Position numbers and translations under genes: made by a program
In this document: positions 1 through 64,000 of the stretch, one piece after another
Position numbering within the stretch: the stretch's first letter is position 1
Layout of the letters: the number at the start of each line of letters is the position of its first letter
Notes under the pieces: generated by a model
What the model saw: only the letters and a program-made list of their open reading frames with translations
The model's database searches: none
Told to the model about the DNA's origin: nothing
Source of the DNA: Gammaproteobacteria bacterium
GTDB taxonomy: Bacteria; Pseudomonadota; Gammaproteobacteria; Eutrophobiales; Eutrophobiaceae
Reading direction: 5' to 3'
Assembly: GCA_965215365.1 (NCBI GenBank)
Contig: CBDCDS010000003.1
Coordinates: forward strand, 128,001-192,000
DNA: 64,000 nt

Positions 1-131
1 TGGGAGGGGTTAAGGCCACCTCTAAACCTCCATGATCAGGGCGCTGCACACCCCGACAGTATGTAAATCTGTAAAATTTACACAGCAAAAATACCACGGA
101 GGGCATTTTTAATTGTGTTGTACTGCCTGCG

Positions 132-1409
132 TCATGGTCGCGGTGCCTCGGTCTGTGCGAGAGTGTCGTGCAGCCGTGTCTGCACATGGGTCATCAGTGA
201 CGGAATGCCGGGCTCGAACCAGTCGGTCGCGGTGGTCGTCTGCCAGGTATACCCCAACGCGGCCAGCTGCTCGAGTGCCGCCGTGGCTGCTGCCTCCTCC
301 AGGCCGAGTCCCGCGCATAACGTGGTGCGTAACGCCGCTTTATGCGCCTGCTCGGTGCCCTCGAAAACTCCGGCGACGAGCGCCCCCGCCTCGAGCAGGC
401 CGCGCGCTTCGAGCTCCAGATAACGCTTCCCGTAATAGCGTTGGCGCCGCGCCTCGACCGGCGCGTACCCCTGTTTGACGATGGCCGGCGTGACGGTGTA
501 ACCTTGGGCGTCATCGACCAGTGCCTCACACAGTGCCTCGCCCCAGAGCTGAATGAAATACGGGTAACATTGTGAGTCGGCCACCACGGACTCCAAGGCG
601 GCCGGGTCAAACGTCACCGACCAGCCGGCGAGCGGTTGGGTCAAGGCCTGTGCGGTAGCCTCTGGATCCAACCGGCCAATCGGCTGCACCTCGGAGTGAT
701 CCCAGAAGGTCGCGCTCATCTCGCCCAGATGCGCCTCGAGGTTGGGTGTCCCGGCCAGGATCAGGACGAACGGCGCGCCGGTGGCGCGCAGCTTCTGGCT
801 GATGTTCAGCAACCGCCGCCCGATGCCCACATCGAGCGTATGCGCCTCGTCCACGGTGACCAACAGCGGTTGGGTGCGACAGCGCGCCGTCAGCCAAGCC
901 AAGGCATGGACTGCGAGCTCCTCATCCGACACGGCGCTCAATGCGGCGCTGATCCCGGGACCATCGAGCGTGACACGCTCGAGCGACAGGCCACTCCGGC
1001 GCAGGGCGTTTTGCAGTCTCGCCATAAGTGTGCTCGGCCCTGCGGCCGTGGCGTCTGGCAGGGTCGGCGCGGCGAGCAACAGCGTCCTGATCAGAGCCGC
1101 CGGGGAATCGATGTCATCCGGTGTCAGCATGAGCGCGCTGATCCCGGCCTCGGCCGCCCGACGCTTGAAGTCCGCGAGCAACACGGTCTTGCCATTGCCG
1201 CGCGGCCCGTAGATCACCAGATCGCGCGCCGGGGCACTGTTATCTTGCAAGGGGTTTAACAGCGCATCGCAGGCGATCGTGGTCTCAGTGTCCCGCCCGG
1301 CGAGTTTGGGCGGGGTCACGCCCGTGCCGGCCTTAAATAAACCCTTTAATGCTTTTCGGTAGCGTGTGTCGCTGAACTCGTGCGGAAACGGTGCGGGCAT
1401 GGCGGCCAC
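132..1409 (-). CDS. AAA-family (AAA_16-like) P-loop ATPase
   Basis: 425 aa ORF; LAGRD motif, Walker A GPRGNGKT, Walker B VTVDEAH, CYPYFIQLWG motif. Confidence 0.8.
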   Translation of the reverse strand: MAAMPAPFPHEFSDTRYRKALKGLFKAGTGVTPPKLAGRDTETTIACDALLNPLQDNSAPARDLVIYGPRGNGKTVLLADFKRRAAEAGISALMLTPDDIDSPAALIRTLLLAAPTLPDATAAGPSTLMARLQNALRRSGLSLERVTLDGPGISAALSAVSDEELAVHALAWLTARCRTQPLLVTVDEAHTLDVGIGRRLLNISQKLRATGAPFVLILAGTPNLEAHLGEMSATFWDHSEVQPIGRLDPEATAQALTQPLAGWSVTFDPAALESVVADSQCYPYFIQLWGEALCEALVDDAQGYTVTPAIVKQGYAPVEARRQRYYGKRYLELEARGLLEAGALVAGVFEGTEQAHKAALRTTLCAGLGLEEAAATAALEQLAALGYTWQTTTATDWFEPGIPSLMTHVQTRLHDTLAQTEAPRP

Positions 1410-1683
1410 CTTGACAGGTCGATAGTGATGAGTATGAGTTTATCAGTACCGGAGGGCGCAATCAAGGACAGGACATGACCGTACAGGAACACCCGCCTGA
1501 CCGGTTGGATTACGGGGCCATGTGTTTCAGGGCGACTGGCGCTACGAATTACATCCTCGATAAAGTTGGAAACTTAAGGTGACATCTAAATCATATTTGA
1601 CATAATTGTAATATAAAACTATCCTGTTTCCCAACATTTACAGGTACATTGCCCAGTATGGAAGGTGAAGGGCATAAAGCAAC

Positions 1684-1718
1684 TATAGGGTGCCTCCAAT
1701 TAATAGAGGCACCCTATA
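1684..1718. repeat. Short palindrome, GGnnnCCTCTA-family copy
   Basis: TATAGGGTGCCTC-CAATTAATA-GAGGCACCCTATA; near-identical to 60714-60742 and related to 2195-2225. Confidence 0.8.
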
Positions 1719-1753
1719 CTTACTCAAACGCAAACCACAGGAGTCTGAAGCTA

Positions 1754-2212
1754 ATGCATATAATCAATTACATTCGGAATAGTTACCACCGCGCCGGCGC
1801 GCGCTGGTGCAATTCGCAACGCCTGCCGGGCATGGTCGTGCTGTGTCTGGCACTGGCAATCTCCGGCGCCCAGGCGCAAACGGCGGTCACCGTTACGTTC
1901 AAGGTGGACGTGACCGGTATTGAGATAGAGGACGGCGTTTATATCACCGGCAGCTTTACCGGCCCGGAGGGGCAGTGGCAGCTGCTGCCGATGACTGCGG
2001 AGGGCGGCGGCATTTATTCCCATAGCGCTGAACTCAACCCCGGCGCTGAGGGCGCCTATTATTTCCTGAGAGGAAACGATTGGAGCTTGCGCGAGTGGGT
2101 GCCGGCGGAATGCGCGCTGATGTGGGATGTGGATCGGAAATATGTGATTCCCGCAGCAGATGTGACTTACGCCTTCCGCTACAGTTCATGCGAGACGGTT
2201 ACCTCTAATTAA
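1754..2212 (+). CDS. Secreted protein with CBM20/Ig-like carbohydrate-binding module, possibly C-terminally truncated
   Basis: AGGAG upstream of ATG 1754; signal peptide ending AQAQ; VTFKVD...VYITGSF...W...MT pattern; stop lies inside the 2195-2225 palindrome. Confidence 0.55.
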   Translation: MHIINYIRNSYHRAGARWCNSQRLPGMVVLCLALAISGAQAQTAVTVTFKVDVTGIEIEDGVYITGSFTGPEGQWQLLPMTAEGGGIYSHSAELNPGAEGAYYFLRGNDWSLREWVPAECALMWDVDRKYVIPAADVTYAFRYSSCETVTSN

Positions 2213-2225
2213 TAGAGGTGACCGT
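2195..2225. repeat. Short palindrome, GGnnnCCTCTA-family copy
   Basis: ACGGTTACCTCTA-ATTAA-TAGAGGTGACCGT. Confidence 0.8.
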
Positions 2226-2241
2226 AACCACTCGCCCCCTG

Positions 2242-2358
2242 GTCGTCATTCCCGCGAATGCGGGAATCCAGTCGCTCAAACAGTCGCTTGCGACACCTTA
2301 TAGAGTGTCCCTTCGGGACTTTTCCCCACTGGATTCCCGCATGCGCGGGAATGACGGC
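2242..2358. repeat. Inverted pair of REP-like units (GTCATTCCCGCGnnnGCGGGAATCCA)
   Basis: GTCGTCATTCCCGCGAATGCGGGAATCCAGT (2242-2272) and inverted ACTGGATTCCCGCATGCGCGGGAATGACGGC (2328-2358). Confidence 0.85.
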
Positions 2359-2409
2359 GAGTAGAGCAGCAATGACAAACGGGGGGAGTGAGTAGTTACA
2401 AGTGACCTT

Positions 2410-4782
2410 ATGAAGATTTGGCGCAAGCAATTACTGGCATTGGCGTTATTCCCGGCAATAATCTGCGCGGGTGCCGGCGCGGCGGCAGGGGATGCCCCAG
2501 GTACTGGGCCCACCGCCGCGCCCGCCGCTATGGTCGCGCCGCCGGCTGCAATACCGATGAACGAGGGTTGGTCGTTTTTCCGTTTTGCGCCGGCTGAGAC
2601 CTTCGATCCTGAAAACCTGCCGGCCGCCGGCTGGGAACGGGTAACGCTGCCTCACAGCGCACGGCTCGAAGCGCGGGTGTTCACCGGGCAGTGGCAGGGC
2701 GATGCACTCTATCGGCGCCGGTTGTTCGTGCCCCAGGACTGGGAAGACAAGGCTATCTGGCTGCGTTTTGAAGGCGCCATGATGGTTGCCGAAATTTATC
2801 TGAACGGGGTTCCCGTGGGCAAGCATCAGGGCGGCTACCTGCCGTTTACCCTGGACCTTTCGGGGCTGCTGCGAGTGGGGGAGTATAACCAACTGCTGGT
2901 ACATCTGGACAACCGGGACAACCCGATTACCGGGCCAAAGCCGCTGGAGCTGCTGGACTTTAATTACTACGGCGGGCTGTATCGAGAGGTGCGGCTGTTC
3001 GTTCGAGAGCGCTTGCATATTACCGATGAGATGCTGGCAGACCGCGTGGCCGGCGGCGGAATTTTTGTAACGTATCCGCGCATCACCCCGACGCGCGCCG
3101 AGGTATCGGTTAAGACCCACATAGCCAATACCGGCCCGGCGCCGGGTCATTTCAAGGTTAAACACATTGTCATGGATGGGGCACAACGGGTGACTTCGTC
3201 GGTCTCCGAAGCCTTGACTTTGGGTACAATGAGTGACGTTGAGCATACCGCCGTACTGACGGTTGCTGCGCCGAAATTATGGTCGCCGCGCACGCCGGCG
3301 CTTTATACCCTGATAACCCACCTAGAAGCAGGAGGCCGGCTGCTTGACACACGCACCACGCCCATCGGCATCCGCCATATCGAAATCGGCGCCGCCGGTT
3401 TGTTCATCAACGGCGAACAGATGTTTCTGCGCGGTGTCAACCGGCACCAGGAATACCCTTACGTAGGCTATGCCCTGTCTCCCAATGCAGATTACCGGGA
3501 TGCCAAGCTCATCAAGGAAGCCGGCTTCGATTATGTGCGCCTGTCCCATTATCCGCATTCACGCCATTTCATGCGGGCTGCCGATGAAATCGGTCTGGTG
3601 TTGCTCAATGCCATTTTGGGATGGCAGTACTATAACCCGGCCCCGGCGTTTTCCGAACACGTCAAACAGACCTGTCGCGACTTGATCCGGCGCGACCGCA
3701 ATCATCCCAGCGTGCTGGCCTGGGAGTGTTCCTTAAATGAGAGCCAGATGCCAACGGCACTGGTTGATGAACTACACGACATCGTCCACCAGGAATATCC
3801 TGGCGGGCAGACCTACTCAGCCGGCTGGACGCGTCGCGGGTACGACATCTTTCTTGAAGCTCGGCAACATCGCCTGCGTCATCCGGGGCGGCCGTTGCCG
3901 AACAAGCCGTACATCGTGTCGGAGTACGGCGATTGGGAATATTATGCCCAGAATGCCGGCTTGCATCAGGAGCAGTGGCAAGACCTGTCGGCGGCCGCGC
4001 GTTCCAGCAGGCAACTGCTCGCGCACGGAGAAACCAGACTTATGCAGCAGGCGACCAATGTCCAGGAAGCGCATAACGACAACCTGTCAACCCCGGCGTT
4101 GGCCGATGGCTACTGGGTCATGTTCGATTACAACCGCGGCTACGCCGCCGACCTAGAGGCCTCAGGGCTGATGAGTCTGGAACGCATCGCCAAGCCCGCT
4201 TATTACTTTTTCCGCAGCCAGCGGGCTGCACAAGAGTTATCTGCGCGTTACGCCAGCGGCCCTTTCGTCCATATAGCCAGCGAATGGCGCGCGGACTCGC
4301 CGCGTCCGGTGCGGGTTTTTGCCAACGCCGATACGGTGGAATTATTTCTCAACGGAACTTCTCTTGGCCGTCAGACTCCCGACCGTGACCGCATTTCGAG
4401 CAATCTGCGCCAGCCGCCGTTTACGTTTGCAATCCCGTATTTTCAAGCCGGCACACTGGCAGCGGTTGCCTACGCTGACGGTGTGGAGATTGCACGTCAC
4501 GCAGTGACTACGCCCGGCGCGGCGGTGCGCGTGATGGCCGGGTTGGCGACCCAGGGTATCAGGCCGGTTGCCAATGATTTGCTGTTTGTCCACGCCAGTA
4601 TCATTGATGCCAACGGCACTACCGTGCCGGTGACCGGCATGCGTGTCAAATTTACCGTCAGTGACGATCTGGAGTTTGTCGGGCCTGACACGGCAAGCAG
4701 CGAAAATGGCACCGCGGCCGTGCTGGTAAGGGTAAAACAGGCGGATGGGGAACAATCTGTTGGCGCCAGCATGATGCAATAA
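2410..4782 (+). CDS. Secreted glycoside hydrolase family 2 (beta-galactosidase-like)
   Basis: Signal peptide; LRFEGA, HQGGYLPF, YYGGLYREV, RGVNRHQEYP, RLSHYP, RDRNHPS...NE, VSEYG motifs. Confidence 0.92.
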   Translation: MKIWRKQLLALALFPAIICAGAGAAAGDAPGTGPTAAPAAMVAPPAAIPMNEGWSFFRFAPAETFDPENLPAAGWERVTLPHSARLEARVFTGQWQGDALYRRRLFVPQDWEDKAIWLRFEGAMMVAEIYLNGVPVGKHQGGYLPFTLDLSGLLRVGEYNQLLVHLDNRDNPITGPKPLELLDFNYYGGLYREVRLFVRERLHITDEMLADRVAGGGIFVTYPRITPTRAEVSVKTHIANTGPAPGHFKVKHIVMDGAQRVTSSVSEALTLGTMSDVEHTAVLTVAAPKLWSPRTPALYTLITHLEAGGRLLDTRTTPIGIRHIEIGAAGLFINGEQMFLRGVNRHQEYPYVGYALSPNADYRDAKLIKEAGFDYVRLSHYPHSRHFMRAADEIGLVLLNAILGWQYYNPAPAFSEHVKQTCRDLIRRDRNHPSVLAWECSLNESQMPTALVDELHDIVHQEYPGGQTYSAGWTRRGYDIFLEARQHRLRHPGRPLPNKPYIVSEYGDWEYYAQNAGLHQEQWQDLSAAARSSRQLLAHGETRLMQQATNVQEAHNDNLSTPALADGYWVMFDYNRGYAADLEASGLMSLERIAKPAYYFFRSQRAAQELSARYASGPFVHIASEWRADSPRPVRVFANADTVELFLNGTSLGRQTPDRDRISSNLRQPPFTFAIPYFQAGTLAAVAYADGVEIARHAVTTPGAAVRVMAGLATQGIRPVANDLLFVHASIIDANGTTVPVTGMRVKFTVSDDLEFVGPDTASSENGTAAVLVRVKQADGEQSVGASMMQ

Positions 4783-4799
4783 AGGGCGCTTGTGAGGGT

Positions 4800-5525
4800 T
4801 TACTGGCTGCTTGCTTCTTTGTATGAGCGGATCAGTTGCATGGCTTCATCAATGATCAGGTGCATTGCCTGTTCTGCGGCCGCCGGGTCCCGGGCTGCGA
4901 TCGCAGCGGCCACTGCCTCGTGTGCTTCGACACTGGCAAATTCAACCCCTTTGAAGCGGTTGGTCAAGCGGATGCTGAAGCGCAAGGCGGTGCCAATCAG
5001 CTCCCGTAACTGTTGGATGAACCGGTTATTGCTGGCCATGAGCACGGCAACGTGAAAGGCAATATCCGATTCCTGCGGGTCGTCTTCCCCCCGTTCGGCG
5101 GCCTGCATGCGTGCCAGTGCGTTGCGAATCAACAGCAAATCACGGTCTGTGGCGCGGGTGGCCGCAAGCGCTGCGGCCAGCGGCTCGAACACGCGCCGGA
5201 CCTCGGTAAACTCTTCCACGAGCGAGATATCGAGTTTACGCTCCAGTAACCATCTGAGCACATCCGGGTCCAGAAAATTCCAGTTTTGCTCGGGCTCAAT
5301 CCAAGTGCCCAGACGCGGTCTGGCACCCACCAGTCCCTTGGCCGTCAACATTTTAACGGCTTCCCGGAGTATGCTGCGACTGGCGCCGAACTGTTGGCAA
5401 AGTTCTGCCTCGGTCGGAAACTTGTCGTCGGAAGAATAGGCGCCAGACACGATCGAGGTGCCCAGATCGTGCACGATGCTATACGTCAGGCTGCGGCCAG
5501 ATGCGTAATTCATGGTTAAGCTCAA
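4800..5525 (-). CDS. FadR/GntR-family transcriptional regulator
   Basis: PTEAELCQQFGASRSILREAVKML winged HTH; FCD domain DIAFH...SNNRF. Confidence 0.92.
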   Translation of the reverse strand: MSLTMNYASGRSLTYSIVHDLGTSIVSGAYSSDDKFPTEAELCQQFGASRSILREAVKMLTAKGLVGARPRLGTWIEPEQNWNFLDPDVLRWLLERKLDISLVEEFTEVRRVFEPLAAALAATRATDRDLLLIRNALARMQAAERGEDDPQESDIAFHVAVLMASNNRFIQQLRELIGTALRFSIRLTNRFKGVEFASVEAHEAVAAAIAARDPAAAEQAMHLIIDEAMQLIRSYKEASSQ

Positions 5526-6424
5526 GGTCTCTCCGGTATAAAACGAGATACGGGCAACCCCGAAACGCCCACCCGATACACAAAAACGTTTCCGGCCTCC
5601 GGCTGCTCGCGCAAATCGGCCTCAGCAAGCCCCTCTCTCGCAGACGTTACAAATAACAAATCCAGGTCAGCGCCACCGAAGGTAACACAAGTCGGTTGAG
5701 TGACCGGTAACTCCAGTATCGTATCTGTTTCCCCGGCAGGGGTATAGCGCACCACCTTGCCCGCACCCCAGTGGGCACTCCACAGACAGCCGTCACAGTC
5801 CGTTTCCGCGCCATCAGGGGCGCTGCCGCTGGCCGTCACTGCCAGCACCTCACGATTGTGCATTGTGCCTGATTCCGGGTCGAAATCATAGCAGTAAATG
5901 GTTCGGCGGCTGGAGTCGGCAAAATACATGCGCTCAGCGTCGGGGCTCCAGCACAGGCCGTTGGCGATACCGATACCGCTTTCATGCAGACGTAGCCGGT
6001 ATTCGGCGTCAAGACTGTACAGGTTGCCTGCGGCCTTGAGGGTGGGGTCGCCGGCTTCGACCATGGTGCCGCTCCAGAAGCGCCCCTGACGGTCAACTTT
6101 GCCGTCGTTGAAGCGCACCTCGGCAGCTAATTCGCATGGAGCTTGCAGCGGTTTGCTGTCTGTTGAAGTGGGGTCGTACAAGGCGATGCCGCGGTCAAAT
6201 GCAGCGATCAGCTCTGCGCGGCGCGCAACGAAGCCAAACGAACATAACCGGTAAGGGGTCGGGTATTGCTTCAAGGCGCCGTTGGCGGGACGGTAGTGGT
6301 ACAGCCGCCGGGCCTGGATGTCCGTCCACCAAAGCGTCTGTGTTAGCTCATCCCACTGCACGCCTTCGCCGAGGATGTTGCCAGCCTTGATGATGTCGAG
6401 CAGCGCTGGTTTCACGGCTACCAC
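5522..6424 (-). CDS. SMP-30/gluconolactonase-family sugar lactonase
   Basis: LGEG...W, RFNDGKVD, IANGLCWSPD, PDGA, CVTFGG motifs. Confidence 0.92.
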   Translation of the reverse strand: MVAVKPALLDIIKAGNILGEGVQWDELTQTLWWTDIQARRLYHYRPANGALKQYPTPYRLCSFGFVARRAELIAAFDRGIALYDPTSTDSKPLQAPCELAAEVRFNDGKVDRQGRFWSGTMVEAGDPTLKAAGNLYSLDAEYRLRLHESGIGIANGLCWSPDAERMYFADSSRRTIYCYDFDPESGTMHNREVLAVTASGSAPDGAETDCDGCLWSAHWGAGKVVRYTPAGETDTILELPVTQPTCVTFGGADLDLLFVTSAREGLAEADLREQPEAGNVFVYRVGVSGLPVSRFIPERP

Positions 6425-7986
6425 CAGGTCGCGTAGAGTGCTGTGAGGATCAGGATAACGCCAACTGCCGCAGTGTTAAAACCGGGGCTTGTGGCAAAAT
6501 CCGCAGCGCGGTAGTCAACTGCGCCGCCCTGTTCTCGCGCCGCCGTGCGGAAACTTAGGGAACAACCCACCGCAACCATGACACACAACAGAAAAACCAG
6601 CCCCACGCGGTCGATAAAGGGCAAGGCCGGCCACAGCAGTTTAAGCACAAAAGAAAGGAGCGCCGAACCGACTGCGGCAGTCATTGCGCCATAAGAGTTC
6701 ATGCCTTGCCAGAACATGCCCAGCAGAAATATGACAACGATGCCGGGAGTGAAAAATCCGGTAAATTCCTGGATGTACTGAAATGCCTGGTCAAAGTTAC
6801 CCAGTAATGGTTGGGCACAGATCATGCCCAGCGCCAGCGCCGCAAAGCCGATGCACCTGCCGGCAATCACCAGCTGTCTTTCATTTGCGTCGGGGCGCAG
6901 GTGGCGATAAATATCCATAGTCGAAATTGTTGAGATGCTGTTTACCATGGAGCCGATGGAAGAGAGAATCGCCGCGATCAAGGCGGCAAATACCAGCCCG
7001 CGCAGTCCTGCCGGCACCAATTTCATCATTTCCGGGTAGGCCTGGTCGGGAACGGCCAGCCCCGGCGCCAATACGAACGCGGCGATGCCGGGCAAGACCA
7101 CGATCACGGGCATCAGCAATTTCAGGTAGGCGGCCAACGCGATACCTTTTTGCGCTTCCCGTAAACTGCGGGCGGCCAGGGCGCGTTGGATAATATACTG
7201 GTTGAAGCCCCAGTAGGAGAGGTTCATAATCCACATGCCGCCGACCAGCACGGAGATGCCGGGCAGACTGATATAGTGGGGATTGTCCGGCGTCAGAATC
7301 AGGTCAAATTTTTCCGGCGCCCGCTCCATTAACTCAACAAAGCCGGCAACCGCGCCCTCGCCCTGACCCAGCGCCTGCAGTGACAGTAAGGAGATCAACA
7401 GCCCGCCGAATATCAGCAGTACGACCTGAATGATGTCGGTCAGCGCTATCGCTTTCAGGCCGCCGTAGAGCGAGTAGGCCGTGGCCAGCAAGCCGAGCAG
7501 CAGCAATCCATAGGCATAATCCAGGCCGGTGATTGCATTAATTGCCAACGCGCCCAACCAGAGTATGGACGTTAAGTTGACGAACACATAGACGCCCAGC
7601 CAGAATACCGCAAGCAGCATGCACACGCGCCGGTCGTAGCGCTGTTGCAGGTATTGCGGCATGGTGCAGATATTGTTACGCAGAAAGATGGGCAGGAAAT
7701 ACTTGCCGACGATGATAAGGGTAATGGCTGACAGCCACTCATAGGACGCAATAGCCAGACCGATTACATAACCGGAGCCGGACATGCCGATGATCTGCTC
7801 GGCGGAGATATTGGCGGCGATCAGGGAGGCGCCTATGGCCCACCACGGCAAGGTTCTGCCGGCTAGGAAGTAGTCGTTAGTGTCTTTTTGATGGCCGTGA
7901 GAATCTCGCGATACCCAGGTCGCGAGACCCACTATGGCTAGCGCGTACACGGCTATGATGACTATATCTATGGTGGCAAGCTGCAT
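6418..7986 (-). CDS. Sodium:sugar symporter (SSS family, SGLT-like)
   Basis: YFLAGR.LPWWAIGASLIAANISAEQ, YGGLKA, NQYIIQRALAA; many TM helices. Confidence 0.92.
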   Translation of the reverse strand: MQLATIDIVIIAVYALAIVGLATWVSRDSHGHQKDTNDYFLAGRTLPWWAIGASLIAANISAEQIIGMSGSGYVIGLAIASYEWLSAITLIIVGKYFLPIFLRNNICTMPQYLQQRYDRRVCMLLAVFWLGVYVFVNLTSILWLGALAINAITGLDYAYGLLLLGLLATAYSLYGGLKAIALTDIIQVVLLIFGGLLISLLSLQALGQGEGAVAGFVELMERAPEKFDLILTPDNPHYISLPGISVLVGGMWIMNLSYWGFNQYIIQRALAARSLREAQKGIALAAYLKLLMPVIVVLPGIAAFVLAPGLAVPDQAYPEMMKLVPAGLRGLVFAALIAAILSSIGSMVNSISTISTMDIYRHLRPDANERQLVIAGRCIGFAALALGMICAQPLLGNFDQAFQYIQEFTGFFTPGIVVIFLLGMFWQGMNSYGAMTAAVGSALLSFVLKLLWPALPFIDRVGLVFLLCVMVAVGCSLSFRTAAREQGGAVDYRAADFATSPGFNTAAVGVILILTALYATWW

Positions 7987-8029
7987 TGTCAGAATTACCG
8001 GTGAAATGTGACTGAGAGTTGCAAGTCAG

Positions 8030-8053
8030 TCATTATATATGATATATCTGATA
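8030..8053. promoter_or_regulatory. Possible GntR/FadR operator in divergent promoter region
   Basis: AT-rich quasi-palindrome TCATTATATATGATATATCTGATA between divergent sugar operons; function inferred only. Confidence 0.3.
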
Positions 8054-8093
8054 AAAGTGTAGCAGGTAACTTGAAGACAAGGTTTATGCAGAC

Positions 8094-8900
8094 ATGCAGA
8101 CAACACAACAACATCAATCAGACCTCGCGCCCACCGCGGCGGCGCCACAGTTCCCCGATCTCAAGGGGCGCACCGTATTTATCACCGGCGGCGGTTCCGG
8201 CATAGGCGCGGAATTTACCCGTGCCTTCGCCCGCCAGGGCGCCAGGGTGGCCTTCGTTTCATTACGCCAGGAGGTCGCCGACAAACTTTGCGATGAGGTT
8301 GAGCGAGCGACTGCGACCCGACCGTTTTACCGGCGTTGTGACATACGCGACATTACCGCCCTGCAGGAGGCCATGGTCGCGGCGGCTGACGCGTTAGGCC
8401 CCATCAGCATACTGATCAATAATGCTGCCAGAGACACGCGCCACACGCTCGCCTCAATGCGCGCAGATGAGTGGGACGACTTGTTGAACATCAACCTGCG
8501 CCCGTACTTTTTTACCTCCCAGGCCGTGCAGCCGGCCATGACCGAACTGGGCTACGGCAGTATTATCAACATGGGTTCCAACTCTGCCAACATGGGGCTC
8601 ACCGGTTATCCTGCTTATGTCGCCTCAAAAGCTGCCATTGTCGGCATGACCAAGGCGCTGGCGCGGGAGCTGGGGCCGGCTAATATCCGCGTCAATGCCC
8701 TGATATCCGGTTGGGTGCTCACGGCGCGCCAGAAGCAGTTGTGGGCGACGGAGCAAGCAGTCGCCGAGTGTCTGCAACAGCAGTCATTGAAGACTGCGCT
8801 GACCGAACAGGACATTGCCCATACGGCCCTGTTTCTGGCCTCCGACGCCGCTGCCATGATTACCGGTCAAGCGCTCGTTGTCGATGGCGGACGGGCCTGA
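8094..8900 (+). CDS. SDR-family sugar dehydrogenase (xylose/galactose dehydrogenase-like)
   Basis: TGGGSGIG, NNAA, YVASK catalytic motif, GWVLT.RQ. Confidence 0.88.
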   Translation: MQTTQQHQSDLAPTAAAPQFPDLKGRTVFITGGGSGIGAEFTRAFARQGARVAFVSLRQEVADKLCDEVERATATRPFYRRCDIRDITALQEAMVAAADALGPISILINNAARDTRHTLASMRADEWDDLLNINLRPYFFTSQAVQPAMTELGYGSIINMGSNSANMGLTGYPAYVASKAAIVGMTKALARELGPANIRVNALISGWVLTARQKQLWATEQAVAECLQQQSLKTALTEQDIAHTALFLASDAAAMITGQALVVDGGRA

Positions 8901-8920
8901 GGTCAGGGCCCCGACTCGCC

Positions 8921-10693
8921 ATGCCAACCAACAAAAAGCTACGCAGCCGCGACTGGTTCGACAACCCGGATATGCCGGGGATGACAGCTCTGTACCTGGA
9001 GCGATACCTGAATTATGGCCTGACCCGGGAGGAGCTGCAATCGAACCGGCCGGTCATCGGCATCGCCCAGACCGGTTCTGATCTGGCGCCGTGCAACCGC
9101 TTGCACCTGACATTGGCAACACGGGTCAAGGAGGGTATCCGCGATGCCGGCGGCATACCCCTGGAATTTCCGGTCCACCCCATCCAGGAAACCGGCCGGC
9201 GACCCACTGCGGCATTGGACCGGAACCTGCAAAGCATATCCTTGATCGAGGTGCTGCACGGCTACCCGCTCGATGGCGTCGTGCTGACCACGGGCTGCGA
9301 CAAAACCACCGGCGCGTTACTGATGGGCGCGGCGAGCGTCAACCTGCCGGCCATTGCCTTGTCGGTCGGGCCGATGCTGAATGGCTACTACCTGGGTAAT
9401 TGCGTGGGTTCCGGGTCGATCATCTGGGACGCGCGGCGGCGCTTATCGGGCGGCGAGATTACCAGGGAGGAATTTATGGAGCTCGTGGCCGGTTCCAGTC
9501 CGTCTGCCGGTCATTGCAACACCATGGGCACGGCGCTGACCATGAATTGCCTGAGCGAGGTGCTGGGCATGACCTTGCCTGGCTGCGCCTCGATTCCAGC
9601 GCCGTACCGCGAGCGCCAGCAGCTGGCGTATCTGACCGGCAAGAGAAGTGTTGAGATAGTCTGGGAAAATCTCACGCCTGACAGGATTCTGGGACGCAAA
9701 GCATTCATAAACGCCATTGCGGTGTGTGCCGCCATCGGTGGTTCGACCAATGCCCCGATTCATATCAATGCCATCGCCCGCCACGCCAACGTGCCGTTGG
9801 ATATGTCGGATTGGCAGGAGCAGGGACAGCAAATACCCTTAATCGTCAACTGCCAACCTGCGGGGGAGCAGCTGGCGGAAGATTTTCACCGCGCCGGCGG
9901 CTTGGCGGCGGTGCTCAATGAAATGCTCAAGGCCGGATTGCTGCATGGCGACCAAACCACCGTCAGCGGCAATACCCTGAGTGAAAACTATGCCGGCTGT
10001 ACGATTGTTGACGCAAAAACGATCAAGACCGTGCGGGAACCGCTACAGTCCCGGGCCGGGTTCATGGTGTTCAACGGTAACCTGTTTGAATCGGCGCTTA
10101 TGAAAGTGTCTGTCATCGATCAATCGTTCCGGGATGACTATTTATCAGACGCCGACGACCCCGACGCCTTCGAGGGGGAAGCCGTAGTATTTGATGGCCC
10201 GGAAGACTATCACGCGCGTATCAACGACCCGTCCCTGCGTGTTTCAAAAAGAAGTATCCTGGTGATGCGCGGCGCTGGTCCTGTTGCCTATCCCGGCTCT
10301 GCCGAAGTCGTCAACATGCAACCCCCCGATGCCCTGATCAGACAAGGTATCCCGGCCCTGCCCACGATTGGCGACGGCCGCCAGAGTGGCACCTCCGCCG
10401 CGCCCTCAATTCTGAACGCCTCACCAGAGGCAGCGATGGGAGGCAATCTGGCGATACTGAAAAATGGTGACAGGATACGCATTGACTTGAACAAGCGCCG
10501 GGTTGATGTCCTCATTGACGAGGCCGAGATCGCCCGCCGCCACAAAACCTTTCAGTTGCGCATACCAGAGCATCAAACCTGGTGGCAGCAGTTATACCGG
10601 CAACATGTATCGTCGCTCAGTACCGGCGCAGTATTCGATGAAATGCTTGCCTATCGGGACACAGCCGGAATAATACCGCGCCACTCACACTGA
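8921..10693 (+). CDS. IlvD/Edd-family sugar-acid dehydratase
   Basis: LRSRDWFDNP, PCN, GCDKT, GHCNTMGTA, GGSTN, GDGRQSGT; start reassigned to ATG 8921 after the SDR stop. Confidence 0.92.
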   Translation: MPTNKKLRSRDWFDNPDMPGMTALYLERYLNYGLTREELQSNRPVIGIAQTGSDLAPCNRLHLTLATRVKEGIRDAGGIPLEFPVHPIQETGRRPTAALDRNLQSISLIEVLHGYPLDGVVLTTGCDKTTGALLMGAASVNLPAIALSVGPMLNGYYLGNCVGSGSIIWDARRRLSGGEITREEFMELVAGSSPSAGHCNTMGTALTMNCLSEVLGMTLPGCASIPAPYRERQQLAYLTGKRSVEIVWENLTPDRILGRKAFINAIAVCAAIGGSTNAPIHINAIARHANVPLDMSDWQEQGQQIPLIVNCQPAGEQLAEDFHRAGGLAAVLNEMLKAGLLHGDQTTVSGNTLSENYAGCTIVDAKTIKTVREPLQSRAGFMVFNGNLFESALMKVSVIDQSFRDDYLSDADDPDAFEGEAVVFDGPEDYHARINDPSLRVSKRSILVMRGAGPVAYPGSAEVVNMQPPDALIRQGIPALPTIGDGRQSGTSAAPSILNASPEAAMGGNLAILKNGDRIRIDLNKRRVDVLIDEAEIARRHKTFQLRIPEHQTWWQQLYRQHVSSLSTGAVFDEMLAYRDTAGIIPRHSH

Positions 10694-10709
10694 AGCGCGT
10701 GCGCAACAG

Positions 10710-10738
10710 CGCATCACTTGGTGAGCTCTGCGGGTTAA
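10710..10738. mobile_element. Solo end of the 239 bp MITE
   Basis: CGCATCACTTGGTGAGCTCTGCGGG followed by TTAA, matching the MITE terminus. Confidence 0.75.
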
Positions 10739-10819
10739 TGGCATCGTTAAGGGTTTCTTAACAGTCCGAAACAGGTTATTATCTACCGTCACTGGCTTAT
10801 CAAACAACCGGAGCATCCC

Positions 10820-11452
10820 TTGGACCCTTACACTTCCGAAGCGCAGCGGATAGAAGATATTAAAAAATGGTGGCGTGAGAACGGCTTGTCGGTCGTGCTC
10901 GGTCTGACTCTGGGTGTCTCCGGCATCTTCGGCTGGCGTTACTGGCAGGGCGCGCAGGCAGGGCAGGCAGAGGCGGCGTCGGCGTTGTACTCGGATATGG
11001 TCGCCGCATTGCAGGACGAGAACGATACCGGGGCACAGGAATTTGCCGAGCAAATCCTGGCGGACTACGACGGCACTGCCTACGGCGTGTTCGCGTTGAT
11101 GACTCTGGCCCGACTGGCCGTAGCCGATGCTGATCTGGAGGGGGCCGAAGCGCGCCTGCGCCGGGCGCTTGCACAGTGCAAGGATGCCGCGCTGGCGCAC
11201 GTCATTCGCCTGAGACTGGCCCGAGTGCTCATCAGCCGCAATGAACCGGAACAGGCTGGCGCCGTGCTGGAGGTGCGGGAGCAGGGCGCGTTTGCAGCCG
11301 GATATAACGAATTGCTGGGCGATATTGGCGTCATGCAGGGCGACCTGGAAACGGCGCGTGACGCCTACCAGCGCGCCCTCGACACGGCGCGCGCCGCCGA
11401 CCGCGATATGACCACGGTGGAGCTCAAGCTCGATAATGTCGGGCAGTTGTAG
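10820..11452 (+). CDS. yfgM: YfgM ancillary SecYEG subunit (TPR_21)
   Basis: IKKWWRENG, single TM helix, synteny with bamB-der; TTG start after GGAG. Confidence 0.88.
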   Translation: MDPYTSEAQRIEDIKKWWRENGLSVVLGLTLGVSGIFGWRYWQGAQAGQAEAASALYSDMVAALQDENDTGAQEFAEQILADYDGTAYGVFALMTLARLAVADADLEGAEARLRRALAQCKDAALAHVIRLRLARVLISRNEPEQAGAVLEVREQGAFAAGYNELLGDIGVMQGDLETARDAYQRALDTARAADRDMTTVELKLDNVGQL

Positions 11453-11478
11453 CCGGTCGTGAAAAAAATGCGGGTCAA

Positions 11479-11715
11479 CCCGCATATCTCACCAGATCGC
11501 TGGTTGTTTTATGCAACATTTTGCTATCAATAAATTATGGTAATACTTCTGCTCTTTCCGCATAACACACTGCGCTTGATGCGCCCTCGCTGGTCTTTTC
11601 TACGCCTGCGGGCACCGGCTCACTCAACCAGAGAACCACTATGCTTTCGTTCGCCGGCACCCGCAGGCGTAGAAAATCCGGCGCGATCTTCGCATCATCT
11701 GGTGAGATATGCGGG
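11479..11715. mobile_element. MITE copy (237 bp, divergent subtype)
   Basis: Perfect 19 bp TIR CCCGCATATCTCACCAGAT; flanks TCAA and TTAA. Confidence 0.9.
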
Positions 11716-12926
11716 TTAAGCCACTCGTCGCGCTACTGCTGGCGCTGGTGTTGTCAGGCTGCGCGGCAACGGAAACGGTCACCAATTATTTCAAGGGGGG
11801 CAGTGATAATGCCGACCCGCCCAATCCGCTGTACGAATTCAGGCCGCTTATCAACGTCATTAACCTGTGGCAGAAGAACAACGGCATCGGCACCGACGAA
11901 CAATACCTGAAACTGGCTCCGGTGGTGGTCAACCAGCGTCTGTATGTGGTCGATTCAGCCGGCTACATCAGCGCCCTAGATGCCACTAACGGCAAACGCC
12001 TGTGGCAGGAAAAAATTGCCGCAACGGCATCGATAGACGGGGACTCAGGCTGGTTCAAAGGCGGGGATATCCGCATTACCGGCGGCCCCGGTTACGGAGA
12101 GAACACGCTCATGGTCGGTTCCATGGAGGGAGAGGTTGTATCACTCTCGGTGGAAGACGGCAGTGAACTGTGGCGCACCCGGGTCTCGAGTGAAGTATTG
12201 TCCGCCCCGCAACGGGAGGCCGGCATCGTGGTGGTGAGAACCATCGACGGCAAGGTGTTCGGCCTCGATGGCGATAACGGCCGGCGCCTGTGGATTTACG
12301 ACCGTACCGTGCCGCCGCTGACGCTGCGCGGTACCAGCACTCCGGCCATCGACGGTGGTATCGTAGTGGCCGGGTTCGACGGCGGCAAGATGGCCGCGCT
12401 GGAATTGCGCACCGGTAAACTGCTGTGGGAAGCCAGTATTGCCGCGGCGCGCGGGCGTTCCGAACTGGAGCGCATGGTCGATATCGACTCACAACCGACG
12501 ATCGTGGATGGCGTCGTCTATATCGCCACGTTCCAGGGCCATGTGGCCGCCGTGCAACTCGAGTCCGGGCGCATTATGTGGAGCAACGATTTGTCTTCCT
12601 ATGCCGGCTTCGGCACCGATGAGCAGAACATATATGTTGCCGATGAGGACAGCCACGTGTGGGCGCTGGACCGCTTCAGCGGGTCGGTGCTGTGGGAACT
12701 GGAAGACCTGCACGCGCGCTCGATCACCGCGCCGGTGGCCGTGGGCGATCAAATCGTGGTGGGAGACCTGGAAGGCTACCTGCACTGGCTCAGCAAGCAA
12801 ACCGGAGCCTTCAGCGCCAGAACCCGGCTGTGCAGGGAACCCGTCATCGCCAGACCCATTGTAGTGGGCAACATAGTTTACGCGTATTGCAGCGATGGCC
12901 GGCTGGCAGCTTATACCTACCGGTAA
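11709..12926 (+). CDS. bamB: Outer membrane assembly lipoprotein BamB
   Basis: Lipobox LSGC; PQQ-like repeats; GRSELERMVDID; ATG lies in the MITE terminal repeat. Confidence 0.93.
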   Translation: MRVKPLVALLLALVLSGCAATETVTNYFKGGSDNADPPNPLYEFRPLINVINLWQKNNGIGTDEQYLKLAPVVVNQRLYVVDSAGYISALDATNGKRLWQEKIAATASIDGDSGWFKGGDIRITGGPGYGENTLMVGSMEGEVVSLSVEDGSELWRTRVSSEVLSAPQREAGIVVVRTIDGKVFGLDGDNGRRLWIYDRTVPPLTLRGTSTPAIDGGIVVAGFDGGKMAALELRTGKLLWEASIAAARGRSELERMVDIDSQPTIVDGVVYIATFQGHVAAVQLESGRIMWSNDLSSYAGFGTDEQNIYVADEDSHVWALDRFSGSVLWELEDLHARSITAPVAVGDQIVVGDLEGYLHWLSKQTGAFSARTRLCREPVIARPIVVGNIVYAYCSDGRLAAYTYR

Positions 12927-14300
12927 ATGTCCCCCGTCATCGCCATCGTCGGCTGCCCGAATGTGGGCAAGTCAACGTTATTTAACCGTCTGACCCGTTC
13001 GCGCGCGGCGCTGGTCGCCGATAAACCGGGAGTCACCCGGGACCGGCAATACGGCTATGCCGATTTGCGTGCGTCCGCTATCCTCTTGATCGATACCGGC
13101 GGCATCGCCGGCAGTGTGGACGACCCCGACCCGTTGCACGGGGCGGTGGGCGAGCAAACCCGCCACGCCATGCTCGAGGCGGATGCCGTGCTGTGGCTGA
13201 CGGACGGCCGCGCCGGGCTGAGTGCCGGCGACCTGGAACTGGCCGCAACCCTGCGCACCCTGGCCAAACCGATCTTTTTTGTGGTCAATAAAATTGACGG
13301 CCTCAGTGCTGACCACGCGCTCGCCGAATTTCACGCCGTCGGCGGGTTTGCCCCAGCCATTCCCATCGCGGCGGAAACGGGTGCCGGTATTGACAAGTTG
13401 CTGGACCGCATCGCCGCCGCGTTTCCTGAAAACGCGGCGCCGCCGGAGGCGCATCCCGGCGCCACCAGAGTGGCTATCATCGGCCGTCCCAATGTCGGTA
13501 AATCGACGCTGCTGAACCGTATCTTGGGCGAGCAGCGGGTGCTCACCTCGGCCCGGCCCGGCACCACCCGGGACAGCATCACGGTGCCGTTACAGCGCCG
13601 GCACAAGGATTACTTGCTGACCGACACGGCCGGTATTCGCAGACGCCACAAGGTGACTGACAAGGTGGAAAAATTCAGCGTGATAAAAAGCATCAAGGCC
13701 ATGGAAAACTGTCAGGTCGTCATTTTGATGACAGATGCCCGCGACGCCATCTCCGGCCAGGACCAAACCCTGCTTGGCCTCATCAGCCAGTCTGGCAAGT
13801 CGCTGCTCATCGCAGTCAACAAGTGGGACGGTCTCAGCGGTCGGCAGAAGGCGGATATCCGGCGCCAGCTGGAAAGAAAAACTGCGTTTGTTGACTATGC
13901 TTGTGTGCACCCCATATCGGCCCTGCACGGCACGGGTGTGGGCAAGCTGTTCGACAGTATCGACCGCATCACCCGCTCACTGCGCCGGGAGTTCAGCGCC
14001 GCGTCCATCACCGCGCTGCTGCGGGAAGCGGTCAGCGCCAACCCGCCGCCGCTGGTGCGCGGGCGCCGCATCAAGCTCAAGTATGCCCATCCGGGCGGTT
14101 ACGACCCGGTGCGTATCATCATCCACGGCAACCAGACCCGCGCCACCCCCGCCCACTACCAGCGTTATCTGGCCAGGTTCTTCCGCAACAAAATGAACCT
14201 GACCGGCACCCCGGTATTCATCGAGTTCAAACACGGCGACAATCCCTACCGGACGCGCCGCCACCCCGCACAAAAATGCCGGTCAACCAAACCCCGCTAA
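12927..14300 (+). CDS. der: Ribosome biogenesis GTPase Der (EngA)
   Basis: Two G-domains (GCPNVGKS, GRPNVGKS), DTGG/DTAG, NKID/NKWD, KH-like tail. Confidence 0.96.
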   Translation: MSPVIAIVGCPNVGKSTLFNRLTRSRAALVADKPGVTRDRQYGYADLRASAILLIDTGGIAGSVDDPDPLHGAVGEQTRHAMLEADAVLWLTDGRAGLSAGDLELAATLRTLAKPIFFVVNKIDGLSADHALAEFHAVGGFAPAIPIAAETGAGIDKLLDRIAAAFPENAAPPEAHPGATRVAIIGRPNVGKSTLLNRILGEQRVLTSARPGTTRDSITVPLQRRHKDYLLTDTAGIRRRHKVTDKVEKFSVIKSIKAMENCQVVILMTDARDAISGQDQTLLGLISQSGKSLLIAVNKWDGLSGRQKADIRRQLERKTAFVDYACVHPISALHGTGVGKLFDSIDRITRSLRREFSAASITALLREAVSANPPPLVRGRRIKLKYAHPGGYDPVRIIIHGNQTRATPAHYQRYLARFFRNKMNLTGTPVFIEFKHGDNPYRTRRHPAQKCRSTKPR

Positions 14301-14448
14301 TGCCGGTCCGGTAGGGTATACTTTTTTTGACTTTTCCTGACCATTATATTAGTATAGGGACGGAAATCAAAAAGTATGATTTTTCATTTCCTTCATTTTC
14401 AATCATTTACATGATTGCTGTTACTGGCAGCACATCCCTGTACTGCAC

Positions 14449-14476
14449 GGCCACCTCGTGTTTGTGAGAGGTGACC
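14449..14476. repeat. Degenerate GGnnnCCTC-family palindrome
   Basis: GGCCACCTC-GTGTTTGTGA-GAGGTGACC. Confidence 0.5.
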
Positions 14477-14526
14477 TGTAATTCGGTGCCGATGAGTTGT
14501 TTTACTCAACCATCAGGAGACAGACA

Positions 14527-14577
14527 ATGAAACGAGATACACTTTTACCCCCCCCCCCCCCCCCCCCCCCCTGCTAG
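14527..14577 (+). other. Leader ORF MKRDTLL-P8-C containing a C24 homopolymer (14548-14571)
   Basis: AGGAGA SD upstream of ATG 14527; 24 consecutive C; TAG at 14575-14577. Confidence 0.75.
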
Positions 14578-14680
14578 AGTTCACCCCGCGGCGGGGACTC
14601 TCTCGCCTGTGCAGCTCCGCTGTACCCCCTTCCAGGGTCAAGCGCTGCGCGGGCGATCACGCTTGAAAGGGGAGATCCTC

Positions 14681-15247
14681 ATGACACGATTCTTTGCCAA
14701 TCCCATTGCCCTGACCCTTCTGGCCGCCGCGCTGGTGGCAACACTGCTGGCCGCGCCCGCGACGGCGCAGACGCCGCAGTGCACAAAGCAAACCTGTACG
14801 GTGGTGGTGACCGGCAACATCAACGGCTATCACATACAGGGCTGCGGCGGTGATTACCTGCGCTACCATGTGCGGCGGGAAACGACCAATCCCGCCATCA
14901 CCTCCTACACTTCTTTTGGCAACATAACCCTTGACATCTACCACAGCACGATCAACACGAGTGGTCGGGAATCGGAAACATATGAAATCAACCAGCTGGA
15001 ATGGCGGAGGGATGGCGGCAGTTGGCAAGCTATCACAGGCCCGAGGATCGGTCTTGCGGTGTCAGAACTGAACACGGACGTCACCCTGGACATCCGACCT
15101 AGGGCCAGAGCTACGATCAGGGGCTTCGCTGCCGGCATGATGTCCTACGCGATCAACGAGGTGGGCAGACCTAATTTAACCCGCTATTCCACCCGCCTCA
15201 CCTCGGTCAACTCCTTCATCTCGACTGGTGAGGGGTGCGCGCCCTGA
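14681..15247 (+). CDS. Secreted hypothetical protein (homopolymer-leader family, copy A)
   Basis: AAGGGGAG SD upstream of ATG 14681; signal peptide ending ATA-Q; 4 Cys including one near the C-terminus. Confidence 0.8.
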   Translation: MTRFFANPIALTLLAAALVATLLAAPATAQTPQCTKQTCTVVVTGNINGYHIQGCGGDYLRYHVRRETTNPAITSYTSFGNITLDIYHSTINTSGRESETYEINQLEWRRDGGSWQAITGPRIGLAVSELNTDVTLDIRPRARATIRGFAAGMMSYAINEVGRPNLTRYSTRLTSVNSFISTGEGCAP

Positions 15248-15274
15248 CGGCCCCTCGGCGACCCAACCCACCCC

Positions 15275-15300
15275 GGGGCGGCCTTGCGGTCGCCCCTTTG
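15275..15300 (+). terminator. Probable intrinsic terminator
   Basis: GGGGCGGCC-TTGC-GGTCGCCCC followed by TTTG. Confidence 0.6.
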
Positions 15301-15301
15301 T

Positions 15302-15382
15302 CTTGTCCAGGACAATATGTATTGAACCTGGACACTCACACAGCCTGCCCCCTGAGTCTCATCTGTATTGAACCTGGACAAG
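15302..15382. repeat. 17 bp direct repeat TGTATTGAACCTGGACA plus inverted partial copy (IS-end-like)
   Basis: Copies at 15318-15334 and 15364-15380; CTTGTCCAGG at 15302-15311 inverts CCTGGACAAG at 15373-15382. Confidence 0.65.
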
Positions 15383-15426
15383 CGTTTTACCCCGGATGAA
15401 ATCTTCGGTATGATTCGCCCCCGTAC

Positions 15427-15502
15427 GGGTCGTTAGCTCAGTCGGTAGAGCAGCTGACTTTTAATCAGTTGGTCGCAGGTTCGACTCCTGCACGACCCAC
15501 CA
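15427..15502 (+). tRNA. tRNA-Lys (anticodon TTT)
   Basis: GGGTCGTTAGCTCAGTCGGTAGAGC...CTTTTAA...GGTTCGACTCC...CGACCCACCA; 76 nt. Confidence 0.97.
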
Positions 15503-15521
15503 CCCTGAAGAGGAGGTTGCG

Positions 15522-16079
15522 ATGTCTGTCAATAATACTGAAAGAGAATACGGCGTTGTCAGTAAAAGTTGGCATTGGCTGACAGTGGTTATCGTTATCG
15601 TCTTGTTCGTGCTCGCGTCAAGGTCCGAAGACCTGCCACGCGGACCGGAAAAGCTGGAACTGGTGTTGCTGCATGCCTCGTTCGGTTTGCTGCTGCTGTT
15701 TGTGCTGGCGGCGCGCCTGCTCTGGCGCTGGTGCAACGCGACCCCGGCGCGCCTGCCGCATATCCCAACCTGGCAGCATGTTATCTCCAGAGCCGTCCAC
15801 TACGGGTTGTACATCGTCCTCATAGCCCAGGCCTTAGTCGGCATGGCCCGGTTTGCCACGGCCGGCTTTGAGGTGCCGTTCTTCGGCCTGTTCAAGGTGG
15901 CGTTTCCCATGGGTAAAGATGAAGCCATGAACGAACTGATGGGGACCATGCATGAGATCCTGCCGTGCATCCTGCTGGCACTGCTGGCACTGCATGTACT
16001 TGCAGCCCTGTATCATCACTTCCGGTTGCAGGACGATACCTTGCGGCGCATGACCTGCGGTATGAAGTCGGCAGATTAA
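15522..16079 (+). CDS. Cytochrome b561 (YceJ/CybB-like)
   Basis: HWL, HASFG, HYGLY, HVLAALYHH haem ligands; TLRRM C-terminal motif. Confidence 0.9.
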   Translation: MSVNNTEREYGVVSKSWHWLTVVIVIVLFVLASRSEDLPRGPEKLELVLLHASFGLLLLFVLAARLLWRWCNATPARLPHIPTWQHVISRAVHYGLYIVLIAQALVGMARFATAGFEVPFFGLFKVAFPMGKDEAMNELMGTMHEILPCILLALLALHVLAALYHHFRLQDDTLRRMTCGMKSAD

Positions 16080-16153
16080 CGGAGGCTTGAATTTTCGGCA
16101 ACCGGCCACCATTTTCCCCTTGCCTCAATCCATTATTTTGAGCATATAGCGCC

Positions 16154-16540
16154 GTGCCGATTTATGAGTATCAATGTCAGACCTGTGGTCACAGGTTGGA
16201 GAAATTACAGAAGATCTCCGCCGCGCCGTTGACCGATTGCCCCGCGTGCGGGCGCCCACACCTGCGCAAACTGGTGTCTGCGGTGGCCTTCCGGCTCAAG
16301 GGCGGTGGGTGGTACGAGACGGATTTCAAGGACGAGCAATCCCGCCGCAACATAGCCAAGGATGATGACAACGCCGCCACCAAGGCCGACGGGGCCAAGA
16401 CCGACGAGGCCAAAGCCGACGGCACCAAGCGCGCGGACGCCGCCGGTGACACCACGAAAAAGCCGGACAGTCACAAGAAAGCCAGCGTCAAACCCGACAC
16501 AACCGGTTCCGGCGCTACGCCTGCTGCCCCCGCCGGTTGA
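16154..16540 (+). CDS. FmdB-family zinc-ribbon protein
   Basis: MPIYEYQCQTCGH...CPACG...FRLKGGGWYETDF; low-complexity tail. Confidence 0.92.
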   Translation: MPIYEYQCQTCGHRLEKLQKISAAPLTDCPACGRPHLRKLVSAVAFRLKGGGWYETDFKDEQSRRNIAKDDDNAATKADGAKTDEAKADGTKRADAAGDTTKKPDSHKKASVKPDTTGSGATPAAPAG

Positions 16541-16570
16541 GTTGTTGCGTATCCCCCAGGAGGCATATCT

Positions 16571-16647
16571 GTGAATGCCAAACAATTGATAGATGAGGCT
16601 ACTTCCCTTCCTGTCGAAGAGCGCGCGTTAGTAATAGAGGGTGCCTC
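16571..16647 (+). pseudogene. 5' fragment of an addiction-module antitoxin (TIGR02574-like)
   Basis: AGGAGG SD; MNAKQLIDEATSLPVEERALVIE, then similarity ends at AGGGTGCCTC (16638-16647). Confidence 0.6.
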
Positions 16648-16822
16648 CTGGCAACCGGATTTGAATTTTTTGAGTAAATCTATAGACTACAGCCCTTTGC
16701 TACTAACCATCCAACGGGGGATAGGCGAGCCGGACCTTACACTGCCGGGTGCTGACACATTATTGTGCGCGGCGCTTGCAACGGCTTGAACCAGCCCGTC
16801 CGAATTTACCAGGAGAATTGTC

Positions 16823-18838
16823 ATGTCACCTTTGGACCTTGCCCTGATATGCAGTGTTATTGCTATCCTGTATGGCATCTTTTCAGTGCGCTGGATTCTT
16901 GCCCAGCCGGAAGGCAGCGAGCGTATGCGGGAGATTGCCGCGGCCGTACAGCAAGGCGCGGCGGCTTATCTCAACCGGCAATATACGACCATCGGCATAG
17001 TGGGCGTGGTTCTGTTCGTGGTGCTCGGTCTGGCGCTGGACTGGTACACCGGGGTTGGCTTTTTGATCGGCGCGGTGTTCTCTGGCGCCGCCGGCTATAT
17101 CGGCATGAACATTTCCGTACGCGCCAACCTGCGTACCGCCGAAGCCGCCAGCCAAGGTATCAACGCGGCCCTGATGATCGCGTTCCGGGGCGGCGCGATC
17201 ACCGGGCTGCTGGTGGTGGGGTTGGGCCTGCTGGGCGTTGCCGGTTACTATGCCGTACTGCACAAGCTGGGCGCGGACAGCGACACCATCCTGCATGCAC
17301 TGGTGGGGCTGGGCTTTGGCGGTTCCCTGATCTCCATTTTTGCCCGGTTGGGCGGCGGTATTTTCACCAAGGGTGCAGATGTGGGCGCAGACCTGGTCGG
17401 CAAGGTGGAAGCCGGCATCCCTGAGGACGACCCCCGCAACCCGGCGGTGATTGCCGACAATGTGGGTGACAACGTCGGTGACTGTGCGGGCATGGCCGCC
17501 GATCTGTTTGAAACCTACGCGGTAACCGTTATCGCGACCATGCTGCTGGGCAGTCTGGTGGTCTCCGGCAGCGAAAATGCAGTGCTCTACCCGCTGGCCC
17601 TGGGCGCGGTGTCCATCGTCGCTTCGGTCATCGGCTGTTTCTTCGTTCGGGCCGGGGAAGGCGGCAGTATCATGGGCGCCCTGTACAAGGGCCTGATCGT
17701 CGCCGGCGTGCTGGCCGCTATTCTGTTCTACCCGGTCACCCACTGGATGATGGCCGATGTTGCCGGCATGTCCGCCGGAGCCTTGTACGCCTGCGCGCTG
17801 ATCGGCCTGACCCTGACCGCAGCCATGGTCTGGATCACCGAATATTACACGGGCACCGACTACGCGCCGGTGAAGCATGTGGCCGCTGCGTCGGAGACCG
17901 GCCATGCCACCAATATCATCGCCGGACTCGGCGTGTCCATGAAGTCCACCGCCTTGCCGGTGCTGGCGGTGTGTGCCAGTATTTGGGGCACCTATGAGCT
18001 GGCCGGGCTGTACGGCATCGCCATTGCCGCCACCTCCATGCTGTCCATGACCGGCATTATCGTTGCCTTGGACGCCTTCGGCCCTATTACCGACAACGCC
18101 GGTGGCATCGCGGAAATGGCGGAACTGGATGAGAAAATCCGCAATATCACGGATCCGCTGGACGCGGTGGGCAACACCACCAAGGCGGTGACCAAAGGCT
18201 ACGCCATCGGCTCGGCGGGTCTGGCTGCGCTGGTGCTGTTTGGCGACTACACCCATGCGCTGGAAAAGGCAGGGGCCCACGTGGAATTTTCACTGTCCGA
18301 TCCTATGGTCATCATCGGCCTGTTCATCGGTGGCCTGATACCTTACCTGTTCGGCGCCATGGCGATGGAAGCGGTAGGGCGCGCGGCCGGTTCGGTGGTG
18401 CACGAGGTGCGGCGCCAGTTTCGCGAAATCCCAGGCATTATGGACGGTACCGGCAAGCCGGATTATTCCCGCGCGGTGGACCTGCTGACCAAATCGGCCA
18501 TCAAGGAAATGATCATTCCTTCCCTGTTACCAGTGTTGGCGCCGGTGATCGTGGGCAAGGTGCTGGGGCCCGTGGCGCTGGGTGGAATGTTGCTGGGGAC
18601 GATTGTTACCGGCTTGTTCGTGGCCATATCCATGACCGCCGGCGGCGGCGCCTGGGATAACGCCAAGAAATATATTGAAGACGGCAACCTGGGCGGCAAG
18701 GGCTCAGCGGCGCACAAGGCCGCGGTGACCGGCGACACGGTCGGCGACCCCTACAAGGACACCGCCGGGCCGGCCGTGAACCCGCTCATCAAGATCATCA
18801 ACATCGTCGCCCTGCTGATCGTGCCGTTGGTGGTGTAA
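16823..18838 (+). CDS. hppA: Membrane-bound H+-translocating pyrophosphatase, K+-independent type
   Basis: [26 protein letters not shown] (Lys at the K+-independence position), DTVGDPYKD. Confidence 0.95.
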
Positions 18839-18910
18839 GCATGGCGTCATCCTCGACGCGCAAGCGCTCAGCGAGCCATTGATTGGGCTCGCTGAGCAGG
18901 TTGATAGCCA

Positions 18911-19390
18911 TTGGCAAAAGTACTGGCAGCGCTGGTATTCCTGCTCGCACTGAATGAGCCGCGCCAGTTTTCCAGACTGGACCTGTGGGAGAAGCAATGC
19001 AATGGCGGCGACGCGTCGGCCTGCACAAAGTTGGCCGAGACGCAGGTCGGGCTTGAGAAACTGGCGCGCTTGGACCAGCTGGCGCAGCGTTACGGCGCCA
19101 GCGCCAACCGGGATGAGTTGGAAGAAGACGGCAGACCGCGTCTGAACATCGCCTACATGCAGGTGATGCAGGACTTCATTGAGGCGGAACAGGCCGCCGG
19201 TCACGAAGAACTGTCCTACGATGAGGAGGCAGTCAGCCATTGCGCTGACCACTTCCATAATTTCTGGCTGAGTAACAAACTTTGGTGGCCCACCGACGAG
19301 AACGACGAACCGAGCTGGACCGACATTTACTATTACGCCGTCGACCACTATCACGGCGTCTGTCTGCGGCGCTATTTTAACCAGTTTTAA
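18911..19390 (+). CDS. Hypothetical protein
   Basis: 159 aa ORF with hydrophobic N-terminus; start uncertain. Confidence 0.6.
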   Translation: MAKVLAALVFLLALNEPRQFSRLDLWEKQCNGGDASACTKLAETQVGLEKLARLDQLAQRYGASANRDELEEDGRPRLNIAYMQVMQDFIEAEQAAGHEELSYDEEAVSHCADHFHNFWLSNKLWWPTDENDEPSWTDIYYYAVDHYHGVCLRRYFNQF

Positions 19391-19442
19391 GAGTTGTACG
19401 TAGCCGCAGCGGGGCGTGGGTTATGCCGCAGTAGATTACACG

Positions 19443-20648
19443 TTACGCCGGCGCCGGTTGCACGGCTACCGGCTCGTCCCGTATCGGCCAGTGCAGCAGC
19501 GCGGCAATAAGGCCCAGCAAAACGGCCAGTTGCCACATCAGGGTATAGGAACCAGTCGCCTCGAACAGGTAGCCGCCCAGCCACGCGCCCAGAAAGCTGC
19601 CCAGCTGGTGGCTGAAGAACACGATGCCGAACAGCGTGCCGCCGTAACGCACTCCGAAAATGTCGGACACCAGGCCGCTGGTCAACGGAATTGTGCCCAA
19701 CCAAAGCAGGCCCATGGCGGCGGCAAACAGCCCCAGGGTCAACTCACTCAGAGGCAGGGCGATGAACAGCGCGATCACCAGCGCCCGGCCCAGGTAGAGC
19801 CCGCTCAACAGGTATTTTTTCCGGTAACGCCCCCCATACAGGCCGGCCAGATAAGTGCCGAGGATATTGAATATCCCGATCAGACCCAGTGCGAATGCGG
19901 CGCGCATGGGCGCTATGGCGGAGTCATGCAGAAACGCCGGCAGGTGGGTGGCGATAAAAGCCACGTGAAACCCGCATACCAGGAAGCCGCAATTCAGCAG
20001 CCAGTAGCCGGAATGCGCGCCAGCGCTACGTAGCGCCTGCGACAGGGTCTCGCCGGGCACATTTTCGCCACTGGCCTCAGTGCCGGTCTGCCGCTGGAAT
20101 ATCAGGGTCAGCAGCGGTACGATCATGACGCAGGCGGCGAGGATCAGGAACGCTACGCTCCAGCCATACAGCCCGATGAACAACTGGCTGAGCGGCACAA
20201 AGGAGAACATCCCGAACGACCCGCCGGCCGAGACGATGCCGAATGCCAGACTGCGCTTTTCCGGCGTTACCAGCCGACCGATTGCGCTCAATACCACGGT
20301 AAACGTGGTGCCGCTCATGGCCAGCCCGACCAGCATCCCCAGGCTCAGGTGCAGACCGGTCGCAGTTGACGTGAACGCGGTGAGAACCAGACCGGCCATG
20401 TACATCAGGCTGGACAGGATCAGCATGCGATAGCTGCCGTACTTGTCCGTCAGCATCCCGGCCAATGGTTGTGCCAGGCCCCAGATCAGGTTCTGAATGG
20501 CAATAGTCAGCCCGAACGTGGTGCGGGTCAATTCCAGGTCGGTCACCACCGGCTGCAGGAACACGCCGAACGACTGCCGGATACCCATACTCACGGCAAC
20601 GATAGTGCCGCCAACGAGTATCAGCAAAACGAATTGAGACTGGCGCAT
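19443..20648 (-). CDS. MFS transporter
   Basis: About 12 TM helices; GIRQSFGVF, GFLVCGFHVAFIATHLP, HQLGSFLGAWLGG. Confidence 0.92.
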   Translation of the reverse strand: MRQSQFVLLILVGGTIVAVSMGIRQSFGVFLQPVVTDLELTRTTFGLTIAIQNLIWGLAQPLAGMLTDKYGSYRMLILSSLMYMAGLVLTAFTSTATGLHLSLGMLVGLAMSGTTFTVVLSAIGRLVTPEKRSLAFGIVSAGGSFGMFSFVPLSQLFIGLYGWSVAFLILAACVMIVPLLTLIFQRQTGTEASGENVPGETLSQALRSAGAHSGYWLLNCGFLVCGFHVAFIATHLPAFLHDSAIAPMRAAFALGLIGIFNILGTYLAGLYGGRYRKKYLLSGLYLGRALVIALFIALPLSELTLGLFAAAMGLLWLGTIPLTSGLVSDIFGVRYGGTLFGIVFFSHQLGSFLGAWLGGYLFEATGSYTLMWQLAVLLGLIAALLHWPIRDEPVAVQPAPA

Positions 20649-20712
20649 AGTTGTTCGGTTACGTCCGGCGGGGTAATGACCTTGTCGAGCTGCCGGCTAT
20701 TTCCGGTCACGT

Positions 20713-21783
20713 TCAGTGCCGGGAGCACACCGGCGGTGCTTGTTCGTCCAGGTTCAGCAGCCTGAAATAGTTCTCTCCCAGCGCGATGTTGCGGAAGGCG
20801 GCGTCATCAAGGTAGCCGATGATGCGACTGGTGGCCTCAAGTTCCTCTTTGTACACGTCGAAATTCTTGTTGCCGGAGGCAACAAAATCAGTGCCGGGTA
20901 GCACCCGGTCGGAGTAGGCGTTCAGGAACGGCACGTAGCGCGTCCGTTTGGCCGGATCGGAAAAGATATTATCTTCGAGCACGCGCCAGGAAATATCGAC
21001 CATGAGTTTCGGATACTGGTCCAACAGCACTTTCAGAATGTTGATGTGCGTGTCCGCAGAAATATCGACCAGCTCCCTAGACAGGCCAAGATGCATCCAG
21101 ATGATGCGGTTGTCGGGATAGCGTTTTAACAGCTCCTCAATCCAGGTCAGGTATCGGGTCGGTTCCTCATCGTTGCCCAGATCCGAGTGGATGGCGATGG
21201 GCATATCACGCGCACGTAATTCTGCCATAAACGGTTCCCATTCCCTGATTTTCTCCAGCGGCACAGGTTCATGTCCATTGCCGTACAGCGCCTGCTTGAC
21301 CAGATTGACTTCCCCCATCCACCTGAACAGTCCGGGAAACTCCCGGTCCAGCAAGCGCATGCCGGCCAGTACGGTTTCCGGACTGGCAAGGTCAGGAAAA
21401 GTCATGGACAAGGTGGCATGCACAGAACTTGTGCCCTCGGCCAGGTAACTCAGCGCGTTGGCAAAATCATTCTTCAGGGTCGGCGTCACCGGCGTGCCGG
21501 GACAATCGAGATAATAGGTGCAACTCGAGGTAATCGGCAGCATTTGTCCGATTCCATAAATGTTCACAAAACGCACCCCGGTTTGTTCCAGATACCCGAT
21601 TACCTCTGCAAACGGCAGCGACGGTCCGCCGAAAGGACGAAAGTGCAAATGAGTATCCACCACAGTCGTAACCGGCTGCGCGCCGCGCGCAAAGCACGCA
21701 CGCGCCGCTGCGTCAATATCCGAGGCCCGCACATCCGCAAGGCCACACCCGAAAACAACCAGCACCACGACGCGCGCCAGCAT
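20713..21783 (-). CDS. Secreted amidohydrolase-family metal-dependent hydrolase
   Basis: DTHLH, GEVN, IHSD, WMHLG, GTDFV motifs; signal-like MLARVVVLVVF start. Confidence 0.75.
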   Translation of the reverse strand: MLARVVVLVVFGCGLADVRASDIDAAARACFARGAQPVTTVVDTHLHFRPFGGPSLPFAEVIGYLEQTGVRFVNIYGIGQMLPITSSCTYYLDCPGTPVTPTLKNDFANALSYLAEGTSSVHATLSMTFPDLASPETVLAGMRLLDREFPGLFRWMGEVNLVKQALYGNGHEPVPLEKIREWEPFMAELRARDMPIAIHSDLGNDEEPTRYLTWIEELLKRYPDNRIIWMHLGLSRELVDISADTHINILKVLLDQYPKLMVDISWRVLEDNIFSDPAKRTRYVPFLNAYSDRVLPGTDFVASGNKNFDVYKEELEATSRIIGYLDDAAFRNIALGENYFRLLNLDEQAPPVCSRH

Positions 21784-21944
21784 CAGCTTGCCACAGCGCA
21801 GATGTTCATAAAGCATAGTGCGCACATTATATTTCAAAATTGCACACATAGTCGCTCAGATTTAGGCAGTGTATCATTGATTAAATACCGACGAATGAAT
21901 AGATATTGTGTATGATGTTCAGCCAAGCTATCGAATTAGAGAAC

Positions 21945-22205
21945 AAGTATGAAGATGATGCTGATGATGTGCATCATCTGCGCGAAGTCACCATGGCAGC
22001 CATACCCAACGGCAGGCTACAGAAAAGGTACAATCCCGACGCTGACGACGGTATCTGGTTGGCGGGAAGGAATGCCCCTACGCTGGGGGAAGATTTCAGG
22101 GTGAGAGTGAGTTTCAGCAGGTTAAAATCGAAGGCAGCATGGCGAGTTCAAACCCTGACTTATGATGAGTCAGATCAGGGGTGTGCAGGGTCATGGCACT
22201 CATAG
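21945..22205 (+). pseudogene. C-terminal remnant of an SfiI-family type II restriction endonuclease
   Basis: PNGRLQKRYNPD...AGRNAPTLGEDFRVRVSFSRLK...WRVQTLTY resembles the SfiI C-terminus (from memory); no N-terminal catalytic part; directly upstream of an m4C MTase. Confidence 0.65.
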
Positions 22206-23203
22206 ATATTTCAAAAAAACTGGAGCCTGATAATATTTATTGTGGCGACAGCAGGGTGCTGCTAAAAGGAATTGAAGCAGAATCCATCTCTCTAAGTGTT
22301 TGGTCTCCCCCGTACCATGTTGGAAAAAATTATGAGAAAGATCTTACTTTTACTGAGTGGAAAGCATTGCTGAGAGAGATCATCCATTCCCACTTTCCTG
22401 TTATAAAACCAGGTGGTTTCCTGGTCATTAACATCGCCGACATCTTATGTTTCAAAGATGATTCCATGCCCAGGATAATGGCAGAAAACGTATCCCGAAG
22501 AAAAGTGGCTCTCTCCAGGGAAGAAATAATCAGGATCATGAAAAAATATCCGGATTGGAACAGACATAAATTGGCCAGTCATTTTAATTGTAGTGAGCAA
22601 ACGATAGACAGGCGACTTAACGGCAACAATGTAAGGGGAGGTAAATATCAGTCTCAGACGCGCGTTTGTCTGGTGGGTGGTTTTATTGAAAAAGCAGCTT
22701 CGGAGGCTGGTTTTTATCTGTATGATCGTCGTATCTGGCTTAAAGATGCGGCTTGGGAAAATTCAAAGTGGCATACCATATCCTATCGCTCAGTGGATGA
22801 ATCCGAATATATTTACATATTCTGGAAACCCGGTATCACAAAGGTAGATCGGGCGAGATTGACCAGGGAAGAATGGATTAACTGGGGTTCCAGGGGAGTC
22901 TGGGAGATTTCGTCGGTTCGCAGTAACTCAGATCATGATTCAAAATTCCCGGTCGAGCTACCCAGAAGGGCAATCAGACTTTTTACTGATCCGGGCGAAG
23001 TAGTGCTCGATTGTTTTGTCGGCAGCGGCACCAGCGTAGTTGCCGCCTTTAGTGAGGACAGGCAATACATCGGCATAGACAAGGAAAGCACATCTGTGGA
23101 AATTGCTCGGAAAGCCGTGGAATCGTTGCATGGACGCAAAAAAGAATCGGTGCAGATGGAGTTAATGATTCGAGATATCGAAGCTGTTTATAATGCAGGG
23201 TGA
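22193..23203 (+). CDS. N4-cytosine DNA methyltransferase (beta class) with internal HTH-like insert
   Basis: SPPY motif precedes DCFVGSGTS; HDSKFP; lower GC than flanks. Confidence 0.9.
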   Translation: MALIDISKKLEPDNIYCGDSRVLLKGIEAESISLSVWSPPYHVGKNYEKDLTFTEWKALLREIIHSHFPVIKPGGFLVINIADILCFKDDSMPRIMAENVSRRKVALSREEIIRIMKKYPDWNRHKLASHFNCSEQTIDRRLNGNNVRGGKYQSQTRVCLVGGFIEKAASEAGFYLYDRRIWLKDAAWENSKWHTISYRSVDESEYIYIFWKPGITKVDRARLTREEWINWGSRGVWEISSVRSNSDHDSKFPVELPRRAIRLFTDPGEVVLDCFVGSGTSVVAAFSEDRQYIGIDKESTSVEIARKAVESLHGRKKESVQMELMIRDIEAVYNAG

Positions 23204-23856
23204 TAACTTCAAAACGAGACAGAGAACAGATTATGGAAATTTCCTTAAACGACTTCAGCTATTTTTTTCAACTTACCGGCAACGACGGCGGCCTTGCGTC
23301 GATGGAAATGCAATTCAGGCCTCATCTGTACAAAGGACAGGATGTTGACGACATAAAGGCGGCGACTCGCAGTTGCATGGACAGATATCTGGAGGTGCTT
23401 GAGCCGCTTTTTAGCGATGTTATTGATGGAAAAAAGGAACCTCAATTAACCGACAGTCCCGATCACGTCACCACCGGTTACCTTTACCGGGGACGTTTTA
23501 AGAAGAGGTGGCTGCGCGCGCCCGAGAAAGGCCTGGTGGCTATATTCGGGGAGGCGGCACTGGAACCGCACAGTGGCATTTCCCAATACCAAGAACAGGA
23601 AGTCAGGGTCTTGTATTCCTTTTACAAGGACGTGAATCGCCTCAGTGATGTGACCGTGAATATCAGGTTTAATGTGAGTCACATCCTGAACGTATGTTTT
23701 TTTCGGTTTACTCAAGGGCTGGAACAGATTCACCTTGGGCAAAAAGCCAGCGCCAACATGCAGCAACTTGAAGAAACGCTGAAAATCGTGACCGAACGGA
23801 AAAATGTGGATTATTACGACATGATGACACGTTCATTGGGCAGGGACTCGGGTTAA
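23200..23856 (+). CDS. Hypothetical protein
   Basis: 218 aa ORF overlapping the MTase stop. Confidence 0.6.
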   Translation: MITSKRDREQIMEISLNDFSYFFQLTGNDGGLASMEMQFRPHLYKGQDVDDIKAATRSCMDRYLEVLEPLFSDVIDGKKEPQLTDSPDHVTTGYLYRGRFKKRWLRAPEKGLVAIFGEAALEPHSGISQYQEQEVRVLYSFYKDVNRLSDVTVNIRFNVSHILNVCFFRFTQGLEQIHLGQKASANMQQLEETLKIVTERKNVDYYDMMTRSLGRDSG

Positions 23857-23877
23857 CAGACGCGGAGACACTCGATC

Positions 23878-23971
23878 ATGAACGGTATTCACGATATAGG
23901 CGGCATGGACAACATGGGCCCGGTGCCTATCGAAACCAGCGAGCCGGTGTTCCATGCGGATTGAGAAGCGT
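23878..23971 (+). pseudogene. nthB: 5' remnant of nitrile hydratase beta subunit
   Basis: GGAGA SD; MNGIHDIGGMDNMGPVPIETSEPVFHAD then TGA; the conserved WEKR is broken (GAT-T-GAG-AAG-CGT). Confidence 0.8.
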
Positions 23972-24142
23972 TGGCGCAACGCAAACATGCGGTGCAGGCA
24001 GCACATCAGCGCCAGCATGAACACAGCCATTGAATTGGACGGAATAACAACATCAGTGTGGCCTTATACCATTTCCGCAACAACGGGAATCCGGTAAAAT
24101 AGCGCTTCTGGCAGGGACACTTCATTCTCAACCCCCCCGGAG

Positions 24143-24655
24143 GTGGCTATGTTTTCACAAGAAGACAAGAAGTTTTTTTATAACTACTCGATCGTGATCG
24201 GTCTGCTGGCCGTGGCGATCATCCTGTTCCTGGTGATGGCGCTCTACCTGGGCGTCGATGAGGATGCCGTGGCGCGCAAGCAGGCGACCAAGGTGTCTGC
24301 GAATACCGTGCCGGTAGGCGTGGTAAGTCTGGTCGGCGAGGAAACTGCGGCAATAGCGGTGGCTACCGTTACTGAGGTAGCCACTATCGAGACCCCGGCC
24401 GAGATGGGAGAGCGAGTGTATAAGGGTCTGTGTATCTCCTGCCACAATGGCCTGCCCAATATTCCCAAAGTCGGAGACATCGCCGCCTGGGAAAGTCGCA
24501 TTGCCCAGGGAATGGCGCTGCTGTATGAGCGCGCCATCACGGGCTTTATCAGCGAAGGAGGCGTCATTGCCATGCCGCCCAAAGGTGGCAACATGAACCT
24601 GACAGATGAAGAAGTAAAGGCCGCCGTGGACTACATGGTGGCGAACAGCCAATAA
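24143..24655 (+). CDS. Cytochrome c5 family, membrane anchored
   Basis: CISCH haem motif; PKVGDIAAWESR; MPPKGG. Confidence 0.92.
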   Translation: MAMFSQEDKKFFYNYSIVIGLLAVAIILFLVMALYLGVDEDAVARKQATKVSANTVPVGVVSLVGEETAAIAVATVTEVATIETPAEMGERVYKGLCISCHNGLPNIPKVGDIAAWESRIAQGMALLYERAITGFISEGGVIAMPPKGGNMNLTDEEVKAAVDYMVANSQ

Positions 24656-24705
24656 CCCAGTTCCGGCGGTAGGCCGACTTCCCACTATTTCCAGGCCGTC
24701 TGTCC

Positions 24706-25587
24706 ATGCGCGCCCTGCTGGTATTTGTCGTAGTCTTTGTCAGCGCCATCCTTGCCGGCACCCTGCTTGCTTACCCCGTTTATGAGTTTTTTTCCTCATT
24801 CGGCGCATTACCGTTCAGGAAGGTAGTTTCCCGTACTACGCAGCTCAGCGGCCTGCTGTTCAGCCTGCTCTATTTTTGCTACTACCGCGGCTTGTCGTTA
24901 CAAGGGCTGGGACTGCGCTTGCGGCGCGGCCACATCCGCTTGTTGCAAGGGCTGGCGGCGGGCTATGCCATGGTCGCGATCATCGAAGTCACCCTGGTGT
25001 TGTTGGGTATCCACGACCTCAATGAAAGCCGGTTATTCTCGTTCTCAAGCCTGTTTCCGGGCCTGTTGCAACTGTTGTTCACGGGGCTGCTGACCGGCCT
25101 GCTGGTAGCTGTTATTGAAGAGATTATGTTCCGGGGCGCTCTGCTTGGCGGGTTGTCCCGACAGACTCATCAGGCCGTTGCCCTGATACTGGTAAGTCTG
25201 GTTTATGCCGCAGTCCATTACCTGAAATTCCGCGACCTGCCAGCGGATGCGGCCATTCACTGGTACACCGGCATTACCATGCTGCCCGCAGCTCTGTTCC
25301 AGTTCGCCGACCCGGCCCGCTACGATGCCATGCTCACCCTGTTTTTCCTGGGCCTGCTGCTGGGTCTGATACGCCTGTACACCGGCAACCTGTTACTGTG
25401 TATTGGTTTCCACGCCGGGGTAGTCAGCGCAGAAAAACTGGTCCAGCACGTTGTTGACTTCATGCCCTACAGCCCGCATGCCCACCTGGTCAACCGCTTC
25501 GACCCGTTCGTGGGCAATCTGGCCTCGGTATGGTTACTGGCCTTCAGCGTATTGTTTTATTTCATCTGCCGCCGCCGGTGCCGGTGA
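24706..25587 (+). CDS. CPBP (CAAX/Abi-family) intramembrane metalloprotease
   Basis: EEIMFRG, YAAVH, IGFHAG motifs; multi-TM. Confidence 0.88.
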   Translation: MRALLVFVVVFVSAILAGTLLAYPVYEFFSSFGALPFRKVVSRTTQLSGLLFSLLYFCYYRGLSLQGLGLRLRRGHIRLLQGLAAGYAMVAIIEVTLVLLGIHDLNESRLFSFSSLFPGLLQLLFTGLLTGLLVAVIEEIMFRGALLGGLSRQTHQAVALILVSLVYAAVHYLKFRDLPADAAIHWYTGITMLPAALFQFADPARYDAMLTLFFLGLLLGLIRLYTGNLLLCIGFHAGVVSAEKLVQHVVDFMPYSPHAHLVNRFDPFVGNLASVWLLAFSVLFYFICRRRCR

Positions 25588-25635
25588 GCGAGCAGGTGCC
25601 CATAACCTAAAGGGCGGTCAAAACCCTTGCCCTGT

Positions 25636-26265
25636 TCACCCGCTCTCCTGCGCGGCATAACCAAACACCTTGGGACGAAAGCCCTTGTCATTGATGATGC
25701 TGGCGCTGGCGCCGGTGGCGCGGATGACGAACAGTCCCTGCCGTATCGCATAGGTCTGCACCGACCGGTCTGCCTTCAGGTAGGCCACTGCCCCGTACAG
25801 CCGTTTGTCCTCTAAGCCGCGTGCATACGGGGCAAACTTGTGCAGCTTCATCACGAAATAATCCACGTCATCCACCCGCAACGTGGTCTTAACCTCCACC
25901 ACCACCGCCTCGGCGCCATTGTTGGCGACGATGTCAAACTCACAGCGGTCACTGTCGTAGCGCACCGGCCAACGGGTGTCGGTCTCATCCACCCTGATAC
26001 CCCGCTCTTCGAGCAGGGGAATCAGGTCGCCCTCCACCAGACTCTCGATCAACGTGCCCCATTGGTTGGAGAATAACGTATCGAGCTTCTTGAAGCGCTG
26101 ATCGAAGTAGCGGTCGCGGCGGGCGTTTTCTTTTATTCGCCGTTCGGTCTCTTTTGCTTGTTCCTTCAATAGCCGGTCGAGATCCTGCTGCGCTGCGCGT
26201 AATTCCTGCATGCCAGCCCAGAACGCCTCAGGCGTGGCGTGTTCATGCAGTGTTTTGTTGTCCAT
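25636..26265 (-). CDS. DUF3782-like coiled-coil plus PD-(D/E)XK nuclease-fold protein
   Basis: GGAGGT SD; coiled coil, WGTLIESLV, EFDIVA...VVEVKT. Confidence 0.75.
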   Translation of the reverse strand: MDNKTLHEHATPEAFWAGMQELRAAQQDLDRLLKEQAKETERRIKENARRDRYFDQRFKKLDTLFSNQWGTLIESLVEGDLIPLLEERGIRVDETDTRWPVRYDSDRCEFDIVANNGAEAVVVEVKTTLRVDDVDYFVMKLHKFAPYARGLEDKRLYGAVAYLKADRSVQTYAIRQGLFVIRATGASASIINDKGFRPKVFGYAAQESG

Positions 26266-26396
26266 GACAGATACCTCCGTATCGGTTAGGTTGATGGGTT
26301 TGATAAAGCGGGCGGCAGCGAATGCAATCGCACCACCCACTGCGGTATTTTACACGGGTGCAGTGGGTGATGCAAGCTTTGACCTGCTCTGGTGCA

Positions 26397-26424
26397 TTGT
26401 CGAATGCTCATTTCAGGATATAAT
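26397..26424 (+). promoter_or_regulatory. Putative sigma70 promoter of the TPR-lolB-ispE operon
   Basis: TTGTCG, 16 bp spacer, TATAAT (26419-26424). Confidence 0.45.
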
Positions 26425-26439
26425 CGCGAGGGTATCTAG

Positions 26440-26678
26440 CCCGCATATCTCACCAAGTGATGCGAAGATCGCGCCGGATTGGTTCTGCCTGCGGGTGCCT
26501 GCGCCCGAAACCATAGCGGTAGCTATGGTTGAGGAAGCACGTGCCCGCAGGCAGAACCAGGACCAGCGAGGGCGCATCAAGCGCAGTGTGTTATGTGGAA
26601 AGAGTAGCAGTATTACCATAACTTATTGAGAGAGATAATGTTTCACAAGGCAACAAGCGACTTGGTGAGATCTGCGGG
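26440..26678. mobile_element. MITE copy (239 bp) with perfect CTAG target duplication
   Basis: CTAG-CCCGCATATCTCACCAAGT...ACTTGGTGAGATCTGCGGG-CTAG. Confidence 0.92.
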
Positions 26679-26692
26679 CTAGTGAACCGGCC

Positions 26693-28453
26693 ATGAAAAC
26701 ATCTCAGCGCCTTGCAAAAATCGCCCTGCCGGGCTTTATCGCACTCGTGGTGGCGTCTTGCGCGCCGACCAGGCAGGGCCCGGTGACACCCACCGCGCCT
26801 GAGCCGGTTGGCGCAAGTGGCGCACCGCCGGCCCGCAGCACCCGGGTGGAGCCGGTGCGCCCGCAGCTTGAACTGACCGAAGACCTGCTCTATAAACTGC
26901 TGCTTGCCGAAGTCGCAGGACACCGGGGTCGACTGGATATATCCATCGAGAATTACCTGAGCCTGGCCCGCAGCACCCGCGACCACCGGCTAGTTGAGCG
27001 CGCCGCGCGCATCGCAGTCTATGCCCGGGACGACGCCGCGGCGCTGACGGCGGCCCGCATCTGGGTGGAACTGGACCCGCACAATCCCGACCCGCACCAG
27101 GTGCTGGCCATTATGAAACTGCGTTCCGGCGACTTGGGCCAGGCGGTCACGCACCTGCAGGATATTTTCTCTTATTCCGCGGGCGCCTCCGACGAAAAGC
27201 TATGGATGATCGCCAACCTGCTCGGCAGTGAGAAAGACAAGGGCGCGGTGCTGGAGGTGATGGACAAGCTGGTAGCCTCGCAGGATAATTCTGCCGGCGC
27301 CTTGTATGCCTTCGCCCATGTTGCCGCGCGGCTGGAAGACTTGGAACGGGCGCGAAAATTGCTCGAAGACACCCTGGAGCTGGCGCCGGATAATGACAAT
27401 GCGGCGCTCAGCTATATCTCCATTCTGCAACGGCTGGAGCGCCGCCAGGAAGCCTTGTCATGGTTGCAACAGGAACTGGCGCGGCGCGGGGAAAATGGCT
27501 TTAACCTGCGCATGGCCTATGCGCGGCTGCTGATGGAAGTCAGGCAGTATGACAAGGCCTTGTCCCAGTTTGAGTTGCTCAGTGCCCGTGAACCTGAAAA
27601 CACGGACGTGTTATATGCCCTGGGATTGTTATACCTGCAAAGCAATCGTCTTGAGCAGTCCGAGACTTTGTTCAAAAAGCTGTCTAGGCAGGACCACCTG
27701 ACGGACTCCGCCAATTATTACCTTGGGCGCATTGCGGAGGAAAAGCGCAACTATAACGAAGCCGGCGCCTGGTATCAGGGCGTGCATAAAGGTGAGCACT
27801 ATTTTGACGCGCAGATCCGGCTCGCCATGCTATTGGCGCGCGACGGCCGGCTGGACGCGGCGCGCAAGCACCTGCGCTCCATCCGCCCACAAAGCGCGCA
27901 ACAGGCGCTGGCCCTGATCCGGGCCGAGGGCGATATGCTCATCGCGGCGGAACAGTATGAAGCGGCGGTTGCAATTTACACCCGGGCGCTGGGAGACCGC
28001 TATGATGCCGACTTGTTGTATGCCCGGGCCATGGCCGCAGAAAAACTCGGGCGGCTGGACCTGCTGGAGGCAGACCTCAGAGCCATACTCGAACGGGAAC
28101 CGGAGCACGCCCAGGCCCTGAACGCACTGGGCTACACCCTGGCAGATGCCACCGACCGCTACGACGAAGCCTACAATTTGATCAAGCAGGCCCTGGCGCT
28201 GAGGCCCACCGACTTTTATATCCTGGACAGCATGGGTTGGGTGCTGTACCGGCTGGGGCGGCTCGATGAGGCGATTGAATACCTGAGAAAAGCCCTCAGC
28301 ATCCGCCAGGACCCGGAAATCGCCGCACACCTGGGCGAGGTGCTGTGGGTCAGGGGGGAACGGGAGCAGGCCATGCAGGTCTGGGAAGCGGCCTTGCAAC
28401 AAACTCCCGAAGACAGCCGCTTGCTGGACGTGATTGAACGGTTCAATCCGTAA
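26693..28453 (+). CDS. TPR-repeat lipoprotein commonly found upstream of lolB
   Basis: Lipobox VASC; TPRs; ALNALGYTLAD, DSMGWVLYRLG, EIAAHLGEVLW. Confidence 0.9.
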   Translation: MKTSQRLAKIALPGFIALVVASCAPTRQGPVTPTAPEPVGASGAPPARSTRVEPVRPQLELTEDLLYKLLLAEVAGHRGRLDISIENYLSLARSTRDHRLVERAARIAVYARDDAAALTAARIWVELDPHNPDPHQVLAIMKLRSGDLGQAVTHLQDIFSYSAGASDEKLWMIANLLGSEKDKGAVLEVMDKLVASQDNSAGALYAFAHVAARLEDLERARKLLEDTLELAPDNDNAALSYISILQRLERRQEALSWLQQELARRGENGFNLRMAYARLLMEVRQYDKALSQFELLSAREPENTDVLYALGLLYLQSNRLEQSETLFKKLSRQDHLTDSANYYLGRIAEEKRNYNEAGAWYQGVHKGEHYFDAQIRLAMLLARDGRLDAARKHLRSIRPQSAQQALALIRAEGDMLIAAEQYEAAVAIYTRALGDRYDADLLYARAMAAEKLGRLDLLEADLRAILEREPEHAQALNALGYTLADATDRYDEAYNLIKQALALRPTDFYILDSMGWVLYRLGRLDEAIEYLRKALSIRQDPEIAAHLGEVLWVRGEREQAMQVWEAALQQTPEDSRLLDVIERFNP

Positions 28454-28474
28454 GCCGGTCGCGTCATCATTTCC

Positions 28475-29305
28475 GTGCGCCTAACCCGCAGATCTCACCA
28501 AGTCGCTTGTTGCCTTGTGAAACATGGTTGCTCTCGATGAGTTATGATAATACTGCTGCTCTTTCCACATAACCCACTGCGCTTGATGCGCCCTCGCTGG
28601 TCTTGGTTCTGCCTGCGGGCACGTGCTTGTTCAACCATAGCTACCGCTATGGTTTCGGTCGCAGGCACCCGCAGGCAGCACCAATCCGGCGCGATCTTCG
28701 CATCACCCGGTGAGATCTGCGGGCTAGTCCCCGCGTTGCTGCTGGCAACTTTGCTGGCCGCCTGTGCACAGGCGCCGGTGGAACCTGCCATGACGCCCGT
28801 CTGGGAGGCGCGTAAGGATACCCTGATGCAGCTGCAAACCTGGGACCTGCAGGGCCGGATCGCGGTGCGCACGCCCGCCGACTCCGGCTCGGGTTCCTTG
28901 TACTGGACGCAGCAAGACGATGCCTACGCACTGCGGGTGGTTGCCCCGTTCTCCGGCGGCATGTATGAACTCACCGGCGCTAGCGGCGCGGTGTCATTAC
29001 TCACACCGGATAAAACCCTGTTGCAAGCCACGGACGCAGAGACGCTGCTGCAGCAAGCGGCAGGCTGGCATTTGCCGGTATCCGAACTGGTGTACTGGAT
29101 ACGGGGTGTACCGGCGCCGGCGCTGGCGGTGGAGCAACTGCTGCTGGACGCAGAAAACCGCATCACCACCCTGGGTCAGGGTGGTTGGTCGATACGTTAT
29201 AAAAGCTACACCGGCGTCCGCGGCATCAGCCTGCCGGCAAGGCTGGACCTGGAAAACGAACGGGCGCGGGTACGCCTGTCGATCCGGGAATGGAAGTTGC
29301 CATGA
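28475..29305 (+). CDS. lolB: Lipoprotein insertase LolB with a MITE inserted at codon 3 (current start probably inside the MITE)
   Basis: Lipobox LAAC; WDLQGRIAV, LPVSELVYWIRG, GWSIRY, LPARL; overlaps the ispE start; reconstructed pre-insertion start GTG CGC CTA GTC. Confidence 0.88.
28485..28723. mobile_element. MITE copy (239 bp) inside the lolB 5' end
   Basis: CTAA-CCCGCAGATCTCACC...GGTGAGATCTGCGGG-CTAG. Confidence 0.92.
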
Positions 29306-30159
29306 GCCAGGTGCGGGGAGCGCCGGAAGCTTGGCCGGCGCCGGCGAAGATCAATCATTTCCTGCACGTTACCGGGCGCCGGGATGACGGCTACCACCTG
29401 TTGCAGACGGTGTTCCAGTTCTTGCAGCTGGCCGATGAATTGCAGTTCAATATCACCGACGACGGCCGCATCACGCGTGCCGGCAATTACCGGCAGGTGC
29501 AGGAGCAGGACGACCTGGTAGTGCGGGCCGCGCAACGCTTGCAGGCGCTCACCGGCAGCACCAGGGGCGCGGCAATCCGCGTCGATAAAAAGATCCCCAT
29601 CGGCGGCGGGCTGGGTGGCGGCAGTTCCGATGCGGCCACCACCCTGGTGGCCCTGAACTGCCTGTGGGGCACCGGTTTGACCACAGACCAACTCGCCGAA
29701 GCGGGGCTTGCTCTGGGCGCGGATGTCCCGGTATTCGTGCGCGGGTTCGCCGCCTGGGGAGAAGAGGTGGGGGAGCAACTGCAACCCGTGCAACTGCCGG
29801 AGCACTGGAATTTGTTGATCTACCCCAATGTTGCGGTGGCTACCGCACAGATCTTCAACGCGCCGGCGCTTGAACGTGCAACGCCCAGGGTCACGCCCGA
29901 CGACTTCCGGCAGGGCCGGTGCGGCAATGACTGCGAACCGGTAGTGCGGCACATCTATCCTGAAGTCGCGGCGGCGCTGGATTGGCTCAACGCCCGGGCC
30001 AAAGCCCGCTTGTCCGGCACCGGGGCAACCGTGTTCGCAACGTTTCCGCAACGGCATCAGGCTGTGAGGCTGCTGCAGGAGCTGCCGGCCAGGTGGCAGG
30101 GCTTTGTGGCCAGAGGATGCAACCGCTCGCCGCTCAGGGACAGACTGGCCCAGGCATAA
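29302..30159 (+). CDS. ispE: 4-diphosphocytidyl-2C-methyl-D-erythritol kinase
   Basis: PAPAKIN...GRRDDGYHLLQT; PIGGGLGGGSSDAA; LSGTG. Confidence 0.96.
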   Translation: MSQVRGAPEAWPAPAKINHFLHVTGRRDDGYHLLQTVFQFLQLADELQFNITDDGRITRAGNYRQVQEQDDLVVRAAQRLQALTGSTRGAAIRVDKKIPIGGGLGGGSSDAATTLVALNCLWGTGLTTDQLAEAGLALGADVPVFVRGFAAWGEEVGEQLQPVQLPEHWNLLIYPNVAVATAQIFNAPALERATPRVTPDDFRQGRCGNDCEPVVRHIYPEVAAALDWLNARAKARLSGTGATVFATFPQRHQAVRLLQELPARWQGFVARGCNRSPLRDRLAQA

Positions 30160-30265
30160 CGGGCCAGCCGGCGCAAAAATGCCTGTCGGCCTGAATTGAC
30201 CCGGCAAATATGCTATGCTGACCGCACTTTTTGTCGGAGTGTCTGCCCGTGTCTGAAATTTACCC

Positions 30266-30910
30266 ATGACTGCCTTGCGCAAATACATTATTGCCGGTTT
30301 GCTGGTGTGGTTGCCACTACTCATCACCGTAGCCATCATCAAGTTTGTCGTTGACCTGCTCGATGGCACTGTGTTGCTGTTGCCGCCGGAGTACCGGCCG
30401 GAAGCGTTGTTGGGTTTCAGCATTCCGGGCTTTGGCATTGTGCTGGCTTTCGTGATTCTCGTTGTGACCGGCATGTTTGCCGCCAACCTGCTGGGCCGGC
30501 GTCTGGTGCAGCTTTGGGAGTCCTTGCTGGGGCGCATCCCGCTGGTGCGCAACATCTACCACAGCGTGAAACAGATCGCCACCACCCTGCTGGCCACCCA
30601 GAGCAAGTCATTTCGCAAGGTGGTGCTGGTGGAATACCCGCGTAAGGACAGCTGGTGTATCGGCTTTTTGGTGAATGAACAGGTTGATACAGAAGCAAGC
30701 ATCACCGACCGCAAGCTCCAGTCCATTTACCTGCCGACTACGCCCAACCCCACCTCCGGTTTCAACCTGTTGCTGCCGGAGGAAGAAATCACGGAACTGG
30801 ACATGTCCGTGGAAGACGGATTCAAGTTCATCATCTCCATGGGCGTGATTGTACCGGACGGGAAGATCAGGCAGTTATCTCAGTCCGTACAAGGCGCGCC
30901 CCCCCTTTGA
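30266..30910 (+). CDS. DUF502 membrane protein
   Basis: [32 protein letters not shown]. Confidence 0.92.
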
Positions 30911-30950
30911 TCTCTCCACTTCCTGTGGTCAGCAACGGATAAAGTCACTC

Positions 30951-32711
30951 ATGCGCAGTCATTATTGCGGACAGTTGCGCGCCGACATGGTCGGTGAGGA
31001 AGTCGCCTTATGCGGTTGGGTGCACCGGCGCCGCGACCACGGCGGGGTGATCTTCATTGACCTGCGCGACCGCGAGGGGCTGGCGCAGGTGGTCTATGAC
31101 CCCGACCACGCCGAGCCTTTTGCCGTGGCCGAGACGCTCAGAAACGAATACGTGGTGCGCGTGACCGGGCGCGTGCGCCGGCGCCCGGACGGTACGCTCA
31201 ACCGGAACCTGCCGACCGGCGCGGTAGAAGTGCTGGGTCACACGCTGGAGGTGCTGAACCCGGCGCAGACCCCCCCGTTCCAACTGGACGACGAGAACGT
31301 CAACGATGATATTCGCCTGCGCTACCGCTATGTGGATCTGCGCCGGGAGGCCATGCAGGACAACCTCAAACTGCGCAGCCGGGTGACCCGCGCGCTGCGC
31401 GCCTACCTGGACGACAAGGGTTTTCTCGATATCGAGACTCCGGTGCTGACCCGGGCCACCCCGGAGGGCGCGCGCGATTATCTGGTGCCGAGCCGCACCC
31501 AGCGCGGCGCTTTCTTCGCCTTGCCGCAGTCGCCGCAGCTGTTCAAGCAGCTGCTGATGATGTCAGGGCTGGAACGCTACTACCAGATCGTGCGCTGCTT
31601 CCGCGACGAAGACTTGCGCGCCGACCGGCAACCGGAATTCACCCAGCTCGACATGGAACTGTCGTTCGTGACCGAAGATGACATCACCGCCTTGACGGAA
31701 GACATGATGCGCACCCTGTTCAGGCAGGTGCAAGGCATCGAACTGGCAGATCCCTTTCCGCGCCTGAGCTATCGGGAAGCCATGCAGCGCTACGGCAGCG
31801 ACCGGCCGGACCTGCGTAACCCGCTGCAACTGGTGGAGGTGGGCGACCTGATGCAACAGGTGGAGTTCAAGGTGTTTTCCGGCCCGGCCAACCAGGCCAA
31901 CGGGCGCGTGGCTGCGTTGCGCCTGCCCGGCGGCGCCGCGCTGACCCGTAAGGCCCTCGACGACTACACCGCTTATGTCGGCAAATACGGCGCCAAGGGG
32001 CTGGCCTACATCAAGGTCAACGACCTGCAGCAAGGCGGCGCCGGGTTGCAGTCGCCGATCCTGAAATTCCTGCCCGCAGCCACGGTGCAGGCGCTGCTGC
32101 AACGCGTACAGGCAGAAAGTGGCGACCTGGTATTTTTCGGCGCCGACAAGGCGCGCATCGTCAATGACTCGCTGGCGGCATTGCGGGTGCGGCTGGGCGA
32201 GGACCTGGGCCTGCTGCAAGGCGACTGGGCGCCGCTATGGGTGGTGGATTTTCCGCTGTTCGAGTACAACGAACCGGAGCGGCGCTGGGATTCACTGCAT
32301 CACCCGTTTACCGCGCCCCAGCAAACGCCGGGGGACACCGATCTGCATGACAGTCTGGCGCGCGCCTATGACCTGGTGCTGAACGGCATGGAACTGGGTG
32401 GCGGCTCCATGCGTATCCATGATCCGGCCCTGCAGCTGCAAGCGCTGGAGCTACTGGGCATCGACGAGCAACAGGCCCGGGACAAGTTCGGGTTCCTGCT
32501 CGACGCTCTGTCCTACGGCTGCCCGCCACACGGTGGCATCGCCCTGGGGCTGGACCGCATCGTCATGATTATGGCCGGCGCGCGCGGCATCCGCGACGTG
32601 ATTGCCTTTCCCAAGACCCAGACCGCCGGTTGTCTGCTTACCGCCGCCCCCGCGCCCGCCTCGTCCGCACAGCTGCGCGAGCTGGGCCTGCGGCCAGTCG
32701 GCGCATCGTGA
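30951..32711 (+). CDS. aspS: Aspartate--tRNA ligase (probably non-discriminating Asp/Asn)
   Basis: [53 protein letters not shown]; ATG 30951. Confidence 0.97.
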
Positions 32712-32742
32712 AGCGCCGAACGGGGGTTGGGAATACGCAAGC

Positions 32743-35700
32743 ATGTTGAGATCATCTTTGCTCTTGTGCCTGCCGGTTGTCATTGTTGCTGTTTTGTCTG
32801 GCGCACCGGCAATGGCCGAGACCAGTAATGAACAACAGGAGGCGACAGCTGATGAAGCGTCGGCGCCGGCTGATGACGCTGGCGCGCACCAGGACTCTGA
32901 GCAAGCCGCAACGACAGCGACCGCCGCTGATGCGCACACAGCCGCCAAGGCGGCGCGACCATCCGTGCCGGTGCATCACGAAGAAATCATCGTTACCGGC
33001 TCGCGCATCCGCCGCGACACATTTTCCACGGCGCTGCCGCTGACGGTCATCACCCGGGAAGGCGCGGCGTTGGCGGGGTTGTCCGATACCGCCGAGATGC
33101 TGCAATCCAGCGCCCTGGCTTCCGGCGCGCAAATCGACAACTCGTTCGGCGGTCTGGTGGTGTCCGGCGGTCCCGGCGTGAACAGCTTCGGGTTGCGCAG
33201 TCTCGACCCGGGCCGCACCTTGATCCTGGTCAACGGCCGACGCTTTACCCCGGCCGGCACGCGCGGTCAGGTCAACAACATTGACCTCAACTCCATCCCG
33301 GATGTAGCCATCGATCGCATTGAAATCCTCAAGGACGGCGCCTCCTCGATCTACGGCGCCGATGCCATTGCCGGGGTGGTGAACATCATCACTCGCAAGC
33401 GTTTCGATGAGTTCGTGGTCGAAGGCTACTATCAGGACGAGCTGGATTACGGCAGCGTGAGCGGACTGTTCGGCAAGACCTGGGACCGGGGTTTCATCGA
33501 CGCCGCGCTGGAGTTTTCCAGCTTGGGGCCGGTGGGACGGGACCAACAGGACTACAGCTACTGTGATGAACGGCCGTTGACTGACGGCGGCGTACACCCT
33601 TCGGTGTATGCACCCACTCGCAACGCCCGTTGTTTCGGCGAGCTCAATGGCTTCGTGGATGTGCACGGCGTGGGCGCGCCCTTCTCCCTGGTACGCGACC
33701 CCAATGCCAACCTAGGCGGCACCGGCCTACCCTGGCGCAGGTTGGGCGAGTTGGATGGCGCCCGGGTTGCCGAGGAAGGCTACCGCTATGACCTGAACTG
33801 GGCCGCAGAGCAGATGATACCCAGGCGCCGGCGTATCCAGGCGTACAGCGACGGCCTCATGGACTTCGACCTGGGCAAGTTGTTGGGGACGGTGAGCGCC
33901 AGCTATGAATTCTATTTCACCCACCGCGACGAAACCCTCAATAACGGGCACCGCCAGTTCTTCCCCTTTGTCCATCCCGACAACCCCACTAATCCGTTCG
34001 GGCCGTTCGGCGGCACCGCCCAGCCGGTGGTAATGAGCCACAACATGTTGAATCCGGTCCGGGAAGTGCGCAATGACGTTGCTGCGCTGCGGCTGGCGCT
34101 GGAAGGCGACTCAGGTGAGCTGTCCTGGGTGGTTGACGGTAGCTATTCCTGGAGCCGTGGCGAGTGGCGCTACGATACCTGGCTCAAGGACAAGGTGGCG
34201 CGCGCTCTGTCTGCCGCAATCGGGCCGGACGGGGACCTGGAATGCGTGCTGGACCCGCAGCAGTTGTTGTGGGCTGCCGGTTTTGAACAATTCACGGTGG
34301 ACCGGGTCCTGGCCGAGGGGCCTGATCCCGATTGTGTGCCGTTGGATCTGATCCGAGAGGAGGCGCTGCGCGACGGCAATGTCTCTCCCGCGGCGGCGGC
34401 TTACCTCAGCGAAGAAGTGGCAGTGAAGACCGGCTACGACCTCTGGACCGCAGGGGTTGCGTTGGAAGGGCGGCTGTTTGACCTGCCGGCCGGTGAGGCG
34501 CGCGCAGTGCTGGGGATGGACTGGCGCAGCCGCAGCCTCAACGACCGCCCGCCCGCCGCGTCGATAGAAGACAACCAGTGGGGTTTCACCGCCGCCGGCA
34601 TCACCCGCGGCGGCGACCGCATTATCGAGGGCTATACGGAAGTGGAAGCGCCGTTGCTCTCCGGCTTCAAGCTGGGCCGGTTCAGTCTGGCTGAGGAGCT
34701 TACGGTAAATGGCTCGTTTCGCTATACCCATTACAGTTCCTATGGCAGCGATACCACCTGGCGCCTGTTACTCAATTACGCGCCGAACCCGGTGCTGCGC
34801 CTGCGCACTGCGTTGGGCACCTCGTTTCGGGCGCCGGCGCTATACCACTTGAATCTGGCCCGGCAGACGGATTTCGTCACCTCCGACGCCGACCCCTGTG
34901 ACCGCTTCCGTGACCCGGAGCAAGACCTGGACCCGGGCAGCAATATCTACCAGAACTGCGCCATGCTCGAAGAGCAGGGCCTGATTCCGCCGGGCTACAC
35001 CTCCAACTCCAGCATCCGGGTAGTGCGCGGCGGGAATGCCGACCTGCAGGCAGAGACCTCGGATTCCTGGACTTTGGGATTCGTATTGACGCCGGACCTG
35101 GCCGGACGCTTCCCGGCGCTGGGCCTGAACCTCAGTCTGGCCCTTGACTACTACGATATCAAGCTGGAAAATTCCATCTCCAGGCTCAGTGCCGGTTCGA
35201 TCCTGTCGCGCTGTTACAATTCGCAGAATTTCAGCGCTGAAGAGTGCCTGCTGGTGGGCGCCCGTAACCGTAATGGCGAGCTGATTGGGGTCAATTCCTC
35301 GTTTATCAACATCGCAGTGGAGCGCTCGCGCGGCTATGACATCACCGTGCGCGCCGATCGCGAATTCCCCTTCGGCGACCTGAGTGTGGATATCCTGGCC
35401 GCGCGCCTGCTGGCCTACCAGTATGGCTTGGGCGATGACAAACCCACCAATTACGCCGGGCGCCATGCTTATGCCAGCTGGCGCGGGGAGCTGGACGCAG
35501 TGTTCAGGTGGCGTGATTTTGCCTTTATCTGGACCACCGACTACGTCGGTGCCACGGACGAGGAGCCGGTGTATGCGTTACCCGATGATGATAGCGTTAC
35601 CAACCTGTTCAAGGCCGGCGACCGGTTCTACCATAACCTGTCGGTGCGTTATCGCGATCCAAACCGGCGCTTCCAGTTTATTGTGGGCGTGCGCAACGTG

Positions 35701-35850
35701 TTCGACGTGACTCCGCCGGTGGTGGGATGGAGCGGTTTCAGCCCGTCCACCGGCACGAATGTAGCCTACAACATCCCGCTGGGCGCCGGTTACAGCTTGT
35801 TCGATCGCCGGTTTTTCGCGTCGTTCAGTTATGATCTGTCTTCATTATGA
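32743..35850 (+). CDS. TonB-dependent receptor
   Basis: EEIIVTGSRIRR, RIEILKDGASSIYGADAIAGVVNIIT, SFRAP; start ATG 32743. Confidence 0.93.
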   Translation: MLRSSLLLCLPVVIVAVLSGAPAMAETSNEQQEATADEASAPADDAGAHQDSEQAATTATAADAHTAAKAARPSVPVHHEEIIVTGSRIRRDTFSTALPLTVITREGAALAGLSDTAEMLQSSALASGAQIDNSFGGLVVSGGPGVNSFGLRSLDPGRTLILVNGRRFTPAGTRGQVNNIDLNSIPDVAIDRIEILKDGASSIYGADAIAGVVNIITRKRFDEFVVEGYYQDELDYGSVSGLFGKTWDRGFIDAALEFSSLGPVGRDQQDYSYCDERPLTDGGVHPSVYAPTRNARCFGELNGFVDVHGVGAPFSLVRDPNANLGGTGLPWRRLGELDGARVAEEGYRYDLNWAAEQMIPRRRRIQAYSDGLMDFDLGKLLGTVSASYEFYFTHRDETLNNGHRQFFPFVHPDNPTNPFGPFGGTAQPVVMSHNMLNPVREVRNDVAALRLALEGDSGELSWVVDGSYSWSRGEWRYDTWLKDKVARALSAAIGPDGDLECVLDPQQLLWAAGFEQFTVDRVLAEGPDPDCVPLDLIREEALRDGNVSPAAAAYLSEEVAVKTGYDLWTAGVALEGRLFDLPAGEARAVLGMDWRSRSLNDRPPAASIEDNQWGFTAAGITRGGDRIIEGYTEVEAPLLSGFKLGRFSLAEELTVNGSFRYTHYSSYGSDTTWRLLLNYAPNPVLRLRTALGTSFRAPALYHLNLARQTDFVTSDADPCDRFRDPEQDLDPGSNIYQNCAMLEEQGLIPPGYTSNSSIRVVRGGNADLQAETSDSWTLGFVLTPDLAGRFPALGLNLSLALDYYDIKLENSISRLSAGSILSRCYNSQNFSAEECLLVGARNRNGELIGVNSSFINIAVERSRGYDITVRADREFPFGDLSVDILAARLLAYQYGLGDDKPTNYAGRHAYASWRGELDAVFRWRDFAFIWTTDYVGATDEEPVYALPDDDSVTNLFKAGDRFYHNLSVRYRDPNRRFQFIVGVRNVFDVTPPVVGWSGFSPSTGTNVAYNIPLGAGYSLFDRRFFASFSYDLSSL

Positions 35851-37889
35851 CAGTAGTTCCCGCTATCCTTGCCGCCGCCATTTTTTCGACCCTGTCACTG
35901 CAAGCGGGCGCCGACGCCGCGCCGGAGCCCCCCTCCCTGGAAGAATTTGCCATGCGCCCGCTGCTGCGCGATGTGGATCTGTCCCCGTCCGGCGAGCATC
36001 TGGCGGTCATGCGCTTGCCTGGCCGCGGGCAAAACTACGTGGTGGACGTGTATGAGACCGCGCGGCTGGAACGCGACCCCCATACCCTGGGCTCTGAGCA
36101 CATGGACATCGTTGGGGTCAACTGGGCCAACAATGAACGCCTGCTGATCCGCACGCGCCAGCCGGTGGAAGTACCGGGGCGCCGCGTCGGCTACAACTCC
36201 GCCGGCATCGGCGGCCCCGGCAAGGTCAAGACCTTCGCCTGGAAGTTACTGTCCGTGGGTCTGGACGGCGGGCGCTGGGTGGAGTTGCCGAGCAAGTCCA
36301 ACATCGCCCGCTTTGCCTTTGAGACCTACGTGCAGCGCCTGTTCAGCCCGCGGGTGGTGAGCCGCCTGCCGGCGGAGGATGACCAGGTGTTGATAGAGTG
36401 GTTCAACGCCGAAGAGAACGGCGCCGAGGTGTTCAAGGTGAACGTCAACAACGGCCAGCCGCAACCGGTGTTCAAGTATTCGGCGGATTACGGCGGCTAC
36501 GAGTTCGACCAAGACGGCAACGCCCGCGTGCGCGGCCGCATCAACCGCAACGACAACACCATCACTCTGCAATTCCGCACCGGCAGCGACGGCGCCTGGA
36601 GTGCCTGGAGCGACTGGCTCACCTGGGATGTGGACGAAGACCGCTATGTGGACTTCCTGGGATTTGAACCCCCGGATTATAACCGGGCTTATGTGCGCTG
36701 GGCCCGAGGCCGCGACACGGAAGGCATCTACCTGTTTGATATGGAACACCCCGAGGCCGAACCGGAGTTGCTGTTCGCCACCAACCGCTACGATGCCAGC
36801 GACATTGTGCGCGCCTGCATCTCGCCGGCCTGTGTGGACGGGGCTGAGCCGCCGCAACTGGTGGGTTTTTACTATGTGGGCGACGCCCCCACTATTCACT
36901 ACATTGACCCGGCTGCCGCGGCGCTGCAGCAATCCATCGACGCCGCGCTGCCACCCGGCAACTTCAACAAAATCCACGACCGGGCAGCGCAGGACAAGTA
37001 CATCATCGTGCACGCCATGGGGCCGCGCGAACCGGGGCGTTACTACCTGTTGGAAGACAAGTCCCGTATTCGCCTGCTTGGCCGCGCCGCAACGCTGGAG
37101 CCTGAACAGCTGGGCGAGCGCAAGGTGATCGGGTACGAAGCCCGCGACGGCATGAAGCTGAACGCGGTGCTGACGCTGCCCCCCCGCGGTGAACCGCCCT
37201 ATCCGGCCATCGCTCATCCGCACGGTGGCCCGCGCAGCCGCGATGCGCTGCACTGGAACTCGTCGTTCTGGGACGAGTGGCCACAGGTGCTGGCTACGCG
37301 CGGCTACGCCGTGCTGCAACCCAACTTTCGCGGCTCCACCGGCTTCGGCTTTGAGTATTACACCGCCGGCAACAAGCAGTGGGGTTACAAGATGCAGGAC
37401 GATGTCGATGACGGCATGAACTACCTGGTCGAGCAAGGCCTGGCCGACCCGCAACGCCTGGCTATCTTCGGCTGGAGTTACGGCGGTTACTCGGCCATGG
37501 TGGGCGCCATGCGCGAGCCCAACATCTACCGCTGCGCCATCGCCGGCGCCGGCGTCAGCAGCATGGAACTGATTGCCAAGGAAGAATGGAGTTACCGCTT
37601 TCGCGATGTCATCCAGAAATGGCGCGGCGGCCTCTCACCGATACAGCATATAGACGCCGTAAACATCCCCGTGCTGCTGGTACACGGCGACCGCGACCTG
37701 ATCGTGCCCATCAAACACAGTGACCTGTTCGCGCTGGAACTGGACCAGCGCAACAAACCCTACAAATACCTCAAACTGGTGGACGCCGCCCACCGGGTGG
37801 ACACCCTGAACTACCAACATAACCTGGATTTCTACCGCACCCTGCTGGGCTTCCTGGCCGAAGACTGCGGTATCGCCCCTGCCTTGTAA
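35847..37889 (+). CDS. Secreted S9 prolyl-oligopeptidase-family peptidase
   Basis: HGGP, NFRGSTG, GWSYGG nucleophile, HGDRD, terminal His. Confidence 0.92.
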   Translation: MTVVPAILAAAIFSTLSLQAGADAAPEPPSLEEFAMRPLLRDVDLSPSGEHLAVMRLPGRGQNYVVDVYETARLERDPHTLGSEHMDIVGVNWANNERLLIRTRQPVEVPGRRVGYNSAGIGGPGKVKTFAWKLLSVGLDGGRWVELPSKSNIARFAFETYVQRLFSPRVVSRLPAEDDQVLIEWFNAEENGAEVFKVNVNNGQPQPVFKYSADYGGYEFDQDGNARVRGRINRNDNTITLQFRTGSDGAWSAWSDWLTWDVDEDRYVDFLGFEPPDYNRAYVRWARGRDTEGIYLFDMEHPEAEPELLFATNRYDASDIVRACISPACVDGAEPPQLVGFYYVGDAPTIHYIDPAAAALQQSIDAALPPGNFNKIHDRAAQDKYIIVHAMGPREPGRYYLLEDKSRIRLLGRAATLEPEQLGERKVIGYEARDGMKLNAVLTLPPRGEPPYPAIAHPHGGPRSRDALHWNSSFWDEWPQVLATRGYAVLQPNFRGSTGFGFEYYTAGNKQWGYKMQDDVDDGMNYLVEQGLADPQRLAIFGWSYGGYSAMVGAMREPNIYRCAIAGAGVSSMELIAKEEWSYRFRDVIQKWRGGLSPIQHIDAVNIPVLLVHGDRDLIVPIKHSDLFALELDQRNKPYKYLKLVDAAHRVDTLNYQHNLDFYRTLLGFLAEDCGIAPAL

Positions 37890-37965
37890 CGACGGCAGGG
37901 TCAAGGTAACGGCGCGGCAGCAAGGGCCGCCAGTGACGTTGTTTACTTTGTCGATAGCGATGCTA

Positions 37966-39696
37966 TCAGCGGATTAGCAACCGTGTGTCACCAATCTGTA
38001 TGTTTTTCCATTCCGGTTCGACCACCCGGATATCGTCATTCTCCAGCGCCGCGATAAAGTTGTCCATATCGCCCTGGTCATCGGCATAAATATGACCGGT
38101 GACCTCCCATTGCCCGGCAGTTTCCTGGTAAACAGTGCCCGATATGTATCCATACTTAACTGTCACCAGCACAAAATTAACCACATTTTGCTTGAGCGGC
38201 AGCCGTAAAAGGTGGCAGCTGTTTGCCATACAGTGTTGCAGCTCGCTACGCAGCGCCGCAGACAACTTTTCGGGTGCCTGTAAGCCCTCCGGTATGAGTG
38301 AAATATAGTCCTGTACGGGCAGGTTTTGCAGCCATGTTTCAGCATTGCTCTGTGCAATCGCCGCGGCCAGCTCATCCGAGTGGGCAAGGGCCTCAACGCG
38401 CGCATCCTTGACCAATTCCGCCAGCGCCGTATTTCCAGGTTTACCCAGGCCACGCATCAGGTAGTCCAAATCAAACCTGTTGACTGAGGTTGTGCCGCTG
38501 AGCAGACGCTCAACCTGATTGTTGGCAACTATCTTTTGAATGAATAAAAACGGCGTATTGCTCAGCACCAGCACTGCGATGACCACGCCCAACATGCTGG
38601 TATTGATCCGGCCAAGATAGTTTGTCCAGCGTTCCCGCCGCAGCGCGATAGCAAGCGCATAACAAACTGCATAACCGCCTGCAATCAGGCCGGCGATAAC
38701 GCCCCAGACGCGCGCCGGTGTCAAACCGTACTGATCAATACGCAGCCACAGCGAATACCCGGCTAACAGCAGAAAAACCGGCAGCGCCAGCAGGGCCGTG
38801 CGAATCAGCAGTCGCCACGCCACTGTCTGGCTCTGGTCGCTGCCATATTGAACCGAAGCATTGGTAAAAAACAGCAGAAATGCAGCCAACCAGAGGAGAA
38901 TAAATGCTGAGATTTTCGTGTTCCAAAGCGGTTGCAGGCCGGTAAAGGGCAATACCATCAGGAAACAGAGACTGATAAATGCCAACATGGGCAGCAACCC
39001 GCCAATGGCAATATGCAATACCCGATACAATATTGTGACCATGGCAAGCCGCTGTCTGACCACTATGGCGCCGTAGGCAATCACCGCACCGGAGACAGGA
39101 AGAATGAACCAGGGCTCGCCCAGGGTCTTCCAGAACAGGTCAATTTCAACTGTCCTGAACAGCCATGCCCCCAGTAACAGCACAATCCAAAACAGGCCCA
39201 GATAGGCGCTGGTGAGCAACACCACAAAGAAGTTATGCCAAGAATATTTGAACAGCAACGGGTAGGCCGGCACGCCGTTGCGCTGCTCAAGCAGGGCGCG
39301 CACAACAATGGTTGACAGGCACCAGCAAAGCGCCTGGGTAAAGGCAAAGGGAGTCTCAATCCCGCGCCCGCAATTTCCGGGGGGAGCATTGCCGCATTGC
39401 CCTCCGGTATAGGCTGCAACCAGCGCCAGGACCAGGCCGTAACACCCTGTCAACAGCCACAAACGTGAATCCCGCAGGTCTTGCGCGACAGCTGTCAGCA
39501 TCCAGGGCAAGCCGGTGGCCAGTGACAAAAACACAAACTGCAGGGAATGAGGAGTGGTATCAGGGAGGCGCTCAAGCAGCAGGTAGAGTATGACTCCCTG
39601 CAGCAACCCGGTGGCTACCAGCAGGCGTCTTGTTAACGGATCGATATGATCCTGCCAGTTTTCCGTATCAGCGCGTTGCATTGATCTTGCGGTCAC
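37966..39696 (-). CDS. DUF4153-like inner membrane protein
   Basis: Multi-TM; YPLLF..SW.N, LRIDQYGLTPAR, NQVERL; start may be 39681. Confidence 0.75.
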   Translation of the reverse strand: MTARSMQRADTENWQDHIDPLTRRLLVATGLLQGVILYLLLERLPDTTPHSLQFVFLSLATGLPWMLTAVAQDLRDSRLWLLTGCYGLVLALVAAYTGGQCGNAPPGNCGRGIETPFAFTQALCWCLSTIVVRALLEQRNGVPAYPLLFKYSWHNFFVVLLTSAYLGLFWIVLLLGAWLFRTVEIDLFWKTLGEPWFILPVSGAVIAYGAIVVRQRLAMVTILYRVLHIAIGGLLPMLAFISLCFLMVLPFTGLQPLWNTKISAFILLWLAAFLLFFTNASVQYGSDQSQTVAWRLLIRTALLALPVFLLLAGYSLWLRIDQYGLTPARVWGVIAGLIAGGYAVCYALAIALRRERWTNYLGRINTSMLGVVIAVLVLSNTPFLFIQKIVANNQVERLLSGTTSVNRFDLDYLMRGLGKPGNTALAELVKDARVEALAHSDELAAAIAQSNAETWLQNLPVQDYISLIPEGLQAPEKLSAALRSELQHCMANSCHLLRLPLKQNVVNFVLVTVKYGYISGTVYQETAGQWEVTGHIYADDQGDMDNFIAALENDDIRVVEPEWKNIQIGDTRLLIR

Positions 39697-39705
39697 CTCA
39701 AAAAA

Positions 39706-40104
39706 TCAGCTTTGCTCCCACGGCAACCCGTGAAAGCGCCAGCCGTTCAGGTTGCCGCGCCGCCGTTGTTGGTCCAGGTCACCCTCAAAGCCTTCGGCAA
39801 TATTCACAGTATGCCGGTAGCCCTGCGCCTCCAGCAGTTGCGCCGCCAGCATGGAGCGCTTGCCACTGCGGCACAGCGTGAGGACGGTGGCATCCTTGCT
39901 GCCCTCGCCCAGTTGTGCGCTGACCTTGTCGGTAAAATCCGGGTCATTCTGCCATAACGGCGGCTCCTGTAACGGCACATTAACCGCGCCAACAGGATGG
40001 CCGATTAAATTAAACTCAAGCCCGCAGCGCACATCCAACAATATCGCATCCGAGTTTTCCCGCAGCATGTCCCAGGCTTGATCCGGGGTGACTTCTGTGA
40101 CCAT
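39706..40104 (-). CDS. Rhodanese-like sulfurtransferase
   Basis: LLDVR, GHP, CRSGKRS, EGFEGD, GWRFHGLPWEQ. Confidence 0.92.
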   Translation of the reverse strand: MVTEVTPDQAWDMLRENSDAILLDVRCGLEFNLIGHPVGAVNVPLQEPPLWQNDPDFTDKVSAQLGEGSKDATVLTLCRSGKRSMLAAQLLEAQGYRHTVNIAEGFEGDLDQQRRRGNLNGWRFHGLPWEQS

Positions 40105-40275
40105 GTGTTTGTTCTCCTTGGTTAGGTTTCAGGATTGATGGTGTCATGTTACCACAGCGTTGAAACAGGATGAGTAGTCACAGTGATGATCAACATCTGT
40201 TGTCGCTGAGCAAAATTCCCCTGACATGTTCGCTCATTTTGTACATAGTTTCTGAGGGCGGCGGGTTAGAGGCGC

Positions 40276-41481
40276 CTAAATGATACTATTCTGACCCAAC
40301 TGCTCAATTTCTGCGTCGTCGTAGCCCAGCAATCCCCGGTAAATTTCATCGTTATGCTGCCCCAGTGCCGCGCCGGGCCATTTTATCCTGCCCGGGGTGG
40401 CCGACAGCCTAGGGAAGACGTTCTGCATCTTCAATTTGTCATATTTTGGGTGCGCCACATCGACGATAGTGTCCCGGGCGATGAAGTGCTCATCTGCCAG
40501 CATCTCTGGCGCGCGGTAGATGCGTCCCGCCGGCACCCCGTGTTGTTCCAGCAAGGCCAGCAACGCGCCGGCCTCATGGCGTTCGCTCCAAGCGCAAATG
40601 ATTTCATCCAGCGCTGCTTGATTATTGCCGCGGGCAATGTGCGAACTGAAGCGCTGGTCTGCTGCAAGCTCCGGCTGGCCCATGGCGTCGCACAGGCGGG
40701 CGAATACGGAATCCTGGTTGGCGCCCATGATGATCATCTCCTTATCTGCGGTGGGATAGACGTTGGACGGTGCCACCTTGTCCAAGATAGCGCCGGTGCG
40801 TTCACGGATGGCGCCAAGCTGGGTATATTCCGGCACCGTTGACTCCATGACCCCCAGCACTGCCTCGAAAATTGCCGAATCCACCACCTGGCCAACGCCG
40901 CTGCGCTGACGGGATTGCAGCGCCGAGAGCGCGCCGATGGTGGCAAACATGGCCGCCAGCGAATCGCCGATGCTGAGACCTACGCGGCTGGGCGGCGTGG
41001 AGGGATCGCCGACAATATAACGCAACCCGCCCATGGCCTCGCCGATGCCACCATAGCCGGCGCGGGTGGAGTAGGGCCCGTCCTGCCCGTAGCCCGATAC
41101 CCTGACCATAATGAGCCCCGGGTTAATTGCGGCCAGCTCCGGGTAGCCCAGGCCCCATTTCTCCATGGTGCCGGGCCGGAAATTTTCCAGTAGGATGTCC
41201 GCCTTCCCGACTAGTTCCCTGAAGATGGCCTGGCCCTGCTCAACCCGGACATCCAGGGTAATACATTTTTTGTTGCGCGCAACAATCGGCCACCACAACG
41301 GCTCGCCCTTGCCCCAGTCCCGCATCGGGTCGCCGCGCCCGGGCAGTTCGATCTTGATCACCTCGGCGCCCAAATCTGCCAGTAATTGCCCGCAGAACGG
41401 CCCGGCAATGAGTTGCCCGAGTTCGATTACGCGCACGCCTTCTAGGGCGCCGGGGGCGGTATCGTGCTGATTGCTGCTCAT
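40276..41481 (-). CDS. CaiB/BaiF family III CoA-transferase
   Basis: LEGVRVIE, AGPFCG, GAEVIKIE, ENFRPG, SGYGQDGP. Confidence 0.93.
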   Translation of the reverse strand: MSSNQHDTAPGALEGVRVIELGQLIAGPFCGQLLADLGAEVIKIELPGRGDPMRDWGKGEPLWWPIVARNKKCITLDVRVEQGQAIFRELVGKADILLENFRPGTMEKWGLGYPELAAINPGLIMVRVSGYGQDGPYSTRAGYGGIGEAMGGLRYIVGDPSTPPSRVGLSIGDSLAAMFATIGALSALQSRQRSGVGQVVDSAIFEAVLGVMESTVPEYTQLGAIRERTGAILDKVAPSNVYPTADKEMIIMGANQDSVFARLCDAMGQPELAADQRFSSHIARGNNQAALDEIICAWSERHEAGALLALLEQHGVPAGRIYRAPEMLADEHFIARDTIVDVAHPKYDKLKMQNVFPRLSATPGRIKWPGAALGQHNDEIYRGLLGYDDAEIEQLGQNSII

Positions 41482-41689
41482 AGCGTTTTGTTAAGCTCAC
41501 TTGGAAAAATCGGGAAGGTCAGGCAGCATACTACAAGGTACTGTCTGAATTGTCATGCGGAACAGCGGAATTGCTGGGACTGTCAGAGTGGGAATGGAAA
41601 TTTGTTCCGCAATAATACACGAGATATTGTAAAATACCCCATTGTAAACTGTGCTACCAATCACTGTTCACTAAACAGATCGCTATTTT

Positions 41690-42112
41690 CAACTTTTCAC
41701 GCCTCGAAACGTTGTCAGACTGCTCATTGAAATGGTTGACCCCGGCACAGAGGACAAGGTGATTGATCCCGCTTGTGGCAGCGGAGGCTTTCTTGTTGAA
41801 GCAATCAGGAACGTCTGGAAACGTATTGAAGACCGAGGTAAGTTATATGATTGGCTCATGACAGAGGTTTTGAAAGAACAACAGGGGGCTGCAAAGAATA
41901 ACTTTCGGGGTATCGATAAGGACAATTTTCTGAGTAAAGTTGCCAAGGCGTACATGGCAATCATAGGCGATGGTCGCGGAGGTATTTTTTGCGAAAACAG
42001 TCTTGATACGCCGGCGCACTGGAAAAATCTCACGCAAGAACATATTCCTCTTGATTATTTCGATGTGGTAGTGACCAATCCGCCTTTCGGAAAAAAAGCT
42101 GAAAATAGATGA
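41690..42112 (+). pseudogene. Internal fragment of an N6-adenine DNA methyltransferase (HsdM / type IIG-like)
   Basis: In-frame QLFTPRNVV, DPACGSGGFL, TNPPFG, then an early stop; lower GC than flanks. Confidence 0.8.
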
Positions 42113-42161
42113 TGGTTCCATATTGGACTCCTAGACCAGATAAAATGCCACGCCATGTAAC

Positions 42162-43118
42162 ATGACCAGCAACGTGATCATCAACAGAATCGGTATTCTT
42201 GGCGGTGGCGGTTTTGTCGGACGCACACTGGCGGCGGGGTTGTGCGCGGCCGGTTATGAGTTGAAAATATTCACGCGCCGCCGCTCCGCAAAACACTTGA
42301 GATTGAACGCGTTGCCAAACCTTGAGATGGTGGAGCTGGATGTACACGACCCGGCGCAGTTATCTGCCGGGCTCGCCGGCTGCGATGCCGTGGTCAATCT
42401 GGTCGGGATTCTGAACGCGCGGGGAACGAGTAGAGGCGGATTTCATCATGCCCATGTCGAACTGGCCGACAAGGTCATCCGCGCCTGCCAGGAAAACGGC
42501 AGCGCCCGCCTGTTGCACATGAGCGCAATTAACGCCGATGCCACAGGTGGCGCCAGCCATTATCTGCGCAGCAAGGGGTTGGCCGAAGATAATGTCCATG
42601 CCGCGCCAGACCTGCAGGTTACCAGTTACCGGCCCTCGGTGATATTTGGCCCCGAAGACAGTTTCTTCAACCGATTTGCGGCGCTGTTACGATGGATGCC
42701 GGGGGTCTTCCCACTGGCCTGTGCCAGAGCGCGGTTTGCCCCGGTGTTTGTGGAGGACGTCGCCAGGGCTATGGTCGATACACTGGCAGACCGCGCGCAT
42801 TATGGTAAACGTTACGACCTGTGTGGCCCGCGCAGCTATACGTTGCAAGAACTGGTCGAATTGACCGCCCGCTGTAGCGGCCGCAACAGGATCATCATGC
42901 CGCTGCCCGATTTTGCCGCGCGCATACAGGGCCTTGGCTTTGATCTGGCCGGTTTCGTATTCCATGCCCTGGGCATTGAACAGCCGTTCTCCACGGACAA
43001 TTACCGCTCAATGCAGGTTGATGCTGTGTGCCGGCACAACGGCTTCGCTGAGCTGGGTATCACGCCCGCGGCGCTTGAGGACATTGTGCCCGCATACCTG
43101 AGCAAGCGCCCGCGCTGA
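42162..43118 (+). CDS. NDUFA9-like NAD-dependent epimerase/dehydratase
   Basis: GGGGFVG, VNLVGIL, YLRSK, RPSVIFGPED; adjacent to cca. Confidence 0.9.
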   Translation: MTSNVIINRIGILGGGGFVGRTLAAGLCAAGYELKIFTRRRSAKHLRLNALPNLEMVELDVHDPAQLSAGLAGCDAVVNLVGILNARGTSRGGFHHAHVELADKVIRACQENGSARLLHMSAINADATGGASHYLRSKGLAEDNVHAAPDLQVTSYRPSVIFGPEDSFFNRFAALLRWMPGVFPLACARARFAPVFVEDVARAMVDTLADRAHYGKRYDLCGPRSYTLQELVELTARCSGRNRIIMPLPDFAARIQGLGFDLAGFVFHALGIEQPFSTDNYRSMQVDAVCRHNGFAELGITPAALEDIVPAYLSKRPR

Positions 43119-43128
43119 GCCGGTACTG

Positions 43129-44361
43129 ATGCAGATTTATCAGGTCGGCGGCGCAGTGCGGGATGAACTCCTGGGATTGGAGATAAAAGACCGCGATTGG
43201 GTCGTAGTCGGTGCCACGCCCGCGGCGATGACGGCTCTGGGATACCGGGCGGTCGGCAAGGATTTCCCGGTTTTCATCCATCCCGACACCGGTGAGGAGT
43301 ACGCGTTGGCCCGCACCGAACGTAAAACCGGGCCGGGCTACCGGGGATTTATCTTCAACACCTCCGCCAGCATTACCTTGGAACAGGACTTGCAGCGCCG
43401 GGACATTACTATCAATGCCATCGCCAGGGATGAACAGGGCGATCTGATCGACCCGTTCAATGGCCGCGCGGACCTAGAACGAAAAATCATCCGCCACGTC
43501 TCGGACGCATTTATCGAAGACCCGCTGCGGGTGTTGCGGGTGGCCCGCTTTGCCGCACAATTCGACTTTGCCATCGCTACCGAAACCGGGGCGTTACTCA
43601 AGGAGCTCAGCGCCATGGGAGAACTGGAGACCCTGGCACCGGAACGCATCTGGACAGAAACGGAAAAGGCCCTGCACACGCCTCGACCCCGGCGTTATTT
43701 TGAGGTACTGCGGCAATGCGGGGCGCTGGCCGCGCTGCTGCCCGAGATCGACGACCTATTCGGCGTCCCGCAGACCGCCCTTCATCACCCGGAGATCGAC
43801 AGCGGTGTGCATACGTTCATGGCACTGGAGCAGGCGGCAATCCTCAGCGACGCGGCCGCAGTGCGCTTTGGCGCGCTGGTGCACGACCTCGGCAAGGCGA
43901 CCACGCCCCGGCAGCTGTGGCCCAAACACCACGGCCACGAGGCACGCGGGGTCACTTTGGTCAATAGGCTGTGCAAGCGCCTGCGCGTGCCCAACCGCTA
44001 CCGCGAGCTTGGCGTGCTGGCCTCCCGCCATCATCTGGAATGTCATCGCATTGCAGAACTGAAGCCAACCACCATCCTGGACAAGCTGGAACGGCTTGAT
44101 GCCTGGCGCCGCCCGGAACGCTTTGAGCAGTTCCTGCTGGTCTGCGAAGCCGATGCGCGCGGGCGCAAAGGTAAAGAACATGAGGACTACCCACAGGCCG
44201 CTCTGTTCAGGAGCTACCGCGACGCATGCCACGCCATTGATACCAATTCCTCGGATTTCAATGACCTGCAAGGCGCACAGATTGCAGAACGCCTGCGCGT
44301 CAAACGGATTGCGGCCATCAGACGGCTGAAGACGCAAAAAATGCCCGGCTCTGCGATATAA
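43129..44361 (+). CDS. cca: Multifunctional CCA-adding enzyme
   Basis: VGGAVRD, DRD, EYALARTERK, RRDITINA, EDPLRVLRVARF, HD domain. Confidence 0.96.
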   Translation: MQIYQVGGAVRDELLGLEIKDRDWVVVGATPAAMTALGYRAVGKDFPVFIHPDTGEEYALARTERKTGPGYRGFIFNTSASITLEQDLQRRDITINAIARDEQGDLIDPFNGRADLERKIIRHVSDAFIEDPLRVLRVARFAAQFDFAIATETGALLKELSAMGELETLAPERIWTETEKALHTPRPRRYFEVLRQCGALAALLPEIDDLFGVPQTALHHPEIDSGVHTFMALEQAAILSDAAAVRFGALVHDLGKATTPRQLWPKHHGHEARGVTLVNRLCKRLRVPNRYRELGVLASRHHLECHRIAELKPTTILDKLERLDAWRRPERFEQFLLVCEADARGRKGKEHEDYPQAALFRSYRDACHAIDTNSSDFNDLQGAQIAERLRVKRIAAIRRLKTQKMPGSAI

Positions 44362-44391
44362 TGGCGCAGTGTCATTTCCGGAGCCACTCTG

Positions 44392-46110
44392 ATGCGTAAT
44401 TACCTTCATATCGACCTGCACAATCGTACTGTTCAAGCCGTTGCACAAACCGGGGAAGAACTGGTGCGGGTGGGGCGCTATCTGATCGCCAAGACCTTGC
44501 TTGCCGAGAACATTGCCGGTGTCGATGCCCTGTCACCCGATAACCCGTTGATTTTCTCTGCCGGACCCTTTGCCGGCACCAACTTCTCCAACGCCAACCG
44601 CACCAGCGTCGGCTGCAAGAGCCCGCTCACGGGCGGCATCAAGGAAGCCAACGCCGGCGGTACCCTAGGTGTGGCGCTGGGCCAGTTGCACCTGTCGGGC
44701 TTCACCTTGCATGGGGCCGCCGCTGACTGGGTGATCATCCACCTGCGCAAAGATGGCAGTGTCAGCTTCGACCCTGCTGCGGATTTCATGGGCCTGGGCA
44801 ACTTTGAGACGGCGGCCCGGTTGCATGAGAAATACGGCAAAAAAGTCAGTCTGGCACTGTGCGGTCCGGTGGGTGAATATCAGGGGTTGCTGGCCGGGAT
44901 TGCCGTGAGTGACACCGACCGGCGGCCTGCCCGGCTGGCTGCACGTGGGGGCGTGGGCGCAGTCATGGGCAGCAAGAAGGTGAAGGCCGTGGTGGCCGAC
45001 CTGAACCGCATGCCGACGCTGCATGAGCGTAAAAAGGTCATGGGCGCAGTGCGCAGCTATGCGGACAAACTGGGTAAGGACGCAATGATCGACAGCTTCA
45101 AGCGCTTCGGCACTGCCGCCATGGCGGACTATACCAACCATGTGGGCGGTCTGCCGGTGCGTAATTTTTCTGCCGGGCGTCTGGTCGATACCAATGTCGA
45201 AGCCATGAAAATGGGCGGCGATTTCATCCGTGAGCAAAATCTCGCCCGCGGCGGTGAGCAGGAACATGCCTGCATGCCCGGTTGCCTGATCCAGTGCAGT
45301 AACGTTTACGCCGACGCCGATGGCAACGAGGTAGTCTCGCCAGTGGAGTACGAGACTCTGGGGCTGCTGGGCACCAACTGCGGCATCAAGGAACCTGATG
45401 CTCTGGCTCGACTGAATGCCGTTGCCAACGACTTGGGTATCGACACCATCGAAGCCGGCGCTATGGTGGGCGTGCTCATGGAAGCCGGTCTGGCTGAGTT
45501 CGGCGATGTGGATTTTGCCCACAACGTGCTGGAACAGGTTCGCACCGGCACCGAACAGGGCCGGTTGTGGGCGCAAGGCACGGCCGCGGTCGGGGCACAC
45601 TATGGCGTCAAACGGGTGCCGGTCATCAAACGTCAGGCCATCAGCGCCTACGACCCGCGCGTCATCGAGGTCACCGGCGTCACCATGATGCTCACCGCCC
45701 AGGGCGCCGACCATACCGCCGGCAACGTCCCGAAAATGGAAACCGCAGACAAGTCCCTGGCTGAGATCGCCGATGCCAGCCACGACGCGCAGGTAGTCAC
45801 CGCAGCCACCGATTCCTTAGGATTTTGCATATTCGGCCGCAGCGTGACCAATGCCCAACTGGAGCTGCTCACAGACGCCATTAACGCCGCGGTGGGGACT
45901 GAGCTGCAACCCGCCTTCTTCCACGCACTGGGTCGGGAGACCCTGCGCCTAGAACGGGAGTTCAACCGGGCCGCCGGCTTCACCGAGGCCGATGATGAGC
46001 TACCCGAGTTCTTCTACACCGAAGCACTGGAGCCGAGCAACCGCGTGGCCCGCTTTCATGCCAGGGAGGTCAACGAATTTGCCGACAACTGGTGGCGGCA
46101 ACAGGACTGA
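44392..46110 (+). CDS. Aldehyde:ferredoxin oxidoreductase family (tungsten AOR/WOR)
   Basis: KSPLTGGIKEANAGG, ARGGVGAVMGSKKVKA, CMPGCLIQC, EYET, GIDTI, YDPR. Confidence 0.9.
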   Translation: MRNYLHIDLHNRTVQAVAQTGEELVRVGRYLIAKTLLAENIAGVDALSPDNPLIFSAGPFAGTNFSNANRTSVGCKSPLTGGIKEANAGGTLGVALGQLHLSGFTLHGAAADWVIIHLRKDGSVSFDPAADFMGLGNFETAARLHEKYGKKVSLALCGPVGEYQGLLAGIAVSDTDRRPARLAARGGVGAVMGSKKVKAVVADLNRMPTLHERKKVMGAVRSYADKLGKDAMIDSFKRFGTAAMADYTNHVGGLPVRNFSAGRLVDTNVEAMKMGGDFIREQNLARGGEQEHACMPGCLIQCSNVYADADGNEVVSPVEYETLGLLGTNCGIKEPDALARLNAVANDLGIDTIEAGAMVGVLMEAGLAEFGDVDFAHNVLEQVRTGTEQGRLWAQGTAAVGAHYGVKRVPVIKRQAISAYDPRVIEVTGVTMMLTAQGADHTAGNVPKMETADKSLAEIADASHDAQVVTAATDSLGFCIFGRSVTNAQLELLTDAINAAVGTELQPAFFHALGRETLRLEREFNRAAGFTEADDELPEFFYTEALEPSNRVARFHAREVNEFADNWWRQQD

Positions 46111-46125
46111 TGATGTTTTTGTTAG

Positions 46126-46181
46126 CCCGCAGATCTCACCAAGTGATGCGAAGATCGCGCCGGATTGGTTCTGCCTGCGGG
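46126..46181. mobile_element. 56 bp mini derivative of the MITE
   Basis: TTAG-CCCGCAGATCTCACC...GGTTCTGCCTGCGGG-TTAA; ends at the internal CTGCGGG motif. Confidence 0.8.
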
Positions 46182-48443
46182 TTAAAACGAATACCGGCCC
46201 TGTATCCCCCAGGTTGGCGGCTCGTTGACCGTGCCGGTGAAGGTGGTGGAATTGTAATCCATGAAGTCGAAACTCACTACCGGGGCTTCTTCATTGGTGA
46301 TGTTGCGGCCATAAGCGGAAACCTCCCAGCTGCCGTCGCCGCTGAGGTAGCCCAGGCGCAGCCCCCCTTCAATGCGATCATCGAAGGTAAATTCAACCGA
46401 GTCATATAATTTATCGCTGATCTCGCTACGGAAGAACCAGTCCGTCAGGATATACACCTCTCCCCCCAGGGCCGGTTGCCCGTAGCGAAATACCAGATTG
46501 CCTATCCAGTCCGGGGCATTCGGCAGGGTGTTGCCGTCGATCAGGTATTCACCGGCGACCTCAGGATTAGGCTCATCCAGCACCGTGCAGGCGGCACCAC
46601 AAATCGCCACGCCTAGGTCAGGGTCACTGATTTCTGTTTCGTTCAAGCTCAAGCCGGCGGTAATAAGCACACGCTCGTTCGGGGAAAATTCCAGGTCGAC
46701 CTCGAAACCGTGGCCGATGGTCTTGTCGGCGTTAATCAACCCTATGGTGTTGAAGCCGCCGCCGATAACCGCCAGTTGTTGATCGGACATCTCATAATAG
46801 TAGCCGCTGAGGTTCAAGCGCATCCTGTTGCCAAGCAGGTAGCTTTTGATGCCACCTTCCACCGACCAGATGGTTTCGGACTCGCCGACATCCGGCACGG
46901 AATTGCGCGCCAGCACACTGGGCGCCCGATAACCGCGGGAGAAGCGCGTGTACAGGTTGACCTCATCATTCACGCTGAAGGTCAGGCTGAGGTCGCCGGT
47001 CACTTCGCTGTCCGCCACCTCGGTGAGGTAGGAACCGGCGTCGATGTCGCCATTGGCTTCGGTATAAATGGCCATATGCTCCTTGTCGTCATCGGAATAA
47101 CGCAGGCCCAGCTGCAACAGCAGCCGCTCGGTGAGGTCGTAGTCGATGGAGCCGAACAGGGCCCAGGCATTGGTCTCCTGGAACTGTTGCGCCGTCAACG
47201 GCGGCACCGTCAAGGGCGGCGCGCCGAATACCGGAAACGACGATGCCGAGATCTGATTCACGCCGATATCCTCATAGAAATAGTAAAAACCCACCAGCCA
47301 GTCGAGCCGCCCCCACTCATTGCTGGCAAATCGCAGTTCCTGGGTGAACTGATCATGCGCGGCCATGATATCGCCCGTCTCCAGCGCCCAGTTGTCGCCG
47401 AACATCAGGACCTCGCGCAAGAAGGGAACATTGCCGGGGAAAATGGGGCCGCCGATGGCACCGCCGTCCACATCTCCCCGGTTATCGTGATCGAAGACGT
47501 TATGGTAGCCGGTAATTGATGTCATCGTCACTGCGCCAAAATCATGCGTGATAGTGCCGATAATGTTCCACTGCTCCAGTTCTGAGGCCGCGCGCTCAAG
47601 GGAATCATGGGCCAGTACGTGCCGATCGACGCCGGTAAAGCCCTCACCTTTGGTGAACAGACCGGCCAGAAAACCGTTCGGCCCGTGGAACATATTGTGA
47701 TAACCGACATTCAACAGCACACTGGTGTCGGCGCTGGCATCCCACTGCAACTGCACGCGCCCGGCGATTTCTTCAAAGCCGCCAAAAGCATCGTTCTCCT
47801 CATAGCCTACGGCGATGTTATCAATGTAGTGGCCACGACCGTTGTAGAATATTGAGACCCGACCGCTGAGCGACTCGCCCAGCGCGCCGCCCAGCGCCGC
47901 TTCGACGTTGCGAAAATCATACCGGCCGTAGGACACATCAAGATAGCCCTCGGTTTCTTGCGTGGGGCGCGCCGACTCAAACTTGACCACGCCGGCGGGG
48001 GTATTACGTCCGAATAAGGTGCCCTGGGGGCCGCGCAGGATCTCCACCGATTCGATATCAAACAGCGGAAACGCCTTGGCGGAGACATTCTCCAGCACCA
48101 TGTCGTCATAGACTACCGATACCGGCTGTGAGGCGTTCTGGTCAAACGAAATGTTGCCCAGCCCGCGAATATAGAAGCGCGGTGCCACGCGCCCGTTGGA
48201 AGTCTCCACATACAGGCTGGGCACCCGCGCAGTCAGAGCCAGCACATCGACGCCAGAACCCATGATAACGTTAAAATTCTCTTCGCTTAACGTGGCCACG
48301 GAGATCGGCACATCCTGGATATTCTGTGCGCGTTTCTGCGCAGTGACCACGATTTCTTCCAGTACCGCAGCCTGGGTGGGCAGCGCCAGAGCGCAGCACA
48401 GAGTAGAGTAGAACAGTGTTAAGAGGGTACGATTGCTTGACAT
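46182..48443 (-). CDS. TonB-dependent receptor
   Basis: AGGAGA SD and ATG 48443; EEIVVTAQKR, VEILRGPQGTLFGRNTPAG, C-terminal Phe. Confidence 0.93.
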   Translation of the reverse strand: MSSNRTLLTLFYSTLCCALALPTQAAVLEEIVVTAQKRAQNIQDVPISVATLSEENFNVIMGSGVDVLALTARVPSLYVETSNGRVAPRFYIRGLGNISFDQNASQPVSVVYDDMVLENVSAKAFPLFDIESVEILRGPQGTLFGRNTPAGVVKFESARPTQETEGYLDVSYGRYDFRNVEAALGGALGESLSGRVSIFYNGRGHYIDNIAVGYEENDAFGGFEEIAGRVQLQWDASADTSVLLNVGYHNMFHGPNGFLAGLFTKGEGFTGVDRHVLAHDSLERAASELEQWNIIGTITHDFGAVTMTSITGYHNVFDHDNRGDVDGGAIGGPIFPGNVPFLREVLMFGDNWALETGDIMAAHDQFTQELRFASNEWGRLDWLVGFYYFYEDIGVNQISASSFPVFGAPPLTVPPLTAQQFQETNAWALFGSIDYDLTERLLLQLGLRYSDDDKEHMAIYTEANGDIDAGSYLTEVADSEVTGDLSLTFSVNDEVNLYTRFSRGYRAPSVLARNSVPDVGESETIWSVEGGIKSYLLGNRMRLNLSGYYYEMSDQQLAVIGGGFNTIGLINADKTIGHGFEVDLEFSPNERVLITAGLSLNETEISDPDLGVAICGAACTVLDEPNPEVAGEYLIDGNTLPNAPDWIGNLVFRYGQPALGGEVYILTDWFFRSEISDKLYDSVEFTFDDRIEGGLRLGYLSGDGSWEVSAYGRNITNEEAPVVSFDFMDYNSTTFTGTVNEPPTWGIQGRYSF

Positions 48444-48552
48444 CAGATTTCTCCTGGCAGGGCGTCTCAGTCTCGGTGGTGGCCTACGGCGGGATAATAC
48501 ACCGCCTGCCGCGCATTGCAAGCGCAAATGCTGCGCTGATTTGCGTTGCCGT

Positions 48553-48580
48553 GGGTCACCTGAAAAAAACAGAGGTTCCC
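48553..48580. repeat. Degenerate GGnnnCCTC-family palindrome
   Basis: GGGTCACCTG-AAAAAAAC-AGAGGTTCCC. Confidence 0.35.
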
Positions 48581-48612
48581 GTAACAGACCCAAGCCCGAG
48601 GCGCGGCTGTGG

Positions 48613-49335
48613 CTATCCCCGGTCGGACAGTAACGCCGCTTCCAGCGCCACCAGGATCATCTGGTCGAGGCTGGTCTGGCGTGCTTCCACCGACAGTCCG
48701 GTCAGCGTCCGGGCGTCGTCGGTAACAGTACAAAGTGCGACCGCTTTGGCGCCATATTCGGCGGCCACTCCATAAATGCCGGCTACTTCCATCTCCACCA
48801 CCGGCACGTTCAGCCGTTCCATCACGTCCCACATCTCCTGACCCGGCGGCGGGTAAAAGAGGTCCGAAGAGAACACGTTCGCCACCCGGAAGGGCGCCTC
48901 CTGCGCCGTTGCTGCGCTGACCACGCTTTGCAACAGGTCGTAATCGGCCAGGGCTGCAAAATCAAAGCCGTTGAAACGGATCCGGTTTACGTTGGAGTCG
49001 GTGGACGCCCCCATGGCAATGACGATGTCCCGCAGCTGCACCGCCGCTGAGATGGTGCCGCAACTCCCGACACGGATGATGCGCTGCACGCCATAAGCAT
49101 TGATCAATTCGGTACAATACATACAGGCCGAAGGAATGCCCACGCCATGCGCCACGACCGAAATCCTCATGCCTTTATAAAAACCGGTGAACCCCAGCAT
49201 GTTACGCACATCGGTTACCTGGCGCGCCTCAGTAAGATAGTTCTCTGCGATATATTGCGCCCGTAACGGGTCCCCGGGCATCAGCGCCATCTCGGCAAAA
49301 TCCCCCAGCGCGGCGTTAAAGATGCTTGCAGTCAT
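48613..49335 (-). CDS. deoD: Purine-nucleoside phosphorylase (DeoD type)
   Basis: MPGDPLRAQYIAENYL, VRNMLGFTG, GVGIPS, RVGSCG, VEME. Confidence 0.93.
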   Translation of the reverse strand: MTASIFNAALGDFAEMALMPGDPLRAQYIAENYLTEARQVTDVRNMLGFTGFYKGMRISVVAHGVGIPSACMYCTELINAYGVQRIIRVGSCGTISAAVQLRDIVIAMGASTDSNVNRIRFNGFDFAALADYDLLQSVVSAATAQEAPFRVANVFSSDLFYPPPGQEMWDVMERLNVPVVEMEVAGIYGVAAEYGAKAVALCTVTDDARTLTGLSVEARQTSLDQMILVALEAALLSDRG

Positions 49336-49410
49336 GTTGTTGCCTCAGTTTTTCGGTGTTGATCTTCCACCTGAAAATATTACCATGCAACTTCAACCTG
49401 CGCTTGCAAC

Positions 49411-49920
49411 ATGAACAGCATACCGAAAATCACCGCCGAACCTTTGCAGGTGGATAATTTTTCTGAGTTTGGAGCGGTCATCCAAAGGCCGCCTGCGGGG
49501 GTTCGCCGATATTACAATGAACTTCTCGAGAATAGCCGCGCAGATGCACGGGTTGACCTGTCCCTTGCCTCAATCGCGCCGGTCGGCAATTTACCCATGC
49601 GTGCGACCGTGATGGAACGCCACCCGTTTTCCAGTCAGACTTTCCTGCCATTGCAAGCCTCCAGATATTTAGTCATTGTCGCGCCGGATAATGACGACGG
49701 GAGCCCGGACTTAACACGAGTCAGGGCGTTTGTGTCCGGGAGCGATCAGGGCATTACCTACCGCTGCGGCGTCTGGCACCATGGCATGACCGTGCTTGAT
49801 GAGACTGCGGTGATGGCTATAGTAATGTGGTGTGACGGCAGTAGCAAAGATGAGGAGCTTGTGACGCTTGAGACGCCCTTTGACGTTGAACCTCTCCGAA
49901 AGGCTCAGCGGCGGTCGTGA
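49411..49920 (+). CDS. allA: Ureidoglycolate lyase family
   Basis: FSEFGAVI, MERHPFSSQTFLP, QGITYRCGVWHH. Confidence 0.85.
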   Translation: MNSIPKITAEPLQVDNFSEFGAVIQRPPAGVRRYYNELLENSRADARVDLSLASIAPVGNLPMRATVMERHPFSSQTFLPLQASRYLVIVAPDNDDGSPDLTRVRAFVSGSDQGITYRCGVWHHGMTVLDETAVMAIVMWCDGSSKDEELVTLETPFDVEPLRKAQRRS

Positions 49921-49922
49921 AC

Positions 49923-49999
49923 TGGCGCCCTGGAGAGGATTCGAACCTCTGACCTTCCGCTTAGGAGGCGGACGCTCTATCCTGCTGAGCTACCAGGGC
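49923..49999 (-). tRNA. tRNA-Arg (anticodon CCT)
   Basis: Reverse complement GCCCTGGTAGCTCAGCAGGATAGAGC...CTCCTAA...GGTTCGAATCC...CAGGGCGCCA; 77 nt. Confidence 0.96.
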
Positions 50000-50087
50000 A
50001 TGTTTGTAGGCAGTACGGCTGTGCGACCTCCAAGCATATCATCTATCGTTTCGCCTTGAGTTAAAATGAGTCAATAATCGTTCTGTC

Positions 50088-50765
50088 TTGATGCAAAAAT
50101 ATTCAGTTATCATCCCCGCGCTGAATGAAGCGGCTTATATCGGCCCGACTCTGGCGCGGTTGCAGGCCGCGCGCGCCCGCGGGCATGAGGTCATCCTGGT
50201 GGACGGCGGCAGCAGCGACAATACCTGCGCCATTGCCGCGGGCGCGGCTGACCGCATCGTACAATGTGAACCGGGCCGCAGCCGGCAGATGAATTACGGC
50301 GCCCGCTGTGCCTCCGGTGAGGTCTTTGTTTTTCTCCACGCCGACACACTGGCGCCGGTAGCCTTCGACCGTCTCCTCGATGCGCGTGGTGTCGGCGCGC
50401 ATAACTGGGGGAGTTTCGATGTCAGGTTGTCCGGCAACCATTTCATGTTCCGTTGTATTGAAAGGCTGATGAATCTGCGTTCCCGCGCAACCGGTATCAT
50501 CATGGGAGACCAGGCCATCTTTACCGGCCGGCGCCTGTTCTGGCAACTGAACGGCTATGCCGACATCCCGTTAATGGAAGACATTGAATTGAGCGGCCGG
50601 CTGAAGAAAGTTTCTGCGCCTATCCGTATCGAACAACCGGTTGTCAGCTCGTCTCGCCGCTGGGAACGACACGGGATAGTCAAAACCACCCTACTGTGCT
50701 GGATACTGAGGGGCCGGTATGCAATCGGCGCCGACCCGCAACGCCTTGTTAAATACTATCATTAA
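50088..50765 (+). CDS. GT2 glycosyltransferase (TIGR04283-like)
   Basis: SVIIPALNE, VDGGSSD, GRSRQMNYGA, FLHADT, GDQAIF, LMEDIE, SSRRW. Confidence 0.88.
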   Translation: MMQKYSVIIPALNEAAYIGPTLARLQAARARGHEVILVDGGSSDNTCAIAAGAADRIVQCEPGRSRQMNYGARCASGEVFVFLHADTLAPVAFDRLLDARGVGAHNWGSFDVRLSGNHFMFRCIERLMNLRSRATGIIMGDQAIFTGRRLFWQLNGYADIPLMEDIELSGRLKKVSAPIRIEQPVVSSSRRWERHGIVKTTLLCWILRGRYAIGADPQRLVKYYH

Positions 50766-51489
50766 CCCGTATCTCTCACCGGGTGATGCGAAGATCGCGC
50801 CGGATTGGTTCTGCCTGTGGGTGCCTGCGACGATGAGCATAGCGGTAGCTATGGTTGAACAAGCACGTGCCCACAGGCAGAACCAAGACCCGCGAGGGCG
50901 CATCAAGCGCAGTGGGTTAGGTGGAAAGAGCAGCAGTATTACCATAACTTATTGAGAGTAATCATGTTGCACGAGACAACAAGCGGCTTGGTGAGAGATG
51001 CGGGTTAACCCGCATCTCTCACCGGGTGATGCGAAGATCGCGCCGGATTGGTTCTGCCTGCGGGTGCCGGCGACGATGAGCATAGCGGTAGCTATGGTTG
51101 AACAAGCACGTGCCCACAGGCAGAACCAAGACCCGCGAGGGCGCATCAAGCGCAGTGGGTTAGGTGGAAAGAGCAGCAGTATTACCATAGTTTATTGAGA
51201 GTAATCATGTTGCACGAGACAACAAGCGGCTTGGTGAGAGATGCGGGTTAACCCGCATCTCTCACCGAGTGATGCGAAGATCGCGCCGGATTGGTTCTGC
51301 CTGCGGGTGCCTGCGACCGAAACCATAGTGGTTCTCTGGTTGAGGAAGCACGTGCCCGCAGGCAGAACCAAGACCAGCGAGGGCGCATCAAGCGCAGTGG
51401 GTTAGGTGGAAAGAGCAGCAGCATTACCATAACTTATTGAGAGTAATCATGTTGCACGAGACAACAAGCGGCTTGGTGAGAGATGCGGG
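50766..51489. mobile_element. Three head-to-tail MITE copies (50766-51004, 51009-51247, 51252-51489)
   Basis: 243/243/242 bp period; copies separated and flanked by a single TTAA. Confidence 0.95.
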
Positions 51490-52154
51490 TTAAGCAGACC
51501 GCATTGCTGGTGTTCACGAAAACGCCTGTACCGGGCACAGTGAAAACCCGCTTGCTGTCGGTGCTGGACGCGCAGCAGGCCGCCGCCATCCATGCCGAAT
51601 TATTGTGCTTTACCCTGGAGGTGGCGCGCCGCGCCGCCGTGAGTACTGTCGAACTGTGGTGCACACCGACCCGGCGGCATCCGCTTCTGCAAGGTCTTGC
51701 GCGCAGGTTTGCAGTGACGCTGCAGACACAGTCTGGCGCCGACCTGGGGGAACGTATGGACGCCGCCATGACGCGGACGCTGGCAAGCCACCGGCAGGTG
51801 CTGCTTGTGGGCAGTGACTGCGTGGACCTCAGCCCGGAGGATATCAACCTTGCCCTGGAACAACTGGCCGCGGGCAGCGAGGTGGCGCTGGGGCCGGCCC
51901 TGGATGGGGGTTATTACCTGATCGGGCTGTCCAAGCCGCAACGGCGCCTGTTTGAAGGCATCGACTGGGGCACCGATCGAGTCCTGCAGCAGACCCGCGC
52001 GCGAGTGGCGCAGTTGGGGTTAAGTTTGTTTGAACTGCCGCCGCGCCGGGATTTGGATCGCCCTGAGGACTTGCGCTATTTCCGGCCGCACGCGCCGACC
52101 GGGGAAGTCATTGCCCGGCAGGCGGGTTTTCTTCCTTGGGCGCGTAATCCTTGA
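51483..52154 (+). CDS. DUF2064 / TIGR04282-like glycosyltransferase; ATG supplied by the MITE
   Basis: FTKTPVPGTVKTRL, QSGADLGERM, GSDC, GPALDGGYYLIG, DLDRPEDL. Confidence 0.88.
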   Translation: MRVKQTALLVFTKTPVPGTVKTRLLSVLDAQQAAAIHAELLCFTLEVARRAAVSTVELWCTPTRRHPLLQGLARRFAVTLQTQSGADLGERMDAAMTRTLASHRQVLLVGSDCVDLSPEDINLALEQLAAGSEVALGPALDGGYYLIGLSKPQRRLFEGIDWGTDRVLQQTRARVAQLGLSLFELPPRRDLDRPEDLRYFRPHAPTGEVIARQAGFLPWARNP

Positions 52155-52608
52155 TAAATTGCCGCGCCAGTTTTTTCGCTTCCTCCAGTTCTTCCGCCGA
52201 CAGGTTCTGTTCAGCTGTGGTGAGCGCGGCCATGGACTTCTTGTGCTCCTGCTCAGCGCCGGCGCGGTACCAGGCATACGCGTACTCGTAGTCTTTAGGC
52301 ACCCCTCTACCCTTCATGTAAAGCTCAGCTAGGTTATACTGGGCCTGTTTGATACCTTGTTCCGCAGCCTTGCGGAACCAACCCGCCGCTTCATCGTAAC
52401 TCTGTTCCACGCCGTGCCCGCGCAAATACATCATGGCGACATAGTATTGGGCAAGGCCGTGGTCAGCGGTTTCTGCAAGCGAACGCATGGTGTTGTAGGC
52501 CTGCTCATATTCCCCCCTGGAATAGGCAAACACACCGCTATAGAAGTCGGCAAACGCGGCGGGCGCGGACCAACACGCGAGCACAAAGACCAGCAAAAGT
52601 TTTTTCAT
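52108..52608 (-). CDS. Secreted Sel1-repeat protein
   Basis: Signal peptide; AQYYVAMMYLRGHGV, AQYNLAELYMKGRGV. Confidence 0.9.
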   Translation of the reverse strand: MKKLLLVFVLACWSAPAAFADFYSGVFAYSRGEYEQAYNTMRSLAETADHGLAQYYVAMMYLRGHGVEQSYDEAAGWFRKAAEQGIKQAQYNLAELYMKGRGVPKDYEYAYAWYRAGAEQEHKKSMAALTTAEQNLSAEELEEAKKLARQFIKDYAPKEENPPAGQ

Positions 52609-52683
52609 GGGTGGGATTATAGCCTATATTTTTTTCGGCGCCGGCGTTCAGTATTCTCGTGTGCGCGGGAATGAACCTGGGTC

Positions 52684-53352
52684 TCAACCCGGTTGATTGG
52701 TAAAAAAGGTCTTGATCTGGTTAGCCAGAGACTTGCAGGCGTTTTCTTGGACGCGGGCCAGTAGTGGCACCGGGATGATGACTGCCGGCATGAATGAGGT
52801 GCCTTTGGTTTCGGCGTTGATCTTGCCGGATAGGGCCAGTTCTTTGAAATCCCAGATACTGGCCTCGTAGTTGGCCTCATCCTTCCAGTAAGCAAACCCG
52901 AAACAACCGCCGCCGCCCGGTCCTACGGCGCAGGACACGGAGCCGGATTTATCCGTTCTTTCGGTGGCGCCGTCTATCCAGACGAAGTAGCGCAGGTTGA
53001 AATCGTTGAATTTCGAGGCAATCGCGGGGATTTGCGCCAGCCGGCCCAGGTTTTTCACGTCCATAGGCGCGGTGCTGGTCTCAAAATAGGGGTACATGCT
53101 GTCGACAAATTCCTGTTCCGGGATCACGTTGATGTCGGACTGGCCCTGGCGTAGCGATTGGCCGACACAACTGATGAAGTCATTCTCGGTTTCATAGCCG
53201 GAACTGTGCCGCCGTCCCAGCACCACGATGGCCTCGCCCCCGGCGATCATTGCCGTCGGCGCTTCCCGGTGCTCGTCGATCACGGTCGTGCTTTTGCAGC
53301 CAGACAGCAAGGCTGTGGCGAAGAGGACAGTGACGGCGGTCGGTATGTTCAC
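52684..53352 (-). CDS. Conserved hypothetical lipoprotein
   Basis: Lipobox LSGC; CAVGPGGGGCFG motif. Confidence 0.75.
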   Translation of the reverse strand: MNIPTAVTVLFATALLSGCKSTTVIDEHREAPTAMIAGGEAIVVLGRRHSSGYETENDFISCVGQSLRQGQSDINVIPEQEFVDSMYPYFETSTAPMDVKNLGRLAQIPAIASKFNDFNLRYFVWIDGATERTDKSGSVSCAVGPGGGGCFGFAYWKDEANYEASIWDFKELALSGKINAETKGTSFMPAVIIPVPLLARVQENACKSLANQIKTFFTNQPG

Positions 53353-53369
53353 GCTCGTAGCCTATTCAG

Positions 53370-53559
53370 GTTATTCATCCACAGATAACGCAGATAGTTA
53401 TTCATCCACAGATAACGCAGATTAACGCAGATTATTTCAGGAATCTTCGGTCGCATGTGCAAAAGGAGAACAAGTAGTGGCGCTTAACAATGCCCATGCC
53501 CTCCGTATTTTCTGTAATGAAAAACTATCTGCGTTAATCTGCGTTATCTGTGGATGAAT
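53370..53559. repeat. Inverted-repeat element built from ACGCAGAT-type units
   Basis: Perfect 33 bp IR at 53400-53432 / 53527-53559; 26 bp tandem duplication at 53370 and 53397. Confidence 0.85.
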
Positions 53560-54169
53560 CAAACTGCTCCAGCCAGGCGCTGACGTTTGCCACTTTCGAA
53601 AAGCCAAGCGCAAATCTGGCGCCGGCGTCGCGTAAGGCCTGGTTGACCGCAGCGTTAAGGCCCTTGTTGCGGCTTTTCATAAATTCGGTGGAAGATTTGC
53701 CGTAACCGGTCACCGACCAGTTGGCAATGGCGCTGCCGTCCCGGTTGTAGAGTTCCACGTGGTACTTGATCCAGGCCTCGTAGAAGTCCGTCTTAGTCTC
53801 TGCTGGCAGGGCAAACTGCATTTCTGAGATGCTGGGCAGCAACACTGCGTGCACCTCGACCCGGGTGTTGGTTGTTGGCACTTCCGTGACCTCAGCGAAC
53901 ATGGCAGTCAGGATTTGCTGAAACAGGGCCAGATGGGAGGCGCCGCTGTCGATCTTCCATTCGGGCCGGTCTTCGGAATCTTCCTCGTAAACGTAATTAC
54001 GCAACTCGTCCGTATAGACTACCCCCATTTTCACCGGCAGGCGGGAGACGACCGGACTGGGAATCTCGCTGTCCACCCGCAACGACATGGACTGTTGGCA
54101 GGCAGTGAGGAACAACGCCAGCCCGAGCGGGGCAATGAGTTTATACAACACCTGTATGCGCATATTCAC
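53534..54169 (-). CDS. Hypothetical lipoprotein
   Basis: Lipobox LTAC; last codons (SSTDNAD*) come from the IR element. Confidence 0.75.
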   Translation of the reverse strand: MNMRIQVLYKLIAPLGLALFLTACQQSMSLRVDSEIPSPVVSRLPVKMGVVYTDELRNYVYEEDSEDRPEWKIDSGASHLALFQQILTAMFAEVTEVPTTNTRVEVHAVLLPSISEMQFALPAETKTDFYEAWIKYHVELYNRDGSAIANWSVTGYGKSSTEFMKSRNKGLNAAVNQALRDAGARFALGFSKVANVSAWLEQFDSSTDNAD

Positions 54170-54187
54170 AGATTAGCACAAATACAA

Positions 54188-54325
54188 TCCGCAGATGACG
54201 CAGATGGGCGCAGATATTTTCGATGATTCATGGATGCTTTAGGTTGCCCCCTGCATTGACGATGGCGAGCAGAAAAATTTTGAAATTCCTGAAAATAATC
54301 TGCGTTCATCTGCGGCATCTGCGGA
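54188..54325. repeat. Second ACGCAGAT-unit inverted-repeat element
   Basis: TCCGCAGATGACGCAGATGGGCGCAGAT...ATCTGCGTTCATCTGCGGCATCTGCGGA; shares GATTATTT(T)CAGGAAT with the first copy, in inverted orientation. Confidence 0.8.
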
Positions 54326-55330
54326 CTAAAATGCCCGGCCTGGCTCGTTCAGACCTACATAAGCCCCGCCGTTCTCGTGAGTGAGTTGGCGCATGAGGGC
54401 GGCGAAATGCCTGTTAGTCAGCTGGAAGTGTTCGGGGGCGCTGGCGGGAACCGGGAAGCCAACTGCGTGGATGCGCACTTTGGTGTTGCCGTGCTGGTCT
54501 TTCGGGTTGATGCGTTCCACCGCGTCCAGCACTTGCCTGATTGAACCGGAAAATTCATCGCCGTACACGTAAATGCTGATCTTCTTGCCGGGGTCGTAAA
54601 ACGTGCGGATCGCTTGGGTAATCCCCTCCACCGGGCTGCTGTTGCTGAAGGTGCGCCAACTGCGCAAAGTCCTGATGATGACCCGGCGCCGGCCTTCGGT
54701 GTCGGGTATCCATCTGCGCCGGTATTGGGAGAACAGGTACTCACCCATGTCGCTCATGATCTGTATGCCTTGCAGGCGGGGATAGACGTCCAGAGTGGTG
54801 ATTAACTGCTTGATCATGTTTTCCCAGTGACTGTTGACCATGCTGCCTGAGGTGTCGATGATGAAGATGACGTACTCGCTGTCCACCGGAATGCCGCCGA
54901 TCAGGCCGCTCTGCGCCCGATCGGTCTGCGCCAGCAAGCGTTTCATCTCCGCCGTCAGAGTTTGCAGGGCCAGTTCAAATTCACCCTTGATGATCTCGCC
55001 CACGGCAGAATCGTCGCGCACGCTGTTATAGCGCAGCTCCTCTTGCACCAGTTCCGCCTCCAGGCGCGCCACCCGTTGCCGCCACTCGGAACGCTGTTCG
55101 TGTTTGGCGTTCAGTTCCCGGTCCAGAACTTTCGCCTCGCCGCGAATTTCAAACAACTGGATCTGTAATTCCCGCACGATGCCTTGCAGAGATTCCTGGG
55201 CGCGCTCCAGGATGGGGCTGTCACCGGTTTTGGCGATCATCAGCAACAAGATGATAGCGCCGAAGCCGCAGGTGATGACGTCCAGGAAGGAAATGCTGAA
55301 CGCCTCGTTCTCGCGCCGTTTTTTCCTCAT
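54326..55330 (-). CDS. Membrane-anchored coiled-coil VWA-domain protein
   Basis: FSISFLDVITCGFGA N-terminus; DTSGS MIDAS motif. Confidence 0.85.
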   Translation of the reverse strand: MRKKRRENEAFSISFLDVITCGFGAIILLLMIAKTGDSPILERAQESLQGIVRELQIQLFEIRGEAKVLDRELNAKHEQRSEWRQRVARLEAELVQEELRYNSVRDDSAVGEIIKGEFELALQTLTAEMKRLLAQTDRAQSGLIGGIPVDSEYVIFIIDTSGSMVNSHWENMIKQLITTLDVYPRLQGIQIMSDMGEYLFSQYRRRWIPDTEGRRRVIIRTLRSWRTFSNSSPVEGITQAIRTFYDPGKKISIYVYGDEFSGSIRQVLDAVERINPKDQHGNTKVRIHAVGFPVPASAPEHFQLTNRHFAALMRQLTHENGGAYVGLNEPGRAF

Positions 55331-56412
55331 GGCCAGTCCTCGCTGGGGATGAGGAAGGCGCCGTTGGTGCTCATGGCCAGACGCCAGAAGGCAAAAGCCG
55401 CGTTGGGGTCGCCTTCCATGGGCGCCAGGATCACATTCATCGGTATGCCACCGGGCAGACGTTCTACCGCCCGGGTAAACAAGTCCAAGCGTTGCTTGCC
55501 AGTGATGGTCGCCCCGCGTACCCGTTTGGAACCCTGAGTAGGCAAGCCGTCGGTGATCAGATAGACGTTATCGGGCCGGGGCCGCAGCTTACTGATAGTA
55601 ACAAAGGCCTGCTCCAGATTAGTGCCGCCTTCCGGCACGATCCGGCCCAGGGCTTCGATCATCGCGTTCAATTTCGCCTTGTTGCTGACCTCCAGCCACT
55701 TCCCGGCCAGCCCCGGTAACAATGCGCGCGCTTTTGTATTGAACACGTAGATCTGGTACTGGCTGTCCCTGGGCAGCCGCGCGCTGAGCCAGTCCACCAT
55801 CCTTAACGTCTGCACCCATTTCGGCGCGTTGCGTTTTACGCCGTCACGCATGTTGCGAAAGCGGATGATATTGACGATGGTATCGTCCAGCATGCTGCTG
55901 GAGACATCCAGCAGGATGAGGATACGCTTGCCGTCCAGCTTCAGCCCGGTCAGATACTCGCGCTTGCCGTCACCGACCAGACGCCGGACATCGCTGCCGC
56001 GGTCCTTCAGATCTTCCTGCAACTGTTGCTTCTGTTCCTCCAGTTGCTTGATGTTGAGCTTCAGTTGCTCCAGCTCTACGCTGCTGGTAGTCTCCGACAG
56101 TTGTTCGATCAAGGCGCGCGTCTCCTCTATTTTCGCCATAATGCGCCGCGCCATGCCCTGCGCCACGACCAGTTCCTCGTCGATTTCCGAGATGGTGTTG
56201 CGGGTTTTGGCGAGGTTCTGCCGGCCTTCCAGTATTTCCTCTTCCAGCAACATCACCTCAGCGGTCTGCTCCCGGTTATTAACGGGAATGGGCACGTTGG
56301 TATCGACGTTATGCTTGATGATGAGGAACAACAGCACCGCCGAGCCGAAGCCGCAGGACATGATGTCCAGAAACGATAGGCTGAAGGGAGTAAGCAGTCT
56401 GCGGTTACGCAC
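55327..56412 (-). CDS. Membrane-anchored coiled-coil VWA-domain protein
   Basis: FSLSFLDIMSCGFG; DVSSS, GGTNL, ITDGLP. Confidence 0.85.
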   Translation of the reverse strand: MRNRRLLTPFSLSFLDIMSCGFGSAVLLFLIIKHNVDTNVPIPVNNREQTAEVMLLEEEILEGRQNLAKTRNTISEIDEELVVAQGMARRIMAKIEETRALIEQLSETTSSVELEQLKLNIKQLEEQKQQLQEDLKDRGSDVRRLVGDGKREYLTGLKLDGKRILILLDVSSSMLDDTIVNIIRFRNMRDGVKRNAPKWVQTLRMVDWLSARLPRDSQYQIYVFNTKARALLPGLAGKWLEVSNKAKLNAMIEALGRIVPEGGTNLEQAFVTISKLRPRPDNVYLITDGLPTQGSKRVRGATITGKQRLDLFTRAVERLPGGIPMNVILAPMEGDPNAAFAFWRLAMSTNGAFLIPSEDWP

Positions 56413-57719
56413 TATGTCAGGACTCTGATCAGCGCGAATTCACGGTCGCAGTGGGCAAAGCTGATGGTGTCGCCCGGCCTGAGGTCGGTATTGCTTGCGG
56501 CGGCCCGACCGTTGACGTAAACCGCGCCATGGCTTGCCGGAAACAGGGTTGCCGTGGCGTCGTTCAGGGCTACCGAGCAAAGCGGGTTGTGGCTGTCGGA
56601 CTGCACCGGCGCGCCCTGCGCAGACAGGTATAGCGGCATCGCCCCCAGCGGATAGGCCTCGACGCCGGCTAGGATATGGGTTGGGCTGGCTTGTTGTGCC
56701 AAGACTGCCGGCGCGGTAACGCCAATTGCCGGCTGTGCAGTGGCCGCAAGCTGAGTGACGAAGTAAATCGCTGCGCCGGCCTTGCGCTGTTGCTGCACAT
56801 AGTCCATACAACCGGCATATACGGCGCACACGTCCAAGGTATCGACCTGCGGGGTGACTCGCGTCAGCTGTTCGACAACAGCCGGCAAGCCGGCCAGACG
56901 CGGGTGCAGCAACGCCACCCGGTCGCTCTCGACGGCAGCGCTGAGCTTGTCGTACAACGGTTGTAACGCCGCCACCAGTTGCTCCCGGCCCACCCGGGCC
57001 TGGTAACGGGCCTGCTCAAATTCAATATCGACCTGCGTCTCAGCCCCCTGCGCCAGTTCGCGCAGACATTGCGCCATGCGGTTGCACAAGGCCTGTTCCG
57101 TTACTGCGTGGTGCAGGGGGTCAAAACGGGATTGCCGAATGAACAGGTCGGCAACATGGTTGACGCAGCTATCCTGAATTTCCAGCAACCCGACTTCATT
57201 GACAACCTGCACCGCCGTGCGCTGCACCGTGTCTGACACCTCCAGGGAAGTCATTACAGTCTGATGCAGGTGGATATCCAAGTGCACGTAACTCCCGGCA
57301 CCGGCCGTCGCCGCCAGCGCCGCGACAGCGCTGTCCACCAGACCCACCGCAGTAAACGGGGAGGCCTCCAACAGCCCCAGCAGCAGGGCCAGTTGCTCCG
57401 CGCTGAAACTACCCGGCACCGCCAGCGCCACCTGCTCCACCCCATCCGCCATTTCATGCAAAGACAGCAAATGGGCGTAGGCCAGATCGGCATTATGCCG
57501 CGCCAGTTTCGAGTGGTGCTTGAAGCCATCCTGATTAAGATCACTCCAAAACCGGCTGAAGGTATTACGCGGGTCAATATGGGTAGCCGCCAACGCCGCC
57601 CGCCCCAGCTCAACCCGATCCTCTTTGAGCACCGCAATGCCGGGGCTACTCACCACGACCTCACCGCCCCGGAAGAGCGTTACTCCGGCATCGTTGAGTT
57701 CAATGACGGCGGTGTTCAT
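56412..57719 (-). CDS. Hypothetical protein with actin/Hsp70-like N-terminal region and C-terminal FHA-like domain
   Basis: IELNDAG, AVPGSF...LLLGL, VDSAVAA; C-terminal VYVNG...LRPGDTI. Confidence 0.65.
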   Translation of the reverse strand: MNTAVIELNDAGVTLFRGGEVVVSSPGIAVLKEDRVELGRAALAATHIDPRNTFSRFWSDLNQDGFKHHSKLARHNADLAYAHLLSLHEMADGVEQVALAVPGSFSAEQLALLLGLLEASPFTAVGLVDSAVAALAATAGAGSYVHLDIHLHQTVMTSLEVSDTVQRTAVQVVNEVGLLEIQDSCVNHVADLFIRQSRFDPLHHAVTEQALCNRMAQCLRELAQGAETQVDIEFEQARYQARVGREQLVAALQPLYDKLSAAVESDRVALLHPRLAGLPAVVEQLTRVTPQVDTLDVCAVYAGCMDYVQQQRKAGAAIYFVTQLAATAQPAIGVTAPAVLAQQASPTHILAGVEAYPLGAMPLYLSAQGAPVQSDSHNPLCSVALNDATATLFPASHGAVYVNGRAAASNTDLRPGDTISFAHCDREFALIRVLT

Positions 57720-57874
57720 TTATATGCTTACCGCACCTGCAAATGCCGCAGCAGGTTGACGTCGCAGTAATGCTGTACGAGAAGGAAAGTTATTTTATTC
57801 ATTGACAAACCTTTGTAGATGTGTCACAAAGTGGGTGTTGTAATTCCGAATTCCAAACACACTAGGAGACGAGT

Positions 57875-58457
57875 ATGACACAACTGACACACTACCTCAA
57901 AAATCGGGGGGGGGGGGGGTAACCCTGTAGCCGAGAAAATATCCGCAACGAAAGCTGCCCCTGTACCGGGAGCAGCGTTCCTGATTTTCGTGCTGGCGCT
58001 GCCCGCCGGTGGGGCGCTGGCCAACACGACTACCGGGATGATCGACGGCAATTATGCCGTGCAGTTGCCGGCCGGTATTTACATGCGCAACTCGAGGGGG
58101 TACACAACGGTCTGTATTCAAATCACTGGCAGTGGCAGCACTGCGACAGGGACAATTAAGGCCCGCAGGCACAATGGCACGTGGGAGAGTCTCACCGGCT
58201 CTAGGACGGTCACGTTACTCGGATTGGGCGTAGAAAACCCCTCAAATGACCAACTGGGAAGAAGAGAACGTGCTTGGCTGGCATCTTGGGGCCCCAGACC
58301 CACAAACTGGAACGGCAACAATCGCCGCTTTGATGAACATGGCTGGAGAGGCCACTTGACAAGCGGAAATGTATTGCGCGTTGCAGTGGATAATCATATC
58401 CTGAAAATGACCGGAGATGGCCGATTACCCATGACCCATGGGAGCAGCTGCCCGTAG
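57875..58457 (+). CDS. Secreted hypothetical protein frameshifted at a G14 tract (homopolymer-leader family, copy B)
   Basis: AGGAGA SD, ATG 57875, G14 at 57906-57919, TAA at 57920; losing one G restores a continuous ORF with signal peptide AAFLIFVLALPAGGALA. Confidence 0.75.
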
Positions 58458-58477
58458 TAACTCGAACAACAAACCTT

Positions 58478-58518
58478 GATGGGGAGTCAGTCCTGAATTA
58501 ACCGACTGGCTCCTCATC
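58478..58518 (+). terminator. Hairpin downstream of the secreted-protein gene
   Basis: GATGGGGAGTCAGTC...GACTGGCTCCTCATC stem; no clear U-tract. Confidence 0.5.
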
Positions 58519-58538
58519 ACTGTAAAGGCCACCTCTAA

Positions 58539-58694
58539 CCCGCAGCTCTCACCAAGTCGCTTGTTGCGTTGTGAAAAATGATTGCTCTCAATAAGTTATG
58601 GTAATACTGCTGCTCTTTCCACCTAACACGGTGCGCTTGATCCGCCCTCGCCAGTCTTGGTTCTGCCTGCGGGCAAACCCGCAGCTCTCACCAA
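58539..58694. mobile_element. Partial MITE (58539-58673) plus an extra TIR (58678-58694)
   Basis: Starts after the CTAA of GGCCACCTCTAA; ends at internal CTGCCTGCGGG, then CAAA-CCCGCAGCTCTCACCAA. Confidence 0.85.
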
Positions 58695-58698
58695 ATTA

Positions 58699-58938
58699 TC
58701 AGGCAACATGTATTTCCTCCCGGATGACCCGACGCAGAGTGCTTTCAAGGGGTTCACCCTGACGCTGCACATGGTGGCGTAGCGCGTCATTTATCAGGGA
58801 TTGATAATTTCCACCGCCCCGTACCTGATCCTTGACCCATTGAATAATATCCGGATCAAGTCGAATCGTAATACGTTCTTTCGCAGTTTTAACTATTGCC
58901 CCGCGTCTGCCTTCACTGAAATCATAATGTTCTCTCAT
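58699..58938 (-). CDS. BrnA-family antitoxin
   Basis: MREHYDFSEGRRG...KERITIRLDPDIIQW...NYQSLINDALR. Confidence 0.88.
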   Translation of the reverse strand: MREHYDFSEGRRGAIVKTAKERITIRLDPDIIQWVKDQVRGGGNYQSLINDALRHHVQRQGEPLESTLRRVIREEIHVA

Positions 58939-58942
58939 AGTA

Positions 58943-59092
58943 TCAAGCCTCATATTGTCTGCGCTCTTGTTTGTTTGCCTTACGCGCCGAGATAAGACGA
59001 ACAATGTCTCCCGCCCGTTGCATACTCACAACTACCAATACCTGTAGATTGAAATCCAGTCCAATCGTGATAAGCCACTGCTCGTTGGCAGA
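58943..59092 (-). pseudogene. C-terminal half of a BrnT toxin
   Basis: EQWLITIGLD...VLVVV...VRLISARKANKQERRQYEA*, preceded by an in-frame TGA. Confidence 0.8.
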
Positions 59093-59120
59093 TCAGATAA
59101 ACTGTCGTTCCGAGCGTTAC

Positions 59121-59924
59121 CTACCGCACCTGCAAATGCCGCAGCAGGTTGACGTCGCAGTAATGCTGTGTATCCAGTACCAGTCGTTCCTGTAACAACT
59201 GTAGCTGGTGCATCAGGAACATGATGAAAATGCTGATGATCAAGGCGATGAAGGTGGAATTGAAGGCCACGCCCAGGCTCACGGTCACGCCGACAATATC
59301 CCCTTCCACAGCGCGGTGGGCCTGCCCTAAGGCCGCGCCGATGCCGCGCACTGTACCGATGAAGCCAATGGAAGGTATCGCCCAGATGATGTACCTGATC
59401 ATGGAAAGTTCGGAATCCAGCCGGTCGGATTCGGTATCACAGACCTCCCTGATGGCCGAGGACACATCCTGAATAGCCGCAGTGGAACCAAAGCGTTGCA
59501 ATGCCGCCTGCAGGGCGCGCGGCAACAGGTATTCCCGCTCATCCTGCGCCAACGCCTGCAACGGGCGCAGGTACTGGCGGGTATCCTCCGGCAAAATGGT
59601 AGCGCCGGGCGGCAACTCCAGCAGCGCGCGACCTAACAAGCGTCTTTCAGCGAGCGCCACCCTGGCTTTCCAGCCAATAATGGCAATGACCCACAGAGCT
59701 AGGATAAAACAGGCCTCTTGCTCAAAGTCTTTGATCACGATAAACACAGAGCGTTGTACCTCGTAGCCCTCCCCGACCTCCTGTTGCAAACGCTGCTCCT
59801 CCAGCAACGCCTCCGCATTCGGTCGCACTACCGCCACGTACAATGCATGCACGATAATGATCGCGGCGATCAAGGTAAACAACTGGTAGAAAAAATCTGT
59901 AGTCTGGTTGAGTCTCACAGTCAC
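59121..59924 (-). CDS. MotA/TolQ/ExbB proton-channel family protein
   Basis: WAIPSIGFIGTVRGI...LGVAFNST. Confidence 0.9.
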   Translation of the reverse strand: MTVRLNQTTDFFYQLFTLIAAIIIVHALYVAVVRPNAEALLEEQRLQQEVGEGYEVQRSVFIVIKDFEQEACFILALWVIAIIGWKARVALAERRLLGRALLELPPGATILPEDTRQYLRPLQALAQDEREYLLPRALQAALQRFGSTAAIQDVSSAIREVCDTESDRLDSELSMIRYIIWAIPSIGFIGTVRGIGAALGQAHRAVEGDIVGVTVSLGVAFNSTFIALIISIFIMFLMHQLQLLQERLVLDTQHYCDVNLLRHLQVR

Positions 59925-59931
59925 ACCATGG

Positions 59932-60225
59932 TTATATGTCCACCGGAAAGTCTATGGAGTAATCCTCGGAAACTTCCTCGGTCGGGTCGAAGAGTTCTGG
60001 CGCGACTTGGGCTGCTTCCTCTTCATCCTGCTGTTCAGTAGTTTCCTGTTTTGCTTGTGCGGAGTTAGGTTCAGTGCCGTCGGGAACCTCTTGCGCTACC
60101 GCCGTAACAGCAGCAAACAAAACAAGCAAAAGAGCCGTTCTATAACATCGCAGAATACCTTTGCGCTTTTGGCTATCTACTATTTTCAATTTACGAACAT
60201 GATTTGTGTTCTTCGCAGCTTCCAT
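59932..60225 (-). CDS. Small secreted acidic protein
   Basis: Signal-like segment; C-terminal FDPTEEVSEDYSIDFPVDI. Confidence 0.65.
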   Translation of the reverse strand: MEAAKNTNHVRKLKIVDSQKRKGILRCYRTALLLVLFAAVTAVAQEVPDGTEPNSAQAKQETTEQQDEEEAAQVAPELFDPTEEVSEDYSIDFPVDI

Positions 60226-60330
60226 TTATTCTTCCAGTAAAGTTTCAATTTCACGGGCTAGGGCGGGCAGGTTTGTACGACATCCCATACCACGAATGTC
60301 GTACAGATACTTCCGCGCTTCAAGTTTCAT
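60226..60330 (-). pseudogene. Internally deleted DUF86/HEPN (HepT-like) toxin
   Basis: MKLEARKYLYDI joined to VVWDVV (alternative frame) and NLPALAREIETLLEE*. Confidence 0.65.
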
Positions 60331-60713
60331 AAGGTAACCTCTAAAAATACCCTCCGTGGACGCAACCCTCGCCCCATAATTCCAATGATGCGTTCAGCGC
60401 GGGATTAGCCTGCACGACAAATCTTGCAGGCGTTTCACCAGTGCTGGAGAAAGGTACAAAGATTCAACCGTTTCATCTTCATTCCCCAATAGGGTAGCCT
60501 GACTTGATCTGCCAGCATAAACCGGCAGGTGTTTCAGACCAAGACTCCCAGGTAGTTTTTTTCCATGCACCCTGTTTCCCGTTTGCCCATCATAACTTAC
60601 GATGTAGGAAATATTGTCATCTTTCAACTCAAATCCGGTCAAGAGATGCACATTGTCATGCCTTACGTGAAGTTGGCCTTCGTTTCCCTTATTACCTCGA
60701 TGCTGTCCTTTTG

Positions 60714-60742
60714 AGGGTGCCTCTAATTAATAGAGGCACCCT
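60714..60742. repeat. Short palindrome, GGnnnCCTCTA-family copy
   Basis: AGGGTGCCTCTA-ATTAA-TAGAGGCACCCT abutting the MTase stop codon. Confidence 0.85.
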
Positions 60743-62379
60743 TATCTTTTAACTCGGTAAGTTCCATTGACGGTTTTTTCGATGTTAAGTTGTTGAAGAT
60801 AGCGCGCCTCATCGAAATCGGTTGCACCTTTTAGAAACTGGTTGTGAATCGGAAGTGACTCCAGATCACCTCTTAGTATTTTGTGCGTGTTGAATATGCT
60901 TGAAAACACCCAATTCATAAAATCACTACTCAAAATATCCCCCAGCATCTTCGTTGAAACAGGGAAGGTTGCATCAGGAATCAATATATTTGCACTATTA
61001 AGGACAGCCCTCTGTTTGTCATCATAAAAGAAACACAGTTTCGATGAAATGAACTTGTAGATAAGCTTTTCCTTTGCCTCGTACATCGTCAGTGGTGCTA
61101 CTTGCTGGTACAGACGCATATCGGACGGGATGAAGCTGGTGGCATCCTTCAATTTTCCTTTTAGAATATCAGCGCCTTTATAAACTGGAATATGGCCGCT
61201 TTGAGGTGAAGACTTTACAAACTTTTTATTGTTGCCCGTAACAATACCCAAGCCCCACGATGCTTGATTCTTGAGCGTTGTGTATGGCACTGACAGCAGG
61301 TGTTGCAATGTTATTGCATCTTCGTCATCACAATACAAATTCAGTATCGACTTTGGATTGCATGAGAATGAGTCACTGAATCTTTTGAATCTGATGCCCT
61401 CAGCTTCGCATGAAATACTGGAACGAGGAGTGGAAGGGGTTTTCCCAAGAATGATGCCCTGTGCATTTGTTACAAGTCCCTTGAATACCTTTCCGTAGTC
61501 AATCAATCGTTCGATAGAAAGCTGAAGGGCTTTAATGCGCGCATCTTCAAAAGCAGCGATATTAAAAAAGGCCTCGGGCAAAAGTAATCCAAGCCTTCCA
61601 TTCACATTGAGGCAGCGCAGACAAGCAAAGAAAAACAGGGAACAAGTGTCTATGCTGGACCCTGCTCCCAGCCTCCAACCTAGGGCCTCTCTTGTTTGCC
61701 TGTCAATCTTCTTGCCCCATGGTGGATTTGTGTATATATGGTCAAAACAGGAGGTTTCTTTGCGTAACGACGTATCAAGGAAATCGGCAATCCTGATATT
61801 TTCACTTTTGTGGCCGGTTGTCTTATAGATTCTGGTTTTTGTTATTTCGACTGCAACCGGGTCAATATCATATCCATAAATATTTTCCGGCCTGAAACCC
61901 AACTCTATTGCGCGCATGATGAAATTTCCGGAACCACAGCACGGATCACAGAACGAGTTGTTCAGGACATCATTTTCCGGTGGCGCGAACAGATCGCGCA
62001 CAACCCCTTCCGGCGTATAGTAGATTCCTTCTTTGTTGCGATAGGAGTCAGATAAACTCGATTCATACTCCATACCAATTTTACCTGACGAACCGGCAGA
62101 TAAACTGATATCATTGAGAAACTTTGACACAGTTTTGTCGTGGTCATGCCAGTCTTTCAGTGACTTATTGGCCCGTTGGGTCAACTTTGCCTTGCCGGAC
62201 ATATCAGCCTTGAACTGCTCCAATGATTCAAGAGTGACCCTTCCTTTCCCCGCCGATTCCAGATATTTCGTCTTTATCCAATTACGAATCGTCGCAGTGG
62301 AAACACCCAGACGAATCGCTGATTCCTCAATAGCGATCGCCGGAGGATCAACTCCACCAAACAGATTGCATTGTTCCAA
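60742..62379 (-). CDS. Gamma-class N6-adenine DNA methyltransferase (TaqI/HincII-like) with N-terminal HTH
   Basis: GVSTATIRNW HTH; GIYYTP, DPCCGSGNF, TNPPW, GIVTGNN, KLIYKFIS; lower GC than flanks. Confidence 0.9.
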   Translation of the reverse strand: MEQCNLFGGVDPPAIAIEESAIRLGVSTATIRNWIKTKYLESAGKGRVTLESLEQFKADMSGKAKLTQRANKSLKDWHDHDKTVSKFLNDISLSAGSSGKIGMEYESSLSDSYRNKEGIYYTPEGVVRDLFAPPENDVLNNSFCDPCCGSGNFIMRAIELGFRPENIYGYDIDPVAVEITKTRIYKTTGHKSENIRIADFLDTSLRKETSCFDHIYTNPPWGKKIDRQTREALGWRLGAGSSIDTCSLFFFACLRCLNVNGRLGLLLPEAFFNIAAFEDARIKALQLSIERLIDYGKVFKGLVTNAQGIILGKTPSTPRSSISCEAEGIRFKRFSDSFSCNPKSILNLYCDDEDAITLQHLLSVPYTTLKNQASWGLGIVTGNNKKFVKSSPQSGHIPVYKGADILKGKLKDATSFIPSDMRLYQQVAPLTMYEAKEKLIYKFISSKLCFFYDDKQRAVLNSANILIPDATFPVSTKMLGDILSSDFMNWVFSSIFNTHKILRGDLESLPIHNQFLKGATDFDEARYLQQLNIEKTVNGTYRVKR

Positions 62380-62391
62380 TTTTTCTACCTT

Positions 62392-62838
62392 TTATCGTTT
62401 TATGGGGTCAAATAACGGGTTGCGAGTCAACAGGGATGGGAAACGGCTGAAGTCCTTGTCCGCGGTGAATAACTCACTGACTCCGTGAGAGAGACAGATG
62501 GTGGCAATACGCGCATCATGAATCTCCGGGCCTCGGGCTCTGCCGTCCGTTATCAATGAGTCCAACCGCGCCAGGTGATCGGCGGCTTCACCTATCATGA
62601 CCAGAGACGGGGATGCAAGCCAGGCGCCTACCTGCTCAAGAGCCTGCGGCGCGGTAGAAGGCGGATCATAGATCCGGGGATGCGTTGCAATAGCTAGGAA
62701 TTCGTGGACGCACGGCCACGGTATTGCCCAAGCATGTTGTGCCTGGGCAAGACTTGTTACTACGTCTCTTGCGCGTTGATGCCATTCGCTGTCCTGCCGG
62801 TGTGCATAAACCAGTATATTTGTGTCAACGGCGATCAA
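62392..62838 (-). CDS. vapC: VapC-family PIN ribonuclease toxin
   Basis: IAVDTNILVYAH...EF...HDARIA...TADKDF; TTG start overlaps the vapB stop. Confidence 0.88.
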   Translation of the reverse strand: MIAVDTNILVYAHRQDSEWHQRARDVVTSLAQAQHAWAIPWPCVHEFLAIATHPRIYDPPSTAPQALEQVGAWLASPSLVMIGEAADHLARLDSLITDGRARGPEIHDARIATICLSHGVSELFTADKDFSRFPSLLTRNPLFDPIKR

Positions 62839-63080
62839 TTGCCGCGGTCCTCGTAGGCGGCGTGTCTGACAGATGCCCAAGGCTTGTCCCTGAATTCGGC
62901 CCGCAACCCGTTCCCGGCCACGCTCCTGTCTGCCAGACGGAACAATTCGGCCCGCTTGGCTTCCTGCAGGGCATAACGGAGGCCTTGTTCAACGAGCGCT
63001 CGAAAAGTAGTGCCGCGTTTCGCCGCAAGCGCCTTGGCTTCCAGCGCCAGCGCATCGGATAAATCAATGGTTGTCTTCAT
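62835..63080 (-). CDS. vapB: VapB/DUF2191-like antitoxin
   Basis: MKTTIDLSDALALEAKALAAKRGTTFRALVEQGLR RHH motif. Confidence 0.85.
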   Translation of the reverse strand: MKTTIDLSDALALEAKALAAKRGTTFRALVEQGLRYALQEAKRAELFRLADRSVAGNGLRAEFRDKPWASVRHAAYEDRGN

Positions 63081-63217
63081 GCTGTAAACCCATATCAGAT
63101 GATATGGGAGACCATATACTACATTGGATGGTCCTGTCAAGAGCATGTTCATGTTTTCTTTTTCTTGCCACCAGTGCCATATCGTCCGTATAATACACAC
63201 TCGGACAAATGTAAGGA

Positions 63218-63502
63218 ATGCGCATGCGTTTTGAATGGAATCGGGCAAAGAACGAGATCAATATCCGCAAGCACGGAATCGACTTTGCAGATGTAGGGGA
63301 GATGTTTGATCATCCGACATTGATCTTGCAGGATGTCCGTAAAGACTATGGAGAAGAGCGTTGGGTTGCCATTGGACAACTGCAATCGTTGCTATGCGTT
63401 GTTGTCTATACCGAACGCCCCGGTGATGTGCTGCGCGTTATTTCCGCCAGAAAGGCGACTCAATATGAAAGACAACGCTATGAAAAAAGGATCAAGAACT
63501 GA
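63218..63502 (+). CDS. brnT: BrnT toxin
   Basis: FEWNRAKNEINIRKHGIDF...DYGEERW...VVYTER...RVISARKA. Confidence 0.92.
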   Translation: MRMRFEWNRAKNEINIRKHGIDFADVGEMFDHPTLILQDVRKDYGEERWVAIGQLQSLLCVVVYTERPGDVLRVISARKATQYERQRYEKRIKN

Positions 63503-63740
63503 TTGGAAGCGGCTAAGGCAAATGAAGGATGAGACTATTGATACCGGCGATATTCCAGAACTGGATGATGAGTTCTTTCGACGGGCAGAAGTAAAGACCA
63601 TGCCCAAGCTCGCAGGCCCATGGGGCATCTTTGAAAAGTTGAGCAGTCTTCTGCATATCCGGTTTGATAATGAGGGAAAACCGGTCAGCAAATCATCCCC
63701 ACTCCCCTCAATACGCGAATCGGGCAATTCTGAAACCTAA
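63480..63740 (+). pseudogene. BrnA antitoxin lacking its C-terminal RHH domain
   Basis: MKKGSRTDWKRL...IDTGDIPELDDEFFRRA, then unrelated sequence that runs into the convergent gene. Confidence 0.65.
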
Positions 63741-64000
63741 GTCATTTCTGGCTGCGCTGTCGTAGTCGCGGTGGGACAGGCGTAGTTCGGTGACGGTGCT
63801 GTGGCGCCAGCTGGCGCCGCGGATGACATGGAGGTCGCCACGGTCCGGCCCCATGGGATTGAGTTCGGCTTTTTTGTCGGTACTGACTACTACGTCATAG
63901 ACATCGTTGACCCACTCTGCGACATTGCCGCCTAAGTCGAACAGGCCCTTGTCGTTGGCGGGGAAGCTGCCTACCGGCGCGCTGACGATGTGCCCGTCAT
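63708..64000 (-). CDS. C-terminal part of an FGE-sulfatase (SUMF1) domain protein, cut by the window edge
   Basis: APVGSFPANDKGLFDLGGNVAEWV...HVIRGASW...LGFRIARFAY*. Confidence 0.88.
   Translation of the reverse strand, partial: DGHIVSAPVGSFPANDKGLFDLGGNVAEWVNDVYDVVVSTDKKAELNPMGPDRGDLHVIRGASWRHSTVTELRLSHRDYDSAARNDLGFRIARFAY

Follow-up and report, generated by a model that had tools for sequence, protein, structure and literature searches.

The window, a 64,000-nt stretch of DNA from an uncultured gammaproteobacterium (genome G000), contains two loci that are probably members of a dispersed set, numbering at least 15 in the genome, of phase-variable, mobile genes for small exported proteins. 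Switching is by classical slipped-strand phase variation. A strong SD and ATG are followed within a few codons by a slippage-prone poly-C tract (poly-G once), which precedes the hydrophobic core of a signal peptide, and slipped-strand mispairing at replication would add or remove bases in the tract. One phase in three would allow read-through into the signal peptide and mature protein (ON), and the other two would meet stops within 0–5 codons at most loci (OFF).

Locus 1 and its surroundings contain the following elements.
14327–14355, plus strand: promoter-like site TTGACT-17 nt-TAGTAT, in a promoter module that is that of the paralogue C3:1703032
14349–14477, no strand: MITE-like insertion of ~129 nt separating the −10 region from the 5′UTR of the switch module; boundaries approximate, from alignment with the uninterrupted C3:1703032 module
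14483–14526, plus strand: conserved 5′UTR of the switch module, 100% identical to that of C3:1703032
14515–14521, plus strand: SD AGGAGAC
14527–14577, plus strand: leader ORF MKRDTLL-P8-C-stop, with ATG at 14527 and the 7-codon leader MKRDTLL
14548–14571, plus strand: C24 tract, followed by TGC TAG, the stop being 14575–14577
14573–14680, plus strand: linker, with 36 codons open in the main-gene frame
14669–14674, plus strand: the gene's own SD, GGGGAG, inside the linker
14681–15247, plus strand: family-A gene P0003, 188 aa, signal peptide ending ...APATA before QTPQC
15275–15296, plus strand: intrinsic-terminator-like hairpin, 9 pairs and then a T-rich tail
15315–15380, plus strand: terminus (...TGTATTGAACCTGGACA) of a multi-copy insertion element, present as two partial copies in tandem, just 5′ of the tRNA
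15427–15502: tRNA-Lys

The alignments indicate that locus 1 is a chimera in which a paralogue-identical switch module (promoter, UTR, SD, leader, and C24) lies ~100 nt 5′ of a complete family-A gene. This module matches its C3:1703032 counterpart at 100% identity, and the two proteins are ~30% identical. The second promoter hexamer is TATAAT at C3:1703032 versus TAGTAT at locus 1, and the linker is unrelated to the post-tract sequence of the paralogues. The tract is 110 nt from ATG 14681 of the complete gene with its own SD, and this ATG is 104 nt 3′ of the leader stop. C23 or C26 would give an in-frame fusion of the leader with the downstream gene, and C22 or C25 would move the leader stop to TGA 14664–14666, 15 nt 5′ of ATG 14681. 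A linker hairpin (~14602–14656) has a 13-bp stem without a U run and a folding z-score of only −1.7. The terminator scan of locus 1 found none between leader and gene; therefore, the tract is probably cotranscribed with the gene. With an SD and ATG of its own, the gene may be expressed independently of the tract, and coupling may be loose. The locus-1 tract probably modulates expression rather than acting as a strict gate. The mature part of P0003 (~159 aa) is all-beta, has five Cys, and ends in GCAP. A 15-mer of the TGTATTGAACCTGGACA terminus has 46 exact genome copies.

Locus 2 is organized as follows.
57729–57776, no strand: perfect 48-nt direct repeat flanking the locus-2 segment, left copy
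57864–57870, plus strand: SD AGGAGAC, preceding ATG 57875 and the 10-codon leader MTQLTHYLKN
57906–57919, plus strand: G14 tract, with TAA 57920–57922 immediately after
57921–58457, plus strand: gene body P0001, 178 codons open from the tract
58483–58513, plus strand: inverted repeat 3′ of the gene, 10-nt arms, 11-nt loop, no T run; found by eye
58520–58700, no strand: multi-copy MITE-like repeat, with GGCCACCTC at 58527; boundaries approximate
59122–59169, no strand: right copy of the 48-nt direct repeat

Locus 2 is the clean case of a switch. Its tract sits within the sole usable reading frame, which is OFF at G14 and in frame at G10, G13, or G16. In P0001, the hydrophobic core AAFLIFVLALPAGGALA follows a long n-region and precedes NTTTG, and the mature part (~143 aa) ends in SSCP. 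A promoter search at locus 2 found none. The contig depth of the MITE-like repeat 3′ of the gene is ~20-fold that of its flanks in 4/4 runs.

The anatomy that the preliminary description ascribed to both loci was confirmed: each has an AGGAGAC SD, a leader of 7 or 10 codons, a C24 or G14 run, and a stop at once after it. The upstream regions are AT-rich as described (GC 0.33 and 0.38 versus 0.579 in the window), and each protein has a signal peptide and a small mature domain with a terminal Cys (~159 aa, GCAP; ~143 aa, SCP). Signal peptides were called by eye; both long frames start with a hydrophobic, signal-peptide-like segment ending in A-x-A, and the switched proteins are probably exported. 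Placement of the tract inside the secreted-protein gene holds for locus 2 but not for locus 1, where the complete gene follows with its own SD and ATG. Likewise, the downstream hairpin is present at locus 1, but the inverted repeat at locus 2, with its 11-nt loop and no T run, was not called by the terminator scan. The element GGCCACCTC does lie near both loci (at 14449, within the MITE-like insertion of locus 1), but it has 131 genome copies and, being close to just two of the 15 tract genes, is no part of the device. It was rejected as a switch component; it belongs to an unrelated MITE and is incidental.

A genome scan bore out the proposal of a dispersed, diversified repertoire beyond the two loci. 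G000 has 25 G/C runs of at least 9 nt, and 15 of them show an SD-ATG-tract-open-frame layout, defined as a run 10–31 nt 3′ of an SD and ATG and 5′ of an open frame of 160–263 codons. The chance expectation for the layout is ~3% by a crude estimate (2600 genes × 35 nt), with a binomial P of ~2e-16. A or T runs reach a maximum of 9 nt, so long homopolymers are not general in G000. Sense-strand C is found in 14/15 G000 tract loci, with poly-G once, and in 27/29 tract-headed genes elsewhere; C on the sense strand means that these tracts always encode poly-Pro. The downstream body is open for 160–263 codons in exactly one frame at all 15 loci, and the off-frames of most loci have a stop codon within 0–5 codons. 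MutS and MutL are intact. The switched proteins of G000 comprise at least three families plus singletons. Gene bodies with 91–97% identity carry any of three distinct leader modules, with the junction at the tract. The same tract design occurs in 11/13 family-A loci. In four same-genus loci (L014, L025, L026, and L028), the tract lies 15–30 codons 5′ of the signal-peptide Met and in frame; in the relatives L061 and L064, it occupies a promoter-like position after TTGACC. The relative L046 has the MTR... start of the family-A gene, lacks a tract, and carries an internal stop that makes it a pseudogene; in L062, a TAG lies within the match.

The tract phases look random. Two of the 15 G000 genes are ON and 13 are OFF, which is not far from one third ON (P ~0.08). 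Each OFF tract is one base away from an ON length; seven need −1 and six need +1. All 13 tracts of at least 10 nt are OFF, a post hoc figure of (2/3)^13 = 0.005 that could reflect decay or selection against expression. Elsewhere, 29 nonredundant tract-headed genes divide into 9 ON and 20 OFF (31% ON), and both states are present in eight other assemblies.

Tract length varies in otherwise identical DNA, as the preliminary description had supposed. Assembled contigs of public runs were compared at locus 2. An 814-nt contig from run X1 has G10 at 57906 (4 G fewer, in frame) and 0 other differences, and run X5 has G14 (out of frame) as in the window; X1 may be the window's own sample, in which case the difference between G10 and G14 could owe something to how a single population was sequenced or assembled. 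In G000, three 3.6-kb repeats align with 0 mismatches and have tracts of C19, C14, and C20. They differ only in tract length plus two further gaps in one pair, with no substitutions. Paralogue pairs in other genomes likewise differ, with tracts of C17/C11, C10/C9, G15/G12, and C18/C12. Such length differences between identical copies are enough for switching, and the tracts probably switch within a clone. Homologues point to the upstream ATG as the real start. The locus-2 homologue P0004 (L059) reads MTQQACFKNLRRGGGRPRS... through G10 into the same protein family, and P0015 (C9-type, ON) matches L047 (C10, OFF), which is annotated with the truncated product P0014.

The colinear motifs noted earlier do not amount to homology between the two window proteins. 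BLASTP of the two proteins gave 15/38 identities, only around RRxxGxW (E 0.002), and hhalign probabilities of 27% and 34% fell to 9.5% with larger profiles, the alignment then being limited to the signal peptide. The loci are not a pair, membership of one protein family was not supported, and the proteins probably represent two unrelated orphan families. Ten distinct switched proteins were compared with Pfam, and none had a match. The AF2 model of family A is all-beta (pLDDT 70.8), and its distant profile matches are Ig-like repeat proteins with Big_7 or HYR_4C. Family A is predicted to be an Ig-like beta-sandwich with conserved cysteines.

The claim that the genes are mobile and horizontally acquired was upheld. 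A G000 paralogue shares 93–97% DNA identity with genes from genomes in which Der GTPase identity is only 38–45%. The relatives in those genomes lie in GGTAsTG..CAGTTTGAAA cassettes of 747–1131 nt with inverted-repeat ends and 8-bp target duplications, which are perfect in 10/19 cassette units. A G/C run of at least 8 nt is present in 17/19 sampled cassette units elsewhere, and one switched gene in G000 is cargo of a 3.6-kb IS66-family element. Judged from these comparisons, the switched genes are accessory cargo with nearly identical copies in deeply divergent bacteria.

Four other readings were weighed. At locus 1, the leader and C24 could be the stranded front end of another cassette, with the family-A gene translated constitutively from ATG 14681, which is a tentative possibility. 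The gene's own SD GGGGAG, a complete signal peptide from that ATG, the tractless relative L046 with the same MTR... start, homology to the paralogue module that stops directly after the tract at TGCTAGA, and a MITE-like insertion that breaks the module's promoter all favor it. However, the promoter-like TTGACT-17-TAGTAT is still present after the insertion, no terminator separates leader from gene so that the tract is probably cotranscribed, and the four same-genus loci have in-frame tracts 15–30 codons before the signal-peptide Met. The 36 codons open from tract to ATG, which C23 or C26 would fuse, are a weak point (such an open stretch has a chance of ~0.23). Graded, nongenetic control is unlikely. 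RNA-polymerase slippage or ribosomal +1 frameshifting or stalling on CCC (Pro) codons would give some product at every tract length, and the leader would be a translational sensor (of EF-P activity, for example) and not a binary switch. Both slippage and frameshifting at CCC-C are well established, and tracts of up to 24 nt, nearly always sense-strand C and poly-Pro (14/15 and 27/29), with both off-frames stopping within a few codons, would suit this reading. Against it, the poly-G of locus 2 and L059 encodes Gly, the L061 and L064 tracts are promoter-like in position, and DNA length differs between identical copies, which suffices for switching.

Phase variation also has to be set against gene decay, in which recently acquired cargo is being lost by frameshift and no switch is maintained. 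The 13/15 OFF genes, the L046 pseudogene, and the TAG in L062 point that way, but we consider decay improbable: all 15 bodies are open in exactly one frame, the 3.6-kb copies lack substitutions, the design is kept in 11/13 family-A loci and 17/19 sampled cassettes, and overall about one third of the genes are ON. Long-read assemblies err most often at homopolymers, and each G000 OFF tract is one base off an ON length, as expected if the runs were real, their lengths miscalled, and the genes intact and always on. This artefact is very improbable, as corrections would be needed in both directions (seven at −1, six at +1), independent X5 contigs give G14 exactly and X1 is off by 4 bases rather than 1, tracts in identical repeats are up to 6 bases apart, ON and OFF both occur in eight other assemblies, and A/T runs end at 9 nt.

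In Neisseria, the pilC tract and the opa repeat both lie in the signal-peptide-coding region; to our knowledge, opa genes do not occur as transposon cargo. Campylobacter jejuni lacks MutS/MutL, and Campylobacter switches mostly affect glycan-modifying enzymes. The proposal of a new contingency system does not stand, as 5′ coding poly-G/C tracts are already textbook for Neisseria (PMC5953494) and Campylobacter (PMC6321876). Neisseria pilC, lgt, and pgl switch by such tracts, with 9–21 nt reported (PMC5953494). As here, pilC1/pilC2, lgtA, and pglA have a G/C homopolymer 5′ in the frame of a surface or exported protein and slipped-strand frameshifts between ON and OFF, whereas the present tracts reach 24 nt in an uncultured, non-pathogen gammaproteobacterium, precede small orphans without a Pfam family, and belong to a front-end module that heads unrelated proteins, and the genes are carried by transposable cassettes. 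Neisseria opa comprises ~4–12 paralogues with CTCTT/CTTCT repeats, likewise a multi-copy set with the repeat in the leader or signal peptide. The opa copies switch independently for combinatorial expression (PMC5953494). Their repeat is a pentamer in one protein family, in contrast to homopolymers in at least three families plus singletons in G000. In Campylobacter jejuni, each small genome has tens of G/C homopolymer switches, both genic and intergenic (PMC6321876, PMC8355987). Unlike Campylobacter, G000 has intact MutS and MutL, and its switches act on small secreted proteins; the tract nearly always follows the start codon directly. The leader-peptide phase variation with transcription attenuation of Streptococcus gallolyticus pil1/pil3 resembles locus 1 in having a short tract-bearing leader ORF 5′ of a separate gene, but locus 1 has no terminator between leader and gene, and its 14602–14656 hairpin has no U run and a z-score of only −1.7.

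The carriers resemble mobile insertion cassettes (MICs), which are short non-autonomous units with IS-type inverted repeats, target duplications, a passenger gene, and no transposase (PMC5444012, PMC4337579). The 747–1131-nt units, 8-bp duplications (10/19), and 3.6-kb IS66-family element with cargo fit MICs and IS with passenger genes, but here the cargo is a phase-variable gene for a secreted protein, together with that gene's leader and tract. Separate literature searches on phase variation and on cassettes found no description of such a gene as a cassette passenger. Independent switching of the tracts would lead each cell lineage to express a random subset of the repertoire, and its products may act at the cell surface or towards host or phage. 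The switching mechanism is known; what is new is that switched orphan genes are carried between unrelated bacteria on small cassettes.

The window loci belong to a genome-wide set. The Gammaproteobacteria bacterium genome (G000) is 2.73 Mb in three contigs with 57.9% GC, and the window is C3:128001–192000 within it. It contains 25 G/C runs of 9–24 nt, whereas no run of A or T is longer than 9 nt. Fifteen of the 25 G/C runs sit 10–31 nt after a ribosome-binding sequence (SD) and ATG, before an open stretch of 160–263 codons in a single frame that starts with a signal-peptide-like segment. By a crude expectation, 3% of runs would fall in the first 35 nt of a gene, compared to the 15 of 25 found there (P about 2e-16). 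The tract is C on the sense strand in 14 of these 15 genes, the exception being locus 2. G000 has two extra members, one with C8 and one short, "locked" member with C6. All-against-all BLASTP of the tract-gene products was used to sort them into families, and no Pfam family was found for any of the ten distinct switched proteins of G000. The preliminary description had presented locus 1 (14527–15247, protein P0003) and locus 2 (57875–58457, protein P0001) as two genes of one dispersed family. They are members of a genome-wide set, not a pair, and the search for further tract-associated paralogues that it called for yielded the 15 tract genes of G000 and more in other genomes. Runs of at least 12 C or G are present in 19 of 22 genomes of the same genus. 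The most positions matching a twelve-C or twelve-G run among all genomes searched (227 + 304) occur in G036, a genome of the same class and another family, which may contain long G/C tracts in still greater number.

Families of tract genes in G000 (C1 and C3 are contigs of this genome)
Family A: locus 1, C3:310488, C3:1703032, C3:1661544
Family B: three members
Identical triplet: three copies of a 263-aa protein
Singletons: five, locus 2 among them

The anatomy of both window loci was determined by frame analysis. Locus 1 has AT-rich DNA upstream (GC 0.33). Its alternative frame from 14573 is open for 224 codons, and the two other frames stop after 1 and 30 codons. The signal peptide, MTRFFANPIALTLLAAALVATLLAAPATA followed by QTPQC, is complete from the second start at 14681, and the 159-aa mature part ends in GEGCAP. 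Frame arithmetic gives C23 or C26 as the lengths for an in-frame fusion. At locus 2, the +1 frame from 57921 is open for 178 codons, and the two other frames stop after 0 and 2 codons. Its hydrophobic core, AAFLIFVLALPAGGALA followed by NTTTG, leads into a mature part of 143 aa that ends in SSCP. There is no plausible internal start before this core, the listed GTG at 57990 falling inside it, and the in-frame lengths are G10, G13, or G16. The architecture in the preliminary description is thus correct in its parts at both loci, but the tracts are not equivalently placed. At locus 1 the tract is in a leader 104 nt 5' of a gene that is able to start independently, whereas at locus 2 it lies within the sole usable reading frame.

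Features of the two window loci
14515–14521: SD AGGAGAC of locus 1
From 14527: ATG and 7-codon leader MKRDTLL of locus 1
14548–14571: C24 tract of locus 1, 21 nt after the ATG at 14527, then TGC TAG
14681: second start of locus 1 with its own SD GGGGAG, within the 224-codon frame
15275–15296: terminator-like hairpin 3' of the locus-1 gene
57864–57870: SD AGGAGAC of locus 2
From 57875: ATG and 10-codon leader MTQLTHYLKN of locus 2
57906–57919: G14 tract of locus 2, 31 nt after the ATG at 57875, TAA directly after

The genomic settings of the two loci were compared. Locus 1 lies between der and tRNA-Lys and adjoins two insertion-element termini. At 15315–15380 lies the terminus (...CTGAGTCTCATATGTATTGAACCTGGACA) of an insertion element that has 46 copies genome-wide, for example at C3:1703147, 2482419, and 310308. 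Many copies end 4–7 nt upstream of a TTGAC (–35-like) hexamer, which suggests that the element either preferentially targets promoters or carries part of an outward-facing one. A tract gene lies within 1.5 kb of six of the 46 copies. Locus 2 is in a 1345-nt segment bracketed by perfect 48-nt direct repeats (57729–57776 and 59122–59169). The segment contains the locus-2 gene, a MITE, and a small ORF at 58699–59004 on the minus strand, which we take to be antitoxin-like. Together with its repeats, the segment is located between a 435-aa gene and a gene for a 267-aa membrane protein. The 48-nt repeats split what appears to be a single intergenic region, and the segment resembles an insertion flanked by a long target duplication.

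Profile comparisons were used to examine the kinship of the two window proteins. BLASTP of P0001 against P0003 aligned 38 residues around RRxxGxW with an E value of 0.002 in this single comparison. A 4-sequence family-A profile matched P0001 by hhalign with a probability of 27%. The value was 34% with 11- and 8-sequence profiles of the locus-1 and locus-2 families, and 9.5% with enlarged 23- and 14-sequence profiles, where the signal peptide was the sole aligned stretch. True kinship should gain from better profiles, and the probability dropped; the motifs that were matched by eye are therefore most likely chance and shared composition, as far as the alignments can tell, and the single family of the preliminary description is unproven. 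The P0003 model is a beta-sandwich (pLDDT 70.8), and the P0001 model (pLDDT 52.3) is too poor for a fold comparison with it. The best Foldseek match to family A was a fibrillar-adhesin CLIPPER domain (E 6.6e-4, TM 0.35); TM values were at most 0.39 overall and reflect a generic beta-sandwich only. The best VIA Z of 6.3 does not reach the value of about 8 that the tool gives as its noise level. Distant profile matches of family A were large proteins that contain Ig-like repeats of the Big_7 or HYR_4C type. Pfam at the gathering threshold gave no match for P0001, P0003, the 19 members of alignments A2 and A3, or 8 other switched proteins. The ESM Atlas returned unnamed clusters for P0001 (best score 0.87) and nothing usable for P0003. 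The Pfam, ESM Atlas, and fold searches yielded no specific function. We did not detect a homologue of P0003 or P0001 at E ≤ 0.001 in 40 relatives of G000 (22 in the same genus), and both families were found solely in other lineages.

Tract length varied between stretches of otherwise identical DNA. Assembled contigs of four public sequencing runs from four studies were compared with window positions 54000–62000, leaving out joints near 58567–60333, which have sides under 30 nt and lie in repeat DNA. An 814-nt contig of run X1 spans locus 2 with 0 substitutions and exactly four G fewer, which is the in-frame length G10. A 631-nt contig of X5 is identical to the window (G14). X6 and X10 are about 2% diverged and do not cover 57759–57914; their contigs resume inside the tract, at 57915 and 57917, and no length is readable. 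In all four runs, contig depth over 58539–58805 is about 20-fold. Public sequencing labeled "sponge metagenome" shared only 0.09–0.10 of words, which has no bearing on habitat. Within G000, three copies of a 3.6-kb repeat have 0 mismatches and tracts of C19, C14, and C20.

Other genomes supply both phases of the switch, where ON denotes a tract length in frame with the downstream body and OFF a length out of frame. Protein P0004 at locus L059 (MTQQACFKNLRRGGGRPRS...) is an ON member of the locus-2 family whose reading frame passes through G10. P0015 is an ON form; its counterpart L047 has C10 and is OFF, and P0014, the product annotated at that locus, has its start within the signal peptide. 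Elsewhere, 11 of 13 family-A loci carry C9–C17 at the same position (6 ON and 5 OFF by our own reading), and paralogue pairs with the same flanks differ in the run alone (C17/C11, C10/C9, G15/G12, and C18/C12). An automated pass over the fetched foreign loci scored 9 ON and 20 OFF among 29 non-redundant tract-headed genes, near the one third expected of random phase, a count that includes two or three likely spurious rows (L050:2236, L058:1092). G000 itself has 2 ON and 13 OFF, and all 13 tracts of at least 10 nt are OFF; this bias was dropped as a signal after the wider sample gave 9 ON of 29. Of the OFF tracts in G000, seven would come into frame with –1 and six with +1, and corrections in both directions speak against a one-directional length miscall. 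G000 has intact MutS and MutL. In public annotation, P0011, P0013, P0014, and P0017 begin within the mature protein or signal peptide, likely because an out-of-phase tract made the gene caller choose an internal start. In practice, gene callers shorten or miss such genes. Two locus-2-family paralogues in genome G041 (L061 and L064) carry G15 and G12 directly after TTGACC, about 60 nt upstream of the ATG, and appear to be a promoter-type version of the switch.

The tract is also the boundary between a shared front end and unrelated bodies. The 5' module of locus 1 consists of a promoter-like TTGACT-17-TAxxAT, an untranslated region of about 45 nt, an SD, ATGAAACGAGATACACTTTTA, and the C run. 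The module of C3:1703032 matches it at 100% identity, with homology ending seven bases past the tract, and the two proteins are about 30% identical. Looser copies of the module head three different proteins at C3:1661544, 1974726, and 2482531. Conversely, three different leader-and-promoter modules precede the C3:310488 body in different genomes, with the junction exactly at the poly-C run. In G000 and elsewhere, the sequence after the tract is (K/R)LTAL... in most genes and supplies TAG and TGA in the two off-frames. MITE-like repeats with GGCCACCTC occupy 14349–14477 and 58520–58700, and the first, an insertion of about 129 nt, splits the locus-1 promoter and leaves TTGACT-17-TAGTAT. GGCCACCTC has 131 copies in the genome compared to about 41 expected. 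The preliminary description had tied this element to the switched genes; it was ruled out as a part of the device because it adjoins only 2 of the 15 tract loci.

DNA comparisons across genomes point to movement of these genes between lineages. The C3:310488 gene is 97% identical over 649 nt to loci L048 and L049, 95% to L050, 94% to L052, and 93% to L051, and similarity ends about 13 nt past the stop codon. The locus-1 gene is 83.6% identical to L046 over 544 nt (14752–15295, including the terminator). The genomes that share these genes are labeled Pseudomonadales, Arenicellales, Paracoccaceae, and Aestuariivita. Independent of the labels, their Der GTPases are 38–45% identical to that of G000. 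Judged from these alignments, near-identical gene DNA combined with such Der divergence can only be recent transfer of the C3:310488-type genes.

In the foreign genomes, the genes are in units bounded by inverted repeats (GGTAsTGnnTCAGTTTGAAA). This repeat occurs 42–86 times per genome in five genomes compared to 0–2 for a control pattern; for G000 and its 40 relatives the count is 0–3 per genome. Nineteen of 20 sampled repeat pairs delimit a bounded unit of 747–2107 nt. A C or G run of 8–18 nt is present in 17 of the 19 units and a perfect 8-bp target duplication in 10; in most, the run is about 100 nt inside one end and is followed by a signal peptide and an ORF of about 200 aa. Four further, longer pairs likewise contain switched genes. 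These units are mobile insertion cassettes with a phase-variable secreted-protein gene as passenger. The cassette transposase was not found: the four longer pairs have no transposase-sized frame, and L077 has fragments only. Cassettes of roughly 0.75–1.1 kb with 8-bp target duplications number dozens per genome in G041, G042, and G045 (L070–L093) and at L047–L051, and nearly all have a leader, a poly-C run, a predicted signal peptide, and a putative secreted protein of about 200 aa.

The corresponding features of G000 were examined. One exact cassette end is present, beside the C13 gene at C3:1974726. The window loci have neither the cassette ends nor the 8-bp duplication of such cassettes, which L047, L048, L049, and L051 do have; locus 2 is bracketed instead by its 48-nt direct repeat. 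The 3.6-kb triplet is an IS66-family element with a 507-aa ORF (PF03050, E 2e-42), ends GTAACTACTC..., and 8-bp duplications in 2 of 3 copies. Its cargo is the MSTY-poly-C gene for the 263-aa secreted protein. With 0 substitutions among them, the copies differ only in the length of the tract, apart from two further gaps in one pair. The element also has a 230-aa ORF with a DPPY motif, methyltransferase-like by eye and without a Pfam match.

Copies of the 3.6-kb IS66-family element in G000
C3:879833–883444
C3:~1921370–1924990
C1:~65600–69230

The placement of the tracts suggests different modes of action at the two loci. Locus 2 would be a standard translational switch with a coding tract that is in frame in one phase of three, and the in-frame phase would give a pre-protein with a long n-region that is predicted to be exported and cleaved after ALA. 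At locus 1, the leader would end at 14577 with C24. C22 or C25 would bring ribosomes to the TGA at 14664–14666, 15 nt before the gene's ATG, where coupling is possible, and C23 or C26 would make the pre-protein longer by 58 residues. Given the gene's own start, the toggle between full length and early stop may be incomplete. Leader translation that opens an SD-masking structure was considered for locus 1; a hairpin folds, but its z-score is –1.7 and only a 4-bp helix contacts the SD, which does not support the idea. Leader-peptide attenuation of the Streptococcus gallolyticus pil type needs a terminator between leader ORF and gene. Locus 1 has no terminator-like site between 14577 and 14681, where the hairpin has no U run (z-score –1.7), which speaks against attenuation. 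Modulation of locus 1 by its tract and an uncoupled remnant are about equally probable. Poly-proline stalling or transcriptional slippage is a possible contributor to the role of the C tracts, and shared ancestry of the front-end module may be enough to explain the strong C bias on the sense strand.

The broadest reading of these data is that the poly-C-headed secreted-protein genes are a transposable contingency-cassette pool shared among deeply divergent co-living bacteria, and that the G000 copies, including the window loci, are domesticated and have lost their cassette ends. We hold this reading as a whole tentatively, at a little under an even chance. Each cassette would come equipped with a ribosome-binding site, leader, switch, and export signal of its own, and the poly-C run would be both an on/off switch and a joint for swapping front-end modules and protein bodies.

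The preliminary description had proposed a new contingency system. This does not hold because the mechanism is that of the Neisseria pilC, lgt, pgl, and opa loci and the Campylobacter phasome, and Neisseria tracts of 9–21 nt are already on record (PMC5953494). Literature on phase variation with sponges or symbionts and, in a separate search that was not paired with it, on mobile insertion cassettes contained nothing matching in the portions available, and the available portions of the work on sponge symbionts contained no such switches in sponge-associated bacteria. Three features are unusual here: the cargo consists of entirely orphan, small, putatively exported proteins; one front-end module serves unrelated bodies with the tract as the joint; and the switched genes are passengers of transposable cassettes common to deeply divergent genomes.

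To our knowledge, slipped-strand phase variation has been studied almost entirely in host-adapted pathogens and commensals. Here, an uncultured gammaproteobacterium with a small genome has orphan, putatively exported proteins under the control of at least 15 switches. Unrelated bacteria each have dozens of inverted-repeat cassettes with the same switch design, and near-identical genes cross lineages. If this holds, the two protein families in the window and about ten protein types in the genome would be a candidate set for what these bacteria must hide from or vary towards, for example a host or phages, and stochastic variation of the surface or secretome would be more than a trait of single lineages, namely a resource that can be transferred within a community.
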